From a virus, in the IMG/VR virus record IMGVR_UViG_3300036715_001865, positions 1 through 64,000 of that record: 64,000 nucleotides of DNA. One strand, given 5' to 3'. The position numbers were made by a program, and so were the translations under genes. This document shows, in pieces, positions 1 to 64,000 of the stretch. The notes beneath the pieces were generated by a model that worked only from the letters and a program-made list of their open reading frames with translations, was not told the DNA's origin and ran no database searches. Each line of letters starts with the position of its first letter. Within the stretch, counting starts at the first letter, position 1.

Positions 1-127
1 TCAATAACTGGTTCAATAACTGGTTCAATAACTGGTTCAATAACTGGTTCAATAACTGGTTCAATAACTGGTTCAATAACTGGTTCAATAACTGGTTCAA
101 TAACTGGTTCAATAACTGGTTCAATAA
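1..127 (-). repeat. 12-bp tandem repeat (TCAATAACTGGT), at least 10.5 copies, coding for EPVI
   Basis: Ten perfect copies at 1-120 plus a partial copy at 121-127; in frame with the ORF starting at 809; truncated by the window edge. Confidence 0.95.
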
Positions 128-809
128 GAACTTGCCTCTTTTTAATTGCAACATTCACTGCAATAGTTAAGGCAACAGCCATAGGGTCAAACACCAAAAT
201 AATTAAGTATATGAGATATTTGATTGCATCGTCTGATTCCATCCCAACTGCTTTTGCAATATAGGTGATAGGCCCCACATGAGACTCAGTTTGAAGAACA
301 GATGATTTTATCTCTAAAATTTCAGCATCCAATTTACTTATTCTACTGGTTACTGTGGTTTGTTCCTCATTAAACCCACTCATCAGCTTCAACCTACCCT
401 TTGAAAAATCTGGCGGAAGATTAGCAATTTGGTTGTCAATTTGTTGTTTCCTGAGGATTATTCTATCCTTTTCTGTTTCCAACAATGCAACTTTTTGTTG
501 TAATTGTTTTAGTGGAAGTGTATCGGTTTGGTATCCTAAGCTCAAATATCCAAATATACCCATTGAGGTTAAACACATCAATGCTAATACCCCTATAATT
601 AGATAAGTTTTTAAAATCCATTGTGTTTCTGACCAAAACCGATATAAGTAAGAGGCCGCAACCAACTTACCTAGTTCGAGGGCACTACCCATCAACACAA
701 CAGACCAAAACGTCCCATGAAAAGTAGTAGCCAGTCCATACACACTAAAATACCCAGCAGCCCCTGCAATACTAACTGCCGCAATCATTAGCCATGCAAT
801 AAATAACAA
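1..809 (-). CDS. Membrane-anchored coiled-coil protein with C-terminal (EPVI)n repeat; partial, runs off the window start
   Basis: Not in the ORF track because no stop lies in the window. GGAG RBS at 817-820 and TTG start at 809. Reads (M)LFIAWLMIAAVSIAGAAGYFSVYGLATTF...LGKLVAASYLY, several hydrophobic helices, then a coiled coil and a further TM, staying open into the repeat. Confidence 0.8.
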   Translation of the reverse strand, partial: MLFIAWLMIAAVSIAGAAGYFSVYGLATTFHGTFWSVVLMGSALELGKLVAASYLYRFWSETQWILKTYLIIGVLALMCLTSMGIFGYLSLGYQTDTLPLKQLQQKVALLETEKDRIILRKQQIDNQIANLPPDFSKGRLKLMSGFNEEQTTVTSRISKLDAEILEIKSSVLQTESHVGPITYIAKAVGMESDDAIKYLIYLIILVFDPMAVALTIAVNVAIKKRQVLIEPVIEPVIEPVIEPVIEPVIEPVIEPVIEPVIEPVIEPVI

Positions 810-811
810 GG

Positions 812-1129
812 TTATACTCCTACTGCATCTCTATAGGCCAATACTTGATTTTCATCAGTTCTCCAGTATGTGGCTCCACCAAATCGGACACCAATCGTCC
901 ACTTGAGATTCTCGATAAGTATTTCTGTTATTCCACTGGATAATTCCTGTGAGCAATCGGGACCTAAGCTTACAATTTTTCCCCACCGAGAGGTTTTGAT
1001 GCTGGTATCAAAACCACTCATCAGTTCGATACCACCCAATGATTGTCCTTCACGAAATTCCCCTCGGGAATTTACTTCTTCAACGAATTGAAATAAAATA
1101 TGATTCTGTATGGCATTAGGATGCTTCAT
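812..1129 (-). CDS. GroES/gp31-like co-chaperonin
   Basis: Probable start MKHPNAIQNHILFQ at 1129 (105 aa). GroES-like pattern of P..N.IL, a mobile loop with GGI, G.IVSLGP, and C-terminal DEnQVLA. Confidence 0.6.
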   Translation of the reverse strand: MKHPNAIQNHILFQFVEEVNSRGEFREGQSLGGIELMSGFDTSIKTSRWGKIVSLGPDCSQELSSGITEILIENLKWTIGVRFGGATYWRTDENQVLAYRDAVGV

Positions 1130-1406
1130 TGCTTTTCCTTTTGGGTTTAATTGAGGCGGTCTCAACTTCAGGAGGTAAATCTGTTGGCGGAACAATCGTT
1201 TCTCCAACATCCAATGGTGCTACATTTACTTCGGCTTCTACCTGTTTAATTTGTCTCGCTAACCGTCTTCTTGATTTTTGATCAATAAAATCTTCTCGAG
1301 CTTTTACTGTTACAGCTTTGGGAGCATTAGCAATTTGTTCCTTGATTTTCATCAAATCAAAATCTACTATAACCCCTCTTGCGCTCTTAACTCCTTTTTC
1401 TGCCAT
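1116..1406 (-). CDS. Hypothetical protein (96 aa)
   Basis: RBS GGAG upstream; tightly packed with neighbours. Confidence 0.7.
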   Translation of the reverse strand: MAEKGVKSARGVIVDFDLMKIKEQIANAPKAVTVKAREDFIDQKSRRRLARQIKQVEAEVNVAPLDVGETIVPPTDLPPEVETASIKPKRKSNEAS

Positions 1407-1417
1407 GCTTATTCTCC

Positions 1418-1987
1418 TTAATTATGCAAAAAATCGTTGATGTCTAGTTCATATTTAAAACTGTCTACATCATGTGCTCCAATTACATACAATACGTAAC
1501 TAGACACACTACTACCTCGTCCTACCCCCCACACTTCATTGGACAATGATAATGTATTTATAACGTAAATAATGGTCCGTAATACTTCCACGAGACCCTT
1601 CTGGTAATATATAGATAATTCTGTGGCTAATCTTAATTCTCGTTGATTAATTTGATCATCAGTATAATCAATACACATATCAGCATGTAAAGTAGCCACA
1701 TACTCAGCTACATCCAAATGTTGGTAATTTCCTGGCAAATTCCACTCATAATTTAGGACTCCACAATCAATTTTTTGCTGTATTTGCTGATTGTCATCCG
1801 CCAGTTTATTGTATTCGATAATATCAGGAGTAATGTAATCAACCCAATCCACACGAATGTTTTTAATCAATAGTGGTATAATAGTACCAGGATCATATGA
1901 TGATTTACCATCATACCACAATTTTCTATTGGATAATTGAGTATTATTCAAAGGCTGAATTGTAACCACCAGTTGATGTGTCCACAT
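1418..1987 (-). CDS. Stand-alone DnaE (Pol III alpha)-like fragment; probable start TTG ~1951
   Basis: VWGVGRGSSVSSYVLYVIGAHDVDSFKYELDINDFL matches the DnaE GxGRGS...L..Y..GI..IDP.KY.L.FERFL motif. The ORF ends immediately before the catalytic PDIDID. Confidence 0.7.
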   Translation of the reverse strand: MWTHQLVVTIQPLNNTQLSNRKLWYDGKSSYDPGTIIPLLIKNIRVDWVDYITPDIIEYNKLADDNQQIQQKIDCGVLNYEWNLPGNYQHLDVAEYVATLHADMCIDYTDDQINQRELRLATELSIYYQKGLVEVLRTIIYVINTLSLSNEVWGVGRGSSVSSYVLYVIGAHDVDSFKYELDINDFLHN

Positions 1988-2321
1988 TTGGGGTTCTTAC
2001 AGGTGCTGTTGGGTTATCAGCATTAGCAAACAGTGCTGCATTATGTGCTGGTTGAACTGGTTGGACCATACTTAACCCTGATGCTGCATGAGAGACTGGT
2101 ATTGTTGGGTCTCTGTATATGGGCTCAGGTGGAATAGTTGTAACAGGGGATGCCACAATAGGTTGAGCTACTGGTTGTACCTGTGGTGTATCCATCACAC
2201 TATCGATTTTATTTCTTATGATTGCCCACTGGCGATCATCTGGCACCCAGTTTGATGGCTGCATTTCTTCCACACCAGCTAACCACATTCTAAATTCGCG
2301 TATTGTTATTTCTTGTTCCAT
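1944..2321 (-). CDS. Hypothetical protein (125 aa)
   Basis: RBS GGAG, ATG start, operon packing. Confidence 0.75.
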   Translation of the reverse strand: MEQEITIREFRMWLAGVEEMQPSNWVPDDRQWAIIRNKIDSVMDTPQVQPVAQPIVASPVTTIPPEPIYRDPTIPVSHAASGLSMVQPVQPAHNAALFANADNPTAPVRTPNVDTSTGGYNSAFE

Positions 2322-2366
2322 GTATATCTCCTATAATTAAATGGAATTGGTCAGTGGGACTATATT

Positions 2367-2858
2367 TTATGGCCCTACTAAGTCACCGACTGTTTTATTC
2401 TTTAAATACTTATTGAAACTATCTGACGGGGATAAATTAATCCATTCGTCACTTGATATTGGGTGGCACAACATTTGGTGCTTATTTAAAGAAGGACTCA
2501 CGTTCTTGTGCTCAACAAAGTAATTGGTAACAATGATTTTACCAGGAGTTGGATAAGATTTATTTGGTCCATATACCAACGCTGTAAACTCACGTCCAGC
2601 TGTTTCTGACAGTTCAACCACATCCAATTGGGTAGTATCACTGTCATATACCAACACATTCCACCCAGCTGGAACATTAAATGTGAATCCATTAATTTGT
2701 ATTTGCATTGTTGGACATATAATCTCTTCTAACATCACAAGTGGGGCTAAAGTGAAATCTTCCTGATTTAGGTCCAACACCCAAAAATACTCAGTGGGTG
2801 TTGGACCATGAATACTTTCAATTATAATTGGCTCATCGTGTTCGTCTAAAATTAACAT
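2367..2858 (-). CDS. Hypothetical beta-rich protein translationally coupled to uvsW
   Basis: Overlaps the uvsW stop; 163 aa. Confidence 0.75.
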   Translation of the reverse strand: MLILDEHDEPIIIESIHGPTPTEYFWVLDLNQEDFTLAPLVMLEEIICPTMQIQINGFTFNVPAGWNVLVYDSDTTQLDVVELSETAGREFTALVYGPNKSYPTPGKIIVTNYFVEHKNVSPSLNKHQMLCHPISSDEWINLSPSDSFNKYLKNKTVGDLVGP

Positions 2859-4375
2859 ATTAAATCCTTTTTGTAGTCATAATCAACTATTTGTTTTGTG
2901 TGGGGATACTTAGCCTCTTTATAAAAAGAAAGTCTATGTGTTAAATGTTTTTGTCCATACTTTAAATCGCTACAAATATCAGTATAGGTAACGTGAGTTT
3001 TATCCTCAAACCTCCGTAAACCTCTACCAATACCTTGTATTACTCTTATAAACGACTTCCCTATATCCACAGATACCAAATTAAAAATCCTATTGATACT
3101 TAACCCTGTTCCAACAATGTGTACTGTGGCAATCACAATTAGGTCATCTCTAGTTTTAAATAAATCATATATCGCTTTCCGTTTATTTGGATCTTTTACG
3201 TCTTGGCCATTTACAAATATAGCACCTGGAATTTTTTCTGCAATTCGTCTTCCTAGTGATATACTATCCACTAAACATAGCACATTCCCAGTAAGAGCAG
3301 CTTTTTCTTGCAATAAATTAGCTATCCACTCAATTCGCGGTTCTTTTCTGTGTATATACGATTTTTCAGAATCATAATCTGGGAAATATCCGCTTTTAAA
3401 TTGTTTGTATGTTAATTTAGAGGCAGTCCCACAGTCTAACACATATTCACTATATTCTTGTGTAAGGTTCTCTTCCAATTGTAATATATCAATTTGAATA
3501 GTAGATAAAATTTTCTTTTGCATCAATTCATGTGCAGTGATTGTACATCTCACAGGACCTAGAGCCAAGTGGACTGCCATTAAGTCACATTTTTCTTTTG
3601 GCAAAGTTCCAGTTACCCCAAACCTGTGAGGAATAGTTCCTGCATGGTCTGTTAATATTTTACTTAACGCAGGGCCCTTAGCTCCATGACACTCATCCAC
3701 AATTACAATTTGAAAAGTACTAACTAACAATGGGTTATTTTTTAATGCTTGCCAGGTAGATACAATATGTTGGTGGTTTAAATTTTTATTTTTTCCACTA
3801 TATTCTCCAGTATCTAATTCACAATTTATATAATCTGCTTTTGTTTGTTTAATAAGATCCTGTGACGGAACAATTGTTAATGTTCTAAGTCCGAGGTTAC
3901 CATACACATAACATATCGCTGCAGTGATAAGCGTCTTACCCGCTGAAGTACTTGCTAAAATAATACCATTACCATCGTCCAATACAGAATTGACTGCATC
4001 TACCTGATGCTCTCTCAGCTCAATAGGTTCCCCTGTATCCAAATGAATAATGTTACTAAAAATATCTTTATCAATACGTTCTGGATAAAATGCTTTTGTA
4101 ACACGCAAATCTTCCAACTCGAGAGCATACCCAAAATTCTTCAAATCAATCAATATTTGATCAATTAAAAACAAATAAGTCTTCCCATCTTTACCAAAAA
4201 ATTTTATTTTACCGTCCCACCGTCCTAGTTTATATAACGGGTTGAAAAAATAATTATCAGTAAGGATGGCAAATTTATCTATAAAATGGTTGAGGTGAGT
4301 ACCGTGGAGACCCACCACCATGATATTCACTTCATCCACAATTTTTATTTTTGCTACTTTTTTTGACATATCCAT
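2852..4375 (-). CDS. uvsW: UvsW-like SF2 DNA helicase
   Basis: LREHQ Q-motif, ASTSAGKT Walker A variant, IVDECH, GVTGT, GTGLSI and QGIGRGLR; next to uvsY/uvsX. Confidence 0.9.
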   Translation of the reverse strand: MDMSKKVAKIKIVDEVNIMVVGLHGTHLNHFIDKFAILTDNYFFNPLYKLGRWDGKIKFFGKDGKTYLFLIDQILIDLKNFGYALELEDLRVTKAFYPERIDKDIFSNIIHLDTGEPIELREHQVDAVNSVLDDGNGIILASTSAGKTLITAAICYVYGNLGLRTLTIVPSQDLIKQTKADYINCELDTGEYSGKNKNLNHQHIVSTWQALKNNPLLVSTFQIVIVDECHGAKGPALSKILTDHAGTIPHRFGVTGTLPKEKCDLMAVHLALGPVRCTITAHELMQKKILSTIQIDILQLEENLTQEYSEYVLDCGTASKLTYKQFKSGYFPDYDSEKSYIHRKEPRIEWIANLLQEKAALTGNVLCLVDSISLGRRIAEKIPGAIFVNGQDVKDPNKRKAIYDLFKTRDDLIVIATVHIVGTGLSINRIFNLVSVDIGKSFIRVIQGIGRGLRRFEDKTHVTYTDICSDLKYGQKHLTHRLSFYKEAKYPHTKQIVDYDYKKDLIC

Positions 4376-4380
4376 GTGTA

Positions 4381-4839
4381 TTATAAAGAGTCCTTGTGTA
4401 TATCGTTAATTTTGGCTGCTGTGATATCCCGTAACGCAAAACCTCTACGGTTAAACGCATCTAGTACACTTTTGTATTTCTCAGCAAGTTCTTGTACTTC
4501 AAGTGATAGTACATGCATATCGACAAAATCATCTTCCCTATCAATATACTTATCCACAACTCGCTCTCCCAATTGTCTACTATAATTTTCAGTATATTTG
4601 ACAAACAAAGACCCTCTAATCCGTTTGGTTTGCATGTCAATATACTTTATGATAATACCAAGCTCGGCAGCTCGTTCCCCATAATATGCAGCCCATGTCG
4701 CCTGTTCTTTAAGTGCCTGCTCCAATGTTTTACCGGATATCGACAATTTTTCCGCAAAATCACTTAAATCATCTTCGTATTGTGTGATTAATTGTGGGAG
4801 TTTGCTGAAATTATTACCTAATTTATCAATTATACTCAT
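4381..4839 (-). CDS. uvsY: UvsY-like recombination mediator
   Basis: 152-aa all-helical protein with the YTENYSRQL...VDKYID.E and F.RRGF.L..I pattern; located between uvsW and uvsX. Confidence 0.75.
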   Translation of the reverse strand: MSIIDKLGNNFSKLPQLITQYEDDLSDFAEKLSISGKTLEQALKEQATWAAYYGERAAELGIIIKYIDMQTKRIRGSLFVKYTENYSRQLGERVVDKYIDREDDFVDMHVLSLEVQELAEKYKSVLDAFNRRGFALRDITAAKINDIHKDSL

Positions 4840-4916
4840 TGGTGTACACCACTTGTTCCACCATTATGGAGAACTAATCTTTCCAATTGTTCTTTAGTTA
4901 ATTGTGATGTTTTCAT
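4836..4916 (-). CDS. 26-aa small ORF bridging the nucleotidyltransferase and uvsY
   Basis: MKTSQLTKEQLERLVLHNGGTSGVHQ*, with ATGA overlaps at both ends; below the track's length cut-off. Confidence 0.5.
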   Translation of the reverse strand: MKTSQLTKEQLERLVLHNGGTSGVHQ

Positions 4917-5974
4917 TTCCACACAATCTCCTGTACTTCCATAATCAAACGTGCTATACGTTGTATATCTGGTGTTTTTGGTAGTGTTGTTTGTTTATAC
5001 AACACATTTTTAATTCGGTTGTCCATATCTTCAGCATATTCCAACAATTCTTCATATGTCCACTTACCGTTGCGAATGTCTAATAATTCAGCAGCATCAG
5101 GTCGTTTAACACGATACTCCCCTACTGTTAACACTTCTTCACCAATTCTCATCAAACGAACTAAATGCATTGCATGTTTTGAATCGTATCCAAACTTTTC
5201 TTCGAGTTCATTCCTGGCAACATTTCTGTTTTGTTTCCATGTCCAATAGTTTGACCAATAATCCTTAGCAGTATTATACTCACTTTTGTTGAATTTAATA
5301 ATGAATAAAGGTGTGCCTAAATTGTCACTATTTCCATCGTAGGTGGTATTTAAGTTACCAGTATCCAAATTGAATGTGCCAGCTCCACCATTTGCGTCAG
5401 GATATACTCCATACGTATCACCAGAAAATGGAATTAATCGATATCCTGTTTGATAATCATACAAATCAATTTTAAATATTTTTTCGGGTGTAAAATTGTG
5501 TACCAATGAGATGAATTTGCATTGTTCTGGTGCTTTTACTGGTTGTGGGTTATTAATCCATTTGTGGTGCCCTTTCACACGTTTGAGTTGAGCATAAGCA
5601 TACCCCGTTGTCGTAAAGGCAATTTTTGCACTTAAAAACAGATGTGAATTTGCGCGAAAGTGCTCATACGCAGGTGAAGCAAATACAATATCTGATTTAT
5701 CCACAAACAAACTTTCTAATATGTTTGGGTTACAATCAGCAGCCAATTTGCAAAATTGGCTCAGTTCATATATTGTGGTATCTTCTTCTGTGGTATCTTT
5801 GCACTCGTCTACCCGAAAAAATGGTGTACGAATATTAATTGGGTCAGCTACAAAGATGCCCCGATAATCAACATCAGATGTTGGTAAGTTTGTGCCATAT
5901 GCAATTGAACCTGCATAGTGTTTGACAATTAAATTGTCTTTAATTAGTTCAGATGCTTGTTTAACTTTCGTCAT
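4913..5974 (-). CDS. DNA polymerase-beta-superfamily nucleotidyltransferase (RlaP / Nuc-transf type)
   Basis: HYAGSIAYGTNLPTSDVDYRG (GS..YG....SDxD) plus NPNILESLF and the C-terminal YDSKHAMHLVRL...LLDIRNG. Confidence 0.85.
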   Translation of the reverse strand: MTKVKQASELIKDNLIVKHYAGSIAYGTNLPTSDVDYRGIFVADPINIRTPFFRVDECKDTTEEDTTIYELSQFCKLAADCNPNILESLFVDKSDIVFASPAYEHFRANSHLFLSAKIAFTTTGYAYAQLKRVKGHHKWINNPQPVKAPEQCKFISLVHNFTPEKIFKIDLYDYQTGYRLIPFSGDTYGVYPDANGGAGTFNLDTGNLNTTYDGNSDNLGTPLFIIKFNKSEYNTAKDYWSNYWTWKQNRNVARNELEEKFGYDSKHAMHLVRLMRIGEEVLTVGEYRVKRPDAAELLDIRNGKWTYEELLEYAEDMDNRIKNVLYKQTTLPKTPDIQRIARLIMEVQEIVWK

Positions 5975-6009
5975 TTTTTCTCCATAAAAAAAGGTATAAC
6001 ATTGAACAT

Positions 6010-6038
6010 ATTATACCTCTAATCTCATCAAATATCAA
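6010..6038 (-). promoter_or_regulatory. Sigma70-type early promoter TTGATA-17-TATAAT for the nucleotidyltransferase
   Basis: -35 at 6033-6038, -10 at 6010-6015, exact 17-bp spacer. Confidence 0.75.
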
Positions 6039-6054
6039 CTATTAATAAGTTGAA

Positions 6055-7182
6055 CTATGTTGTGGTAGCTTTCTCTTGTCTTTTTGCTTGTGCCGACAAC
6101 CCTTCTTCTGAAAAATCTTCTTCAACGTCAACAAAGTCACCCGATAACCGAGTGTCTGAATGTTGTTCACACAATTTCAGAATTTTGTCAGCATGTTGGT
6201 CAATATTCTTTGCGTACCATTTGTCATCTTCACCAACAATTTGGTTCCAAGCTCCTTTACTTTCAACAACCCCTAATTCTTTAGCCGCATCTAACAACCC
6301 TGAATATGGATTCATACCAGACTCATACGGTACTTCAATGGTTACTACAGAAAATGGAGCTGTAAACCTGGTTTTATATCCTTCACATTTCATTCTAATA
6401 CCAGCATATGATTGTGGCTTTCCACTTTCATCTTTTAGTTTTAGTTTTGAAAGTAATACAATTTGTGATGCTGCATATTTAACTGCATCACTAACAATCC
6501 AAACACCTTCACCATTAGTAACATCTTGGTTTTTATATACTTGTGAAGTACACACCAATGTTACATTTAATTTTTTGATATCTTGAACAAACGTTCTCAA
6601 CATCGCTTTTAATTGTTTGTTTCGTTGTCCTTGGTCACCCTTGGCATCACCTTTATCATAGTGTCCCAATTCCGTTTCAGTCATTAACATATCCAAACTA
6701 TCAATGAGAATAAAAACTTCAGGTGCATCTTCTGCTTCACCCATCTGTTTTTTGTACCCTTTTAAGAATGAAGAAACAACGTTAATAACTTGGGGAATAG
6801 TGGTAACTTCAACGTATTTGTAGCCATTGGTTACATCAACTCCAATTTTCGTCATAAAATCGTCATCCAATGCATTTTCACTGTCGATTACGAGAATATA
6901 TGCCCCTGATTGTTGTGCTGATTTAACTAGGTTGGCAGCAAGGAAACTTTTACCTGCTCCAGATGCTCCTGCTAAGTCAGTGACTCTACCTTGTGGTATT
7001 CCCCTAAAATAACTACCTGATATGATTCGATTTAAAACATAATTACCAGTAGAATACCAGTACCTTGGTGGTAACGAAGATGTTCCAATCCCAACCATTT
7101 TAGATAATTCTTTATCAAACTCTTTTAAGAACCCTAAATCAAGTGGTTTTTTACGGGTGTCCAATATGTCTGTTTTTTGCAT
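6055..7182 (-). CDS. uvsX: UvsX/RecA-like recombinase
   Basis: STGNYVLNRIISG, GASGAGKS Walker A, IDSENALD, LIDSLDML Walker B, G..VKY.ASQIV.LSK. Confidence 0.92.
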   Translation of the reverse strand: MQKTDILDTRKKPLDLGFLKEFDKELSKMVGIGTSSLPPRYWYSTGNYVLNRIISGSYFRGIPQGRVTDLAGASGAGKSFLAANLVKSAQQSGAYILVIDSENALDDDFMTKIGVDVTNGYKYVEVTTIPQVINVVSSFLKGYKKQMGEAEDAPEVFILIDSLDMLMTETELGHYDKGDAKGDQGQRNKQLKAMLRTFVQDIKKLNVTLVCTSQVYKNQDVTNGEGVWIVSDAVKYAASQIVLLSKLKLKDESGKPQSYAGIRMKCEGYKTRFTAPFSVVTIEVPYESGMNPYSGLLDAAKELGVVESKGAWNQIVGEDDKWYAKNIDQHADKILKLCEQHSDTRLSGDFVDVEEDFSEEGLSAQAKRQEKATTT

Positions 7183-7232
7183 GCGAACTCTCCCTGTTCA
7201 TTTGTGATTTTTTGTGTGGTGATATAAGTAAC

Positions 7233-7258
7233 ACCCCAACTGTAATTACAGTTGGGGT
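7233..7258. terminator. Perfect 26-bp palindrome after the ssb gene
   Basis: ACCCCAACTGTAATTACAGTTGGGGT; the U-tract on the minus strand is weak. Confidence 0.55.
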
Positions 7259-7265
7259 TTTACTA

Positions 7266-8201
7266 TTACTCAGATGCTGCTTGTTTTCTGCGAGCTCTAA
7301 TGGTTGCTAACATATCTTCAACTTCTGGATTTTCGCCAGAGTCAGATGTGGTAGCTGGAGAGTCGTTCCATGGAGCATCAGCGGTGATTGCAGCTTGAGG
7401 AGCTGCAGGTGCTGGTTTTGTTGAAGTAGATGGAGCATTCCAATTAGACTTTTCGTCTTCATATGTTTCGCCATTCATTTCTGCATCCAACATAGCTTGA
7501 ACTTTATCAACACCAGGGTGTTTAGGTAAAAGTGTAGCAAGATCAACCATACCAGCTTCAGCAACAGCTAATTCAGCATTGGTTAAAGCTCGTACTTTAT
7601 TGGTAAATTTTGTACCAACAGCATAACTAGCATACTTACCTTGTTCAGTTTTCTTAATAACAAAATCACAACCAATAGTGACGTCAGCTGGATGTCCTTC
7701 TAAATCAGGATCCGCCAAGCCTTCTTTGATAATATTAAGAAGTTGATATCCCATTGTTAACACTCTAACTTTGCCTAAGTGAGTTTCCCCAGTTTCAGGA
7801 TCAGCAGGTAGTGGATCTTCAATAATAATAGCCTGAGCTAATGTTTGGCGTTTTTTCCAATATTTCTTTCCGTTAATTTCATCCTTAACTTTGTAATAAG
7901 CCTGAGAAATTTTACAGATTGGACAATCTTCGCCATACATAGACAAACAAGGAATTTTACGCTCTTGCCCATTTATAACCAAGTGATGTTGGACTTTATC
8001 AACCATAAAGTGATGAGGATTTTCCTCATTTAAGTCAGGTAAAAATCGAACAACAACTCGTTGACCCACAGCCATAGACCAGAAAGGGTAATAGTTATTA
8101 ACGTAAGTGGATCCTGTGTTTGCGGTAGCATCAGCTCCAACATTGAGGGTTGCTTTAAGCACGGTTAAAGAAAGTGAACGGGTTTTAAGTGGTGATGTCA
8201 T
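7266..8201 (-). CDS. gp32: gp32-like single-stranded DNA-binding protein
   Basis: VRFLPD, CLSMYGEDCPIC zinc motif, G.DFVIKK...Y..Y, acidic C-terminal tail. Confidence 0.85.
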   Translation of the reverse strand: MTSPLKTRSLSLTVLKATLNVGADATANTGSTYVNNYYPFWSMAVGQRVVVRFLPDLNEENPHHFMVDKVQHHLVINGQERKIPCLSMYGEDCPICKISQAYYKVKDEINGKKYWKKRQTLAQAIIIEDPLPADPETGETHLGKVRVLTMGYQLLNIIKEGLADPDLEGHPADVTIGCDFVIKKTEQGKYASYAVGTKFTNKVRALTNAELAVAEAGMVDLATLLPKHPGVDKVQAMLDAEMNGETYEDEKSNWNAPSTSTKPAPAAPQAAITADAPWNDSPATTSDSGENPEVEDMLATIRARRKQAASE

Positions 8202-8281
8202 TGTGTAGTTCCTTATGTATTTGATTAATTTAATTCTTCCATTTTTTAAATATCGTAAACTTTTTCATTTACGACTTGATT

Positions 8282-8310
8282 ATTTTACTACAAAAGCAAA
8301 ATAAAAACAA
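8282..8310 (-). promoter_or_regulatory. Sigma70-type promoter TTGTTT-17-TAAAAT upstream of ssb
   Basis: -35 at 8305-8310, -10 at 8282-8287. Confidence 0.55.
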
Positions 8311-8406
8311 CATGAGGACAGATAAATATCTGTTGTATGGGAGCCTCTCTCCCAACCAATTGTAAATTGATATTGTATTTATAAGATATAACTGTTGGGT
8401 TACCTA

Positions 8407-9540
8407 TTATTCCCAAAAATATACCACATTGACACCAGTAACAAAATATTGCTTATAATCTGCAGGTGCATTATTATAATTATCTGCATCTACTGTTTTA
8501 CCACCTCTATCATAGTGACCTTCTACATTTACCATCCAGTGCCCATCGTGCCAATTTATACCTGCATTGATATCTTTAAAATATGCCCCTTGTGGAAATG
8601 TTGATGGTAATCGAGATTTATAATTATTATAGTTAAAACGCAAGGCTATGTTGTCAGTCACATCATATTCAACAGTTGTAGATGTACCTATAGCGATTTT
8701 ATCTAGTTGTGTCCAATTTACCCCAACTCGTTTGAACAGTTGTGTTTCAAAAGACATTGTCCAATCATCATATTTCCATTCAATTCCCTGATGAGTACCC
8801 TCGGCAATGATTGTTGATGGGTGTCTACTATCAACCAATATATTATTAGCAGCAAGACCATTAGGGTAATTTAATTCAAATCGCTCCCAACTAAATAGTG
8901 TTCGAATACTATACTCTGGAATTTCGTATTGCAAAGTAATTAATGGGTGGCCGAATGACATAGTCATTGGTCCAAGATTCTTACTAGTCCAGGCTTGACC
9001 ATCTTTAATGGGGTCAGCTACAACAGGTTTATCTAGTATAGTGGTTATTAATAAATTCTTATATTGAATATCTATACCAACCCCATTACCACTGGTGATT
9101 GTTTGTCCTAATTGATCCCAATAAATAGACTGCGGCTGAAAAACTCCTTGTCTAGTAAGAGGGTTGACTCTAGTGGAACTATATAAAGACCCATTATGTC
9201 TTAATTTTCCTAGTTTTGTGGTGACAACCAAATCATCTATAGGGATGGGCAATATATAATTCAACTGTGCAAATACCATTGCACTACTAAAGGTGGTACC
9301 ATACTTATACTGGTTAAAGAAAGTAAGATTGTCTGCAAATTTGATTGAGGTAGTAAGCCCTAATTCTGGGGACGATTTAATGTTTGAATATTTCACATTA
9401 GAGTTAATCTGCTTCCACCCCACATACCCACTAACATCCACCTGCACTCTATCAAATAATTCAAATTGTTGTGCTTCAACGACTGTACACAACATTCCCC
9501 ACATTATGATTATTGCTGTCAATAATCGGACTATATACAT
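8407..9540 (-). CDS. Putative outer-membrane beta-barrel (porin-like) protein
   Basis: Signal peptide ending ...VEA/QQ; alternating amphipathic beta-strands; BamA-type aromatic C-terminus VTGVNVVYFWE. Confidence 0.65.
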   Translation of the reverse strand: MYIVRLLTAIIIMWGMLCTVVEAQQFELFDRVQVDVSGYVGWKQINSNVKYSNIKSSPELGLTTSIKFADNLTFFNQYKYGTTFSSAMVFAQLNYILPIPIDDLVVTTKLGKLRHNGSLYSSTRVNPLTRQGVFQPQSIYWDQLGQTITSGNGVGIDIQYKNLLITTILDKPVVADPIKDGQAWTSKNLGPMTMSFGHPLITLQYEIPEYSIRTLFSWERFELNYPNGLAANNILVDSRHPSTIIAEGTHQGIEWKYDDWTMSFETQLFKRVGVNWTQLDKIAIGTSTTVEYDVTDNIALRFNYNNYKSRLPSTFPQGAYFKDINAGINWHDGHWMVNVEGHYDRGGKTVDADNYNNAPADYKQYFVTGVNVVYFWE

Positions 9541-9998
9541 CCTTTTAAGTCCTCGTCACATATGTGGATAATTTTTCCATTTAATAGTAATTCATAATTA
9601 ACATATCCAATAGAGCCTGGATGTGATTGTATAGCTATTAACATTTTTTGGTCATTTGTTACTTCTGTTACTGGGACTGCTCTTGCTGTATTAGTTGCTG
9701 ATAGAATACTTTGGGTGTATCTATATACGGACATATTTAACACCTGAGTTACAAAAATTTTATGTTCTATTGAGTCCAACGGTTTAGTAAACACAGTAAT
9801 TGCATCACCATTGGACCAACGTGTGTCCTTTAGTGTGAAAATACGCTGCACAGTAATTCTACGCATTCGAATATTGCTTCCAATATTGTAATTCGAAAAA
9901 ACGATAGTAGCCCCTTCGTCATCTGCATGTGTAGGATATACAACAAGTGATAACAATATAGTGATTACCATAACCAACACTACCCAAATAATTTTCAC
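9531..9998 (-). CDS. Small secreted periplasmic-binding-protein-like (PBP2-type) protein
   Basis: Signal peptide ending ...THA/DD; IFTLK.TRWSNG..ITVF...H..F...L and V...PGSIGYV, like the small PBP-like proteins paired with porins in proteobacteria. Confidence 0.6.
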   Translation of the reverse strand: MKIIWVVLVMVITILLSLVVYPTHADDEGATIVFSNYNIGSNIRMRRITVQRIFTLKDTRWSNGDAITVFTKPLDSIEHKIFVTQVLNMSVYRYTQSILSATNTARAVPVTEVTNDQKMLIAIQSHPGSIGYVNYELLLNGKIIHICDEDLKGCI

Positions 9999-10448
9999 TT
10001 ATTTGTCCTTCATTCGAGTTCTATTATACATCTGACTAACAGAATTATCTAATTCATCCACCCGATGTGATAGATTAGTTATAGATTCTTGTGTATGTGT
10101 AGCTTCTGTATCTGTTTTGGCTTGATTTAATTTATTAGATTCTTTTAATTCAGTTATATCCTTTTTTATTTGTTCTAGTATTAGATCAGTACTTACTTTC
10201 TGAGACATTACTTGTCCGTTTATATTATTCCAAGCTCCCAACACTGCTCCACCAACTGCTATAATAGCAAAGAACCCAGATGCTATTTGAGAAAGGGTAA
10301 ATGTTAATTTATCCCCAGTTGGTGGAGAATTAACTGAAGTGCTGCGAGAATCTGTCATATTTCTTGTGATGATATCCATCCGTTCTAACAATCTATCTAT
10401 TTGCTCAGATGATTGCCCATTGTTGGTAGGGGGATGATTGCCAGCCAT
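9999..10448 (-). CDS. Single-TM membrane protein with C-terminal coiled coil
   Basis: One hydrophobic helix (GFFAIIAVGGAVLGAW) followed by heptad repeats. Confidence 0.7.
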   Translation of the reverse strand: MAGNHPPTNNGQSSEQIDRLLERMDIITRNMTDSRSTSVNSPPTGDKLTFTLSQIASGFFAIIAVGGAVLGAWNNINGQVMSQKVSTDLILEQIKKDITELKESNKLNQAKTDTEATHTQESITNLSHRVDELDNSVSQMYNRTRMKDK

Positions 10449-10520
10449 AATAGTTCCTATGCATTACTTATTGTTTATATTTATCAATCTCTCTCGAATT
10501 TATCACATATTGACAGGCAC

Positions 10521-10548
10521 AAAAAAAGTAGCCTAGGCTACTTTTTTT
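10521..10548. terminator. Bidirectional intrinsic terminator
   Basis: AAAAAAAGTAGCCTAGGCTACTTTTTTT, a perfect palindrome with A/T tracts. Confidence 0.8.
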
Positions 10549-10566
10549 GTTGTTCGTGATATTATC

Positions 10567-12894
10567 TTACCACTCGTGTAATATTGTACCGTCACATATA
10601 AACGACAATGTTGTATTTGAATTTGCAGTAACATCAATAACTGGTGGTGTAGTTGCCCAACTAAACACAGTTGGGTCATAGGTCAGCACATGTCCACCTA
10701 CACTATCTTGTCTAACCATTATAATGACAATAGCACCTGCAATTAAATTGGTTGGAGCTGATAATATTGCATCTCCAGTAAGAGTCAACATTGCAAATGT
10801 TCCTTGAGATAAATCCCATAACACAGTTGGTGCCTCAACTAGAGTTAACACTTGATGGCTAAGAGCCTTTGTTGAAACTGCACCAAATATTACATTTGAA
10901 GTAGTGCTAATATTTTGTGGTAATGTTAATGTTGTATTGCCAGCAGTATGTGTAACATTAACTTGATCGGTAGTACCTACAATGTTTTTATATTCCCATA
11001 CTGATGCAGAAGCATTACTAACAGTTAAGAATTGATTAGTAGCTCCATCAACAGTTAAACCTGTTCCACCGTAAATTGGAGCAACCGCAGTTCCATTCCA
11101 AGTACCAGCAGTTATAGTACCAACTGTTGATATAGATGTTTGTCCAGTGTAATCACTTGCAATGTCCAAAGTTGGATTGCCAGCAACACCATCAGCATCC
11201 GAAACAGTAATTCTTGCTGTTGTACCCGTAATGTTTCTCGTAACCCAAGTATCAGCTGCAGAACGAACTGTTAATCCAGTAGTTGCAATACCTTCCACAG
11301 CAGCTAAGTCATTTGTTAAACCAAATGTCATATTGCCTGCAATTCCATCAGCATTTGTGATATTAAAACCTTCAGTTGGCGCGACCAATGAACGAGTTAC
11401 CCAAGTATCAGCTGCAGAACGAACTGTTAATCCAGTTGTTGTAATATTTTCAACAGCAGCTAAGTCATTTGTTAAACCAAATGTCACATTACCTGCAACA
11501 CCGTCTGCATTGGTAATATTAATACCTTCAGTTGGTGCGACCAATGAACGAGTTACCCAAGTATCAGCTGCAGAACGAACTGTTAATCCAGTTGTTGTGA
11601 TGCCTTCAACAGCAGCTAAGTCATTTGTTAAACCAAATGTCATATTACCAGCAATACCATCAGCATTGGTGATGTTAAAACCAGTTGCTGGTGCAACTAA
11701 TGAACGAGCAATACCAGTATGATTGGTATCCATGACAACCAAACCACCTGTAGTAGCAGTTAATGTATCCAAGAAAGTATTTTCACTTGTTGTTAAGTGA
11801 AGGGTCATATCTGTGCTATGTGCACCAGCAGAAGTAAATCTTGGATCATTATCACCAACAACAATTGGGTCTGCAGGATCCACAGCTGCAACACTCAAAC
11901 GAGCAGTTCCAGGGTTTGTGGATGTCATTGGGTCATTAACAGTATTCAAGAATAATGTTGATGGGCGCAATAAAATAGTATGCTTGTCAACAACAGCAGC
12001 AACAGGAATTGGAGTAAGAGGTAAATCAGGTGTTAAATATCCATTAATGTCTACATATAACGGAGCATTTACTCCTGCACTGGTCCAATCCCAAGCAATG
12101 TTTTCAATAAGACCTTCTAATGTAACATTAACAATGCTACCCATTGGAGCACTATAATCAACAATACCATAGGTTCCGTTGTCCACCAAATAATTGTTGG
12201 TAACAGATACCTTATTAAAATCAACAAATCTCACAATTGTAAATGCAGGAATATTACTCATTGCCTCTGCTTCAATTACAATACTTCCCATTTTCACGTG
12301 TGAACTGGAAGCAATACCCGTAACGGCCAGGTCTTCAGTGGTAAAGAATGTTCCGCCACTTTTAGTAATAGGTTTACCAGTAACAGCATCAAAAACTAAT
12401 GCACCAGAATTGATGTCACAATTGCTCAAACTACCAACTTGTGTTCCAGTAAACACAGGAGCATTTATACTCATACTAACAATTACAGACCCACCATTTA
12501 ATTGTGCCGCAAATAAACGAATTTTACGAATCCAACTTGAACCTGACCACACTTTAAACGTGTTAGTCAATGTGTCAAACCAAGTTTGTCCAGCTTGTGG
12601 AGTGGATGGTGCAACTTGTGATTCCACAGGTGCTAACGTTGTATGTCCAAACGTTCTTACCCCAGTAAGAATATTGATATCAAAATATAACCAATAATTA
12701 ATACCACTGACGAACGGCCCTGCCCACGCATTAGTAACGGTCATGCGTTCTGTCAATAGATAATTACTATCACCATCAGCAAAGGTAGCAATTAAAGTAT
12801 CTGCTGGTGGGATGGATAAGCTGACTTTGCCACCTGAAAGACTTAAAAAATTTGTAGGTACTCGAATAAGCCCTTGTCTAAAATGTGTTTTCAT
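10567..12894 (-). CDS. Tail-fibre-like structural protein with 52-aa internal repeats
   Basis: N-terminal ~330 aa paralogous to 12970..16158; Thr/Gly-rich repeats; distinct C-terminal beta domain. Confidence 0.7.
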   Translation of the reverse strand: MKTHFRQGLIRVPTNFLSLSGGKVSLSIPPADTLIATFADGDSNYLLTERMTVTNAWAGPFVSGINYWLYFDINILTGVRTFGHTTLAPVESQVAPSTPQAGQTWFDTLTNTFKVWSGSSWIRKIRLFAAQLNGGSVIVSMSINAPVFTGTQVGSLSNCDINSGALVFDAVTGKPITKSGGTFFTTEDLAVTGIASSSHVKMGSIVIEAEAMSNIPAFTIVRFVDFNKVSVTNNYLVDNGTYGIVDYSAPMGSIVNVTLEGLIENIAWDWTSAGVNAPLYVDINGYLTPDLPLTPIPVAAVVDKHTILLRPSTLFLNTVNDPMTSTNPGTARLSVAAVDPADPIVVGDNDPRFTSAGAHSTDMTLHLTTSENTFLDTLTATTGGLVVMDTNHTGIARSLVAPATGFNITNADGIAGNMTFGLTNDLAAVEGITTTGLTVRSAADTWVTRSLVAPTEGINITNADGVAGNVTFGLTNDLAAVENITTTGLTVRSAADTWVTRSLVAPTEGFNITNADGIAGNMTFGLTNDLAAVEGIATTGLTVRSAADTWVTRNITGTTARITVSDADGVAGNPTLDIASDYTGQTSISTVGTITAGTWNGTAVAPIYGGTGLTVDGATNQFLTVSNASASVWEYKNIVGTTDQVNVTHTAGNTTLTLPQNISTTSNVIFGAVSTKALSHQVLTLVEAPTVLWDLSQGTFAMLTLTGDAILSAPTNLIAGAIVIIMVRQDSVGGHVLTYDPTVFSWATTPPVIDVTANSNTTLSFICDGTILHEW
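11160..11710 (-). repeat. 156-bp (52-aa) tandem repeat, three copies plus a partial fourth
   Basis: ACCCAAGTATCAGCTGCAGAACGAACTGTTAATCCAGT recurs at ~11243, 11399 and 11555. Confidence 0.9.
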
Positions 12895-12969
12895 TAATTT
12901 TCTCCATTATTGAAATGATGCAAGTATTTATCGTCAGTGGGTAAGTATTTAAGATATTTTAAAATTTTA

Positions 12970-15900
12970 TTACGCATAATGTGCCCAAGTTGATGTTGGT
13001 TGATAAATTGAACCTAAACTTGTGGTGGTAATCGATATATCTATGCAATTAATTTCTGTTGGAGTGTCAACTTTCAAAACTCCCATCATAACAACATCTC
13101 CAACATCTATTCCAATATGAGTCATAGAGGCTCCTCTATTAACTACTCCCACATTACTATCTTGTGCAAAGTCTATTTGACACAATGTTCCTTTATTTTC
13201 AACAATAACAAATACAGATATCGCATTTGTTGGTGCAGCAATGTTCGGAACTACTGTACGAACCGCTTTGGTTGTATAATACAATGATGATGCAGTACAC
13301 TGTATAGCAGATACATGGCGGTCAAATACATATATATCAGAAGATACATCTGTAAGCAATGTTGTTGGAACAAGAGTTTTTGTATATAATGATATTGGAT
13401 ATGGACATACGGATTGTGCTCCTTTTGAAGATCCAATAGCCACACTATTATTACCTCTTGCAGAAATTTGTGTCCACTCGTTTGATCTACCTATTTGGAT
13501 AAATTTATCACTATCAATTAAACTACCAGTTCCTAATTGTCCAAAGTTATTGCGTCCACATGCCCATATAGTTCCATCATATTGTGTTACCATTATATGC
13601 CCATATCCACACACAACTGACGAGTAATTAGTATAGCGGGGGTTGTCTGCTATAGTTCCACCTCTTATCATAACAGTAGAGTCGCCCACAATTCCATTCC
13701 CAAATACTCCAGTATCATTACCTCCTGACACATACAACTCACCTGAACTGGTTACTGCCGCCGTTATAATATCTCCACATGCAACAGAAACAATAGGCGT
13801 GACCATAGTATCCACAATACCCAACAATGGCCAAATTACAACTGATGAATTACCTAAAGTTCCATTCCCAAGTTGGCCTCTGCTATTATCACCCCAAGTT
13901 GCTACATCGTTGTATATGCCACTAATTGCCGCATTGTGAAGTGACCCACAAGATATTGCAGTCCAACCAATTGGTTCCGACAAATTGGTTTGGACAAATA
14001 TATTAGAATCCCCCACAATCCCATCCCCCAACTGCCAAAAATTGTTGCTACCACAGGTCATAATATATCCAACAGATGTACCAACGATACAAACTGAGTG
14101 GTCTGTTCCACCTGCTACATGTATAACTTTATTATCCCAACTAATATTTGGTGAAGTAATGGTTACTAATGTAGGGACGGCAACATATGTATCTATAATA
14201 CCCAATCCCAACTGCCCCATGTTATTTGATCCAAATGTCCACAGTGTTCCATCAGTTTTGACTGCCAATGTGTGGTAATCTCCACAAGACACAAACGACC
14301 AATCTGTCTCTAAATTAACTTGTATGGGATAAACTTCCTGATTAGGATATGGGCTTTCTCCACCACCTTCTAATGGGATTCCTAATTGTCCATAATCATT
14401 ATTTCCCCAAGCCCACATTGTTCCATCTTGTGCAATCGCCACAGTATGAGCTAAACCACTAGATACTACAGACCACATTTTATCATGTAGTGGAAGGACT
14501 GAACCTAGTTGGTTATCATACTTAGTTATTAATGAAGCACCAAGCGTGTAAGTAGGAGCACCAGCAGATAAGTGCCAAGGTGTGGATTTATATACAAATG
14601 GTCCATTACCGATTTGACCACTGTCATTATCTCCAAATGTCCATACCCCATTAGATGAGCCACCAACTGAAGGAAAAGCTATAGGAACAGTGTGGGCAGC
14701 AATAACCTGTCCTTTTGCTGTTACTGTTAATACTGGTACACTCGTAGCACTTCCGAAACTTCCAACATCTGTGTTCACAGTTGCTAATGTTGTTACAATA
14801 TTTGTAGTACCAGAACCGGTAACGTCTTGAGTTAGGTTAATAGTGTGTGGCACAATTGGAGTATTTGCCCATACTTCACCATTCCAAATTAAAGCATCAT
14901 TAATGGTTGGGGATGGAACGGTTACATCACCTAAACTACCTAACCCTCTATCAGCTAATTGATGAAGTTGGGTATGTACCGTTGTGCCGGTTAAAAATTT
15001 ATAAGAATCTGTAGTTATTATAGTAGATGGATGTGTTGCTGGATGTGTATATGGTTGCAATCTTGGATCATTATCTCCAACGGCTATTGGGTTATTGGCG
15101 TCAGTAGCTGGTAATGACAATTTGGTTATTCCAAACAATATATCTGTTGCTAGAGGCACACCACTTGTGCCATTATCACCTGTTTGTCCTTTATCGCCTA
15201 ATCCTTGATCAAAAAATATTGAAGTAGGTGATAATACACGGGCAACCGGTACTTTTCCAACTGGATGTATAATAGGGTCGACAAGGAATGGATCAGTTTC
15301 GGTTAATAGTCCGAATCCATCAATCCACAGTGCTGCACCAACATTAGTAAATGCCCACTGTGGGTTAGTAATAACACCTTGAACACACAATGTGCCAGTT
15401 TCCTGTTGTAGAATGTCTTCCATTGACATAGCAATCATGGTTGTTTGTGTATCGTTATATTGAGCTAACTGGATGTGCCCAAACTCTGTATATTTTACCA
15501 CTTGATATCTCGCAACATTTTCTAACGCAGATGCTGATATAATATTGGCTTCTAATCTAATAACATTTACTGGAGACCCATTAACAAAAAAATCATCTTC
15601 GGTAGTAAAAAATTTACCATTAACTCGTCTAATTGGAGCACCAACATTATCAATTAAAATTCTTCCTGTTATAACTCCAGGTGCAGATAATCCTACTTGA
15701 GTTCCGGCAAAGGAATGAGATGGGTCTGACCCCATACCTGTAAAAACATTATTCTTTACTTTTGCAGCAAACACCCTAATAACTTCTAACCACCCACCTA
15801 AGTAATATACATACATCAGTTTAGTTGTTGTATTGAACCAATGCTGCCCTTCAATTCCTATTGGAGGAATGCCACCAAATATAGGAGCTACTGTGGTTAT

Positions 15901-16158
15901 CCCAAATGTTCTTGTAGCTGTGCGCAGGTTAATATCCCAATATAGCCAAGTATCAACATTAACTTGTATAGGCCCCCATGCATTAGCAACATCGGAAGAT
16001 TCAGAGTGCAAATAATTTTCTGTTCCGTGTGAGAAGGTTACATCAGTTCTGCCATTACTGGTCAATAACGAAACATATGCACCAGTTCTAGCTAAGAAAG
16101 ATTGTTGTGTTTGAAACAGTGGATATGTGATAATCCCTTGTTGGAAGTCTATATTCAT
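12970..16158 (-). CDS. Tail-fibre-like protein with RCC1-type beta-propeller repeats
   Basis: Repeated VS.G..HT.A...DGT.W.WG.N..GQLG units in the C-terminal half; N-terminus shared with 10567..12894. Confidence 0.8.
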   Translation of the reverse strand: MNIDFQQGIITYPLFQTQQSFLARTGAYVSLLTSNGRTDVTFSHGTENYLHSESSDVANAWGPIQVNVDTWLYWDINLRTATRTFGITTVAPIFGGIPPIGIEGQHWFNTTTKLMYVYYLGGWLEVIRVFAAKVKNNVFTGMGSDPSHSFAGTQVGLSAPGVITGRILIDNVGAPIRRVNGKFFTTEDDFFVNGSPVNVIRLEANIISASALENVARYQVVKYTEFGHIQLAQYNDTQTTMIAMSMEDILQQETGTLCVQGVITNPQWAFTNVGAALWIDGFGLLTETDPFLVDPIIHPVGKVPVARVLSPTSIFFDQGLGDKGQTGDNGTSGVPLATDILFGITKLSLPATDANNPIAVGDNDPRLQPYTHPATHPSTIITTDSYKFLTGTTVHTQLHQLADRGLGSLGDVTVPSPTINDALIWNGEVWANTPIVPHTINLTQDVTGSGTTNIVTTLATVNTDVGSFGSATSVPVLTVTAKGQVIAAHTVPIAFPSVGGSSNGVWTFGDNDSGQIGNGPFVYKSTPWHLSAGAPTYTLGASLITKYDNQLGSVLPLHDKMWSVVSSGLAHTVAIAQDGTMWAWGNNDYGQLGIPLEGGGESPYPNQEVYPIQVNLETDWSFVSCGDYHTLAVKTDGTLWTFGSNNMGQLGLGIIDTYVAVPTLVTITSPNISWDNKVIHVAGGTDHSVCIVGTSVGYIMTCGSNNFWQLGDGIVGDSNIFVQTNLSEPIGWTAISCGSLHNAAISGIYNDVATWGDNSRGQLGNGTLGNSSVVIWPLLGIVDTMVTPIVSVACGDIITAAVTSSGELYVSGGNDTGVFGNGIVGDSTVMIRGGTIADNPRYTNYSSVVCGYGHIMVTQYDGTIWACGRNNFGQLGTGSLIDSDKFIQIGRSNEWTQISARGNNSVAIGSSKGAQSVCPYPISLYTKTLVPTTLLTDVSSDIYVFDRHVSAIQCTASSLYYTTKAVRTVVPNIAAPTNAISVFVIVENKGTLCQIDFAQDSNVGVVNRGASMTHIGIDVGDVVMMGVLKVDTPTEINCIDISITTTSLGSIYQPTSTWAHYA

Positions 16159-16215
16159 AATTGATTGTCCTATAACAGTATATCATATTTATGAATATAG
16201 GCGTAGAATGGTTAT

Positions 16216-16998
16216 TTACAAATAAGCACACAGTGCTCTTATTTCAACAGACCCACGTGTATATCCAGCTTGCAAAGCTGTGCACCCACTAAACAATGAC
16301 GACACCATAAAATACCACCACGTTTTTACCGTTTGGGTAATAACATGGTTACCGTTAGTTAGAGTAGCCAAATTAGCATTTGATGAATTGTATACTACTG
16401 TTGTATATTTTTTATCTAGTTCTGTTGCTGAGGTGGTGAGGGTAACTAGTGCATATGTTGCCGTCCCAGCGGTTGCAGCAATATACATTGGAATGGTATA
16501 CGATATTACCCACATTCCCACTGGTACTAATAATCCAGCAGCTGCTGGGACAGAATTTAACAAATAATACCAAGCATTAGCAGTTGTTCCTCCGGTGCCC
16601 CAAGTGGTGGTAGTATCCATGAATAAAACTGTCCACTTTTCTGGATTTAGTGGAAATCCAAGTGGGGATTTCATATTACTATAACTGGCTGCCGTTATGG
16701 TGTTATTTGTTAGTGTATAATCTGTCCCACCATAGACAGTTATCAAGGTAGTACTACCTGAATATGCTCCTATTGCTGTTACTATAAAATATTTTACAGT
16801 AGCTGATTGGGTTAGTTGTATTTTAGAGCCTAACGACAAGTATAAATTTGCATCATTTGGTAACAAAAACTGAAACGTTGGGGCATCAGAAAATGTATAT
16901 GAACACGTTGCTAATGGGATCCACATGAGGTATGCTGTTGTTTGGTTGGTATTATCTGGATAAGTTATACCTGTTGTTCCACTTATTGTTGTTGTCAT
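16216..16998 (-). CDS. Putative tail fibre / receptor-binding protein
   Basis: N-terminus MTTTISGTTGITYPD is shared with the next gene; lies in the fibre cluster. Confidence 0.55.
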   Translation of the reverse strand: MTTTISGTTGITYPDNTNQTTAYLMWIPLATCSYTFSDAPTFQFLLPNDANLYLSLGSKIQLTQSATVKYFIVTAIGAYSGSTTLITVYGGTDYTLTNNTITAASYSNMKSPLGFPLNPEKWTVLFMDTTTTWGTGGTTANAWYYLLNSVPAAAGLLVPVGMWVISYTIPMYIAATAGTATYALVTLTTSATELDKKYTTVVYNSSNANLATLTNGNHVITQTVKTWWYFMVSSLFSGCTALQAGYTRGSVEIRALCAYL

Positions 16999-17013
16999 AT
17001 TATAATCCTATTG

Positions 17014-17961
17014 TTAAAGTTCCATGCCCAATACTTCCACATCACAAGCAGAGTAACCACTACCTGTTGCCGTAATTACCGAATAAAGTCGAAAGGACTG
17101 TATTTGAATAATATTTATCGTAGCATTGCCTGAATTTGAATTATTGAAGTTTGTTATTGATATTGTAGATGGGACTATTCTCGGAGTGACAACATACACA
17201 AACTGTGCAAAAACCCACGAACCCGACACCCCATATCCACTAACTATAATATTAGTATACCGTTGGTAATATCGCTGACACCCAAGTAACTCCGTCACAG
17301 GAGACACAAACTCAAACGGAGTCGCAACACCTCCTTTTTCAAATTGAACATTTTCAATTTTGAATGTTCCAGATATTTGAGCCCCAACTGTAAATAATAT
17401 TTCTATACCTGTTGTGGCTGCTGATGGAATGGATATTTGTGTTGTATATCGTGCCATAGTACTGTTTACCGTGAAACTTCCAGTTGCTATTTGTGTCTTT
17501 GTTGGTGTACCTATTGTACCGAATGTATTAGTAGTGGTTGCATATGATGCTGTCCATGATACAGTGGTTAATAGGGAATTTGACAAATTCACCGATAAAG
17601 TGGCTGTGCTACCAATTAAATCATAACAATTTATAGCCTCAATTCGTTGTCCAACTCCAATAGCAGTAACACTAGCTGCTCCTGCAATGGATAACCCATT
17701 CATAGATGATGATTGTCCTACGACTTGGGATGCTACCACATTAGCTCCTGTGCTATATATAAAAAATCTATCCACACATGGGTATCCAGTTGTACTGGTA
17801 GGTACTGCCGTACCAGCAGTAACTGTAGCAGAAGTTGACCGTTGTGCTACTTTCATACCACCATTTATTATTCTGTTTCTAAATCCAGTGTACCCAACTG
17901 TATTTTGTATTGAACTATCAGGAAAAGTTATTCCATTGGTTCCATCAATTGATATTGTCAT
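17014..17961 (-). CDS. Tail fibre protein with carbohydrate-binding-like domain
   Basis: RNRIINGGM.VAQR...DRF and EL..CQRYYQ motifs; paralog of 18384..19448. Confidence 0.65.
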   Translation of the reverse strand: MTISIDGTNGITFPDSSIQNTVGYTGFRNRIINGGMKVAQRSTSATVTAGTAVPTSTTGYPCVDRFFIYSTGANVVASQVVGQSSSMNGLSIAGAASVTAIGVGQRIEAINCYDLIGSTATLSVNLSNSLLTTVSWTASYATTTNTFGTIGTPTKTQIATGSFTVNSTMARYTTQISIPSAATTGIEILFTVGAQISGTFKIENVQFEKGGVATPFEFVSPVTELLGCQRYYQRYTNIIVSGYGVSGSWVFAQFVYVVTPRIVPSTISITNFNNSNSGNATINIIQIQSFRLYSVITATGSGYSACDVEVLGMEL

Positions 17962-17962
17962 A

Positions 17963-18373
17963 TTATATTTCCTCTATATCTTGGATTGGAGCAACTAGTA
18001 CTTTTGTTTCTCTATCATTACTGATTGCCCGCTCATTTTCAATGACTCCCCAAACAGCTTGTATATTAGCCAAAGTGGTCAACTCATCTGGTGATAGTGT
18101 AATTCCATCTACTTTTTTATTAACAATATACAAAGCTGTGGCTAACATATTGCGTTGTTTGATATCATCAGCCACACGAATAATGTTAGCATATGCCTCT
18201 GTTTTGATTTCCTTAATTTTATTTGCACGTTGCTCATCCTCAGAAAATTCTGGATCTGGAATATTGCCTTCAATTAATAACCAAGCTTGATATTCTTCCC
18301 AATCAGTGTTTCCTGGGGCATTTGGAATCCACTTGTCTTCTAATAATACCCCTGTTGCTGTTAGTTTATACAT
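17963..18373 (-). CDS. Putative tail fibre assembly chaperone
   Basis: IP..PGNTDW.EY..WL..GN.P motif followed by helical segments; sits between fibre genes. Confidence 0.55.
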   Translation of the reverse strand: MYKLTATGVLLEDKWIPNAPGNTDWEEYQAWLLIEGNIPDPEFSEDEQRANKIKEIKTEAYANIIRVADDIKQRNMLATALYIVNKKVDGITLSPDELTTLANIQAVWGVIENERAISNDRETKVLVAPIQDIEEI

Positions 18374-18383
18374 TGCAGTCTCC

Positions 18384-19448
18384 TTATAATTCGGCAGTTA
18401 GTGATAAGTCGTAAACAGCATATCCACTACTGGTTGTTGTTATAATCGCATATGCTTGAATGTGGTTAGGCCAAGTTGCTGCCATAGTCAGTGATGATGC
18501 GTTGCTATATGCAATATTGGATATACTAGGTGTGGGAGTTGCTCTCATTTGTTGGAAATTCATATCACTGTAAATTGCACCAGTACCAGCATTATATCCT
18601 GATAATAAACATCCAATATATAGTTGATAATATCGTTGACACAGTAGTAGTTCCATAGCAACTGGGCGATTGTCAAACTTGGTAGTCACAGATCCTGCTT
18701 CAAATTGGACTTGACTGATATCAAATGTACCTGACTGTTGTCCAAGTGAATCTGTTCTGGAGTCATAAGTACTACCACCATCCATCCAAATATTAATCCA
18801 CAGAGCGTGGTCTCCACTTGACCCCAATGTTTTTCCTGTGATGGACGGCACCGAAAATGTGTACGTATAGTATGTCCAATTTGTGGTAAGCCCAAATTTC
18901 TTCACTGTATTAGCTGCTACAGATCCCACTACAGGAGATGAAGGGGAACCACCAGATCCCATATATTGATACAATTCAATAGCTATATTCTTAACAGCAT
19001 CAGCTTTTGCCCAAAAAGATATAGTAGCTGACTGCCCAGATAATGTTTGTACCCCTTCAATCCGTTGTTGCAAAAATGCAACATTCCCAGCACCAGCTAC
19101 AGATGTAACAACATTTCTATAGTAATAAGTTGGGTTATTTGGAACACTTGTTTGTCCAACTGTAAACGCCTGTCTCGACACAGATTGTGTCGTACCAACA
19201 ATAACGTTAGCCCACCTATCCACACAAGTGTATCCGGTTGCAGTCCCTGTTGTGCCTCGTTGCCAGATATCAAAGTTACCATTTATTACTACATTTCTAT
19301 TTTGTATAGCGTTGTTAACATCTGTAATAGTTGCTAAAGTTCCAGTGGTAGCTGGAACTGTTAGTATGGTATTAGATGCAGAATTAACTGGTACTAAACT
19401 TACTGACCCTCCACTCGGAGATTTTAATACTAATGTTCCAGCTGCCAT
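18384..19448 (-). CDS. Tail fibre protein with carbohydrate-binding-like domain
   Basis: RNVVINGNFDIWQRG...DRW, ATISFWAK, VQFEAGS, EL.LCQRYYQ. Confidence 0.65.
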   Translation of the reverse strand: MAAGTLVLKSPSGGSVSLVPVNSASNTILTVPATTGTLATITDVNNAIQNRNVVINGNFDIWQRGTTGTATGYTCVDRWANVIVGTTQSVSRQAFTVGQTSVPNNPTYYYRNVVTSVAGAGNVAFLQQRIEGVQTLSGQSATISFWAKADAVKNIAIELYQYMGSGGSPSSPVVGSVAANTVKKFGLTTNWTYYTYTFSVPSITGKTLGSSGDHALWINIWMDGGSTYDSRTDSLGQQSGTFDISQVQFEAGSVTTKFDNRPVAMELLLCQRYYQLYIGCLLSGYNAGTGAIYSDMNFQQMRATPTPSISNIAYSNASSLTMAATWPNHIQAYAIITTTSSGYAVYDLSLTAEL

Positions 19449-19470
19449 ATTGTTACCCTTTTTGTAATAT

Positions 19471-19839
19471 TTATAATACTGTCCATACAGACCCCGTAGG
19501 AATAGTAACAGTCACACCACTGTTTATAGCTATTGGACCAGCAGTCATAGCATTTTTATTGGTGGTAATTGTATAATTAGTTGTTATTGTTATATCATTT
19601 TCGTAAAAAACTCTATCAGCACCACCACCAACAGCACCCCCGCTTGCAAAATTGTACCAAGCCCCATTCATATATCCTTCGATATATAAAGTATCAGTGT
19701 TGACCCTAAGCATACCTGCTACTGCTGATCCCCGTTGTACTGTTGTACCTGATGGAAGGATCAATGCACCCGTTCCACCAATATTAATAGTACCTGTGTT
19801 ATCAGGGGTTATTGTTTCTGTGCTATAATCAAAATCCAT
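19471..19839 (-). CDS. Small virion/fibre-associated protein
   Basis: GALILPSGTT.QR fibre motif; C-terminal FYEND.TIT.NYTI...NAM.AGP...GVTVTIP.GS.WTV. Confidence 0.55.
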   Translation of the reverse strand: MDFDYSTETITPDNTGTINIGGTGALILPSGTTVQRGSAVAGMLRVNTDTLYIEGYMNGAWYNFASGGAVGGGADRVFYENDITITTNYTITTNKNAMTAGPIAINSGVTVTIPTGSVWTVL

Positions 19840-19851
19840 ACATATTCCTTA

Positions 19852-22713
19852 TTAATTGACAACTTCTGATGTAATTACAGTAGCAACCCATCTAATAGTT
19901 TTTGATAATTCACCCGTTACTGTAACTTGTAATGCTCCATTGGTGGTATCTACCGTTACAGCAGCATCCCAAGCCACATTTGTTTCCCCTATGATTACTT
20001 TTGATACTGAACCAATTGTTGTTAATGATGCAGCTGGACCATCTTTTCTTATTGCACCCTCAAAACTATATGCAGCACCACCACCAGTAGCATCGGTTCT
20101 GCGAGCACATACCAAAATTTTAAATGTCCACACAGAATTATCAGTCACCAACAAACGCTGTGTGGCTGCAACACCGTCCATATATAATACAGTTGGGGTA
20201 TTGTTAGTAGTGATATTTCTCAAAATATACATACCAGATTGAGCATCTCCAATAGCAGTAAACTGTCCATTAGCATATGTCTTACTTCCCCACACTCTTG
20301 CATTAGACCCCTCACCAGTTGCTACAGTGTTATCAGCGGTTGCATTAGAGCCACTACCAATAGCAGCTGAATTAACACCTGCGGGATTTGGCACTGTGAC
20401 AGTAGCGGTATTCTCTTTATACAACCGCAAAAATGTTAAGTCTGCTTGTACCAATGCTCTAAATGTTGGTTGACCCGTGCTTCCATTAGGTGCAGCTAAC
20501 ACTTTACCAGTTGTTTGTGTTTGAAGGGTTAGTGTTAGTGTTCCTGTTGTAGTGACAGGTGAATTAGTCACGTTAAATATTGGAGATGTAGAAGCATCTG
20601 TCAATCCAACACTGGTTACTGTACCAACATTACCTGTTGTGTACACCGAATCCCAGGATGCAGCTGTTGTACCGGAATTTACCACACAAACCACATAAGC
20701 AGATGAATTTGGAGCAATAGTTTGGACTGTGTCCCCACCTGACGATTGAACCGTAAGCACTCCAGTACTTCTATTGATAATGGTATATGAATGTCCAGGA
20801 GTAAGTGCTGCAGTCAAAGGAAGCACCACAGTTTCAGATAGCGTTCCAGTATATTCTCGTATAGAAGGACTTTCCACAAATAAAGGTGAAGTGCCACCGG
20901 TTGTAGGAGACGAACTTAAATTACATACAAAATTGTTAGCAAATGCATTCCCATTTAAATTTCTCTGCATCAACGTATTAATGGTTGGAGTTATTGCAAC
21001 ACCAGTACCTGAAGATATACCATTTATAACTGGAGTAGTTAATGATGGTGAAGTCATAACTTGTACCCCAGTAAAGGTTTGTCCAGCATCTGTTCTCGCT
21101 ATTGATGCATTTGCAGATGGAAAAGTCATAGTAGTACCATCTGTACCACTTAATGCAATTGAATTATTAACCGTGAGAGTTTTCCCTGCACCAAGGGTCA
21201 ATGTGCCAGTTCCAGTGGTGATGGTATTCCCATTTACACTTGTTGGAGTAATAGCTCCTAATACTAACGTAATAGCTGGTGTAGATGTTGAAGTTGCAAC
21301 AGTTCCTGATACACCATTGGCAGTTGTAATGGAAACGTCAGATACAGTTCCTATATCTGCCCAAGCTATGTTGGAACTCCATCTTAACTTATTAGTAGTG
21401 GTATCATACCTTACTTTTCCTCCACCCGCAGCTGGTTCTGTGCCTGTGATGCCCGATACTACAGTCATAGCTCCAACACCAGGCAAAACCACATCACTTG
21501 CAATAGATGCAATAATAGAATTTGGAGAATTTGAAATAGTTATTTGATTAGTTGACCCACTTACGGTTTTATACTCAACTGAACCAGCTGCATTATTCAT
21601 CCCCATTAATTGGTTAGCTGTTCCATATGTTGACAACCCTGATATAGTGAAATTACTTCCACCTGTTACCAACAGTGGTAAAGATGCTGTGTATGTTCCT
21701 GCACCTGAGAACTGTGTAAATGTTATATCATCAGTACCAAATTGAATATCATCATTTGTGCCTGTTCCTATTGCTGTTTCCACCCAACCAGATTTAAGTA
21801 AAGTAGTACCTTCAGATACAAAAACAAATGAACCCGCTCTTGCCTCCCCTGGAATGCTATTATCATAATCCCCTGCTCTGGTTAATACCCAAGAGGTTGA
21901 AATTGAACCGACATTAGTAACAATATATATACCATTTTGTTTCGGGTCAACTTGGTTCTTAATTAATACCCTTGCACCAACAGGGGCGGAATAAGAGTCA
22001 ATAGAAAATACAGATAGTGTGCCATTATTCGTTAATGTTGCCCCTACCCCAGCAGTTCCGTTGTTGTATAACGCAACATAGGCAACAATTGATGCTGACT
22101 CTACGGCTGTATGTATTAATAGTCCTGAGGCACTAGCATCCACATAGGCTTTTGATGCAGCATCGGTGCTATTAACTGGTTGTGTTGGCAACCCTGTGAT
22201 TGTTCCACCACCTGACATAGTGATTGTACCTCCACTAACCATAGATCCACCTGATAATGGTAAATATATACTACCTAAACTAGGTATATCAGTAGATACT
22301 AATGCTCTAAAGGACGGTTGACCAGTACTTCCATTAGGAGCAGCAAATACTTGATTAGCTAATTGAGTGTTTAGTGTCATGGTTAATGACCCTGAACTAA
22401 CTATAGGTGAATTAGTAATGGTGTATATAGGTAACACTGAACTATCCAACAACCCAACACTAGTTACTGTCCCACCAGTAGATAAATCGGCCCAGACAGA
22501 ATTATTACTCCATCTAAGTTTATTTGTATCAGAGTCATATCTAATTTGTCCAATTCCTACGATTGGCTGCTGTGCTGTTGTACCTACTGGTATTTTTAAG
22601 GCACCTGTCCCAATTATAGTAAGGGAATTTGAAGCACTTCCCAACAGTGGGGCAATTGTAGTATCTAGGGTAGACAGGGTGTCTATAATGCCCAAATCGT
22701 GGTCATAATTCAT
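19852..22713 (-). CDS. Long tail-fibre-like protein
   Basis: DA..K.YVD fibre motif, RVLIK.Q..P.QNGIY domain, internal duplications; C-terminus shared with the next gene. Confidence 0.7.
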   Translation of the reverse strand: MNYDHDLGIIDTLSTLDTTIAPLLGSASNSLTIIGTGALKIPVGTTAQQPIVGIGQIRYDSDTNKLRWSNNSVWADLSTGGTVTSVGLLDSSVLPIYTITNSPIVSSGSLTMTLNTQLANQVFAAPNGSTGQPSFRALVSTDIPSLGSIYLPLSGGSMVSGGTITMSGGGTITGLPTQPVNSTDAASKAYVDASASGLLIHTAVESASIVAYVALYNNGTAGVGATLTNNGTLSVFSIDSYSAPVGARVLIKNQVDPKQNGIYIVTNVGSISTSWVLTRAGDYDNSIPGEARAGSFVFVSEGTTLLKSGWVETAIGTGTNDDIQFGTDDITFTQFSGAGTYTASLPLLVTGGSNFTISGLSTYGTANQLMGMNNAAGSVEYKTVSGSTNQITISNSPNSIIASIASDVVLPGVGAMTVVSGITGTEPAAGGGKVRYDTTTNKLRWSSNIAWADIGTVSDVSITTANGVSGTVATSTSTPAITLVLGAITPTSVNGNTITTGTGTLTLGAGKTLTVNNSIALSGTDGTTMTFPSANASIARTDAGQTFTGVQVMTSPSLTTPVINGISSGTGVAITPTINTLMQRNLNGNAFANNFVCNLSSSPTTGGTSPLFVESPSIREYTGTLSETVVLPLTAALTPGHSYTIINRSTGVLTVQSSGGDTVQTIAPNSSAYVVCVVNSGTTAASWDSVYTTGNVGTVTSVGLTDASTSPIFNVTNSPVTTTGTLTLTLQTQTTGKVLAAPNGSTGQPTFRALVQADLTFLRLYKENTATVTVPNPAGVNSAAIGSGSNATADNTVATGEGSNARVWGSKTYANGQFTAIGDAQSGMYILRNITTNNTPTVLYMDGVAATQRLLVTDNSVWTFKILVCARRTDATGGGAAYSFEGAIRKDGPAASLTTIGSVSKVIIGETNVAWDAAVTVDTTNGALQVTVTGELSKTIRWVATVITSEVVN

Positions 22714-22756
22714 TATATTGTTCCTTTTATAGTATTATTGGGTATTTATGGAATTG

Positions 22757-23401
22757 TTAGTTGGTAACTTCAACAGTATCCACAGTTGCTACCCATCGAA
22801 TCGTTTTTCCTGTTTGTCCAATGCAAGTTATCTGTAATGAACCATTAATTGGATTCGCGTGCAACTTTACACCCCACAAAAAGTTATTTCGAGCAATTAC
22901 TTCAATAGATGGACGACCCTGAAAAGAAACAGATGCAGCACCTGCCACTCGATATATAACACCCGAAAAAACAAAACCAGCATGCCCATCAGTATTATCT
23001 GTCCTGTGACCTGTTACCATTCCTTTGAAGGTCCAAGTAGAGTCATCTGGTAATATAAGAGACTCTGTGCCATTAGTTCCATCAATAAACAATTCCGTTT
23101 CTACTGAATTTGTTGTGTGAGATCGTAACAGATACTTACCTACCTGAGCATCTCCAGATGAAGCAAACCTACCACCAGCTAACATCATACTATTTGGAAG
23201 ACGGGCAACTGACTGCTCTCCAATTGCAATAGAATTTGTTCCACTTATACTTGTATTAGCTCCAGAACCAATTGCAACAGAATTTACCCCCAATGCTGTA
23301 GGCACGATAGGCCCTACAGGATTTTCTGCATATAATATAAGATTAGAGGAACTACCAGTTCCTCCAGCACCACTTGTTGACCTAGCTACCAAAATACCCA
23401 T
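22757..23401 (-). CDS. Protein paralogous to the C-terminal domain of 19852..22713 (probable start MGILV at 23401)
   Basis: Both end KTIRWVATV.T.EV.N; RBS GGAG precedes ATG 23401; late promoter at 23425-23432. Confidence 0.65.
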   Translation of the reverse strand: MGILVARSTSGAGGTGSSSNLILYAENPVGPIVPTALGVNSVAIGSGANTSISGTNSIAIGEQSVARLPNSMMLAGGRFASSGDAQVGKYLLRSHTTNSVETELFIDGTNGTESLILPDDSTWTFKGMVTGHRTDNTDGHAGFVFSGVIYRVAGAASVSFQGRPSIEVIARNNFLWGVKLHANPINGSLQITCIGQTGKTIRWVATVDTVEVTN

Positions 23402-23482
23402 TGAATACTCCATTTCATATAATGTATTTATACACAATTTTTTATAATAAATACAACACAAACAAATAGTAGAGCTAGATAT

Positions 23483-24061
23483 ATGTCAAACAAAATAATT
23501 ACAGTTCATTTTACCTCTGTAGGAGTTCCGTGCATTGGACTCACTCCAACAATTTACATCTATGAATTGGATGCAACAGATCCAACTATTAATACGTTAA
23601 TTATTTCAGGGGGCACTACCCATGAAATTGGACAAGGTTGGTATAGATACGAATTTACCTCATACAACTTAACAAAAAATTATGTATATACATTTGACGG
23701 AGGAAGTGTGTTGTCTGTTGGAGATAGATATAAGATTGGAGGGAATGAGAGTTATATTGAGGATATATCTTCAGGAGTGTGGGACGAACCACTTGCTTCA
23801 CATTTGATATCAGGGTCTTCTGGATTCACACTAACTCAAGTTAAATCAGATTCTAGTTCGTTGATGATCAGTCAAGTTGCTATTACATCTTTGGTGAACA
23901 CAATGCTGAAGTATGAACGAAATCGAACAAAAATTAATACAACAAATTCAACTCTAACCATTTACGATGATGATGGAACTACACCATTAACTATATTCCA
24001 ATTAAAAGATCACCTTGGACAACCTAGTATTAGTGAAATATGTGAACGATTACCTGGATAA
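23483..24061 (+). CDS. Hypothetical (probably virion) protein
   Basis: 192 aa with E.G.G.Y.Y.F and VWDE motifs; part of a plus-strand trio inside the late cluster. Confidence 0.7.
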   Translation: MSNKIITVHFTSVGVPCIGLTPTIYIYELDATDPTINTLIISGGTTHEIGQGWYRYEFTSYNLTKNYVYTFDGGSVLSVGDRYKIGGNESYIEDISSGVWDEPLASHLISGSSGFTLTQVKSDSSSLMISQVAITSLVNTMLKYERNRTKINTTNSTLTIYDDDGTTPLTIFQLKDHLGQPSISEICERLPG

Positions 24062-24121
24062 TCACAGGCTCCACACAATACATAAATACTTATCTATAAA
24101 TTATAAAAAGGGGCGGATGTA

Positions 24122-24523
24122 ATGACTGAATGTGGACCTATTTGTTGTTCTATTATTGTAGGTCGATTCGGACTAGGCTGTTCACCCATAACAACTAAGT
24201 TTGATATTAATATAGGGTGTGGACCCATTGTTATACCTCCTACTCCTCCAGCTAATGGTGGAAGCGGTGGTGGTGGATCAGTTACTCACGGCGGGTTTTA
24301 TGTTCCTCTCACCCAGAAACTAAAACAAACCAATAGAACTGTGTTAATATCTATCAAATTTACACCTGATATAAGTTGGAGGAAACTAGTTGCTGTGGAT
24401 ATGGCAGCTCCAACCATATCAGTAAACATTAATAATATCACTTCTGGATTATATACACCAGTTGTAGAAATAAATGGAGTGGCTAGTACAACGATTTCTG
24501 TATCCACCTCTTTCAATACCTAA
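24122..24523 (+). CDS. Hypothetical protein
   Basis: CATAAATA late-type promoter at 24081-24088; 133 aa. Confidence 0.6.
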   Translation: MTECGPICCSIIVGRFGLGCSPITTKFDINIGCGPIVIPPTPPANGGSGGGGSVTHGGFYVPLTQKLKQTNRTVLISIKFTPDISWRKLVAVDMAAPTISVNINNITSGLYTPVVEINGVASTTISVSTSFNT

Positions 24524-24554
24524 ATATTTGCATATACAAAACAAGGAATTTACC

Positions 24555-25406
24555 ATGGCAAATGAACAAATAAGAATAAACCCATCAAAACCATCTACTT
24601 TGGAGTTTGATGTTGCTATATCCGGACTAGATAAAGTAGTTCCATCAGTACGATTTGTATTAAAAAATGTGTACGAAAATGTGGATTGGACGGTATCTTG
24701 CACTAAATTAAGCAATAATAAGTGGCAAGCAGCATTTCCAACATTCAAAAACTTTAAATTGTCACAATGTAAATTTTGGGTTGAAGTAATGATTGATGAA
24801 TTTTATTTTAGGCCTGCTGAAGGTATTATTGAGTTCGTTAACACCCCGGACGTATCATTCACTGGAAAAACTACCAAAAAACCATCTGTAACAACCTCTT
24901 TTTCTCAAAAAACAACTAAGAAGAAAATCACAGAATCATCTGGTGGACCAGAAGTTACAGGACAATATGCTCCTACTAATGGATTATTACACCCTGAAGA
25001 AAATCCTGAATTTACACAAAGTACAGTAAAAGTAGCAAAACATGATTTAAATGATCAACACATTGACCAATCAAAATTAGAAGACATTACCGATACTCCA
25101 CCAACTCCTGGGACAGGACATCCATACGCGGAAATAGAGCCCGAAGATTTTGATATTGGGGATGAAGATTCAGACACTGACAATAATGAAGTTGAATACG
25201 AAACTCATATAGCGTTCGACCCATCAAAAGTGGCAGAAGATATTTTATCTACCACAATTGGAAGTTCAACTAAACCAAATACAAGAGGGTCCTTATTTAA
25301 AAGAGATTCAGACGGTAAAGCTATTGTGCCAGGTCTTGAAAGTGATAAACAAAAACAAGAAAGATACGATAAAAGTCAAACTGTGCGAGATATAATCAAA
25401 CATTAA
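24555..25406 (+). CDS. Hypothetical protein with beta-sandwich N-terminus and acidic tail (probable start MANEQ)
   Basis: AAGGA RBS before ATG 24555. Confidence 0.7.
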   Translation: MANEQIRINPSKPSTLEFDVAISGLDKVVPSVRFVLKNVYENVDWTVSCTKLSNNKWQAAFPTFKNFKLSQCKFWVEVMIDEFYFRPAEGIIEFVNTPDVSFTGKTTKKPSVTTSFSQKTTKKKITESSGGPEVTGQYAPTNGLLHPEENPEFTQSTVKVAKHDLNDQHIDQSKLEDITDTPPTPGTGHPYAEIEPEDFDIGDEDSDTDNNEVEYETHIAFDPSKVAEDILSTTIGSSTKPNTRGSLFKRDSDGKAIVPGLESDKQKQERYDKSQTVRDIIKH

Positions 25407-25412
25407 TCACAG

Positions 25413-25940
25413 TTAACGCACCAAACCTATTTTTCGTAAATCCCCAATAGCAGCCATAACATGTTTGCACATACCTGGCACTTTATTGGGGTTCACTTCT
25501 GGTCTATTTGTAGTTTTTCTTATGTATCTAGGTGGAATAGGGCCGACATGACAATCATTGTTTATATTATAATTAGCAAATCTAAAGATGTAATCTGGAC
25601 AATCACACGATACTCCAACATATGACGTGTTAAGTGATACTGGAGTGATAGATATTTGTTGTCCATCTGTGCTTGTTACTTCCACACCACCATCAACCGC
25701 GCCAAATTCAACACCTCTTAACTCAACAATAACCTTGTGAGCATGACCATTATTAGATGCTGTATCAGCATTTACTCTAAGAATTTGTTTTGACTTGTGT
25801 CGGAATGGTGTATATGTGATATTATCTATTTTTACTGACCCAACATCATTTTGTCGCTTAGTGGTGCCAGGGAAGCCAGTTACAACTGATTGTTGTAACT
25901 GTGCTAAAGTTTGTTTTTCAAATAAATCAACTAATTTCAT
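25413..25940 (-). CDS. SWIM-type zinc-finger protein
   Basis: VSCDCPD(x)...MCKH, a CxC...CxH pattern. Confidence 0.7.
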   Translation of the reverse strand: MKLVDLFEKQTLAQLQQSVVTGFPGTTKRQNDVGSVKIDNITYTPFRHKSKQILRVNADTASNNGHAHKVIVELRGVEFGAVDGGVEVTSTDGQQISITPVSLNTSYVGVSCDCPDYIFRFANYNINNDCHVGPIPPRYIRKTTNRPEVNPNKVPGMCKHVMAAIGDLRKIGLVR

Positions 25941-25993
25941 TGTAGGTCCAAGTTATAATGTATTATTTATACATTACGACTTGTGTGAAATAA

Positions 25994-26500
25994 TTATTCG
26001 TACTCAATAGGAATTAAGTCAGGGGTAACTATTTCATCAAACCCTTCAACTAATGTTGGGTATTTGTAACTTTCATATTGTTGAATCACTGAACGATCAG
26101 GTATACACTTATCCCCTCGAGTACTCTGTCTACTAATCAACTCATCCAACTCCACGTCAAATTTTATACCCACAATCAAATATCCAGCCTTTTTGGCCGC
26201 ATCAATAAAAGGTTTTCTTCTTTTAGGAGTCAAGTTGGTATTGTCAACAAATACATCAGATTGACTTTGGATATGTTTATTAAACTCATCCCAGGCTCTG
26301 GACATAAATGTAGGATCTTCGCCAGCAAGTTTCCAAGCTCTATTGTAATCGGTTGGATCATACCAATCCAACCGAAGGTTATCCCAAGAAAAATGAGCAA
26401 TAGATGGTATCAGATTATTCAACATTTCAAATGTTGTAGATTTTCCTGAACCAGATGGTCCTGCTGCTATGTATAATACTGGTTGTATAGTAAGTGCCAT
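25994..26500 (-). CDS. P-loop kinase (polynucleotide-kinase / AAA_33-like)
   Basis: GPSGSGKST, VDNTNL...R, R..RG lid motif. Confidence 0.8.
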   Translation of the reverse strand: MALTIQPVLYIAAGPSGSGKSTTFEMLNNLIPSIAHFSWDNLRLDWYDPTDYNRAWKLAGEDPTFMSRAWDEFNKHIQSQSDVFVDNTNLTPKRRKPFIDAAKKAGYLIVGIKFDVELDELISRQSTRGDKCIPDRSVIQQYESYKYPTLVEGFDEIVTPDLIPIEYE

Positions 26501-26527
26501 TTATAATTCTCCATTTTATAAATTGAT

Positions 26528-26556
26528 ATTATACAACAACACTTTATTCAAATCAA
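26528..26556 (-). promoter_or_regulatory. Sigma70-type early promoter TTGATT-17-TATAAT for the kinase
   Basis: -35 at 26551-26556, -10 at 26528-26533. Confidence 0.7.
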
Positions 26557-26560
26557 CGTT

Positions 26561-28132
26561 TTAACCCATAAGCATATAATCTGGCTCATAACTAGTTTCC
26601 CAAGCATCTACCCCACTATTATTCATATATGCGTGTACATATAATTTATTATATGCAGCCTGTTCAAATGTTGCTATCTCTTCTAATATACGAGACACTA
26701 TTAATGTGGCAGATATTAAGTCATCTGTTCCTCCAATTTTTGCAGCATATGCATTACCCTTTCTAACATACTGCTTCATTTCACCTACTAACACCTTCGA
26801 CTTTATAGTCATATTGTTTCGCTCAACCATTTCTTTCACTGCTAAACAGGCTTTCATTTTTGATTTACCAGTGGTGGCCATTCCTTTACGCTTTGCCCCA
26901 TCTTCAGAAATGAATTCAGCTGTCTCAGGTGGACGATCATCAGCTTCAAATAACGCAATAATACCTTCACCTACACCATTATTTTCCACAGAAAAATATA
27001 CTGTTGATTGAGCCTTTTCATATATTGCTAATATTTTTTTCAATTGGTGGTAAGCTTGTACAGAAGATAATGTGTTTGATCTCCACTCTGCTACTTGAAC
27101 CATCCCTGGAAAATCAAATACTACAAATGAAGTATAATCTTCGCCTGTTCCTGTAGCTGGATCCATCCCCAATATATAAGTACCATTTTGTACTGGTGGT
27201 GAAAAGAATATAATGTCACTAATAGTCCCATATGGACGAATACGTTGTATATCTTTAGTAATACCTTGCATAATTACAGTATCAAACAACAATGGATCAC
27301 TTGAAATAAATTCACACAGATATTCCTGTCTCCATTTGATGTCGCCAATTTTTGCAATTTCTTGCTTTTGAAATGTCTCATCTCGACCTGGAGGCTCATC
27401 CCAAGCAACAAACACTGGAGTAAATCCATTGGTTCCAACTTCAGTATCAACATCCGAATCCATTGGAATGGATGCGCCTCTCCACAATTGTGCAAATAAA
27501 TTACTATCTCCATTTGGAGTAGATGCAATTATACAAGATCCTCCTGTTGCCAACGTAGGTGCCATAGATGTCCAAAAGGCTTCTTGTACTTGGTCTCTAA
27601 CAAAAGCAAACTCATCCAAGAACAGTAATGATATAGATAAACCACGACCAGAGTTTTCTGAAGTTGCTGTTGAAATAATACGAGAACCATTATCAAATCC
27701 GATAGCATGTTTGTTATACCCATCATCATTTAAACCTGGTTTTAACCAATGTGGCAAATGTTCATACATGAATTTGATACGTAATATCATCTCCATTGCA
27801 TTATCATTTTTATTTGAAGCAATCAAAACAGTTTTATCAAAGTGGAATATAGCAAACCACAACAAAAATGCTGATGATACTTGAGACTTACCTACCTGAC
27901 GAGACGCTAATGTAATAACTAGTTTGTTTTCTTGGAATGCAGTTAACATCCTTTCTTGATAAGGATATAATGCAAATGGAATGTTACCCCGTACAGGGTG
28001 TTGAATTTGACAATAATGTTTGATAAAATATATAGCACTTTCAGAACATCGTCTTAATTCAGTTATTTGGTCTATATTATATTCATGTTGTTCGTTTGCT
28101 TTTTTTAAAAATGGATTCTTACTTGAGGCCAT
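26561..28132 (-). CDS. gp17: Terminase large subunit
   Basis: [13 protein letters not shown] Walker [10 protein letters not shown] Walker B, STPNG, nuclease GMDPATG and DDLISA. Confidence 0.95.
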
Positions 28133-28196
28133 TTAGTATCTCCTACATAGTTATTACCATATTTATTACTAAAAATCAAGGAGATACCCAATTGCA

Positions 28197-28646
28197 CTAT
28201 TTACTATCGATCACTGGAGCCATAAACGCTCTTAGTAGTTCATTTCGGTCAGCTAACACACTGTCACCCATAATTAGAGTATTGTTTATAGTTCCAGTAT
28301 TTTTATTAGGAGTAAGTTTGTCTTTGTGTTCTTTCATCATTCTACGCTCTCTGGTTGCACCCAATGCAACACTTAACATTGTTGCAGTCACTTCGCCCAC
28401 CCGAGCTTTATATTTTCCTTCGACCATATCCATAGTATCTGCAATGTTTAACACTTGTCCCATGGCGGTATTGTAAATCTCTTCTAGGTTGCCTTCTATC
28501 TCATTATCTTTTTCATCATAATCAATGGCTGGAGTTAATTCAACCGGAACAACTTCTCTATATTCAGCGACTGTAGTACCAACTTCAATTCCAAATACAT
28601 CCTCCAATGGATGAGCAATTGTTTTTTCTTTTGCTATAATGTTCAT
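28197..28646 (-). CDS. Probable terminase small subunit
   Basis: Helical 149-aa ORF directly upstream of the large terminase; ends with the NNTLI...DRNELL motif. Confidence 0.6.
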   Translation of the reverse strand: MNIIAKEKTIAHPLEDVFGIEVGTTVAEYREVVPVELTPAIDYDEKDNEIEGNLEEIYNTAMGQVLNIADTMDMVEGKYKARVGEVTATMLSVALGATRERRMMKEHKDKLTPNKNTGTINNTLIMGDSVLADRNELLRAFMAPVIDSK

Positions 28647-28690
28647 AATATTTACCCTGTTTAGTATAACCGTATTTATACCTATAATTT

Positions 28691-29131
28691 TTAACGAAAA
28701 ATGTCACCTTCAGATATTACCCGAAATGTCATATGATGTTGCTTACACCAAGCTGTTGCTGCTTCCCACTTAGCTTGATTAACAGCATATGTTAGATTTT
28801 CATACAATTTTGTCTTCGGATTCTTTGATTTCGATATTTTTGTTTGGGCTAAAGGCTTAACTTCAATCAACTCTCGTAATACCTCCCCATCCTTATTAAC
28901 ATATTCAATCCAATAATCCGGATAATAATGATGTATCTTTCTATCTGTGGGTTTGATATATGGAATTTTTATTTCTTCACTTGCCCACCGCAAAATTCTG
29001 GGATTAGTATCAAAAAAAGTATGTGTTGACAACTCCCAACTGGACATATACCGAATCTTAGTTACATCACCAATATACTTATCTGGGTGTTTAGGGGTAT
29101 AATAGCCCTGTACAAATCTACTTTTAGCCAT
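28691..29131 (-). CDS. gp4: Head completion nuclease (T4 gp4/gp50, TnsA-like)
   Basis: QG.YTPKHP.KYIGD...YMSSWE...WASEE..IPY......YYPDY...EVKP..QT. Confidence 0.85.
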   Translation of the reverse strand: MAKSRFVQGYYTPKHPDKYIGDVTKIRYMSSWELSTHTFFDTNPRILRWASEEIKIPYIKPTDRKIHHYYPDYWIEYVNKDGEVLRELIEVKPLAQTKISKSKNPKTKLYENLTYAVNQAKWEAATAWCKQHHMTFRVISEGDIFR

Positions 29132-29133
29132 AA

Positions 29134-30537
29134 TTAAAATAAACCCGATGTGAAGCTACTAATTGTTCCACTTATACCTTCAATTCCATTCATTAGTCCG
29201 CCTTTACTGCTTGTATTTTGAGGAGACATTGGATTACAAGACTCTTGACCTGTAGTAGGTGTACCATATGGATTAATTCCTTTTGAATTTGGACCTTGAG
29301 TTGAAGATGCATCATCATTATAACGCAATTGGTACACAGCATCACTTTGTGCTCCTCTGAATAGGTCATCTAAATCTTTCATGGACTTAGTTTCAACATA
29401 TACAGAATCATATACAAAGGTTATACCTAATTCACTCCCTTCATTACTAATTGACATATCCACATCGTCAGGCATTAATTGTGTAATTTTAGGATTCAAA
29501 AAATGGTATACATTGACCATTAATCCATAGTCATACACATGATATAATATTATTTCCTTGAAAACACCCTGTTTATTGTCATTATTTAATGGTCCGATGG
29601 ATGCAGCATACTTGTTTGATGTAGCCTGATCACCACCAGATTTAGATAATGTATTATCCTTAAAACTCATACCTAACTGCTCAAATGAATCTTGTGTTGA
29701 TGCTGTTTCTGGTGACATATTTGAAATAGGAGTCATTGCCTTCAAATAAGCTGTATAAAAGGCTGTGGTATTGTTTAATATATCATCATGAAATGTCATA
29801 CTCATTTCTTCAAATTCAGACTTAATAATCACTTTGGTTCTAAAATTATAGAAATTAACATTTTCTGTTTGGTAAGTGATTTTAGGACGAGACGACTTTT
29901 TTACAACAAATGCCATCCCCCTCATAATACTATCCAATTCACTATAACCTGCAGCAGTAATAAATTGTACCATGAATAAAAATTTATACTTAGGCGCTCT
30001 AGCAATCATATCAACAGCATATGGAGATGCTTCACATCTTGGGGTAAGAGCATTCAGCCTATCATCTCCTGGAGTGTAAATACCTCTGGCCAATCTTTCT
30101 AAGTCTTGAAAATCCTGAAGATAATAAGGGATATCAGTAATTTTAAAATGACCTTGTTGAACCTGTTGAAATACTTGCTTAGCCTGTCCCCAAGCTCTAT
30201 TAGCTACATCTGGATTGAAATCTTGTAATGTTTGTATCACTGTTGGTGAAATACCTAAGTGATCCAATATCCAATTAGCTCCTTGGTCAACACTATCTCC
30301 AATTGTTGATGGTAGTGCTCCACACCCAGTTCTAATAGAGTTTGATACACTTGCTATTGTTCGCAACCCTGTTCCTATTGCTCCAGCACCAACACTGTTT
30401 AAAACCTCCAAATCACCAATTTTTCCAATTGAATTAATGGTATTTCTACGGTCAGATACAGCTGAACCAATATCAGCACTACTCTTGGCAGCGAATGCGG
30501 CAGGACACGGCTTTACGCTAAAATTTCTTGGATCCAT
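29134..30537 (-). CDS. Tail-tube-initiator / baseplate protein (gp48/gp54-like); probable start MDPRN at 30537
   Basis: C-terminal gp19-like fold signature (P.KFLF.V.F...V....RP.I...MTFHDD...P.IT...D...ITF.YD); downstream of the tube gene; late promoter at 30561-30568. Confidence 0.6.
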   Translation of the reverse strand: MDPRNFSVKPCPAAFAAKSSADIGSAVSDRRNTINSIGKIGDLEVLNSVGAGAIGTGLRTIASVSNSIRTGCGALPSTIGDSVDQGANWILDHLGISPTVIQTLQDFNPDVANRAWGQAKQVFQQVQQGHFKITDIPYYLQDFQDLERLARGIYTPGDDRLNALTPRCEASPYAVDMIARAPKYKFLFMVQFITAAGYSELDSIMRGMAFVVKKSSRPKITYQTENVNFYNFRTKVIIKSEFEEMSMTFHDDILNNTTAFYTAYLKAMTPISNMSPETASTQDSFEQLGMSFKDNTLSKSGGDQATSNKYAASIGPLNNDNKQGVFKEIILYHVYDYGLMVNVYHFLNPKITQLMPDDVDMSISNEGSELGITFVYDSVYVETKSMKDLDDLFRGAQSDAVYQLRYNDDASSTQGPNSKGINPYGTPTTGQESCNPMSPQNTSSKGGLMNGIEGISGTISSFTSGLF

Positions 30538-30594
30538 ATTAATTCCTTGTTTCATTTAGGTATTTATATAAAGTACTATTCGCAAATTTCACAC

Positions 30595-30627
30595 AAAAAA
30601 ATACCCCGACCAGCGGGGTATTTTTTT
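30595..30627. terminator. Intrinsic terminator
   Basis: AAAAAAATACCCCG-ACCAG-CGGGGTATTTTTTT. Confidence 0.8.
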
Positions 30628-30656
30628 TGCAAAAGTAAACGTATATTTAATTGTTG

Positions 30657-32213
30657 TTATACAACAGAGCTATTGTTGATAGTATATTTTCGTTTCCCAC
30701 AATCCCATATACGCAATATTCCGTTATTATTACAGTTAACGGTTTCAGATAATGTTGGGTCAAAGTGTTTCAATAACTTTTGTAAGTTTTTGCGTCTATA
30801 GTTAAATTTATGAAACCTATTATAACCATCCGGACTATAATAATAGTCTGGTGGTAAAATACTATCTAATACAAATCCAGTTTTTTCATATAACTGTCCA
30901 TTACTCCACCGGTTATCAGCAAAACTAATAATTTGTGTCCAATTGTGTGATTGTTTAAAGTGTGTTAATATTTTTGAAAACCCTCCCACCACAGTACAAG
31001 ATGTAGCATACCTATTCAAACAAAAAATATTATTTGGTTGTTTAATAAAGGCCATAGCAGCTACTAATGTGCCACCACACTCCAACCCATATGTTATGCT
31101 TCCAGGGCCATCCCCTTGGATATGATGCTCCTCAAAAAATTGTTTTTTTTGATGCTTATCTAATTGGACAACAGTTGTTTTCCGGGCAAACAATTTATGG
31201 ATATGTGCGAAACCCAGTAAATGCATCAATTTGTTGACAACTTGACGTTTTCGCTGTTTCCACTCGTCTTCATAAATAGTTAATAATTGAATACCTTGTT
31301 GTTGACACATATCATGCTTGTGTTTATGATAATGTCTATCTTTTCCTTTTTGTTCACTGTGCCAATATAACCCACAATATTCAATTGCTAAGTTAAACTG
31401 TGGAATATAGATATCCAATTCTAATGGTGATATGATAGTTCTGGTATTAACAACATGCTCAATGTCACAATCTATTAACAGTTGGGACAGTTGCTTGTGC
31501 CCTCCTGACATTCCATAATATTTTGTTTCAATACCATACTTTCTCATATAATTACAAACTGTGGGAACTCCTCCAGTCAACTTCAACTCTTCAGCTATCA
31601 GAGTCAACGATTTCTTATTAGTTAAATGTTGGTCCGTTAGCCAATCAATATTCTGTAATTTTGTTAATGATATTGGATCAATCCATCTATGGGATATATT
31701 TTGAACACCATATTTCAACTGCCAAGTACTAATTCTTTTATTGGTTCGTTGAGTGATATCATTTTGAGTGTACGGATGTAGTAATCTATATTGTTGGGTG
31801 GAGTGTTTTCCTTGGGCGGAAGCTAGGTAATTAGTATGTCCAAATTTATTCAGGTTGGTAATTTTTCTTGCCTGTGTTCCTTTTTTTGTTGCAGCAATCA
31901 ACATCTGAGGGGACTGTTTCCACAACATCCCTGACTGTACCTTAATAGGATCTTTTGATGCACACTGGACACAACAATATTTATTATATTGTTTTTTATC
32001 AGTCTTCCATTTTACCAGAATTGAACAAGATGGGGCAGAACAAATTGGTAAATTATCACCATGTATTATATGCCATAACCTTTGTTGCAATGAACTGTTT
32101 GTTGGTAAAAAATTAGTCTGTTCGATAACCTGTTGCTTAATATGAGCATTGGTTTTTTTTAGATTTAATTCATTCCCATGTTGTTGCCATATTATTGCCT
32201 CTTCCTTTGTCAC
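30657..32213 (-). CDS. Free-standing endonuclease E2: KYG repeats + HTH + Vsr-like nuclease + GNAT/Mom-like domain
   Basis: LELDIYIPQFNLAIEYCGLYWH nuclease motif; HHIQG...LNRYAT...GGFSK...IISFADNRWSNGQLYEKTGF; RIWDCG end. Confidence 0.85.
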   Translation of the reverse strand: MTKEEAIIWQQHGNELNLKKTNAHIKQQVIEQTNFLPTNSSLQQRLWHIIHGDNLPICSAPSCSILVKWKTDKKQYNKYCCVQCASKDPIKVQSGMLWKQSPQMLIAATKKGTQARKITNLNKFGHTNYLASAQGKHSTQQYRLLHPYTQNDITQRTNKRISTWQLKYGVQNISHRWIDPISLTKLQNIDWLTDQHLTNKKSLTLIAEELKLTGGVPTVCNYMRKYGIETKYYGMSGGHKQLSQLLIDCDIEHVVNTRTIISPLELDIYIPQFNLAIEYCGLYWHSEQKGKDRHYHKHKHDMCQQQGIQLLTIYEDEWKQRKRQVVNKLMHLLGFAHIHKLFARKTTVVQLDKHQKKQFFEEHHIQGDGPGSITYGLECGGTLVAAMAFIKQPNNIFCLNRYATSCTVVGGFSKILTHFKQSHNWTQIISFADNRWSNGQLYEKTGFVLDSILPPDYYYSPDGYNRFHKFNYRRKNLQKLLKHFDPTLSETVNCNNNGILRIWDCGKRKYTINNSSVV

Positions 32214-32214
32214 A

Positions 32215-32268
32215 AAAATAACTCCTAATTAAAGGAGTTATTTTAACACAAATACAACATATAATCAA
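32215..32268 (-). promoter_or_regulatory. Promoter TTGATT-17-(TG)TAAAAT overlapping an RBS-sequestering hairpin (E2 leader)
   Basis: -35 at 32263-32268, -10 at 32240-32245; 12-bp stem 32215-32226/32233-32244 with AGGAG in the arm next to the GTG start. Confidence 0.75.
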
Positions 32269-32282
32269 CAGATTATATTTTA

Positions 32283-32424
32283 CCTGCCCCCAAGCTCTAT
32301 TTGCCACATCTGGATTAAAATCCTGTAATGTTTGTATCACTGTGGGTGATATACCTAAATGGTCTAATATCCAATTTGCTCCTTGGTCCACGCTATCTCC
32401 AATAGATGAAGGTAATGCCCCACA
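32283..32424 (-). pseudogene. Synonymously diverged 47-codon copy of part of the gp48/54-like gene (30183..30324)
   Basis: Ungapped alignment at offset 2100 with 18 mismatches in 142 nt but only one amino-acid change (T>S); no start or RBS of its own. Confidence 0.9.
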
Positions 32425-33539
32425 AAATCTGATTCCCACATAACAACCAGATTATAACCTAGTGATTTTATTAGGTTTTCTCTTTCGATAGTTTTTTGGT
32501 ATAGCTCGCCCATTGATTTTCCATTCACTTCATTAATTTCATTTGGTGGATAAATTATTGGATTTCCGTGCCAATAATCACCATGAAACTCATAGATTGT
32601 ATTTGTTTCTTCACAGTACCCATCAGCTCTATATCTAGTAGATGGTATTTTCCACTCAGATATTATCTCATAATCTTGTTGAGTTAGCCAGAGTTGGCAC
32701 TTATATGAACTCCAAAAATATTGTCTAATTTCAATTTCGTAATGTCGTAAGTGTGAAAGTATAGTTCCATATGTAATAACATCTAATTCACTGGCAATTT
32801 GAGTAGCAGTTTTGTTTTGTGTAATGTATTGATCAAATAACCAATTATAATCCTCTATTAATGGGAGAATATCCACCATATGTTGTTGACTAGCATGTTT
32901 AACACCATATTTCAATATATTATTATTTGCCCTTTTATTTTTAATTTCTTGTGTTTGTGATGCTCTTATTACCCCATATTTTTTCATATGAGTGGAGGTT
33001 ATAGCATCCTGTACTTGCTTTGTTTGTACTGGAAATACTGTACCATACTTTATCATACAAGTATTATTTCTTTTTTGTCTAACAATAGGGCTTTGTGATG
33101 AATGATGTACACCATATTTCTTTAGATTAGTAGCTACTGTGTTTACTTTCCCACTAGCTGATTGGGCAGCATATTCTACACCATACCTCTCTATCATTGT
33201 TTGTTTTTGTTTTTGTTGTATCAGATCAGAAGACATAGGATTTTTTGTCCCATATCTAATTAAATTGGTAGCAGCTGCTTTGTCTTTTAATTGTGCTGAT
33301 TGCATTGGATTTTCAACACCATACCTCTTTACCATTGTTTGTTTTTGTTTTGCTTGTTGAGATAACTTATCTTGCTTTGCACAACTAGCACTACAATATG
33401 TATTAAATTGTCCCCCAGTAGCCACATTTCTCCATTTTACCTCAGTAGGACACATTTTACACAACACAGGATATGTCTTATGGTGTTTATCTAACCAACC
33501 TTGTTGAATATCAGATATCTTTTTCATAGTCCCAACCAA
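32364..33539 (-). CDS. Free-standing endonuclease E1: many KYGV repeats + HTH + Vsr-like nuclease, no GNAT domain
   Basis: RADGYCEETNTIYEFHGDYWHGNP...GYNLVVMWESDF; the C-terminus runs out of frame into the gp48/54 fragment. Confidence 0.8.
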   Translation of the reverse strand: MVGTMKKISDIQQGWLDKHHKTYPVLCKMCPTEVKWRNVATGGQFNTYCSASCAKQDKLSQQAKQKQTMVKRYGVENPMQSAQLKDKAAATNLIRYGTKNPMSSDLIQQKQKQTMIERYGVEYAAQSASGKVNTVATNLKKYGVHHSSQSPIVRQKRNNTCMIKYGTVFPVQTKQVQDAITSTHMKKYGVIRASQTQEIKNKRANNNILKYGVKHASQQHMVDILPLIEDYNWLFDQYITQNKTATQIASELDVITYGTILSHLRHYEIEIRQYFWSSYKCQLWLTQQDYEIISEWKIPSTRYRADGYCEETNTIYEFHGDYWHGNPIIYPPNEINEVNGKSMGELYQKTIERENLIKSLGYNLVVMWESDFVGHYLHLLEIAWTKEQIGY

Positions 33540-33562
33540 CTGCTAATTTGTGTACCCTAGAC

Positions 33563-33618
33563 ATAATAAACTCCTATTGAAAGGAGTTTATTATAAACCA
33601 CATAAGTAAAATAATCAA
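33563..33618 (-). promoter_or_regulatory. Promoter TTGATT-17-TATAAT overlapping an RBS-sequestering hairpin (E1 leader)
   Basis: -35 at 33613-33618, -10 at 33590-33595; 13-bp stem 33563-33575/33582-33594. Confidence 0.75.
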
Positions 33619-33622
33619 CTGA

Positions 33623-34210
33623 TTAAATTTTACCTGCACCCCCTGTAGCAATCCCCGGACCCTGTGAATATCCTCCAAGTACTTGTCTTGCATGGTCAAA
33701 ACTGATTACAACAGCTAGTTCAACTGGATCACCTGTTTCATATGCCAACTCTGCATAATCAATACTTTCAATCCAACAACCTTCAATTGTCCATTTTTCA
33801 ATCACTTGATCATTACCATCTAACATATCTAAGTAACTAACAAACTTATATAATGAACCTTCCCCAGCAGCCGCGAGCCATTGACCTTCAGCCCCAATTA
33901 ACCACTGTTGTTTTTGTTCCTGTGCTTGTAATACTCGAGATGCAGTTCCAGTAACATCATCTTGAATCGTAAGGTTCATTGGTTCCCACGAATGTTTACC
34001 AGCAATATATGAAATTGAGTTATAACGATGCAATGTTATTTTCTCATGTTTTAATTGTGGTCTACTAACCTTTGTTGTTTGCATAGATATTGGCTGACTA
34101 TCTGTTCCACCACCCATGTTCGCAAAGGTGATTCTCCATCTATTTTTGTGTTTTGGGTGTAGGATACCTGTTCCAACACCTGGAATCCCTATATCATTAA
34201 TTGTTGACAT
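33623..34210 (-). CDS. gp19: Tail tube protein
   Basis: LHPK.KNRWRI.F...RP.L...Y.AGK..WEP..LTI.DD...W.IEGCW...ISFD; late promoter at 34238-34245. Confidence 0.85.
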   Translation of the reverse strand: MSTINDIGIPGVGTGILHPKHKNRWRITFANMGGGTDSQPISMQTTKVSRPQLKHEKITLHRYNSISYIAGKHSWEPMNLTIQDDVTGTASRVLQAQEQKQQWLIGAEGQWLAAAGEGSLYKFVSYLDMLDGNDQVIEKWTIEGCWIESIDYAELAYETGDPVELAVVISFDHARQVLGGYSQGPGIATGGAGKI

Positions 34211-34271
34211 GAATTATATCTCCTAATTTGTTTATTATATTTATACAAACGAGGGTATTATAATACAAAAA

Positions 34272-35738
34272 TCACATTAACACATATTTAATCTTGCCAC
34301 AGTCCCATATCCGCAAAACTCCATTTAAGTCACAATTAACTTTTTCACTCAACTGCTCGTCATATTTTTTTAATAATTTTGATAGGTACTTTCGACGATA
34401 GTTAAATTTGTGTACCCGATTGTGTCCATCTGGGGAATAATAATAATCAGGAGGTAGAGTACTTACAGAAATAAACCCAGTGGCTTGGTATAACTCTCCT
34501 GAACTCCACCTCAAATCCGCAAATGTTACGATCTGGGACGGAGCATAATTGGTTTTGAAATATGATAATAACTTAGTAAACCCACCTACAATCAATGAAG
34601 ATGTGGCATATCTATTTAACACAAATGCTCCACCCTGTTGTTGTATAAACGACATACAAGATACCAACTCATTGTCATATGTTAGTCCTATATTAATGGA
34701 ACTAGGACCGTCCCCTTGTATGTGGTGGGCAGTAAGAAAGGATTGCTTAACATCTGGAGATACTGTTTGGATAATACACTTTCTGCCATATAACCGAGGT
34801 CGATTATCACAGTTTAATAAAATATTTAATTTTTCTTTTATTATAGGTTGTTTTTGTTTCCACTCATCTTCGTATATTGTCAACAATCTAATACCCAACT
34901 GTTCACACATTTTGTGTTTGGTGCTGTGATAATGTTTATGTTTACCTTGTTGTTCACTGTGCCAATACAACCCACAATACTCAATTGCTAAATTATACTC
35001 TGGTATGAATATATCAAGCTCATATGGAGGTATGATAGTACGAACATTGACATCAAACGAAATAGACAATCCACGTAAATAATCACCTATTTGTTTTTCG
35101 CCAGTAGATACGAAAAAATGCTTTGTATCATATCCTAGTTTATGCAAGTTTCGTTGAACTGTATTAACATCAACTTCTAGCTCTGTAGCGATATCACTCA
35201 ATGTTCTTTTATTGACATGGTGTTGTTCTTGTAACCACGTAGGGTCTATTAATTTGGAATAACTGGTAGGTATTATGTGTTTTTGATTTTTGTGTATTCT
35301 ACCATACCGTTGGATATTTGTGCTTTGTTGTTTATTTTTAACTTCAACAGTTTGTTGTGGAATAGTAGTACCATACCGTTGGACATTTGTATTATTGCGC
35401 TTGATGATCCGATTAGGATTATCAATCCCACATTTATACGAACAGGTATCAGAATACCCAACATTTTTTCCTGTTGTATTAAACTTAACTAGACTATGAC
35501 ACACTACACACAGTTTTGGGGAGATTATATGGTTTTTAATACAATGAACCCTCTCCCTAAGAGACGATTTTAAATCATCTGTTATGAAGTCGGTGCGGGT
35601 CATTATATATGAAGTTGCAACAGGGTTTAATTTCAACACCCCAAATGATTTTTTTGATAATTTATAATCACTATCTAGTATACCACAATCTACTAGGTGG
35701 GTCAGAATTTCACTATCAGTTTTAAATTCATCAGACAC
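34272..35738 (-). CDS. Free-standing endonuclease E4: KYG repeats + HTH + Vsr-like + GNAT/Mom-like
   Basis: ELDIFIPEYNLAIEYCGLYWH; IVTFADLRWSSGELYQATGF; RIWDCG. Confidence 0.85.
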   Translation of the reverse strand: MSDEFKTDSEILTHLVDCGILDSDYKLSKKSFGVLKLNPVATSYIMTRTDFITDDLKSSLRERVHCIKNHIISPKLCVVCHSLVKFNTTGKNVGYSDTCSYKCGIDNPNRIIKRNNTNVQRYGTTIPQQTVEVKNKQQSTNIQRYGRIHKNQKHIIPTSYSKLIDPTWLQEQHHVNKRTLSDIATELEVDVNTVQRNLHKLGYDTKHFFVSTGEKQIGDYLRGLSISFDVNVRTIIPPYELDIFIPEYNLAIEYCGLYWHSEQQGKHKHYHSTKHKMCEQLGIRLLTIYEDEWKQKQPIIKEKLNILLNCDNRPRLYGRKCIIQTVSPDVKQSFLTAHHIQGDGPSSINIGLTYDNELVSCMSFIQQQGGAFVLNRYATSSLIVGGFTKLLSYFKTNYAPSQIVTFADLRWSSGELYQATGFISVSTLPPDYYYSPDGHNRVHKFNYRRKYLSKLLKKYDEQLSEKVNCDLNGVLRIWDCGKIKYVLM

Positions 35739-35799
35739 AAAAAACTCCTATTTTTATTAATATTATATAGGAGTTTTTTGTTTTTTACAACATTACTTA
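35725..35799. repeat. 75-bp direct repeat, copy 1 (E4 leader); copy 2 at 37318..37392
   Basis: 74/75 identical. Contains TTGTAA-17-TATAAT (35785-90 / 35762-67), a 13-bp stem hairpin (35739-51 / 35767-79) and codons for MSDE. Confidence 0.95.
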
Positions 35800-37331
35800 G
35801 TCAATACCCATCTCTGTAGACCACAATTATATATTTGGTGTATGTTGTTATTGTGGGTATTGGTTACTTCACTTAGGTTGGGGTCATAAGTTTTTAATAG
35901 ATTAGGTAAGTTCTTGTGTCTATAATTAAATTTATGAACCCGACACTCGCCTATAACATATTGGTAATCAGGAGGAGTAATTTTATCTAACACAAACCCA
36001 TTTGTACCATATATTGTTCCAACACTCCATCTCAGATCAGCAAAACTTATAATAGTAGCCCACTCATTATTATTTTTAAAATGCGACAATAATTTACTAA
36101 ACCCACCTCGCACCTGTCCAATGGTAGCATACCTATTCAATACAAAGTTGCCTTCACCTTTATTAATAAAGGTCATCATCGCTACAAAATTGCCACCATA
36201 GGTAAGTCCATATGTTGTGGACCCTGGACCATCTCCTTGTATATGATAGGAATCAAAAAATTCTGATTTTGTTTTCTTGTTTGGTACTGTGATTACACAC
36301 GACCGCCCATTAATTTTTACACCTTCACTATATCCAAGTATAGTTCTGATGGTATTTTTAACCAGGTGTGAATTATTCAACCACTCATCCGAGAATATAG
36401 TGATTAATCTAATTCCAATATCTGCACACCTATTATATTTCATTTGGTGATAATTGGATGTTTTGTATTCAGAGGAGTGCCAATATAATCCACAATATTC
36501 TATGGCTATGTTTTTATCAGGGATGTAAATATCTAGTTCATATGGTTTAATTAATGACCTATTTTTAACTTCAAAAATTACACCAATTTCTGTTAGAAAC
36601 CGTTCAATATCAACTTGTTGCTGTGAAGATGATTGGTGCCAATACTGTACTTCTATTCCATGTTTTATTAATCTACTAGAGACTACTTTATGGGAGTTTT
36701 TCCAATGTAATCCCAATTCAACACACATAGATGCAACTGTCCGTTGATTAGTTATGTGTTGTTCATACAACCAATCAACGCTATTGAGTTTATTAATGGC
36801 TTCCTCAGATAAAACAGATAATAGCTTGACTGTGCTGGACGGTATCCACCCATTATCAATCTTTCGTCCTATGGTTATTTTTCTAATTTGTTTACTATGT
36901 TCACTATATTGTCTATGTTGAGACAGTGCAGTTAATTGAATTTTTTGACGAGTATCAGTTGATGTTGTGTTGCCGTTGTTCCAATGGGTAATTTGTCCAG
37001 TTGAGAATCGTTCTTTTCTGGTATTGGACAATTGAATGTTTTGTTCAACTGTTCTTGGGATGCCTTTGTTCCAAGCTTGGGTAGGATTATCTAATTTTGT
37101 TTGTTTTATCTTTTCAACCACCTCTAATGATCTTGGTACTCCTTTTCTACTTGAATTTGATCTAATGGCTGCTTCTCGTTTTCTATTGGTTGCATTTGTG
37201 GACTTTAAAACAGCAGTGGGATACAACAGTTTATACTCTGGTAACGTGGTGCTATGTTTTGAAAGATGTTTCCATGTAATGGTAGACATTTCTGCACCAC
37301 ATATCAAACATTTAATTAATTCATCAGACAC
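35793..37331 (-). CDS. Free-standing endonuclease E3: C2H2-like finger + NUMOD3-like motifs + HTH + Vsr-like + GNAT/Mom-like
   Basis: CLICG...WKHLSKH; WNKGIPRT; ELDIYIPDKNIAIEYCGLYWH; IISFADLRWSVGTIYGTNGF. Confidence 0.85.
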   Translation of the reverse strand: MSDELIKCLICGAEMSTITWKHLSKHSTTLPEYKLLYPTAVLKSTNATNRKREAAIRSNSSRKGVPRSLEVVEKIKQTKLDNPTQAWNKGIPRTVEQNIQLSNTRKERFSTGQITHWNNGNTTSTDTRQKIQLTALSQHRQYSEHSKQIRKITIGRKIDNGWIPSSTVKLLSVLSEEAINKLNSVDWLYEQHITNQRTVASMCVELGLHWKNSHKVVSSRLIKHGIEVQYWHQSSSQQQVDIERFLTEIGVIFEVKNRSLIKPYELDIYIPDKNIAIEYCGLYWHSSEYKTSNYHQMKYNRCADIGIRLITIFSDEWLNNSHLVKNTIRTILGYSEGVKINGRSCVITVPNKKTKSEFFDSYHIQGDGPGSTTYGLTYGGNFVAMMTFINKGEGNFVLNRYATIGQVRGGFSKLLSHFKNNNEWATIISFADLRWSVGTIYGTNGFVLDKITPPDYQYVIGECRVHKFNYRHKNLPNLLKTYDPNLSEVTNTHNNNIHQIYNCGLQRWVLTK

Positions 37332-37392
37332 AAAAAACTCCTATTTTTATTAATATTATATAGGAGTTTTTTGTTTTTTACAACACTACTTA
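37318..37392. repeat. 75-bp direct repeat, copy 2 (E3 leader, after the sheath stop)
   Basis: Partner of 35725..35799 with the same promoter, hairpin and U-tract. Confidence 0.95.
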
Positions 37393-37394
37393 AG

Positions 37395-39128
37395 TTATGC
37401 TGTCAAGGACGCACCGGTTGCAACAATTCGGATTGGAATATATATAAATTCCGCGGCCCTTACAGGTTTCAATGCGACATCGAGATACATTTCATTTCTA
37501 TCAATGCGATCAGGTGTATTATTAGAGGAATCACAGACTGTAGCGAAATCATATAGACCACGTTTAACAATCAAATCACCCAAAAATGAATCAACAGCAG
37601 CTTTTAGGTTATCTCTGGTTAGTTGATCATTTGGTTCAAACACAAACGGCATTGTGTTTTTGCGTAATGAACGTTTGATATATTGAACCAAACGTACCAC
37701 ATTGATACGATCCATTGCTGAAGCATCCGGAGCAGAAGTTTTTTGTCCCCATACAATAATACCTCTTCCTGGGAAGAACACAATAGGATTAATATTGGTA
37801 AAGTATTTGTATAAGTTATCTCTTTGTCCTAAATTCAAAGCAACTGGGTTGAATGTAGTTGGTGTTCCTAGAGTACCAGATACATATCCAACTTCAGATA
37901 TACTTGATACTTGTCCACGTCTAGTTCCAGCTGGTGCAAACCACATTTCTGACACTTCATCACTGTATATGATTGTGCGTAATGCAGTACCAGATGCTGA
38001 AACGAATACATTTGCTCCATCTAAATTTGATGCTAATCCGTGTGGATAATAATATGCCACATTTCGGTTAGATCTTCGTTCAACAGTAGCAGCCCAAGTT
38101 ACAACATCTTCTGGAGTTTTGGTAAATGGAGTATCAGCAATAACAAATGCTTCTTCTTGTATATCAATTACCAAATTGATTAATTCATCCACAACTTCAG
38201 GGAAACCAGGACATACAACAATGTTATATTCGTATGCTTCTGATCTTATATCAGTGTTGCTGTTAATAGATGCTTGTAAGGCTGTAACAACAGCAACTCT
38301 ACGTGCAGCATCATTTGAACCAAGGCTAGTTTCGTTGGCAAATTGATTAGTATACTTAAATTCATCAGCACCACCCAATAAAGCGTTACCAGCTTCTTGT
38401 GGAGTCCATTCAGTAGTTACAATTCCACCTAAGTTATTGTTAACCCAGTCAGTTGCAATTCCAGCTAATCCAAGAAATACACCAGTTGCAGCATTAGTAC
38501 AACCATTAGCATACACTAAATATGGAGAGGACGCATGGTCATCCATGAAACTAATACGACTGTGTGCAAATGAGAACATGCTCCAAATAGGTTGTGTTGC
38601 TGCTGCTGCAAGTGATAAGAATTTGGTACGATTGATAGTGGTTTTGTAAGTTGGGTCTGATGGAACATATCCATTTGATAAATTAAATTCATTCAAATAT
38701 GCATTTGCTAAATTTTCCAGAACATACGAAGCTTCTTGGATTTTAGTATCCCACATCATTTGAATATCAGCAACATTATCGTTCAAGTTTACATTTGCAC
38801 GAATAACATATGCTCTGCTACAAATACCTAAACACTGATTCAATGCAAACAAACCGTATTCATTTCGGGTATCCCCATGTAGTGGTCTACCACTAGTATC
38901 TGTTAAGAATTTAGGAATACCATACAATTCAGTACTTTGTCTTAAACTGGTAAGAGTTCGGATCACATTAGATTCATATGTGCCTGCCGCCCCAGATATA
39001 CCATCTGGTTTAGTTTTTTCATCAGCTGTTGCTATGAAAATTAATGGGACAGTTTTAGCTGATGCTGGAATGAAAAAGGATTCATCTGTCACAGTAACTG
39101 ATACCCCTGGGCTAATTAAATTTGCCAT
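37395..39128 (-). CDS. gp18: Tail sheath protein
   Basis: LISPGVSVTVTDES; WFAPAG.RRG; INPI.FFPGRG..VWGQKT...SAMDRINV.RL; FVFEPND; NNTPDRIDRNE..LDVALKP.RAAEFI. Confidence 0.95.
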   Translation of the reverse strand: MANLISPGVSVTVTDESFFIPASAKTVPLIFIATADEKTKPDGISGAAGTYESNVIRTLTSLRQSTELYGIPKFLTDTSGRPLHGDTRNEYGLFALNQCLGICSRAYVIRANVNLNDNVADIQMMWDTKIQEASYVLENLANAYLNEFNLSNGYVPSDPTYKTTINRTKFLSLAAAATQPIWSMFSFAHSRISFMDDHASSPYLVYANGCTNAATGVFLGLAGIATDWVNNNLGGIVTTEWTPQEAGNALLGGADEFKYTNQFANETSLGSNDAARRVAVVTALQASINSNTDIRSEAYEYNIVVCPGFPEVVDELINLVIDIQEEAFVIADTPFTKTPEDVVTWAATVERRSNRNVAYYYPHGLASNLDGANVFVSASGTALRTIIYSDEVSEMWFAPAGTRRGQVSSISEVGYVSGTLGTPTTFNPVALNLGQRDNLYKYFTNINPIVFFPGRGIIVWGQKTSAPDASAMDRINVVRLVQYIKRSLRKNTMPFVFEPNDQLTRDNLKAAVDSFLGDLIVKRGLYDFATVCDSSNNTPDRIDRNEMYLDVALKPVRAAEFIYIPIRIVATGASLTA

Positions 39129-39239
39129 GTTGTTTCTCCTTGGGAAAATTATATTAATTATATTTCACACATTTCATCCCGCAGATAATGCAAGAACTTT
39201 ATTGTGTTACATATATATTTATCAAAAAGTACTTTTTTG

Positions 39240-39268
39240 TTGGCTTTTGATCTAATAGCATATATAAT
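39240..39268 (+). promoter_or_regulatory. Sigma70-type promoter TTGGCT-17-TATAAT for E5
   Basis: -35 at 39240-39245, -10 at 39263-39268; no RBS hairpin seen. Confidence 0.55.
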
Positions 39269-39319
39269 AAGAGTAATCAGTAATCATAACTTCAACCAGA
39301 TAAGGAATCATCAGTAATC

Positions 39320-40927
39320 ATGAATGAGCTTGAAACAGAATTGCACAAATTAAACATATTCACCCACAATGGAACTATTAATAAACAAGCGTCCAGATTA
39401 TTAACCAACAATCCTGAGACATTATATAAATTAATAGAAGCAACAAAATTTCTAGAAAACCACCCCTCTAATCGAGCCAGATTACATGCTTTGAGAACGG
39501 GACTATTATCACAACCCAAGTGTGCAACATGCTCAACAGCCACTACATTTAATAATGCGACTGGACAGTTTAATAAATTTTGTCCAAATACTGGTGGGAA
39601 ATCTTGTACAAACAGTAACACAGACTCCATTCTTAAAAAAAATACCACTATGGTTAAAAAGTATGGAGTTACCAATGCTGCACACAGTGAGGAGTTACAA
39701 ACCAAACGGAACAATACTATGGTGGCTAGGTATGGCTGTACAACACCTATACAAAATGCTGACATTAAACAAAAAATAAAAGATACCATGATGGCTAGAT
39801 ATGGAACGATGCATATTGCTCATATTCCACAATCTGCCACGAAACGAAAGGAAACTAACATCCGCAAATTTGGAGCTGCTACATATGCTCAATCATTGGT
39901 GCCCACTGAAGCTATAGACCTATTATCAAACATAGATTGGTTGTCAGACAATTTAAAAGATTTTACGGTGGCAGAAGTTGCGATAGCAGCAAACACGTCT
40001 GTATTTACGGTTAGAAAATGGATTTATCATCACAATCTACAACACTTGTTGGTATCAACTGGCTCATCTGATCAACGAGAGTTGGCAAGATTCCTAGATA
40101 CACTGGATTTAGAATATACAACCAATGATAAGCAACTAATTGCTCCAAAGGAAGTGGATTTTTATATACCATCCAAGCAATTAGCTGTGGAATATAATGG
40201 AATTTTTTACCACTCACAGTTATCAAAACGAGATAAAAATTACCACATAAACAAAACAACTAGTTGCAACAATAATGGGGTTAGATTAATTCAAATATGG
40301 TCAAATGAATGGAAAAACAAGAAAGACATTGTACAATCCAGAATATTACATGCTGTCGGAATGTCTACTCGAATATATGCTCGGAAGTGTAATATAATTG
40401 TATTACCAACAGCAAACGAACAACAATTTTTTGACGATAACCACATACAGGGAGCAGTACGATCAACTATTTGTTTTGGATTGGAATTGGATGGTAAAGT
40501 GGTAGCATGTATGAGTTTTATAAAATCCAGATTTTCCCCAACTCATGAATGGGAACTATTAAGATATAGTGGCATTAAAAACCATACAATATTAGGTGGC
40601 GCAAGCAAATTGTTTAAACATTTTGTAAAAACACATAATCCAACATCTATAGTGTCCTACTGCGACCTACGTTGGGGAACTGGGACATTATATTCCCAAT
40701 TAGGTTTTACATATTCACACACAAGTGCACCTAATTATTTTTATTTTGTCAGAAATGGGGATACTAATAAGTTATTCACAAGGGTCAATTTCCAAAAGCA
40801 CAAACTAGCTAATAAACTAACCACATTTACCCCAGAACATACAGAATGGGAAAACATGGTTAATAATGGTTATGATAGAATTTGGGATTGTGGGAACAAG
40901 GTATTTACTTGGAATAATGGCGGATAG
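39320..40927 (+). CDS. Free-standing endonuclease E5 (antisense to the late operon): KYG repeats + HTH + Vsr-like + GNAT/Mom-like
   Basis: EVDFYIPSKQLAVEYNGIFYH; WELLRY...GGASKL...IVSYCDLRWGTGTLYSQLGF; RIWDCG. Confidence 0.85.
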   Translation: MNELETELHKLNIFTHNGTINKQASRLLTNNPETLYKLIEATKFLENHPSNRARLHALRTGLLSQPKCATCSTATTFNNATGQFNKFCPNTGGKSCTNSNTDSILKKNTTMVKKYGVTNAAHSEELQTKRNNTMVARYGCTTPIQNADIKQKIKDTMMARYGTMHIAHIPQSATKRKETNIRKFGAATYAQSLVPTEAIDLLSNIDWLSDNLKDFTVAEVAIAANTSVFTVRKWIYHHNLQHLLVSTGSSDQRELARFLDTLDLEYTTNDKQLIAPKEVDFYIPSKQLAVEYNGIFYHSQLSKRDKNYHINKTTSCNNNGVRLIQIWSNEWKNKKDIVQSRILHAVGMSTRIYARKCNIIVLPTANEQQFFDDNHIQGAVRSTICFGLELDGKVVACMSFIKSRFSPTHEWELLRYSGIKNHTILGGASKLFKHFVKTHNPTSIVSYCDLRWGTGTLYSQLGFTYSHTSAPNYFYFVRNGDTNKLFTRVNFQKHKLANKLTTFTPEHTEWENMVNNGYDRIWDCGNKVFTWNNGG

Positions 40928-40930
40928 CCA

Positions 40931-41698
40931 TTATTCCCAAGGTAGATCAGCAGCATCATCTATTTTCTCATATTGCAAATTTTGAGAATCTAATTCACTA
41001 ATAATATCAAATGGCATTTCAGTAGAAGTGTTTATGATTCCTATTCTTGCATATATTCTTTCTACAAAATCACGGCGGACTTCTGCTGGGGTATCTAATT
41101 CAATAGGCATTTCAAATGTAAGCCTACTTTGTATGATTCTTTTATCTGTGCCTATTGGAAAGTTTGTTTCTAATTGAACATCTTTTAATTCCACATGAGT
41201 CAATCTTGTCCAATCAAATATTGCGTCACTTGTTTGGATATTAAGTGATGGGTCAAATAATGGAAGAATTTGTTCCATTATTTGTAAGTGTTGTTGTGTA
41301 TTACTTGCAAATATATTGAGTTCAATTGTTAAGTTGTATGGGACAGGCATACGTTGGTGAATAACCCTCATATCATCTGGAACCAACCCACCAACAGGAG
41401 TATACGTCTGTCTACGTTCAGTACCAACACCACGAGCTCGTTGCATAGTTAAAGTTAGACCACTCATATATGCACTCATAATAGGTAATCGTAAAGGTTT
41501 GTTGTGGGTGTTTTCAGTTTTTAAGGCTGCTACAACCTTGTCCATGTGTCCATAATGAATCCCAACAGGTATCAATGCAGCTTCTCTATCATTCCATTTT
41601 CCGACCTGTACCTGCAACCCACCAAATATGGCCATAAATTGATTTATATACCTAGCCAACTGTCCATTGTAGTAGTAGCCATCTTTTTGCATTGCCAT
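40931..41698 (-). CDS. gp15: Tail sheath stabiliser / tail terminator
   Basis: YYYNGQL.RYI.QF..IF, VP..YG, LRLP.MS, PVPY.L..EL.I...QI.EQILP.F.P. Confidence 0.75.
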   Translation of the reverse strand: MAMQKDGYYYNGQLARYINQFMAIFGGLQVQVGKWNDREAALIPVGIHYGHMDKVVAALKTENTHNKPLRLPIMSAYMSGLTLTMQRARGVGTERRQTYTPVGGLVPDDMRVIHQRMPVPYNLTIELNIFASNTQQHLQIMEQILPLFDPSLNIQTSDAIFDWTRLTHVELKDVQLETNFPIGTDKRIIQSRLTFEMPIELDTPAEVRRDFVERIYARIGIINTSTEMPFDIISELDSQNLQYEKIDDAADLPWE

Positions 41699-41741
41699 GT
41701 AATATTATCCTTTTTATTGAACTTGTATTTATAACCTAAAT

Positions 41742-43289
41742 TTATTTAACATCTCTTGATGGTTTTTTATATCTACTGGTTGCATACTCATCTAAGATAG
41801 GTTTTTGACTATTAAATTCCAATCGTTTGTCTGTTTCTAAGAAAATCCACCTACCTTTTACAGCAGAGTATCTATACAACCTTGCTGGCACATCTTTAGC
41901 TAATCCTACATATATTAACCTATGATAATCCCCATCAATAGGAGAACTTGGAAACGTGTCACTTTCTGTATATGGTTGTCCATTTTGTGGCATAGCGTCT
42001 TCAACATACAACCTAGCACGTTTAAACCCTGTTTTTTCAATACTTGGTAAATTAACTGCTTTTGCACTACTGATTTCTTCATCAGTAAATTCTCGTATAG
42101 TATTAGACCCCTCACTGCCTTTTTCAGGTACATCATCTTTTGATTTTGCTTTTATAGCTTGGTCAATATCAGAATAATCTTGCCACATAGGGTTATGTCC
42201 ATCGTTAATATCCATTAATCCAGTACTATCTTTTTTAGCAACTAAATCTCCGAATATATCTTGTGTTTCTTGTGACGCTAATGCAGGTAATGCAGTAATA
42301 AGTAACATGAGCGGTGCCCAACCAGGCGAATATGAAGCTGGATCCCAAGCAACATCTGTCACCTCTAAATATCTACGAATAACTCTCATATCAGGTGTAT
42401 ATTGTAATTCACTAGGTAGTTCAATAATATCCCCAACAATAACTGGTCTACCCAAAATAGATACACAAGATGTAAAATTTATTTTTATAACATAGGTTAC
42501 TTGTATTTCTATACCAAATCGCTGTAAATCTGAGGTAGATTGTGATAAATCATAGTAACCTTTTAACAAAAACGGGGCTTGTGAATAGTTTCTGTCTCTA
42601 TTTTCCATCAATATTTTATCTTGGATGTTTGATAAGTCAGTTACGGTGTATTCATGAAACTCAAGAGCTTGAACTCCCCAACTATCACAGTCATGACCTG
42701 TCATAGTTATTGGACGCAACCTCCAATATCTACACGGAGCTGAATTTGCAAAGTGTATAGTATTTAATATATTATTATCTGGTAAGTTTATGATTGCTAC
42801 TCCATACCATTCAATATTATCATCTGAACGCTCAACTCGAGCCTTAGTCACCCGAGAAGCTGGGTTATTGCTTTGTTTGATTTTTATTGTTGTGATTTCT
42901 TTTCTGATACTAGCATCAATCCCATATCTCTGCCTTCCTGAAGGCAGTTTAATAATGCCAAAGTCATATCCAATATATCCTGAGGATAACAATAAGGCAC
43001 TTGATTGTCGTGAATGCCACTCTGATGTTAGCTTATTAAATGCGTTACTAGCTGGAAACCCAACAGCATCTCCACTAGATATAGCTGTACCGTTACCTGT
43101 TAAATCCAACAATTTAGTTTGTTCGTATACTCCAAGTAGTTTATATACGTTTATTTTTGCTCCAGCAATTGCTACAGATTCTTGAATGTAATGGTCTGCT
43201 AAATTATCAGTTTTTGGTTGCTCAGTTAAATCCCAAGGACGACAATTTGTCCAATTTGATGGAAGAGTACAGTTTTGTTTAGTTGCCAT
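41742..43289 (-). CDS. gp14: Neck protein gp14-like with an inserted F5/8 type C (discoidin)-like domain
   Basis: ILMENRDR.Y...L.RFG...P..GDII.LP; insert with NAF...W...IGYDFG...IT.IKI...RYWRL. Confidence 0.65.
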   Translation of the reverse strand: MATKQNCTLPSNWTNCRPWDLTEQPKTDNLADHYIQESVAIAGAKINVYKLLGVYEQTKLLDLTGNGTAISSGDAVGFPASNAFNKLTSEWHSRQSSALLLSSGYIGYDFGIIKLPSGRQRYGIDASIRKEITTIKIKQSNNPASRVTKARVERSDDNIEWYGVAIINLPDNNILNTIHFANSAPCRYWRLRPITMTGHDCDSWGVQALEFHEYTVTDLSNIQDKILMENRDRNYSQAPFLLKGYYDLSQSTSDLQRFGIEIQVTYVIKINFTSCVSILGRPVIVGDIIELPSELQYTPDMRVIRRYLEVTDVAWDPASYSPGWAPLMLLITALPALASQETQDIFGDLVAKKDSTGLMDINDGHNPMWQDYSDIDQAIKAKSKDDVPEKGSEGSNTIREFTDEEISSAKAVNLPSIEKTGFKRARLYVEDAMPQNGQPYTESDTFPSSPIDGDYHRLIYVGLAKDVPARLYRYSAVKGRWIFLETDKRLEFNSQKPILDEYATSRYKKPSRDVK

Positions 43290-43290
43290 A

Positions 43291-43602
43291 TTAATCTCCA
43301 GATTCCATTTTCTTTAGTTTTATATAATATTTAGGATCTTCAGTTAAGTGATCTTTTGCAATTAATTTTGCAATTAATTTTGATTTAGTATGTTCGAGTT
43401 CAACACTAATACCTAATTTTAATTGGGTAGTGTCAAATTCAGAATCTGGAACAAAATCGTGGTTTCCGATATTAGATATAATATCTTCAACTGAATCCTC
43501 TCCAATTTCATCGAGTTCTTTGCTAGTTACATTTAGCAACTTAGCTAGTTGTTGAATTTTATCGTTTTCAACGATAAAATGTTTGAATGTTTGATGTAAC
43601 AC
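43291..43602 (-). CDS. Small protein of the QL.LGI.VELEHT...IA.DHL.EDP.YY.KL family, with CTS-like N-terminus
   Basis: Conserved phage motif; begins ...TFKHFIVE. Confidence 0.7.
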   Translation of the reverse strand: MLHQTFKHFIVENDKIQQLAKLLNVTSKELDEIGEDSVEDIISNIGNHDFVPDSEFDTTQLKLGISVELEHTKSKLIAKLIAKDHLTEDPKYYIKLKKMESGD

Positions 43603-43604
43603 AA

Positions 43605-43641
43605 AAATACCCCCAAAGAGTTGTCTTTGGGGGTATTTATA
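43605..43641 (-). terminator. Terminator hairpin overlapping a late promoter
   Basis: 15-bp stem 43605-43619/43624-43638; TATAAATA at 43634-43641. Confidence 0.75.
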
Positions 43642-43661
43642 ATCTACCTTACTTATACTAC

Positions 43662-46139
43662 TTATGGATTTACATTAGTATCATCTTGTAAATATTTCCA
43701 AACAGTGCCATTGAAGTACGTATACGCAAGAGTTTTTGGTAAAACTGCTGGAGTGGTTGGAACATGTGGTTTAGTACCAACATACAACACTTTAAAATGT
43801 GTGAATATAGGTGTACCACTTGGAGTTTTTTGTAAATGTGCAGCATCAATCAAATCTACAATACCTGAAACTGGTGCTGTAAATCCACGAGCATGAACAG
43901 CTTTAAATAAAGTACCATCTAATACCACCACCTTTGATGCTAATCCAGTAGTTGCTGATGTGATTTTAATATTACCACCAGTTATAGTTGCAGTAGCAGC
44001 AGCCCCCAAGTCAGTATTAATTTCAGATAACAATGTGGTAAATGTTTGTGCTGCACTTCCTTGAATACTAATTGGTTTAGATACTCCATCCACGATAACA
44101 TTAGCTGTATATAATGTTGGAGCTGTACTAGCTGTATAACTAATTCCAACATACCCTGTTAAACTACTAAACAATGCACCTACATCATGTATTAATACAG
44201 ATGAAGCTAAACCAGTAGTAGCAGATGTGATAACAATATCCCCCCCTGTTAGTGCAGCAGTTGCATATGTTACAGCTGCTTTTCCAGGTACTGCATGAGA
44301 TATTGATACCAACCCTGACACAGCTTTAAATAAAGTTACATCAGCAATAGATACCAACGACAATGCGCCTGTTGTTGCAGACGTGATTCGTAGATGACCA
44401 GCATTGATCGATGCCACAGCTGCTGCTCCCAAATCAGTATTAATTTCTGCTAACAAAGTTGTAACAGTTTGTGCTGCACTTCCCAACACTGAAATAGATT
44501 TGGCAACTCCGTCAACTGTAATAGTTGCAGTATATGTTGTAGTTCCAACTAAGCCTGTTGCAGCAGATCCAGACAAAAAGTTAATGTACTGTACATCTTG
44601 ATACCCAGCTGTTGCTGTAGAATTTAAATCAGTGTTGATTTCATCAATAACATGTTGGATAGTATCCCCCATAGCTCCAGTGAAGTTAATAGTTCTAATA
44701 TTACCATCAACATACACCGTTGAAGAATATGTACGCGATGAACTACCACCTGGATTTGTTGGTAACAAAAATGCGAAACTTGGTAAAGCAGCAAATAATG
44801 TACCATCAGTTATTACAACTGTTGAGTGTACTCCATATGTTGCAGATGTGATTCTAATATCTCCACCTGAAATAGAAGCAACCGCTGCTGCGCCTAAATC
44901 TGTATTAATTTCATTGATAACATCACCAAATGTTGCAATGGCTGCTGGCAAGATAGAAATTGATTTGGACACCCCATCAACTACTACTGTGGCTGTTAGT
45001 GCTGCCAACGAACCAGTACCAGCTACAGCAGTTGCAATAGTACTAAAACTTGTTAAAGCAGGGAATAATGTTCCAGCTGTAATTGCCACAGAAGAAGTGG
45101 TGCTTGTTGTTGCTGAAGTGATTTTGATGTTACCACCCGAAATAGAAGCAACCGCTGCTGCACCTAAATCTGTATTAATTTCAGCTAACAATGTGGTAAA
45201 TGTTAAGGCTGCTGAACCCAATATAGAAATTGCTTTTGACACACCATCAACTACTACTGTGGCAGTATAGGTAGGATATACAATATCTGTTCCACCCGCT
45301 GATACATTTCCGTTTGTGGAAGTCCATGCAGTATTAATTGCACCAATTAAGTCGGTTCCACTTCCAGCTGGGACAGTAACTACTACAGATGATGTTGCCC
45401 CAGTAGTGGACGAAGTGATAATCCATGCATTACCGATTGCAGCAACTGTTGCACCAGGAATTTGAGCATCTAACAGAACTGCCATAGAGGTCATGGTATC
45501 AATTCCAGTAGCAGATACGGTATATACCGTAGCAGTACCACCATCAACAGCAACCTTAATAGTATAACTAGCAGCGGCAATACCAAGAACAGTTGTTGGA
45601 GTAATTGCTGGGGTATCAGTAAACGCAATCGTTGCACTACCACTGGTTGCTGGAGTAAATAATCCAGTTGCATCACCACCAGCTTTTGCTACAGAAAAAT
45701 TAGCAAATTGATAACCAGCTGTAGGTACCAATGTTGTAGATGTCCCTGCAACAATTGGATTATTATAATTAACAATCTGGTATCCTTTGGTTCCAGCTGA
45801 TGCTGATAACCCTGATGGGTCTGTTGTTAATTTTGCGGCACCCAAATCAACTGTTGCTTTTCCAGCAGTTGCTGTAGCAACATTGCTGAGTCCTGTCGTT
45901 GACCCACCTGATTTAGATCCACCAAAATCGATAATTTGGCTACCTGCTGTTGGACCAGCTAACGGTAAAGCACCGCCATTATTTGTGATAAATTGTGTTA
46001 GAATACTTTTATCATCTTCTGATAACGTATCCCATAAAATAAGAGATCTGACACCGGCATCGGTTTTAAGAACGGCAGCATTATTCAATGTTCCGTTGAA
46101 ATGTACATTTTCGGATGTAATCCACACTGGGTTTGGCAT
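43662..46139 (-). CDS. Large Ala/Thr/Gly-rich structural protein with ~6 repeated ~75-aa beta/alpha modules
   Basis: Recurrent YTATV.VDGVSK.ISI.G....T...L..EINTDLGAAA.A.I.GG.I.ITSAT.G; own late promoter and terminator. Confidence 0.75.
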   Translation of the reverse strand: MPNPVWITSENVHFNGTLNNAAVLKTDAGVRSLILWDTLSEDDKSILTQFITNNGGALPLAGPTAGSQIIDFGGSKSGGSTTGLSNVATATAGKATVDLGAAKLTTDPSGLSASAGTKGYQIVNYNNPIVAGTSTTLVPTAGYQFANFSVAKAGGDATGLFTPATSGSATIAFTDTPAITPTTVLGIAAASYTIKVAVDGGTATVYTVSATGIDTMTSMAVLLDAQIPGATVAAIGNAWIITSSTTGATSSVVVTVPAGSGTDLIGAINTAWTSTNGNVSAGGTDIVYPTYTATVVVDGVSKAISILGSAALTFTTLLAEINTDLGAAAVASISGGNIKITSATTSTTSSVAITAGTLFPALTSFSTIATAVAGTGSLAALTATVVVDGVSKSISILPAAIATFGDVINEINTDLGAAAVASISGGDIRITSATYGVHSTVVITDGTLFAALPSFAFLLPTNPGGSSSRTYSSTVYVDGNIRTINFTGAMGDTIQHVIDEINTDLNSTATAGYQDVQYINFLSGSAATGLVGTTTYTATITVDGVAKSISVLGSAAQTVTTLLAEINTDLGAAAVASINAGHLRITSATTGALSLVSIADVTLFKAVSGLVSISHAVPGKAAVTYATAALTGGDIVITSATTGLASSVLIHDVGALFSSLTGYVGISYTASTAPTLYTANVIVDGVSKPISIQGSAAQTFTTLLSEINTDLGAAATATITGGNIKITSATTGLASKVVVLDGTLFKAVHARGFTAPVSGIVDLIDAAHLQKTPSGTPIFTHFKVLYVGTKPHVPTTPAVLPKTLAYTYFNGTVWKYLQDDTNVNP

Positions 46140-46262
46140 TTGTTGCTCCTTTGTAAGGCTTGTTTAATGTATACAATATATTTATACGTTATGCTATATT
46201 TTAGAAAGATATACCACCTCAGATTGACCAATAGATCAACAAGAGGTGGATTTATTGGGACA

Positions 46263-49214
46263 TTATCCAAAACAGAAAGATGCTGCCATACCATATTGAC
46301 CAGGATCATCAGCAACATAATCAAATATTTCAGCTATACATGCATCCATATCTTCTTTTGCAGAAACCCGTAATTCAGCAGCATTAAGAGTAATATTACC
46401 ACTAGCTCCAGGCAATGATCCAAACTTACCTCTAATTTCAGCAAGCATAAGTTTTGCTTCTGCTGTTGCGTATCTACGTATCCAAGGTCTAACATACCTA
46501 TCAACCATCAAATCTTGTTCGGTTCTTTCTACAGAACACTCCAACGTTACATACGGCTCTGAGTATGGGAATCGGTGATGGATCCACAATTCTCTTGTTT
46601 GCTCATTCCAAGTAAATGTCAATTTTGCAGCAAATAATTGCTCCATTGTTTTAGTGTATTCTGTCATAATATGGTATGACAATAAGTCAAATGTTCCCAT
46701 GTTATATAAATGTTGTAATACTATTTGGCCATACGCTCCTGCTCCATGTGCTGAAGCTAAGAATGATGATGTTAATCTATGAATAGCCATAATATCTACA
46801 ATTTTATTAAAATCACCAGTTTTGTTATTGAGAATGTATCGTTGAGTTTCAGCTGACGTTTGCATAAATAAGAATCCTCTTTTATATGCTAACCCAGATT
46901 TTTGGCGCAATTCCCCAATAGTTTTGGTAATAGCATAATCCAACTGTTCATTTGTTAATTCAACATCAACTGCAGGATATCCAAGAGCATATCTCATTTC
47001 AGTCATCAACAACAATCGTTGATCTGCCGACCCATCAGTTCCTATACCCAATTCATTATATGATGGCTCATTTGATACCCCATCAGACCCTGGTTTTGGA
47101 TCATGAAATTGGTGTGGCACTTGCAATGACTTAAATAATGTTCCATCGGTTAAATAGACAAATGATAAGCTACTAGCAGTAGTGTCAGTAAACAACAAAT
47201 TACCACTACAATCTATTTCTACTGAAGCTTTTACAGGTGCAATTTCCCATGATACCCCATTCCAAAGTAACAATTTATTGGTTGATGTGTTAAACCAAGT
47301 TGAACCTTTGGTAGGTGCTGGGCTTGTTGTTGAGAATAACATAGCTACCCATGATACCCCGTTCCACACTTGCAACGATGAAGTTGTAGTATCAAACCAA
47401 TATGTTCCAGTTGGAATATTTGATGGATCTACCAACGCAATTACAGGATGTATAGCATTCCAACTATGAGTCACATCTAAAACCGACCAAGCTGTCAATG
47501 TTGGATTATACCACACAATACCTGGTGGCAATGATGTCATTGGATTTGTTGGATAAGATATAAATTGAACTGGCGTAAAACAATTATTTTTCCAAACACT
47601 CAATTGGTTTAATGTTGGATTATACCACAGTGTACCATAACTAAGTGTTGGGAGAGCTGCGGGATCCGTGGGCTGTTCAAAAAACGAAGTCACGGGAATC
47701 CAAGAATTTGTGAGACTGTCCCACACATTTAATTGGTCTTTTGAAGTATTCCACCATACGGCACAAGATAATTGTTGAGTAGGGTCTTGTGGAAATGATA
47801 TTACATCTAATACGTCCCAAACTAAACCACTCCATTGTTTTAAAACTTGGTGTGCTGGATTGTACCAAAATTTGCCCACAGCCGGCACTGTTGGAGCTTT
47901 TTCTGAAACAGATACATTCTGTTGTAAGTTCCATCCCACTGTTGGCAAATTCCATTCATACAACTGATTAGAAGATTCATCAAACCATAAAGCACCTGCA
48001 GTCAATAACATTGGATCTTCGTGATATTGAATAACATCAGTCATTGTCCACATACTATACACATTATCCCACTTATAAGTGATCATGGATGCAGTATCAT
48101 ACCAAAACGAGCCTACAGTATCTGGCACCTGTGTTGATGGATCTATCGTTGAAATAATAGTAACAGATTTACACCAAGTAGTACCATTCCAATAATATCC
48201 ATTAATACCATCAAACCAATATGATTTATCTGTAATTGGATGTAATGGGTCAAATGTTGATGTAATTACAATATCTACTACCCAAGTTCCAGTAACCCAA
48301 TGTTGTAACACTTTTGTATCAGAATTGAGCCAATATGTGCCGTCAATAACCAAATTGGGCGCAGTTGGTTGAACAATCACAGAAATAGGAACATTGTGTG
48401 ATCCAGTCCATTGATACAACGTTGATGATGTTGTGTCCCAGTAAAATGCACCAGTATTGGGGGCATAAGGACCTTGTACACTACCGTCAACCAGCGCCAA
48501 TCCCTTATTAAGTTCATTTAATAACCCAGAATATCTTTCAGATTTAGATCCAGACACCTGAATTGTGTATTTATTTGGTATAGGTCTGCAATATAACGGG
48601 TCAATTGGTGTTTTGGCTTTTGGTACCAATCCCAATTGAACATGAAAATCATAAGTGATTCCATTCATCAACCCAGTGAAGTCATTAGGTGTGATCCCTT
48701 GTGTATCATTTAATACAACAATTTGTGTTCCTTTGGTTCCTTGTGTCCCTTTATTGATATAATCAAGGGAATATGCATGAATGCCTTCAATGAAGTATCT
48801 ATATTCACAATCAACTGGATACCCTGAAACGTAGTATGGTGTATTGGGAGTTAATCCTGATATATCAAAAAATGTTGTAGTTCTATCCCCATAAAAAGAA
48901 CCAACAACAAGGGCTGTTCCAATTTTGTCACCAGCAAAAAGATTACTATCAGCTGTTGGGTCTGAGTTATATAATATTCCTCGTACAGGTATTTTAGTAA
49001 CGGCAGCAGGAGTATTATCTATAGTAACAACAATTCCACAATATGCTTGATCGTTTGCTGCACACCCTGTAGCTGGTGTTGGAATATTCCAACTAATTCG
49101 TCCAGTTGATGGCCCGGTTCTATCAAATTTAATTGACATATTAAGAGATTCTACTCTTAACAATCCAGGGGCATCAGTTCTTATATCATATGTTCCCATG
49201 TAAATATATTCCAA
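46263..49214 (-). CDS. gp13: Neck protein gp13-like with a large N-terminal extension and ~11 Trp-rich repeats
   Basis: C-terminal LGYPAVDVELT.EQL..AI...W.RRYA.A.AK..L..IRGKF..LPG...TLN; central G..W(Y/F)(D/N)......L..W.G..W repeats. Confidence 0.75.
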   Translation of the reverse strand: MEYIYMGTYDIRTDAPGLLRVESLNMSIKFDRTGPSTGRISWNIPTPATGCAANDQAYCGIVVTIDNTPAAVTKIPVRGILYNSDPTADSNLFAGDKIGTALVVGSFYGDRTTTFFDISGLTPNTPYYVSGYPVDCEYRYFIEGIHAYSLDYINKGTQGTKGTQIVVLNDTQGITPNDFTGLMNGITYDFHVQLGLVPKAKTPIDPLYCRPIPNKYTIQVSGSKSERYSGLLNELNKGLALVDGSVQGPYAPNTGAFYWDTTSSTLYQWTGSHNVPISVIVQPTAPNLVIDGTYWLNSDTKVLQHWVTGTWVVDIVITSTFDPLHPITDKSYWFDGINGYYWNGTTWCKSVTIISTIDPSTQVPDTVGSFWYDTASMITYKWDNVYSMWTMTDVIQYHEDPMLLTAGALWFDESSNQLYEWNLPTVGWNLQQNVSVSEKAPTVPAVGKFWYNPAHQVLKQWSGLVWDVLDVISFPQDPTQQLSCAVWWNTSKDQLNVWDSLTNSWIPVTSFFEQPTDPAALPTLSYGTLWYNPTLNQLSVWKNNCFTPVQFISYPTNPMTSLPPGIVWYNPTLTAWSVLDVTHSWNAIHPVIALVDPSNIPTGTYWFDTTTSSLQVWNGVSWVAMLFSTTSPAPTKGSTWFNTSTNKLLLWNGVSWEIAPVKASVEIDCSGNLLFTDTTASSLSFVYLTDGTLFKSLQVPHQFHDPKPGSDGVSNEPSYNELGIGTDGSADQRLLLMTEMRYALGYPAVDVELTNEQLDYAITKTIGELRQKSGLAYKRGFLFMQTSAETQRYILNNKTGDFNKIVDIMAIHRLTSSFLASAHGAGAYGQIVLQHLYNMGTFDLLSYHIMTEYTKTMEQLFAAKLTFTWNEQTRELWIHHRFPYSEPYVTLECSVERTEQDLMVDRYVRPWIRRYATAEAKLMLAEIRGKFGSLPGASGNITLNAAELRVSAKEDMDACIAEIFDYVADDPGQYGMAASFCFG

Positions 49215-49227
49215 GTTAGGTATATAG

Positions 49228-49569
49228 TTATTTATACCCGACCGTATGAACTATTGTAGAATGTGATTCGATGAATTTATTAAATTTTTTCGCGGGGATA
49301 GAAATTGGAAAAAGGGTTGTCTCATCAACCTGAGACAACCCTTTGAATGATACTGATACAGGGGTTGGTGCGTATTTATCGGTACAATCCCACTCAACAA
49401 CTAACATATTTTTTGGTTTTAATTTAAACGTATGTTCACCTTCATTAATTTTTAAGGCACAATAATCGCTTATTTTATATTCAACTGTTGATATTGGGGT
49501 ATTATCAATTGCTGATATCAATTGTTCTCTACTTTCTAGTAAAAATTGTTTAAATGTAAGTTTTGACAT
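49228..49569 (-). CDS. Hypothetical protein with CTS-like N-terminus
   Basis: MSKLTFKQFLLE. Confidence 0.7.
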   Translation of the reverse strand: MSKLTFKQFLLESREQLISAIDNTPISTVEYKISDYCALKINEGEHTFKLKPKNMLVVEWDCTDKYAPTPVSVSFKGLSQVDETTLFPISIPAKKFNKFIESHSTIVHTVGYK

Positions 49570-49610
49570 AATTATAGATGTGCTGGTTATATCTTATTTA
49601 GTACAGCACC

Positions 49611-50483
49611 CTATTTTGTGTTCCAGGGGATTGGTATGTTGTTACTTTGTAACAACTGTTCATATTCTAGTTTGGTCCACTTATTAGCTTGTTGAATTAT
49701 TGGCTCAGCTTCTGGCCATCTACCTTGAATAACATCTCTAGCATACCACACAGCAGCCTGTGGGTCGGTAATAATCCTAGCCTCTAACTGTTTATATCTT
49801 GTGAATGGTCTAGTTTTGGCTTTTCTGTATGCTTCCATTGGAGACATTTCTTGATGCCCGACAGTACTAACATGCGAATTTCTAATGGTTGCAATATGAT
49901 TAATTACTGAAGTGGAGAAAAATACAGCCATACTAGGTTCGTTCGGATTGACTATACCTTGCCCATTATCTATTACCCCTTCAATACCTACAGCACGTAA
50001 GTCTTTACGCAACTTAATAGAAATTTCAGAATTACTCATACCTTTATTTTTAAATTTTGGATACTGACCCAACCACACCGATTTAGCATCTTGCTTTGTT
50101 AATCGCTTGCTAATAGCTCCAACACTAGCTAATTTCTGTTTAATTTCTGGTGTTTGGCTACTGTTTGATAGAACCCATATGTTAGATCTGGTTGGAATAC
50201 TAAACACTTGAATGAATGGGGAACCACCTGCCCAAGGAATTTGGTCATGTTGATGAGATCTTATCACAAAATCAATTGGATATGAATAAATTCCTAAGGG
50301 AGTTTGAAATGAACTCCCTGGATTTATTCCTAATTTATTAATTTGGGTGAATGATACAAACAGGTTAGTAGGATCATCTGATTGGTCTCTTATATCAATT
50401 AATTGATCTGTTACTGATGTTCTAGTATTTTGATCTGGATTTTTTCTTGCTTCAATTAAAAATTCAATAAATGTGGGTTTCAT
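49611..50483 (-). CDS. Hypothetical protein with CTS-like N-terminus
   Basis: MKPTFIEFLIE; late promoter at 50511-50518. Confidence 0.75.
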   Translation of the reverse strand: MKPTFIEFLIEARKNPDQNTRTSVTDQLIDIRDQSDDPTNLFVSFTQINKLGINPGSSFQTPLGIYSYPIDFVIRSHQHDQIPWAGGSPFIQVFSIPTRSNIWVLSNSSQTPEIKQKLASVGAISKRLTKQDAKSVWLGQYPKFKNKGMSNSEISIKLRKDLRAVGIEGVIDNGQGIVNPNEPSMAVFFSTSVINHIATIRNSHVSTVGHQEMSPMEAYRKAKTRPFTRYKQLEARIITDPQAAVWYARDVIQGRWPEAEPIIQQANKWTKLEYEQLLQSNNIPIPWNTK

Positions 50484-50536
50484 TTGTGTACCTACCTGTT
50501 GTTGTGTAGGTATTTATACGGCCACCAAATGATTTG

Positions 50537-50989
50537 TTACTTACCAAACCAGATATGCGCAGGCTTCACTGCACATATAACACCCCACCTGTGATCGACA
50601 TAACCCCAATCTTCGACAAACACCCGCCAACCTAATTTATTACTACCATCATGGTCGAGATTTCTATCCCAACCAACACATTCTACTGTGGATGATTCAG
50701 GTGACTGTAACCATTTCCACACCTCTTGTATAGTTTCGTCTGCTGTTAAATCTGTTGGATGTCGGACAAACCCATCCCACGTTTCATCAGCATACCACAA
50801 AGCATCATCTGATACTTCGTCAAATATTTCATCAAAATCCATATTACCCATAATACCAGCCCACCAACTCATACCTCTTGGTGGAAGAGGGATAGGTTTC
50901 CCAGCTCTGGCCATATCAGCCCACTCTCCAACAAACCCTCTAATACAAATCATTTGTTGTATCGGTCCTGTTAATTGTTCTAATTTCAT
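50537..50989 (-). CDS. Hypothetical Trp-rich protein (150 aa)
   Basis: AAGGA RBS; late promoter at 51021-51028. Confidence 0.7.
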   Translation of the reverse strand: MKLEQLTGPIQQMICIRGFVGEWADMARAGKPIPLPPRGMSWWAGIMGNMDFDEIFDEVSDDALWYADETWDGFVRHPTDLTADETIQEVWKWLQSPESSTVECVGWDRNLDHDGSNKLGWRVFVEDWGYVDHRWGVICAVKPAHIWFGK

Positions 50990-51019
50990 AGTATTTCCTT
51001 GTTTCTGTAAGTTATTGAA

Positions 51020-51136
51020 TTATTTATATAACAACCCATACTCCTTAAAAATATCAGGAACAAACTCTTTTAATTTATCTTTGCTCCCAATATTCTCTCT
51101 CCAACCTAACATTTGTAAGTTATCAGGATGAGCACA
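51020..51136 (-). pseudogene. Out-of-frame C-terminal remnant of an HNH endonuclease
   Basis: Reads CAHPDNLQMLGWRENIGSKDKLKEFVPDIFKEYGLLYK*, homologous to CADDSNLQMIGWLENVGSRNHIK inside E6 (~51990-52091). Confidence 0.75.
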
Positions 51137-52772
51137 TACTAAATTTTAATGTTCCACAATCCCACACTCTATAAAAACCATGATTAACCATGTTTTGATA
51201 CTCAGTTAATGTGGCGTCATAATTTGGTAGGGTATTTTTAATAATATCTTTTCTATAGTTCCATCTATGTTTCCGCTGCCCGTTTACCACATAAAAATAT
51301 GCTGGAGGATTAGTTGCTACTAAATTGAACCCCAGTTGGTAATACATATTACCAACGCTCCACCGTATGTCAGCAAAACTATATATTTCTTTCCAACTGT
51401 GATTTCTCTTAAAATGGGTCAATAATTTAGATGCTATCCCCGGAATACGGTAGTCAACATCTGTACAAAATCTACTTAATTCCCATATCCCTTCTTTTGA
51501 TTTTGTTTTATCTTTTTGTCCCAAAGCTACTCTAGGTGAAGTCCATGTCATGACAGATATTAATTTATCGTTATAATATGCTCCGTAACACAACTGAGAA
51601 TTATCATTCCCCTGAACGTGGTTGGCATTCAATAACGATTTTTTTTCTTCAGGTGTACAATATTTAATGACACAATTACGAGCATGTATTTTTTCAGCAC
51701 TTCCTGTAAATGTGTAATGTTTTAATTTTGCGGTCAATAAATCAACATTTTCCATTTCGTCCTCAAACAATACAATAAAAGGTGTAGCAGATTCTTTAAA
51801 TGCTTTATATATAGCCAACCCACTTTTTAAATTCGCATACGATTTGTCCAATGGCAGTACTATAATAGCTCTATTTGAAGCTTCATCATACACTGTCACA
51901 ATAATATCAGCAATTTTTATAAAAGGTTTGCTATTAGGAAATATACCCATCAATGTTTTAGCGTACTGTTCCAATTTTGTATTAGTTGAAATAAACTGAA
52001 AAAACAACGGAGGGATAGTTCCTTTAATATGATTTCGAGAGCCAACATTTTCCAACCATCCAATCATTTGAAGATTAGAATCGTCAGCACACATCTCAGG
52101 TGGGATATTATTATCAAAACAAAACCGTTTAGGTACAATATGGTCTAAATGATACGCTCCATCTACACCTGCTTTCCCTCGTTTTAAATTAAGGGGATTA
52201 ATCTTTTTCTTATGCTTTTTATATACTTGTTCCGTCAAAGCTGTTACAGTAGCCTTATATTGTTGCCATTCTGTAGCAGTTTCTTTCCATTTAGCTGAAT
52301 TTGCCTTTGACCAAGCTGTTAATGGAGCAACTCTTTTCAATGGTCCACACACTCCACATTCTACTTCCATTTCTAATAAATTAGTTGGAGTACAATGAAA
52401 TTCGTGGCCACAATGGATATTTTTAACTAACAATTTAGAGTAAGTGTTTTCGTTTAATAAATGCCTACGACCATCATAATTTGGTGTTAGTATTATTATT
52501 CCTCTTTCTAATAATTTTTTCAAATTTAAATCCCTAGAAATAGAATATTTCTGGTCTCTTTTGTTAGTATTACAGGTAGGACATCCAGATACTCCATATT
52601 TTTTATATGTTTGTCTTTTGGATAAAGGAGTAGCAGTCCATATATGATTACAGGTCATACATTGCATTTTGTGGTGTTTTTTAGTTCCAATAAATGGTTC
52701 TAAAAGTTTAATGTGGTTTTCAGTTTCTAACAATAATGGATAATTATTATTAAATTCTCCTTCTTTTGGCAT
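51123..52772 (-). CDS. Free-standing endonuclease E6: CxxC zinc fingers + HNH + degenerate Vsr-like + GNAT/Mom-like
   Basis: YHLDHIVP...NLQMI...EN HNH motif; the Vsr ExxGxxWH is replaced by IIVLPLDKSY; WELSRF...GIASKL...IYSFADIRWSVGNMYYQLGF. Confidence 0.8.
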   Translation of the reverse strand: MPKEGEFNNNYPLLLETENHIKLLEPFIGTKKHHKMQCMTCNHIWTATPLSKRQTYKKYGVSGCPTCNTNKRDQKYSISRDLNLKKLLERGIIILTPNYDGRRHLLNENTYSKLLVKNIHCGHEFHCTPTNLLEMEVECGVCGPLKRVAPLTAWSKANSAKWKETATEWQQYKATVTALTEQVYKKHKKKINPLNLKRGKAGVDGAYHLDHIVPKRFCFDNNIPPEMCADDSNLQMIGWLENVGSRNHIKGTIPPLFFQFISTNTKLEQYAKTLMGIFPNSKPFIKIADIIVTVYDEASNRAIIVLPLDKSYANLKSGLAIYKAFKESATPFIVLFEDEMENVDLLTAKLKHYTFTGSAEKIHARNCVIKYCTPEEKKSLLNANHVQGNDNSQLCYGAYYNDKLISVMTWTSPRVALGQKDKTKSKEGIWELSRFCTDVDYRIPGIASKLLTHFKRNHSWKEIYSFADIRWSVGNMYYQLGFNLVATNPPAYFYVVNGQRKHRWNYRKDIIKNTLPNYDATLTEYQNMVNHGFYRVWDCGTLKFSMCSS

Positions 52773-52798
52773 AATATTTTCTCCTGGGGTTTACTGAT

Positions 52799-52827
52799 AT
52801 TATACCTTATTTATGATTATATTTCAA
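52799..52827 (-). promoter_or_regulatory. Promoter TTGAAA-17-TATAAT for E6, with CATAAATA inside the spacer
   Basis: -35 at 52822-52827, -10 at 52799-52804. Confidence 0.65.
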
Positions 52828-52863
52828 CTCCTTACTAGTCGTTGGAGTTTCCTAGGAGATGAT

Positions 52864-52892
52864 TTAAAACCCCGCAAAATGCGGGGTTTTAA
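52864..52892. terminator. Terminator after the major capsid gene
   Basis: TTAAAACCCCGC-AAAAT-GCGGGGTTTTAA. Confidence 0.85.
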
Positions 52893-52904
52893 GGGGGGTA
52901 AAGA

Positions 52905-54332
52905 TTAAGCGAATTGGAAATTGCTTACATTAATTTTACCGTAGTAGTCGGCACTGTTTCCCAAAGATGTTTGGCTTTGAGTGAATGCTGTTTTACCGTA
53001 ACGAGTCATCATAGAAACAACTGGTTGGAAGGTAACTGGGCTGATAACAACACCAGAAGACATCAATGGAATGTAAGGGCAGTAGAAGTAACCAGTATCA
53101 GTTTCTCCATTTCCACCTTTGTAACCAACTAAGATTACGTCATTAACAGCAGCACCTAAGCCAGAGACTTGGTTCCACAAATATGAGTAAACTTTGATAG
53201 TACCGTTCAGAGTACCAACTAACATTGTGTTGTTAGGACCTTTGAATGAACCAGATACAGCAGGAGCAAAAACTGATTTTGCAGCTGATTGTAAAATAGA
53301 AACAACCATTGGAGAAACAACGATAAAGTTACCTGGGCCACGACGAGTCTTACGAGCAATTTCGTTTGCTACTGCGTTGATAACGATTCCCAAGTTAGCA
53401 AAACGATCACCCAAGTAAGCAGGTTGGTATTGAGGACCCAAACCGATAGTTGCGTAGTCATAAGTACCAACAGTACCAGCCAATGCAATCAAGTCAGATA
53501 AAATTTCAGAGTCAATTTCTTGTACGATTTCAGCAGAAACCACTTGAGACAATTCACTTTCAAGATCCAAACCGTGTTGTGATTTTAAATCTTGCATAGC
53601 TTCAATAGTCCAACCAGCTTGCAATTTACGAGTACCAGCTTCAACAGCTTGAGAAATAACTTCCAACTTCATAGTACGACCACCAGATCCTTCAATGAAA
53701 GAACCAGAACCACCATACAAACGACCAGCATAAGATTGACCCATTTGGTCAGGACCGTAAGGACCGAACAAAGAGTTGTCATAAGCAGGTAAGCTTGATG
53801 GCCAAGCACCTTTAGAAGCAGCAGCACTAATTGCTACAGGACCTGAAGTTCCATCAGTACCAGTAGAAGAAATACCACCTGCACCAGCAGCTTGAGCATC
53901 AGGAGTACCAGCAACAGCACCAGCACCACTTGAGTAAAATTGACGTAGAGCAGGGTTGTTACCAAATAGCTCATCGTTAGCAGTAATGTTAGCAGCATTT
54001 GCAGCTCCCCATGGAGTAGCTGGAGTACTAGTAACAGATTCACCGTATTTGTAACGCATTGTGTAAACCAAGCCAACTGGACCTTGCATTGGTTGAACAC
54101 CAACGATTTCAGTTGCAATTGTACCTGGGATGATACGACGTATCATTGGGATTAAGATTTTACGGAAACCAGCGATGTCATTAGCTGCAACTGCACCTGA
54201 TGCTGCTGTTTCTGTTAAAATGTGATTTTTTTGGTTTTCAAGTAAAGTACCAACGATTCCTCTTTTGTGGGAATCTAACCCATCAAGAAGGGCGTCTTTA
54301 ACTTCTGACCAATTTTCGAATAATTCATTCAT
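52905..54332 (-). CDS. gp23: Major capsid protein (start MNELFE at 54332)
   Basis: LIPMIRR..P..IA.EIVGVQPM.GP.GL; V.A.TRKL.A.WT.E..QDL...HGLD.E.EL; GY.YCPYIPL; TRYG. Confidence 0.97.
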   Translation of the reverse strand: MNELFENWSEVKDALLDGLDSHKRGIVGTLLENQKNHILTETAASGAVAANDIAGFRKILIPMIRRIIPGTIATEIVGVQPMQGPVGLVYTMRYKYGESVTSTPATPWGAANAANITANDELFGNNPALRQFYSSGAGAVAGTPDAQAAGAGGISSTGTDGTSGPVAISAAASKGAWPSSLPAYDNSLFGPYGPDQMGQSYAGRLYGGSGSFIEGSGGRTMKLEVISQAVEAGTRKLQAGWTIEAMQDLKSQHGLDLESELSQVVSAEIVQEIDSEILSDLIALAGTVGTYDYATIGLGPQYQPAYLGDRFANLGIVINAVANEIARKTRRGPGNFIVVSPMVVSILQSAAKSVFAPAVSGSFKGPNNTMLVGTLNGTIKVYSYLWNQVSGLGAAVNDVILVGYKGGNGETDTGYFYCPYIPLMSSGVVISPVTFQPVVSMMTRYGKTAFTQSQTSLGNSADYYGKINVSNFQFA

Positions 54333-54384
54333 TGTGTTTGCTCCTTGCAAAATAATAGCTTAGTTTTATTGTTTAAGTTTTGTG

Positions 54385-55320
54385 TTACTCAATACCTGCG
54401 ATTTTACGCAGTTGAGCTTTTTCGGCATCAGAAATAGAAGAAACTGATTGACGATCTTTGTGGTCAATAGCTGCCTCAGTGATCATTTGTTCTTGATTGT
54501 TTCCATTTCTAACAGTGCCTGTTACTTTTTTTGTTTTATTACCTTCAGCTAGTACTTTGTGTTCCTTCCCTGAAGCTGTTGATTCGTCTGATTCTTTCAA
54601 CACACGTCCAACGTAAACCTGGTAAGCGTCTTCCAATAAAGATGTATCAACATTTTTCAGAATAGCTTCCATTACTTCTTTTGTACGGCCTGATAATGGT
54701 TGTAACACTTTTTCCATTTTCATGCTTCTTTCTAAACGCGCAGTTTTTCTTTCTGATTCTTCCAAAGCAGATAGTGCATCTTCCAAGCGATATTCTGCTT
54801 CAGTAAGTGCTGCTTCAGTGGAATTATCACCAGCATAATGCTGTTTAAATTCTTTTACAAATGCTTCAAAAACATTTCTACCGAATTCATTTTTCTTAAC
54901 TACTTCAAAGTCTTCACGCAATTCGTTCAACTCAGTAGCTAATCTAACTTCAAAAAATGTATCCATTTTTTCGACTAATTGGCCCATGTCTTTTTTCAAG
55001 ACTCTTGCCATATTAGATTTAGTTTCAACTAATTTAGTTGCATATTCAGTTTCCAAATCTCTGAAGCGTTCAATATCTTCACGCAATTCATTCAATTCGT
55101 CTGTCAATGCTTCTGTTACTTTCGCGTCCAATGCTTCGATTAAAGTTTCTCTTTCTTCAATCCACTGTTCGTTCAATTTAGCAGTTACCAATGCTGTAGC
55201 ATTAGCACGAGCTTCATCAATAGTTTCAGTCAGCTGTTTTGCAAACGCGGATTCCAATTCTGCTTTGGTATCTTCTGTCAAAATATCTGCTGCTAACAAT
55301 TTTTTAAGCAGTTCGTTCAT
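54385..55320 (-). CDS. gp22: Prohead core scaffold protein (start MNELLK at 55320)
   Basis: Acidic coiled coil between the protease and MCP genes; many LxE sites; late promoter at 55424-55431. Confidence 0.8.
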   Translation of the reverse strand: MNELLKKLLAADILTEDTKAELESAFAKQLTETIDEARANATALVTAKLNEQWIEERETLIEALDAKVTEALTDELNELREDIERFRDLETEYATKLVETKSNMARVLKKDMGQLVEKMDTFFEVRLATELNELREDFEVVKKNEFGRNVFEAFVKEFKQHYAGDNSTEAALTEAEYRLEDALSALEESERKTARLERSMKMEKVLQPLSGRTKEVMEAILKNVDTSLLEDAYQVYVGRVLKESDESTASGKEHKVLAEGNKTKKVTGTVRNGNNQEQMITEAAIDHKDRQSVSSISDAEKAQLRKIAGIE

Positions 55321-55446
55321 ATTAAAATCTCCTTTGTTCCTATTATGTTGAATATTTATGGTACCTCCCATTCTTTCACAAGAAAATGTTTTCATACCAT
55401 AAGTGGACCACACAGTATATGCATATTTATACTGAGTGATGCTTTT

Positions 55447-56082
55447 TTATTTTTTTACAAACAACCCTGTTGATAACCATTTCAGTATTTCTTTTTTAAG
55501 GTATTGTTGTGCTGCATCGTCATGTTGAACATGTTCAGATAAGGTCATAATACTATGTCCATTCTTTGCTTGTTGTAATGATTCATAAATGCTACCAGGA
55601 TACGCTTCAGGTGCAGATGGTTGAGCAACAATATCAACAGTAATAAACTGAAATCCAGTTACACCACCACTTTCATTAACATTACCAGCACCTCTACTTG
55701 ATACTCCAACTTTAACATCATTTTTAATCAACTCTTGAGCAATACTACCCATTGGAGTGTTTAATAATTTTGCTTTACCGTATGCATTGTTGTCCTTCAT
55801 CCACATTTCTGTAATAACATGAGATACTCGGTCTAAATTAATTTGTAATGATTGTGGATGATCTAATTCACCCATGATTCCATTTTGTTCCATAATTCTA
55901 GCTTTTGTTCCATGTACAGCTGCAGCAATTTCTGATAATTGGTATTCTCTACCATTACGGTTTTTAACACCAGCCATCATCATAATTCCATTTAGCCATA
56001 AATGTTTTCCATCATTTACAGATTCTGTAATAAGTCTACATTCTGATGGGTATAGTTCTTCTATTAATATTTGGGCTGCCAT
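55447..56082 (-). CDS. gp21: Prohead protease
   Basis: NRNGR.Y, GELDHP, L.RVSH.IT, GVSSRG.G, DIVAQPSAP.A. Confidence 0.93.
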   Translation of the reverse strand: MAAQILIEELYPSECRLITESVNDGKHLWLNGIMMMAGVKNRNGREYQLSEIAAAVHGTKARIMEQNGIMGELDHPQSLQINLDRVSHVITEMWMKDNNAYGKAKLLNTPMGSIAQELIKNDVKVGVSSRGAGNVNESGGVTGFQFITVDIVAQPSAPEAYPGSIYESLQQAKNGHSIMTLSEHVQHDDAAQQYLKKEILKWLSTGLFVKK

Positions 56083-56166
56083 TTTTGGGCTCCTTTGTGA
56101 TAATTTATATTGTACATATTTATAAGTCCTATTAAATTATGAGAGGTTTCTGTTATCGATAGGCAC

Positions 56167-56208
56167 AAAAAACCCCCTATGGTAGGTTATACCAGTAAGG
56201 GGGGTTTT

Positions 56209-56210
<2 letters not shown>
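56167..56210. terminator. Intrinsic terminator after the acidic core gene
   Basis: AAAAAACCCCCT...AGGGGGGTTTTTT, imperfect stem. Confidence 0.65.
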
Positions 56211-56541
<331 letters not shown>

Positions 56542-56724
56542 TTAAATGCTCCTATATAGGGGTTAATGTGTTCCACGTGAACGTATTGGTTACTATTATT
56601 TATGAAAGCGTGGTCATTATGTTTATTAATATTTATTAATACGAGGTGCATCCCACTATATGTGGGTATTCCCCTAGAAAATTAAGGTTAAAATTTTGTA
56701 TTAGATTAACCTTATTTTGTTGTA

Positions 56725-58389
56725 TTACTTAGCTGGAGGAGGTACTTCCGCAGCTGGTTCTGGTGTTGCTTCACCACCTTCCATTCCACCTATATCACCT
56801 TCCATTCCGCCCATATCACCTTCCATTCCAGGTAGACTTCCAGCCATCATGCCGCCACCCATTCCGCCCATGCCACCCATGTCCATAGCTCCTTCAGCTG
56901 GTGGAGGACCATACATAGTAAGGAAATCTTCTTTTGTTAATTTATCAGGATCCATACCCAATTCTTCTGCTCTTAATCGTTGGTTTACCAACACTTCTTC
57001 ATCAGTCAATTGTAAGTATTTGGTCATAGTAAATCGTTTAGATAAATGTTCTACACCATTTGCTTGGCTATATGTGCTCAATAAGTCATTATCTAATTGT
57101 TGTTGTCTGTAAATTCCAAAGTTTTCTGGTTCTGGTAATTTGATTCGAAAAATTGATGGGTCAGCATTTATTCCAGCATTTTTTAAATATCGTTTGAACT
57201 CACTATCCATAACACGAGAAATATAGTTTTGCAATCGTTTGATATACATTGCAAAACGTAATTCTTGGATATAAGCAACCCCAGATTTTCCATCATTAAT
57301 AACTGCGTTATCTTGTCCTTCTCTCATGTAGGACAATGGTATTCTTAATCCTCTAAACACCTTCCATTGGAAATATTCCAAATCAGCCAATTCTCCCAAC
57401 CCTTGACCACCAGGTAAAGTTTCTACTTTATTTCCCCTACCATCTGGACGTTGCGCAAAGAAAAAGTCTTCATTCATACTTTGTGGGTTATACACAGAGT
57501 CAACTTGGTCAACACCACCTCCCATGGTTGGGATTTTACGTTGTCGAATTTCATTTTTAATACCTTCCAAGTATGACTTTACTCGTTGTGGAGGCATTTT
57601 ACCAACATCAATATAGAATACACGGCGTTCTGGAGCACGTTGGATACGGTAAATAATAATAGCATCTTCCAATAATTCTTTTTGTTTTTGGGCTCTATAC
57701 ACTGCTCTAAGGATTGATTCTCCAAAAGGGGCAGATTCACCAATGTCATCATTTAGGGTAAACCAAATTACCTCATCAGCTGCAAATGTGTCAACTAATT
57801 CATTAGAGTAGCTACCCATCTGTCCAATTGGTTGGTTGTATGGAGAGTTTGGCACTTTAGTTTCGCGTTTAATTTGCCAACCAACAACTCTAGTCATATC
57901 TCTATCATCTACAATTGCTGCTACTACATTCTTAGCATTTACGTATTCCCACTTAGCTGTTTCTTTTGATCGAATGAAAAAGCAATCACCATACTTAATA
58001 GTAACTCTTGCAATTTTATACAATCTAATATTCCAATCATGTAAATCAGACCAATACCGCAATGAAGCTCGAAGTGTCATAACTATAGAACTTGGAATAT
58101 TTTGTTCCTTTTCATTTTCGATAACCAATTCTAGTGGTAGATCGCTATTGGGGTTTGAACCAATCATTTCTTCAGCTATAGTGTCCAAACTTCTACTGAT
58201 TTCGACATCATTATCCATAAGATCATATTCTCTATATCTGGTAAGTCGTGAAGCAGAACCTTGTACTAAGCGTTGATACCAAGTATAATTTGCATATACA
58301 CCTTGGTCACCAATGCTTTGACTGTCACTCATTGTAGTTATACCTGCCTTAGGTGTAACAATTTTAAAATAATCTTGTAGTTTGGACAT
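56725..58389 (-). CDS. gp20: Portal protein
   Basis: LEDAIIIYRIQRAPERRVFYIDVG.MP, EDFFF..R.DGRG..VETLPGG, L.IP.S; late promoter at 58429-58436. Confidence 0.96.
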   Translation of the reverse strand: MSKLQDYFKIVTPKAGITTMSDSQSIGDQGVYANYTWYQRLVQGSASRLTRYREYDLMDNDVEISRSLDTIAEEMIGSNPNSDLPLELVIENEKEQNIPSSIVMTLRASLRYWSDLHDWNIRLYKIARVTIKYGDCFFIRSKETAKWEYVNAKNVVAAIVDDRDMTRVVGWQIKRETKVPNSPYNQPIGQMGSYSNELVDTFAADEVIWFTLNDDIGESAPFGESILRAVYRAQKQKELLEDAIIIYRIQRAPERRVFYIDVGKMPPQRVKSYLEGIKNEIRQRKIPTMGGGVDQVDSVYNPQSMNEDFFFAQRPDGRGNKVETLPGGQGLGELADLEYFQWKVFRGLRIPLSYMREGQDNAVINDGKSGVAYIQELRFAMYIKRLQNYISRVMDSEFKRYLKNAGINADPSIFRIKLPEPENFGIYRQQQLDNDLLSTYSQANGVEHLSKRFTMTKYLQLTDEEVLVNQRLRAEELGMDPDKLTKEDFLTMYGPPPAEGAMDMGGMGGMGGGMMAGSLPGMEGDMGGMEGDIGGMEGGEATPEPAAEVPPPAK

Positions 58390-58466
58390 TCTATAGTTGC
58401 CTTTTGATGTGTATAAGTTTATATTATGTATTTATATCGACTATTGGGAAGGTTAAAATCAACCAT

Positions 58467-60854
58467 CTATATCATAGTATTATAAGTAGCACTAAATGAA
58501 GCATCTGTTGATCTCAATCTTGATGCAGCAGATGCTCGTTGTTCTTGAGTCATGGTTAATATGGCCAATTGTTTTTCTGATAATTCAACCAACTTAACAC
58601 TATTAGTTTGAATGACACTAAGTAAATCATTCGATAACTCCATATTTTTTAATTGAGTTGTTATACCAGTATTAGTTGACTTAGCTTCCACCAAGTGGTC
58701 TGTTGCAAGTTGTTCAGCTTTTGTTGGTTGAGATTTAGATGCTGGCTGGGCTGTTCCATCTGGTCCCAACCCTGGATTCGCAACTACAAATGCATTATAT
58801 TTTGTGTTAATTTCAGCATTGAATTTATCTGTTTCTTGTTTAGTTTTTGCTGCAGATTCTTTTGATTTTTGTAGCATCTCAACGATCTGTTCATTTGATT
58901 TGCCTTGAGCCTGCATTGCTATAATATTATCTTTATATTGCTTAGCTTCTGCGTCAGCTGTTTTTTTATTACTAGTGTTGGCATCTTCCTGGTCAGCAGC
59001 TGATTTAACCCCAGTCCAACCTTGAGTTAGTCCACCTAGTGTTTTTAAATATTGAGCTGTGGAATTTGCTGAAGAAGTAGGTGCAGAAGAAGAAGAAGAA
59101 GATGAGGCAGGGGTAGCCATACCTGGGGGTGTATCACTATTACCTCCAAATAATTTATTTCCTATAGCACTTAATACAACACCACCAGGTATTACCGATT
59201 TTAATGCAGTGGTTAATGCTGTTACAACCTGGTCAGCAACACCTGGTTCATGACCAGCAGTGATTAGTTCAGAAATCCCCATCCCTATTCCAGCCATTAT
59301 TATGGTTCCGTCGACAATACTTTTCCACATATGTACTGCAATATCTGCCACATTATTAACTGCTACAGCAACTGAGGTTGAACTTGACTGATACATAGTC
59401 CCAATCTTTTCCAGAGTTACCTCATTGGTGGCCGCTAATGTGGTTGAGAAAGGACTTCCAGTTCCAAACATTTCCTCTGTATTGGTTGCGCCCATTACAG
59501 ACGATGCCATGATAGAACCTATCATACTTCCACCCATACTATCTAACTTATTTGTTAATTCTGTTCCACGTTCCTGCATTGCTGCTTTATTCTGTTTATT
59601 TGGGGTTTTAGATAATTCATCAGCAAATGCACCCGCTTGCGAACCCATCCCAATCGCAGCACCTAATGCTCTTATTTTAGCAGCCTGTCTTAATCTATCT
59701 AACGGTTTTTGTGAACCTAATTTATTCAACATCTTGGCAGCATTACTAGCCTGTTCAGCACTCATACCCAGGGCTACATTATTCTTTAATAATGCTCGTT
59801 GATTTGCTAAAATAGATTCACGCTCATCCGCTCTTGCTGATTTCAATATAGTTAGTGCATCAGTATCTCCAACAATACCATCAATCATGGAATTAATAGC
59901 AGTTGCACTCATACCTGTTTGTCTAGCTAATGTATCCAAATCTTTATTGTATGCCAACATTGTAGCTTTAGTTGGTTTAACACCCTTTTCAGCAAAACTA
60001 GTTAATATTCCTATGTTTCCTCTTATAGAATCCTCAAGGCTACCATAATACATCCTCATTCCCATAATAGAACTCTCAGTTGTATCAATAGCCTTCCTCA
60101 TCCCACCCATCGCATTAACAGTTTGGCGATTTTGAGCCATTATTTCCAATACTTGTCCAGCATTAGTACCCATAGCAGTACTAAATTGTAAAATCCAAGA
60201 ATTTAAACTTCCGTCAAAATCCCCCAAAGTTGCTTCAATCACACCCGCTGATTTTGTGCCAGCATCCATAAATGTTTTTTGGTAAGTTGCGGCCATACTA
60301 CCGAGAGTAACTAAAGCACCTACTAATTTAAATAACCCACCAGTAGCTGTTCCTAATGCCCCACCAAATCCTTGCAAATCTGCAGTTGCTCGTTGTTGTT
60401 CTGCTCTGGCTGCTCTTAAATCGTTGCGAGTATCTAATCTATTTCGCACAGAAGCACGGCGGTTATCTCGTGCGTTATCTACCTCAATTTGTGCAGCTGC
60501 TTGCTCTGTTGCAGTTGTAGCAGCAGCTAACTTTGCTCTTGCATCTCTCTCTGCTCGTAACAATCTCTCTGCTTCTTTATTCTCTCGATTTAATCTAGCT
60601 ATGAGTTGAATCTCATCACGCTTTGCCTTTAACAATTCTTGTTGAGCTTTGCGTTGATCTTTTGTCGCTTTTGTCTGACGCTGAAAAGAGTCTTCTAAGT
60701 CTGCTAAACTTCTATTTGCAGTTCTTAGAGATTGTGAATAATCATAGCTATCTCGTATAGAACCGGATTGAGATGCAGCTAAGTTTCTCATTCCCTCTGT
60801 TAATGCTTTTATTTGTGCTGTTAGGGCTAACATTTCTGCTGATGTGGCTGACAT
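58467..60854 (-). CDS. Tape-measure-like / baseplate hub protein
   Basis: 795 aa, Ala-rich and helical, with hydrophobic segments; divergent from the gp26/gp51-like pair. Confidence 0.5.
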   Translation of the reverse strand: MSATSAEMLALTAQIKALTEGMRNLAASQSGSIRDSYDYSQSLRTANRSLADLEDSFQRQTKATKDQRKAQQELLKAKRDEIQLIARLNRENKEAERLLRAERDARAKLAAATTATEQAAAQIEVDNARDNRRASVRNRLDTRNDLRAARAEQQRATADLQGFGGALGTATGGLFKLVGALVTLGSMAATYQKTFMDAGTKSAGVIEATLGDFDGSLNSWILQFSTAMGTNAGQVLEIMAQNRQTVNAMGGMRKAIDTTESSIMGMRMYYGSLEDSIRGNIGILTSFAEKGVKPTKATMLAYNKDLDTLARQTGMSATAINSMIDGIVGDTDALTILKSARADERESILANQRALLKNNVALGMSAEQASNAAKMLNKLGSQKPLDRLRQAAKIRALGAAIGMGSQAGAFADELSKTPNKQNKAAMQERGTELTNKLDSMGGSMIGSIMASSVMGATNTEEMFGTGSPFSTTLAATNEVTLEKIGTMYQSSSTSVAVAVNNVADIAVHMWKSIVDGTIIMAGIGMGISELITAGHEPGVADQVVTALTTALKSVIPGGVVLSAIGNKLFGGNSDTPPGMATPASSSSSSSAPTSSANSTAQYLKTLGGLTQGWTGVKSAADQEDANTSNKKTADAEAKQYKDNIIAMQAQGKSNEQIVEMLQKSKESAAKTKQETDKFNAEINTKYNAFVVANPGLGPDGTAQPASKSQPTKAEQLATDHLVEAKSTNTGITTQLKNMELSNDLLSVIQTNSVKLVELSEKQLAILTMTQEQRASAASRLRSTDASFSATYNTMI

Positions 60855-60979
60855 ATTCGAATCCTACTATGTTTAAAGATATATTAGTTATTTAGTAGAT
60901 TTCACCATAGTACCCCCACCGTTGTTTTTTCGTGTTTTTAGGGTAAAATGTATTAATATTATAAAATTAGGGGAATATC

Positions 60980-61258
60980 ATGAAAAACATACACAATGTA
61001 GGTGCAGCTGTTGGGAATATGGCTATAGGGTCAATTATGGTCTATATTGTCGCAATTATAAGTCCTATTGCTGGGATTGCTTTTGTATTTGTAATGAATA
61101 AGTATTTTCCAAATGTGGAAGTGTCTGGATGGGTTGCTGCTGTAGCTGTTGGATTGGTAGTATTAGATATTCTGCGTTCTTTAGTTGGAACTGTTAATTT
61201 TATTGCAATCTGTGTGTTGTTAGGTGTGTGTATTATATTTTCAAATATGCGATTTTAG
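60980..61258 (+). CDS. Small multi-TM membrane protein
   Basis: Three hydrophobic helices in 92 aa; GGGGA RBS. Confidence 0.65.
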   Translation: MKNIHNVGAAVGNMAIGSIMVYIVAIISPIAGIAFVFVMNKYFPNVEVSGWVAAVAVGLVVLDILRSLVGTVNFIAICVLLGVCIIFSNMRF

Positions 61259-61319
61259 TTGAAATTCCCCTGCTTTACCTGTAACATAAATACTGGTTTA
61301 CTATCATAGGAATTACAAC

Positions 61320-62144
61320 ATGAAGAAAACCGATCCTCAAGAAATTAATGTATTTGTTCCAAATCCATTGATGGCCGCATTAAGAATCCCTGGTGAATCT
61401 TTTCGATTACCATCTCAGGGACTATTTTATTCAGATGATGATGGTATATTTGATGAATCTGTGAAGAATGGTGAAGTTGAAGTATATCCAATGACTACAA
61501 TCGATGAAATCATTATCAGCACCCCTGATAAATTATTATCAGGAAAAGCTATTGTGGAAGTATTTCAACACTGTATCCCACAAATACTAAAACCAGATAA
61601 ATTACTAGCAAAAGATGTTGATTTTTTGATGGTGTGTCTACGGATGGTATCCTTTGGTCCAACCATGGAAGTTGTATACACTCATGATTGCAAAGATGCA
61701 AAACAACACACATATGTGGTTGATTTACAATCTATTATTCGACAAGCAAAGACTATCGATCCAACCACTATTGCTACAGAATATTCAACAACATTATCCA
61801 ACGGCCAAGTTGTAACATTACAACCAATGACATTTGGTGATGTCATTGATTTATATCAAACCACCTCATTACCAAAATCATCAGATGACAATCCTGAAGA
61901 AACTGTGAAAATGTTAGCAAAGACACTTACCGGTGTTATTAAAGACGTGAATGGAGTTACTGATAAATCACAAATTATGGAATGGGTTGCTGGTATATCT
62001 CTTGGCCACAAGAAACAAATACAAGAAACAGCTCATATGTTAAGTAATTGGGGTGTGGATATGATATCAATGCAAGAATGTAAGGATTGTCATGAAGAAA
62101 CAGAACTTCGGGTATCAGCTAATCCCGTAAGTTTTTTTTCATAA
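61320..62144 (+). CDS. gp26-like baseplate hub assembly protein / tail assembly chaperone
   Basis: LPSQG.FY, V.PMT..DE, D.D.L...LR..S.G, C..C zinc pairs; ends NPVSFFS; CATAAATA at 61285-61292. Confidence 0.7.
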   Translation: MKKTDPQEINVFVPNPLMAALRIPGESFRLPSQGLFYSDDDGIFDESVKNGEVEVYPMTTIDEIIISTPDKLLSGKAIVEVFQHCIPQILKPDKLLAKDVDFLMVCLRMVSFGPTMEVVYTHDCKDAKQHTYVVDLQSIIRQAKTIDPTTIATEYSTTLSNGQVVTLQPMTFGDVIDLYQTTSLPKSSDDNPEETVKMLAKTLTGVIKDVNGVTDKSQIMEWVAGISLGHKKQIQETAHMLSNWGVDMISMQECKDCHEETELRVSANPVSFFS

Positions 62145-62368
62145 TGCTTAAATCAGGTACTCCACAAGATATTAGGAGTATGTTTGATAATATGGGAAGA
62201 GAAAGAAAACGGCTGGTTAAATCTGTTATTCAATTGGTTTATTTTATGAGAGGCTCTGTTCAATATGACCATATGATGAATATGTCATTAATTGAACGTG
62301 AGATGATAAGTGAATTTATTGAAAATAGATTAGAAGTCGAAGGAAAGAAAATGTATCCCGTTTATTAA
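62144..62368 (+). CDS. gp51-like small assembly protein (possible -1 frameshift extension of the upstream ORF)
   Basis: Y..MMNMSL.ERE....FIE.R motif; starts in a TAATG overlap. Confidence 0.65.
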   Translation: MLKSGTPQDIRSMFDNMGRERKRLVKSVIQLVYFMRGSVQYDHMMNMSLIEREMISEFIENRLEVEGKKMYPVY

Positions 62369-62405
62369 TATCTGATTTAAGCACATTAATCACATCTAAC
62401 TACGT

Positions 62406-62456
62406 AACTCACCTAATTAAATCACAACTCAGAGTTGTGATTTAATTAGGTGAGTT
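62406..62456. repeat. Perfect inverted repeat with 25-bp arms and a 1-nt centre
   Basis: AACTCACCTAATTAAATCACAACTC-A-GAGTTGTGATTTAATTAGGTGAGTT. Confidence 0.95.
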
Positions 62457-62707
62457 GTTTACTAATCAACAAATAATATCTGCTTTTAAAACATATCCCT
62501 GCCCCCACATTAACGCAGTTGATTGGAAGTACCTGGCGACATGAATATCACATGTTTATTATATTTAACTATAGTTGACATCGCTCCTAAGTGGGTCAAA
62601 CTTTATAGGCATCATCCTAAAGGCTCGTTAAGTGCACATAGGTGCTCTTCTGTTCCCTCTTCACCGATAGGTCTGGTTTATCGGTTGCGTTGCGCGAAAT
62701 TACAACT

Positions 62708-63205
62708 TTATGCGTTATGTAGTGGCTCTATAGACAATCCTGATTTAGCAATAAAGTAACTATCTACTATATCATATAAACCAGTTGTCTTTTTTACCCC
62801 TGAAGACAAAAAAAGATTTTGTGTGTTTATGGGTAAAACTTCAAATAAATCTTGTTTTTTTGTTTTTCCTTTAGTTTTACCAAGTGCTAATTTCTTAACA
62901 GCAGTTGGTGCTATAATATTACATATTATAGGTCTAAAAGAATCGACAATTAAAAATTGAAGGCCAGCTAATTGTCTTGTTGCATTACCAACACCACCAA
63001 AAGCTAATCCTTCAATACAAACTGTTTTAATGTTGTTATTATCAGCTATTTCTTTTAATTTGTCAACAACGATTCTAGCTCGGTGGTATATATCTCCATC
63101 TTCTATGGATGTTTTAATTGTACCAAAATTTAATATGTCCCCTTCAGGGGTGAGCACACAAAATCCAGTACAAGTAAAACTCTGATCGATGCCTAATATA
63201 TTCAT
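62708..63205 (-). CDS. ruvC: RuvC-like Holliday junction resolvase
   Basis: ILGIDQS..CTG, CIEG, P..VKK...G...KK.D, D..DSY.IA; RNase H-fold acidic residues. Confidence 0.85.
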   Translation of the reverse strand: MNILGIDQSFTCTGFCVLTPEGDILNFGTIKTSIEDGDIYHRARIVVDKLKEIADNNNIKTVCIEGLAFGGVGNATRQLAGLQFLIVDSFRPIICNIIAPTAVKKLALGKTKGKTKKQDLFEVLPINTQNLFLSSGVKKTTGLYDIVDSYFIAKSGLSIEPLHNA

Positions 63206-63240
63206 ATGCTTATTCCAGTTAAAGGTATATGTATATAGTA

Positions 63241-63993
63241 TTACCCATAACTAAATGAAACTCGTCCAGGTTGTCCATTAGTTCCTGGTCCTAATCTTCC
63301 ATCTCCACCATTCCCACCTACTGGTGCTGGATTTCTGCCACCATATATTGGACCAATCCATCCATACCCCAAGTAATCTGGGGAAGAACCTCTCCCACCT
63401 GGTTGCCCATTAGGGTTACCACCAACACCACCAAATCCATACTGTATACCTGGTTGCCCACCTTCCACTCTTACCAATTCAGCCCCTGTTGTATTATCAA
63501 ATATACCAGATTGCCCTCCCGCTACACCAGCAATAAATTGTACTGGATTGCCATTAGAGTCAAAATTGAACACATAATTACCATTGAATCGATAGGAGGC
63601 ACCCCATCCAACTTGGCCAACATCTATTCGAAGAATTTGGCCAGGAGTAACAGCCACACCCCAAGGGCCAAGCCATCCACCTGATCCACCCCCACTACCA
63701 ATCCAAGCATCTCCATCACTATAACAAGCACCAGCACCACCACCACCACCCCAAATATAATCAATAGAGAGGTAAGTAATATCCCAAGGAACAACCCACC
63801 AATATGAACCAGGCACATCATATAACATATATCCAGGAGCGGTAGGTGGTGGATCAGGTGGCCAATGCTTTGTCCACGCGCCACCTAAATTATGATGCAC
63901 CTTGGAACAAGGATACCAAACTCCCCCAATATTTTTAAATACTGCTCGGGGAACTGCCCAGTTCCCCCATTTGTTCAATAATAAACTAGCCAT
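63241..63993 (-). CDS. Glycine-rich tail-fibre-like protein
   Basis: WVVP..IT.L.I..IWGGGGGAG...GSGGGSGG...V.PGQ...I.VG glycine-rich domain. Confidence 0.65.
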   Translation of the reverse strand: MASLLLNKWGNWAVPRAVFKNIGGVWYPCSKVHHNLGGAWTKHWPPDPPPTAPGYMLYDVPGSYWWVVPWDITYLSIDYIWGGGGGAGACYSDGDAWIGSGGGSGGWLGPWGVAVTPGQILRIDVGQVGWGASYRFNGNYVFNFDSNGNPVQFIAGVAGGQSGIFDNTTGAELVRVEGGQPGIQYGFGGVGGNPNGQPGGRGSSPDYLGYGWIGPIYGGRNPAPVGGNGGDGRLGPGTNGQPGRVSFSYG

Positions 63994-64000
63994 TGTGCGT

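Follow-up and report, generated by a model that had tools for sequence, protein, structure and literature searches.

Probable Hef-type homing endonuclease genes with a Mom-like C-terminal domain in an uncultured XacN1-like jumbo phage

Five intact open reading frames (E1 to E5) in the window, by which we mean the whole 64,000-nucleotide stretch analyzed (positions 1 to 64,000 of IMG/VR record IMGVR_UViG_3300036715_001865), are most likely free-standing Hef-type homing endonuclease genes lodged in intergenic gaps. For identity and architecture, as distinct from the role of the Mom-like domain, we put the probability of this reading at about 0.85, and it extends to a sixth Mom-bearing copy located beyond the window, at positions 76291-77139 of the same 190-kb contig. 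The carrier is an uncultured XacN1-like jumbo phage, and E1 to E5 sit in its tail and head gene cluster. They are ordinary members of a very common selfish gene family of large phages, a gene type already in print.

Gene architecture and family membership

In each protein, the N-terminal part is a variable array for reading DNA, made up of Zn ribbons and DUF7487- or NUMOD-like repeats; nuclease modules follow, and the C-terminal part is a domain resembling the Mom protein of phage Mu. The genes and their parts were as follows.

30657..32213, minus strand: E1, probable Hef-type homing endonuclease, 518 aa (PHROG 3339, E 2e-106); Zn-ribbon and DUF7487-like array, helix-turn-helix, Vsr-like nuclease (31221-31508), Mom-like GNAT domain (30660-31220)
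32364..33539, minus strand: related free-standing nuclease gene, 391 aa (PHROG 3339 match to the N-terminal part only)
34272..35738, minus strand: E2, probable Hef-type homing endonuclease, 488 aa (PHROG 3339, E 5e-107); Vsr-like nuclease (34821-35108), Mom-like domain (34275-34820; PHROG 1384 "Mom-like," E 1.5e-4)
35793..37331, minus strand: E3, probable Hef-type homing endonuclease, 512 aa; NUMOD3-like/Ros-MucR-like N-terminus, Vsr-like nuclease (36342-36629), Mom-like domain (35796-36341)
39320..40927, plus strand: E4, probable Hef-type homing endonuclease, 535 aa (PHROG 3339, E 5e-123); DUF7487 array (Pfam E 6e-15), Vsr-like nuclease (40058-40345), Mom-like domain (40346-40924)
51123..52772, minus strand: E5, 549 aa (PHROG 559, E 2e-69; PHROG 1384 Mom-like, E 4e-8); two Zn fingers, HNH motif (about 52023-52175), vestigial Vsr-like fold (51717-51980), Mom-like domain (51126-51716)

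E4 lies on the strand opposite to that of its neighboring genes, and the major capsid gene lies directly upstream of E5. All five proteins matched PHROG 3339 or 559 over their full length (E 1e-53 to 1e-123), and tblastn recovered homologues named "Hef-like homing endonuclease" from Campylobacter, Dickeya, Bacillus AR9, and Acinetobacter phages. A homologue with 36% identity was located in the T4-like phage LH2 between nrdA and nrdB, where hef lies. As reported previously, Hef of the T4-related phage U5 cuts nrdB and homes, and Hef-type enzymes were placed in the EDxHD family by Taylor et al. (2011). Hef of U5 and Hef-like proteins (F-LimIII, VII, VIII, and X of Dickeya phage LIMEstone1 and those of Campylobacter, Acinetobacter, and AR9 phages) are built like the window proteins over their full length, C-terminal domain included, and are likewise encoded by free-standing genes between conserved phage genes. 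Compared with Hef of U5, the window proteins carry other N-terminal arrays and thus presumably have other targets; their neighbors are tail tube, sheath, and capsid genes rather than nrdB.

As the first-pass annotation had proposed, E1 to E4 have in common a helix-turn-helix (WL..QH..IA.EL) and an intact Vsr-like nuclease of the EDxHD, I-Bth0305I type. The catalytic D, E, H, H, K, and E, conserved in 63 to 64 of 64 homologues, were all present in E1 to E4. The nuclease segment of E4 is homologous to the nuclease domain of I-Bth0305I (PDB 3R3P; E 7.7e-5), an EDxHD enzyme, and shares its catalytic D/E/H/D pattern. Unlike E1 to E5, I-Bth0305I is intron-encoded, has its nuclease at its end, and lacks a GNAT domain.

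The Vsr site of E5 had been described as decayed. The EY.G..WH strand is indeed deleted, so that the His-bearing strand of I-Bth0305I has been lost, but the part still models as a Vsr-like fold (Foldseek match to 3R3P with a probability of 0.96 and a TM of 0.63, at an E of only 0.2), and that description overlooked an HNH motif. In this motif (HLDHIVP...NLQ...EN), D210, H211, N233, and N242 were conserved in 41/41 aligned sequences (E5 plus 40 homologues). PHROG 559, which E5 matches, is annotated as "HNH endonuclease"; a Pfam search of E5 returned no HNH match, and Foldseek returned no match to an HNH fold. Judged from its sequence, E5 carries a predicted HNH nuclease module next to a vestigial Vsr fold and is probably not a nuclease-dead relic.

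The 391-aa neighbor has a Zn ribbon, DUF7487 repeats, and a helix-turn-helix as in E1 to E4, but its nuclease differs (YEFHGDYWHG-type) and it has no Mom-like domain. All 5 Hef-type Vsr nucleases of the contig carry a fused Mom-like domain.

Insertion sites and expression control

In four relatives whose sheath is 70% identical, gene order is kept, with gaps of 25 to 64 nt where E4 and E3 plus E2 sit here and a short unrelated 135-aa open reading frame in the place of the 391-aa gene and E1. The Mom-like domain was not found in the 97 to 183 kb searched in these relatives, XacN1 has no homing endonuclease gene after the capsid gene, and an Rfam search found no intron RNA. Since the relatives keep the gene order without such genes, E1 to E5 are mobile insertions. 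A fossil duplication flanking E1 and three hairpins lie in the same region.

32283..32424, minus strand: fossil of codons 74-121 of a 473-aa tail-tube-like gene (live copy at 30183-30324)
32215..32244, minus strand: hairpin upstream of E1, with an AGGAG Shine-Dalgarno sequence in its 3' arm, followed by a U-run and a GUG start
35737..35781, minus strand: Shine-Dalgarno-sequestering hairpin upstream of E2 (z -5.2)
37330..37374, minus strand: Shine-Dalgarno-sequestering hairpin upstream of E3 (z -4.6)

The fossil and the live copy form a 142-nt direct repeat (87% identical) that brackets E1; their 18 mismatches fall nearly all at third codon positions and cause 2 amino acid changes. The RNA fold of 32204-32282, which comprises two hairpins upstream of E1, reached -23.8 kcal/mol (z -6.2). 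The E3 hairpin directly follows the stop of the sheath gene, and the E2 hairpin is part of a 75-nt repeat that is 99% identical to that upstream of E3 (37318-37392). The GUG starts and Shine-Dalgarno-hiding hairpins appear to throttle expression.

By analogy with the family and with Hef of U5, the enzyme would, in a mixed infection, cut the allele of the adjoining conserved gene that lacks the homing endonuclease gene, and recombinational repair would then copy that gene together with its flanks. A different role was proposed by Iyer et al. (2021), who reported fusions of Mom domains with REase-fold nucleases in jumbo phages (Viruses 13:63; PMC7824862, section 3.4.7) and suggested that momylation protects the DNA of the phage, with the nuclease directed against other DNA. 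These fusions match the present genes both in gene type and in kind of phage, and the cut-and-protect idea that the first-pass annotation put forward is therefore not new. Iyer et al. treated them as restriction-like defense, without a link to Hef or homing. Under their published prediction, E1 to E5 would not home at all: each would be a single-chain weapon resembling a restriction-modification system, whose Mom part marks the whole genome, as Mom protects Mu DNA genome-wide, and whose nuclease degrades host or superinfecting DNA. We consider this improbable. Each copy has a long, distinct DNA-reading array, a generic mark would make six fused copies redundant, the insertions between conserved genes are of the presence/absence kind and are missing from close relatives, and Hef, the prototype of the family, is a homing enzyme according to the literature.

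Sequence and fold of the Mom-like domain

The claim that the five open reading frames end in one shared domain was borne out. Their C-terminal 182 to 197 aa (about 185 aa) align at 33 to 55% pairwise identity, and the domain profile matched each copy with an E of 1e-73 to 1e-91, which excludes chance. Most of the motifs listed earlier proved (near-)invariant in E1 to E5, namely, H.QG, L.R(Y/F), G(G/I)(F/A)(S/T)KL, and (S/T)(F/Y)(A/C)D.RW..G..Y...GF; the last motif, WDCG, is not universal, being kept in E1, E2, E4, and E5 but reading YNCG in E3.

The assignment to GNAT/Mom-like proteins also held. The AF2 model of the domain (pLDDT 95.2) has a GNAT fold, and its best PDB match in Foldseek was Mu Mom (8BV8; E 5.7e-7), an N6-adenine-modifying enzyme. 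When compared with the Mom-family alignment by hhalign, the window family gave an E of 1.1e-4 and the E5 family a probability of 92% and an E of 5e-7. Identity to Mu Mom is about 13 to 15%. None of E1 to E5 reached the Pfam gathering threshold for Mom (PF25680). Some homologues did (27.4 bits versus a cut-off of 27.1), including 7 of 81 homologues and many of the E5 type.

According to the hhalign equivalences, the functionally important Mom residues H58, R111, D149, R151, Y159, and H183 have counterparts in all five copies, as do F174 and G179. Among homologues, H33, R70, D102, G108, and Y111 of the domain were conserved in 81/81 and R104 in 76/81. Neither Y59 of Mom nor its dimer residue W48 is conserved, and the window domains have a GG loop where Mom has PRNSES. 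Two further features are essential in Mom: a helical (HTH-like) insertion between beta6 and beta7, and S124 at the start of helix alpha3. The model has three helices between strands 126-129 and 169-172, before the last strand, and these may correspond to the helical insertion; Mom aligns structurally through residue 226, and by sequence the alignment of the insertion is limited to its start (F174, G179, H183). S124 falls opposite a gap or a non-Ser residue, and its counterpart cannot be placed with confidence; a Ser or Thr occurs in 73/81 at the N-terminus of the corresponding helix, within GGFSK.

Mom is a stand-alone late gene product under Com control, whereas the domain studied here is always fused to DNA-targeting modules. 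The fold alone does not tell the substrate of a GNAT protein (PMC13219725), which might be a protein, an aminoacyl-tRNA (as for the TacT/AtaT toxins), or a small molecule rather than DNA. Given this constant fusion and the sequence-level kinship specifically with Mom, a non-DNA substrate seems very unlikely. The domain profile recovered 19,581 protein clusters at 50% identity; Mom-like clusters recovered separately numbered 843 at 90% identity, and the two counts are not directly comparable.

Possible function of the domain

The domain is basic (pI 9.1 to 9.5) and is conserved as well as the nuclease; as had been pointed out, it has persisted in E5 despite the loss of the Vsr site. Because the Mom residues are kept and the domain is basic and conserved like the nuclease, it is probably, on this comparative evidence, a working enzyme or a base-flipping nucleic acid binder. 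Its motifs had been read as acyl-CoA motifs, and Iyer et al. (PMC7824862) likewise assumed an acyl-CoA donor. For Mom itself this is outdated, since work from 2026 found that Mom uses Gly-tRNA(Gly), not acyl-CoA (PMC13219725), and the motifs therefore do not fix the donor here, which may be an aminoacyl-tRNA, as in Mom, or acyl-CoA; the beta4-alpha3 loop with its invariant GG is closer to that of CoA-binding GNATs than to that of Mom, so Mom chemistry may not carry over.

As a working enzyme, the domain would acylate or aminoacylate a base and thereby shield the carrier genome from its own nuclease. This role is in print, and we hold it to be less likely than not; we read it as exercised at the site of the array, because the Mom-like domain shares its chain with the array. 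A slightly longer shot is the complete proposal that an active Mom-clade transferase, steered by the array of the nuclease, marks a base in its own long site, which would make each protein a single-chain, site-specific "mark-or-cut" homing element.

The domain might instead have ceased to be a transferase and help the nuclease as a DNA-binding, base-flipping, or dimerizing module, with the "catalytic" residues gripping DNA. Its basic character would suit a binding or dimerizing module, and Mom R111, R151, and the helical insertion have been modeled at the DNA/tRNA cleft (PMC13219725). The T4-like Hef homologue from the nrdA-nrdB site has N in place of the D149 counterpart, which the window copies keep, and lacks the invariant Gly. 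Even so, Hef of U5 is reported to be an active homing enzyme, which suggests that homing needs no intact Mom-like site. A Vsr-type nuclease, with its single active site, makes a double-strand break only together with a partner; however, I-Bth0305I dimerizes via its nuclease domain without such a module. The retention of the H, R, D, R, Y, and H counterparts in 76 to 81 of 81 homologues at 38 to 71% identity exceeds what a binding surface usually needs, and the 391-aa neighbor has the same array without the Mom-like domain, which also counts against the domain being required. A purely auxiliary role is a possibility that we hold as doubtful.

On the usual view, a homing endonuclease spares its own genome because of sequence differences at the target. 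A base-modifying domain on a homing endonuclease, if confirmed, would provide immunity by a second route, a chemical one, and the protein would be an example from nature of a programmable enzyme able to write or to cut. The 2026 Gly-tRNA finding for Mom offers a concrete assay for the function of the Mom-like domain. For this assay there are six paralogues whose sites are intact, among them E5 with its different, predicted HNH nuclease, and the relatives free of homing endonuclease genes define the empty sites. If the mark-or-cut reading is true, immunity would be chemical rather than sequence-based, and no other class of Mom-type DNA modifiers in nature would be as abundant as these proteins.

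Five homing endonuclease genes and their relatives

The window spans the first 64 kb of an IMG/VR contig from an uncultured jumbo phage. The five free-standing Hef-type homing endonuclease genes in it, E1 to E5, have a sixth counterpart elsewhere on the same contig, which is 190 kb long and rated about 54% complete.

Hef-type genes of the contig
30657-32213, minus strand: E1, intact ORF
34272-35738, minus strand: E2, intact ORF
35793-37331, minus strand: E3, intact ORF
39320-40927, plus strand: E4, intact ORF
51123-52772, minus strand: E5, intact ORF
Contig 76291-77139, minus strand, outside the window: sixth Hef-type gene, a 524-aa open frame with an intact Vsr-like nuclease and a Mom-like domain

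In the alignment, the C-terminal 182 to 197 aa were common to E1 to E5, with pairwise identities of 33 to 55%, and the N-terminal 180 aa were just 14 to 28% identical. When a profile of this C-terminal domain was run against the contig, each of the five genes was matched at an E value of 1e-73 to 1e-91, together with the sixth copy at 76.3 kb. The five-ORF family with a common C-terminal domain described in the first-pass annotation is therefore real, and its members are intact. PHROG 3339 ("homing endonuclease") and PHROG 559 ("HNH endonuclease") matched E1 to E5 over most of their length (E values of 1e-53 to 1e-123).

The phage itself is known from metagenomes only. In the major capsid protein it shares 61% identity with Xanthomonas phage XacN1. 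At the DNA level, neither megablast nor blastn matched the region to anything in the phage collection. The protein family is widespread: tblastn gave matches in 420 phage records, of which many are labeled "Hef-like homing endonuclease" (Campylobacter phages CP8 and PC5, with 10 to 12 copies each, Bacillus phage AR9, and Dickeya and Acinetobacter phages), and two Acinetobacter phages carried the label "putative nuclease/acetyltransferase protein." Hef was reportedly published in 2005. In the T4-like Escherichia phage LH2, the homologue (L005:3216-4784) is flanked by nrdA and nrdB and aligns over both the Vsr and the Mom-like domains. In phage U5, according to the literature, hef takes the place of mobE at nrdA-nrdB and cuts nrdB from there.

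The C-domain profile matched 19,581 cluster representatives (clustering at 50% identity), and among the matches listed, the full-length proteins were mostly 450 to 650 aa long with the domain at the C terminus. Several shorter proteins were considered as stand-alone forms. Two of them, P0006 and P0019, are parts of endonuclease genes broken by a split or a frameshift, each with a DNA-binding ORF immediately upstream; a third, P0016, lies only 120 nt from a contig end, and the roughly 190-aa Atlas clusters may be fragments. For these reasons, no claim is made for an independent form of the domain. In other metagenomic phages (L017:2189-3831 and L019:1997-3438), a split or frameshift divides the Hef-type gene into two ORFs, one for the DNA-binding part and the other for the nuclease and Mom-like parts.

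Nuclease modules and the Mom-like domain

Hef-type enzymes were assigned to the Vsr-like "EDxHD" family by Taylor et al. (2011). The catalytic Asp, Glu, two His, Lys, and Glu were present in 63 to 64 of the 64 full-length homologues, and all were found in E1 to E4. Each of the five Hef-type Vsr nucleases on the contig is a fusion with the Mom-like domain. For E5, the first-pass annotation had described a decayed Vsr site. The alignment confirmed that the strand bearing EY.G..WH is deleted, but a putative HNH module in its place had been overlooked: upstream of the Vsr-like fold of E5 come two Zn fingers and the motif HLDHIVP...NLQ...EN, whose residues D210, H211, N233, and N242 were conserved in 41/41 aligned sequences (E5 and 40 homologues at 38 to 71% identity). 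Residues from about 265 to 352 modeled as a Vsr-like fold resembling I-Bth0305I (PDB 3R3P; probability 0.96, TM score 0.63, root mean square deviation 3.0), with an E value of only 0.2.

A related nuclease gene lies next to E1.

32364-33539, minus strand: 391-aa nuclease gene with a Zn-ribbon, DUF7487 repeats, and an HTH as in the Hef-type genes, without the Mom-like domain

Its nuclease is of another type, with the motif YEFHGDYWHG ... MWESDF. Since this gene pairs a Hef-type front end with a different nuclease, it shows shuffling of the DNA-reading array among nuclease types.

The C-terminal domain had been proposed to be a GNAT domain related to phage Mu Mom, and structure prediction bore this out. 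With an 81-sequence alignment as input, the E1 domain was modeled at a pLDDT of 95.2, and the top PDB match in Foldseek was the Mom crystal structure (8BV8; E value of 5.7e-7), followed by ordinary GNATs. At the sequence level, PHROG 1384 ("Mom-like DNA modification protein") matched E5 at 3.9e-8 and E2 at 1.5e-4. The Pfam Mom model PF25680 reached none of the window proteins E1 to E5; it matched 7 of the 81 homologues and many E5-type homologues. As a single-sequence query, the domain found no match in the PDB, and its profile found weak GNAT matches only. A sequence alignment with Mom was obtained only by hhalign in family-against-family local mode (E value of 1.1e-4 for the window family; probability of 92% and E value of 5e-7 over 138 columns for the E5 family); neither Mom as a single sequence nor the global mode succeeded. 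The domain is basic (pI 9.1 to 9.5) and is as conserved among the paralogues as the nuclease.

Mom residues and their counterparts in the alignments
H58: H33 of the E1 domain, the His of H(I/V)QG
R111: R70 of the E1 domain, the Arg of L(N/S)R(Y/F)
D149 and R151: D102 and R104 of the E1 domain, the Asp and Arg of SFAD.RW
Y159: Y111 of the E1 domain
F174, G179, and H183: the Y, G, and H of PDY.Y..G.R.HK in the Hef-type domain

These paired residues are identical across all five window copies and are conserved in 76 to 81 of the 81 homologues. A 2026 study of Mom (PMC13219725) classes R111, S124, D149, and R151 as essential and H58 and Y159 as important. No counterpart of S124 can be fixed in the alignment, Y59 and W48 of Mom are absent, and the beta4-alpha3 loop has an invariant GG where Mom has its own sequence.

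Insertion sites and leaders

Four IMG/VR relatives, whose tail sheath is 70% identical, have the same order of adaptor, 515-aa gene, sheath stabilizer, sheath, tube, and 473-aa gene. At the positions of E4 and of E3 plus E2, their gaps are only 25 to 64 nt; at the position of the 391-aa gene and E1, they have a short unrelated 135-aa ORF. The C-domain was found in 0/4 of these relatives (97 to 183 kb searched). XacN1 has a small unrelated ORF at the position of E5. Intron-borne genes were rejected; the window is without any Rfam match.

30183-30324 and 32283-32424: 142-nt direct repeat bracketing E1, with codons 74 to 121 of the 473-aa tail-tube-like gene duplicated on the far side of E1

The two copies are 87% identical in DNA, and their 18 differences, nearly all at third codon positions and evenly spread, change 2 amino acids. 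The duplication has the appearance of a joint where two diverged alleles met in the recombination event that introduced the endonuclease gene. A recoded immunity patch was rejected as an explanation, since even and almost wholly synonymous differences are expected of diverged alleles.

The split gene of L017 again follows directly on the genes for sheath and tube, a hint that this region is a recurrent landing site. The 983-aa adaptor-like gene and the 515-aa virion gene are separated by an 825-aa ORF (no PHROG match) and a 103-aa ORF (43291-46139, minus strand). In the relative L008, the adaptor-like and virion genes are adjacent, so this stretch is another lineage-specific insertion. The tail sheath has 577 aa in the window (37395-39128, minus strand) versus 658 aa in the 70%-identical relatives (L008:6001-7977); residues 158 to 243 of the latter are without counterpart, and thus a surface domain was lost or gained.

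The start codon is GUG in E1, E2, and E3, and upstream of it lies a stable hairpin (z of -4.6 to -6.2) with a TATAAT-like loop; the 3' arm of the hairpin contains the Shine-Dalgarno sequence and is followed by a U-run.

32215-32244: hairpin of E1, analogous to that of the E2/E3 leader
35725-35799 and 37318-37392: common 75-nt leader of E2 and E3, 99% identical, with first codons, Shine-Dalgarno sequence, and hairpin with U-run

No Shine-Dalgarno hairpin of this type was found at E4, and the AUG of E5 is covered by a hairpin. The leader hairpins would keep expression of E1 to E3 low.

Role of the Mom-like domain

The analysis itself shows how the domains are arranged and to which families they belong, that both sets of active-site residues are conserved, and that the insertions are polymorphic. 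Site-specific cutting of the allele lacking the gene, and homing, are predicted from the literature on the family. The Mom-like domain is, on balance, likely to be a working enzyme or a base-flipping binder, because the Mom-type residues are invariant and the domain outlasts the apparent change of nuclease in E5. The DNA-reading array probably steers this predicted action to the site of the enzyme itself, in place of a genome-wide mark, since every copy, each with a different array, has its own Mom-like domain and the relatives free of these genes have none.

A predicted role in protecting self while cutting others is plausible. Iyer et al. (2021; PMC7824862) predicted momylation for the protection of phage DNA and a nuclease for the attack on host or superinfecting DNA, so that the fusion and the hypothesis of the first-pass annotation were already in print as a prediction. 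Three points argue against such a role being necessary. The LH2 homologue has SYGNRRW in place of SFAD.RW, with Asn at the position of Mom D149. The invariant Gly is missing as well, and the Mom-like site of this homologue may be inactive. The neighboring nuclease with the same array is without the domain. In addition, the donor molecule cannot be inferred from Mom, because Mom itself uses Gly-tRNA and not acyl-CoA (PMC13219725).

The words Vsr, Hef, and homing are all absent from the text of Iyer et al. (PMC7824862). Literature searches gave no paper in which Mom or GNAT is linked with Hef, with Vsr, or with homing. The addition made by the window is modest: six paralogues with the Mom-type residues intact in all, an apparent HNH-for-Vsr replacement with the Mom-like domain kept, and relatives with clean empty sites. 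The gene type itself is already known, and the point of interest is the function that the predicted Mom-like domain may have.

Follow-up and report, generated by a model that had tools for sequence, protein, structure and literature searches.

A fragment of a tail gene between two nuclease genes of a jumbo phage, probably a scar of recombination between two variants

Introduction

The spread and piling-up of free-standing homing endonuclease genes are usually inferred from the presence and absence of genes in related genomes. The locus described here raises a more concrete question, namely how an internal piece of one tail gene, joined to the last codons of another, came to lie between two such nuclease genes. 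The DNA analyzed (the window) is a stretch of 64,000 nucleotides from the start of a 190-kb IMG/VR virus record (IMGVR_UViG_3300036715_001865). The record is judged to be about half complete, and with ~190 kb representing about half of its genome the virus is a jumbo phage. An earlier note, made from the letters of the window alone, had described the piece as a fragment of a baseplate gene from another phage allele, spliced by microhomology onto a tube-gene end. We analyzed both junctions of the fragment, its divergence from the resident gene and the corresponding loci of related phages, and weighed the explanations that could account for them.

Results

Gene order at the locus

All genes of the tail cluster discussed here are on the minus strand. 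In coding order they are E4 (37331-35793), E3 (35738-34272), the tail tube gene (34210-33623), E2 (33527-32364), the fragment (32424-32283), a second copy of the tube end with its adjoining module (32291-32212), E1 (32213-30657), a spacer and the gene for a 473-aa protein (30555-29134), followed by the head-closure, small terminase and large terminase genes. The tube gene (33623..34210) encodes 195 amino acids ending in GGAGKI-stop, matches the tail tube family PHROG 4542 (E 9e-42) and shares 73-89% amino acid identity with the tube genes of seven relatives. E2 (32364..33527) is predicted to be a free-standing homing endonuclease gene of the DUF7487 type, with 387 amino acids counted from ATG 33527 and a score of 102.7 bits against Pfam DUF7487 (cutoff 27). 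E1 (30657..32213; 518 aa) is a putative Hef-like free-standing homing endonuclease gene of full length, residues 11-514 aligning with positions 27-535 of the 536 positions of PHROG 3339 (E 2.2e-106). A group I intron or intein carrying the nuclease was considered and rejected, as no Rfam match at E 0.1 or better was found in 28500-38000 and the nuclease genes lie between genes.

The spacer behind E1 (30556..30656, minus strand) contains a G+C-rich hairpin (30621-30601) and a T4-type late promoter box, TATAAATA (30568-30561). Nuclease-free relatives have a spacer of this layout between the tube gene and the 473 homologue. Just 6 nt separate the box from the first ATG of the 473-aa ORF, and the homologues start with MDPRN. 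The true start is probably ATG 30537, which would give a protein of 467 aa; codon numbers in this paper follow the 473-aa ORF.

The 473-aa gene itself (29134..30555, minus strand) is intact. The C-terminal half of its product has a tube/Hcp fold, as indicated by the match of residues 186-399 to PHROG 4542 and by Foldseek matches to tube, baseplate and cap chains of phages and injection systems. The segment that is duplicated in the fragment belongs to an N-terminal helical domain in the AlphaFold model, of which only the fold class is used here (mean pLDDT 53). A profile of the 473 family gave no match against PDB sequences. The label baseplate gene, which had been given as gp48/54, was guessed from position and is not a result. 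It remains a reasonable guess, but the evidence points to a tube/Hcp fold and does not distinguish an initiator from a cap role.

Comparison of the window with itself also revealed other diverged direct repeats of 70-89% identity, at 11176-11708, at 43897-45272 and between 20449-20632 and 22297-22480.

The fragment diverged while it was still coding

The fragment (32283..32424, minus strand) derives from a diverged allele of the tube-fold gene, of which it covers codons 78-124. It aligns with the resident copy of this segment (30183..30324, minus strand) over 142 nt without gaps and with 18 mismatches (124/142 identical; blastn E 3.7e-44), and these two copies are the only ones in the whole 190-kb record. 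On either side of the fragment the homology to the 473-aa gene ends abruptly. Read on the minus strand in the frame of ORF 29134-30555, the two sets of 47 codons differ by a single amino acid change (S84T), confirming the match described in the earlier note. A Nei-Gojobori count gave 17 synonymous differences and 1 nonsynonymous difference (pS 0.54, pN 0.009, dN/dS ~0.01). When 18 substitutions were placed at random on the resident sequence, with the transition share as observed, a mean of 13.3 amino acid changes resulted, and one change or fewer occurred in 0 of 200,000 trials. These numbers support divergence of the fragment under purifying selection followed by a recent join, as opposed to decay in place.

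The same numbers bear on a duplication within one genome, after which the copy decayed in place or the resident gene drifted. Direct repeats 2.1 kb apart could come from a local duplication, but about 13 of the 18 differences would then be expected to change an amino acid, against the one observed, and the flank of the fragment is a tube end and not its own neighbours. This explanation is effectively refuted by the simulation, and we consider it extremely improbable.

The tube end is repeated together with a promoter-hairpin module

The flank of the fragment belongs to a second repeat. Positions 32261-32291 match 33611-33641 at 28 of 31 positions and encode the end of the tube gene, GAGKI-stop. 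The place of this repeat and its 28/31 match had been described correctly, but its length of 31 nt is too short: with one gap it extends over 32212-32291 versus 33561-33641 (77.8% identity over 81 nt, E 6e-10) and thus measures about 80 nt. The repeated module comprises the stop codon, a promoter-like pair (TTGATT-17-TAAAAT/TATAAT), a 12-14-bp hairpin whose 3' arm is the Shine-Dalgarno sequence (SD; z-scores -5.3 and -4.1), and a start codon. Copy a (33561..33641, minus strand; hairpin arms 33592-33582 and 33575-33565) runs from the 3' end of the tube gene to a start codon and precedes E2. Copy b (32212..32291, minus strand; hairpin arms 32242-32233 and 32226-32217) precedes E1, holds the last five tube codons and the stop, and its similarity reaches as far as the E1 start codon. 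In the hairpin and start region, copy b resembles the spacer module of the nearest relative, L005, more than copy a does. The 18-nt tube remnant in copy b differs from the live tube gene at two synonymous positions only. Synonymous-only differences in both the fragment and the tube remnant indicate that both diverged while coding and were joined recently.

The two homologies overlap at junction J2 (32283..32291), by the 9 nt CCTGCCCCC. This overlap matches each present-day copy, CCTGTCCCC in the 473-aa gene and CCTGCACCC in the tube gene, at 8 of 9 positions, so that the true microhomology was between 4 and 9 nt long; the overlap on which the earlier note had built exists, but a microhomology shared at all 9 nt does not follow from it. 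By our own calculation, the chance of a match of at least 8/9 past a blunt end is about 1e-4. The overlap is as expected of microhomology-mediated joining, which the sequence at J2 supports. A mosaic boundary within the tube gene was also sought; its last 130 nt dip in identity to L005, but they do so relative to all relatives too, and the profile was discarded as uninformative.

Amino acid changes are fewer than in comparable orthologues

The degree of protein conservation in the fragment was compared with that of orthologous genes. Orthologue pairs at pS 0.50-0.57 carry about 7-12 nonsynonymous changes per 47 codons. The pair formed by relatives L012 and L015, at pS 0.50, has 12, and for the tube genes of the window and L005, at pS 0.56, 6.7 changes are expected, with one or none in 1.3% of 47-codon stretches. 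Such stretches with at most one nonsynonymous change make up 4.2% of the terminase gene and are absent from the 473-aa gene. The single amino acid change of the fragment is therefore in the tail of the orthologue distribution, and its purifying signal exceeds the norm of the family. This may be due to chance, to a donor whose protein was similar while its silent sites had diverged, or to ongoing selection on the fragment. That the segment is an unusually conserved nuclease target was rejected, since its mean column identity is 0.64 compared to 0.59 for the whole protein; the closest relatives are ~68% identical within it.

Ongoing selection would mean that the fragment is kept because it is translated, either from GTG 32439 or 32391 or through a -1 slip on the U-run at the E2 junction, or because it mimics a target site of E1 or E2. 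The dN/dS of ~0.01, below that of comparably diverged orthologues, would fit, as would an 89-aa ORF (32439-32170) that spans the fragment and of which a gene caller called 73 aa, and the frame of the fragment, which is -1 relative to E2 at GAU UUU G. Neither GTG is preceded by an SD, though; the segment contains just two and a half of the helices that make up its domain, and the 89-aa ORF continues through the promoter, the hairpin and the E1 start. Among proteins of 48-156 aa in a search of 5.8 billion clusters, the only short ORFs with the segment were those of the window, and no other protein carried it. The tube remnant is equally synonymous-only although it cannot share the reading frame of the fragment, which makes divergence prior to the join more likely. 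We consider maintenance by selection very unlikely. Likewise, nothing pointed to the fragment acting as a decoy or guide (no SD, a partial domain and no relatives with the fragment). Selection against recombination between the repeats was dismissed as a cause of the divergence, because it would not spare amino acid positions in a dead fragment.

A further idea, also unlikely, is that variants of this phage keep the protein sequence of the 473-aa N-terminus while half of the silent sites differ because stacked homing endonucleases repeatedly drive the selection of cleavage-resistant silent variants. If true, such silent recoding would explain why amino acid change is ten-fold rarer than in comparably diverged orthologues. 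In a bolder version, the piece would still be used, as a C-terminal extension of E2 reached by a -1 slip or as a target mimic.

E2 has lost its own end at a second junction

The other border of the fragment is junction J1 (32424..32425), where codon 78 of the fragment follows directly on the end of the conserved E2 domain. This C-terminal YEFHGDYWHGNP...WE domain is intact, with all 47 columns that are invariant in an alignment with 11 homologues retained (47/47), and it ends with ...LVVMWESDF exactly at 32425. Most of the 11 aligned homologues stop 0-10 residues past the WE(S/N)D motif, and the E2-like gene that L015 has at this place ends in WESDFKI-stop. E2 of the window is without its native C-terminus and stop codon. 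The residues that follow WESDF (VGHYLHLLEIAWTKEQIGY) are specified, for the last 19 codons and the stop, by the fragment in a different frame. At J1 the foreign 473 copy lacks its codons 1-77, and the stop of E2 is absent together with any spacer.

As read from the sequence, the fragment is an internal piece between two illegitimate joints, J1 and J2. The earlier model of homologous repair on one side and microhomology on the other agrees with the overlap at J2, but it proposed one illegitimate joint where the scar has two. With the stop lost and the fragment beginning at codon 78 instead of codon 1, a further deletion or a template switch is needed to account for J1.

The 5' side of E2 is unusual as well. 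The ATG of copy a (33564) occupies the position of the E1 GTG in copy b, and it opens just a 17-codon upstream ORF (33511..33564, minus strand) which stops inside E2 codons 5-6. The ATG of E2 that is supported by homology lies 37 nt downstream of the module ATG, in another frame and without a clear SD. The upstream ORF and the 37-nt E2 leader possibly represent a third joint, and E2 may be poorly translated or coupled to the 17-codon ORF.

Both junctions are present on a second contig

Metagenomes of the same habitat hold several related phages, and an assembly chimera of co-occurring E1 and E2 strains could in principle produce such a mixture. A separate 22-kb contig from JGI sample 3300035661, with different ends, is 100% identical to the window over 9,379 nt including both junctions, which argues against an assembly artefact. 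Moreover, an artefact would leave the E2 stop and codons 1-77 in place. Graph assemblers do not join sequences on a 9-nt overlap. A chimera is hardly credible on these grounds.

Related phages carry parts of the arrangement

A search of 5.8 billion clusters identified 257 homologues of the 473-aa protein, the best with 79% amino acid identity. The region between the tube gene and the 473 homologue differs among relatives. In L004, L016 and L010 it consists of a hairpin and a late promoter without a nuclease gene, the tube gene being directly followed by the 473 homologue, which makes E1 an optional gene. An apparent insertion in the 473 homologue of L010 was followed up and set aside, its extra match being the tube paralogue. 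L013 has one DUF7487-type gene (44% to E2), followed after a 28-nt gap by a 470-aa homologue, and L014 one DUF7487-type gene plus two small ORFs. L015 has a DUF7487-type gene (42% to E2), a Hef-like gene (53% amino acid identity to E1 over the full length), a small ORF and then the 473 homologue. The two nuclease genes of L015 are thus in the same order as in the window, separated by a plain 75-nt spacer and with no scar, indicating that stacking does not require a scar of this kind.

The nearest relative, L005 (tube gene 89%, 473 gene 79%), has a 273-nt spacer and no intact nuclease gene at this place. The spacer (4354-4626, between the tube gene and a 469-aa gene) starts with a promoter-hairpin-GTG module in which a stop follows immediately. 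It gives a weak alignment, 60% over 215 nt (E 4e-5), with copy b plus the first 150 nt of E1, and looks like a relic of an E1-type (Hef-like) cassette. Single-element arrangements of the kind that had been predicted are seen in relatives, as the one DUF7487 gene of L013 and the putative E1-type relic of L005, but with 44% and weak similarity, respectively, these are arrangements of the same kind and not the actual parents.

An allele that matches the fragment better than the resident gene was also predicted, and none was found. The corresponding stretches of L004, L005 and L007 are 72-76% identical to the fragment at the nucleotide level, compared to 87% for the resident copy and no better than the resident compared with the same three, and the best full-length relative reaches 79% amino acid identity. 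Two back-translated patterns of the fragment peptide gave no match in viral contigs. A scan for related loci in viral and metagenome contigs revealed no closer allele, the metagenome part adding just distant loci, and distant blastn searches of GenBank phages returned short matches among nuclease genes only. The closest relatives of E2 (P0122 and P0123, ~50% identity) are at unrelated loci and are therefore uninformative on the donor. The earlier note had named the want of a better-matching allele as something that would speak against its model; this reflects sampling and is not a contrary result.

Judging from L013-L016 and a search for DUF7487-type genes, the whole phage group looks heavily colonised by selfish nucleases. 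DUF7487-type genes are abundant in it, with 1,749 matches, at least seven of those listed coming from one 341,607-bp contig. The large terminase of L016 carries a LAGLIDADG/intein signal.

When 120 homologues were screened around codons 78 and 124 for large indels or internal repeats, P0002/L007 was the only case. In L007 (16-1668, on the ENA contig ERZ4230004 with 4.8x coverage), the 473 homologue contains an exact 240-nt in-frame tandem duplication. It comprises 80 residues, WGQAQQ...FMVQFITA, and its left breakpoint, A|WGQ, is within ~12 nt of J2. The proximity may reflect a fragile or cut site, or it may be a coincidence.

A second nuclease stack suggests which genes are newcomers

Two putative Hef-like genes, E4 (35793-37331) and E3 (34272-35738), form a second stack between the sheath and tube genes (34272..37392, minus strand). 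Each is preceded by one copy of a 75-nt direct repeat (37318-37392 versus 35725-35799, 74/75 identical) which starts at a stop codon, that of the sheath gene or of E4, and runs via a hairpin into the first codons, MSDE, of E4 or E3. Between its sheath and tube genes, L005 has an E3-type gene only (70% identity), which points to E4 as the gene that was added upstream. Its arrival looks recent and may have come about as that of E2 did, without a captured fragment. In both stacks the gene that is shared with L005 is the downstream one, preceded by a copy of the end of the upstream structural gene. Comparison with this one relative suggests that E1 and E3 are older residents and that E2 and E4 are newcomers which inserted upstream, next to the stop of the structural gene.

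Discussion

The fragment and the adjoining tube end are probably a recombination scar between the E1 and E2 cassettes of two phage variants. From the repeats, the overlap at J2, the synonymous divergence, the missing native end of E2 and the arrangement of the locus in relatives, a probable course of events can be reconstructed, in which the break, the nuclease that made it, the polarity (E2 as the newcomer) and the order of the two joints are conjectural. Two related jumbo-phage variants would each have carried a different free-standing nuclease cassette just past the tube stop, variant 1 in the order tube, E1 (Hef-like), 473-aa gene and variant 2 in the order tube, E2 (DUF7487 type), 473-aa gene. 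A double-strand break suffered by the E1 variant near its tube stop, in the course of a mixed infection, would have been repaired by homology on one side only. On the other side, copying from the E2 variant would have run through E2 into its 473-aa gene, and the copied end, at codons 122-124, would have been joined at 4-9 nt of microhomology to the broken end of the E1 variant, five codons before the tube stop. In the resulting order of tube, E2, fragment, tube end, E1 and 473-aa gene, both nucleases would be present and each tail gene would keep a single intact copy. J1 would stem from the removal of the E2 stop, the spacer and the foreign codons 1-77, either through a deletion at a later time or because the same repair switched template, and the loss of promoter and start from a truncated copy of a tail protein would plausibly have been favoured. 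Several points stand against this scar model: there is no sampled donor, one event leaves J1 unexplained, amino acid change in the fragment is rarer than the norm, and L015 has the same stacking order without any scar.

The earlier note had placed the cut site of E2 near the J2 codon. This is purely conjectural, and the same scar also fits the opposite polarity, with E1 cutting the 473-aa gene near codon 124. In that case the backbone would have been that of the E2 variant, and the 473-aa gene would have been cleaved near codon 122-124 by the E1 of a co-infecting variant. From the downstream end, copying would have proceeded leftwards via the 473 start, spacer and E1 of the other variant to its tube end, and the copy would have been joined at the microhomology to the unresected upstream break end, so that the distal end of the fragment would be the E1 cut site. 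Joins by microhomology are usually located close to or at the end of a break, which is precisely where the fragment stops. The L007 breakpoint lends slight support, with an estimated chance of ~3% that it falls within ~12 nt in a 1.4-kb gene, although the duplication is on one contig of low coverage (4.8x) and may be coincidental. On the other hand, the upstream break end would have been well matched by the copied strand over 370 nt, making a microhomology join unneeded, and the comparison with L005 makes E1 the older resident. We regard this polarity as unlikely, though less so than the other alternatives considered here, and prefer the scar model with E2 as the newcomer.

The scar is a clean natural example of a known process and not a new system. 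One-sided illegitimate repair of breaks, with microhomology junctions, has been described for intron homing in phage T4 (Parker et al. 1999, summarised in PMC2988022), and repair of this type has been proposed as a route by which mobile nuclease elements reach new contexts (PMC2988022). The proposed event resembles it in the nuclease break, the homology on one side, the microhomology joint on the other side and the extra sequence that is carried in. The T4 work used engineered crosses and an intron-encoded enzyme, whereas here the event is natural and the genes are free-standing, with two nucleases stacked and the scar trimmed by a second deletion.

Free-standing phage endonucleases such as SegF, SegG, MobE and Hef of phage U5 spread by intronless homing (review PMC2988022). 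Similarly, the nuclease genes of the window are located between conserved essential genes, are absent in some relatives and have their own promoter and hairpin. By analogy, they would be expected to cut the neighbouring conserved gene and to drag flanking markers along. Normal intronless homing has homology on both sides and leaves no duplicated fragment, and E2 belongs to the uncharacterised DUF7487 group. In phage T6, SegB-linked segmental amplification proceeds via microhomology and truncates the 3' end of the nuclease (PMC13096335). There, too, the locus of a free-standing nuclease is rearranged via microhomology and the nuclease loses its own 3' end, but the SegB event is a tandem amplification, under defence pressure, of a segment belonging to one and the same genome, whereas here two diverged alleles are joined. 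In ICP1 phages, nuclease genes are found at boundaries of genetic exchange (PMC10448857). In both cases nuclease genes lie where related phages exchange sequence. The ICP1 boundaries come from divergence profiles of many isolates, and the present case is a physical scar in one genome without sampled parents.

A further likeness may exist outside phages. For atp6 of Allomyces macrogynus, in fungal mitochondria, Paquin, Laforest and Lang reportedly described in 1994 a hybrid gene end associated with an endonuclease. As here, a nuclease gene would travel with a foreign-allele piece of the neighbouring gene and leave a duplicated gene piece behind. In Allomyces the foreign piece takes the place of the functional gene end, in frame, and leaves the former end as the fossil, whereas here the resident gene is untouched. 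A hybrid gene end of the Allomyces type was rejected for the window, as the fragment is internal (codons 78-124) and unfused to the tube or 473 frame, and the resident gene is complete.

At this locus the joint itself is preserved with little decay, in the form of a foreign-allele fragment, a microhomology overlap and a nuclease gene without its own stop codon. If the scar arose as proposed, it is a natural counterpart to the illegitimate one-sided repair seen in T4 crosses. It would also provide two candidate cut sites for two uncharacterised enzymes, one in the last codons of the tube gene and the other at codons 122-124 of the tube-fold gene. Its value is that of a well-preserved example of the process, which can also guide the design of cleavage assays for Hef-like and DUF7487 enzymes.
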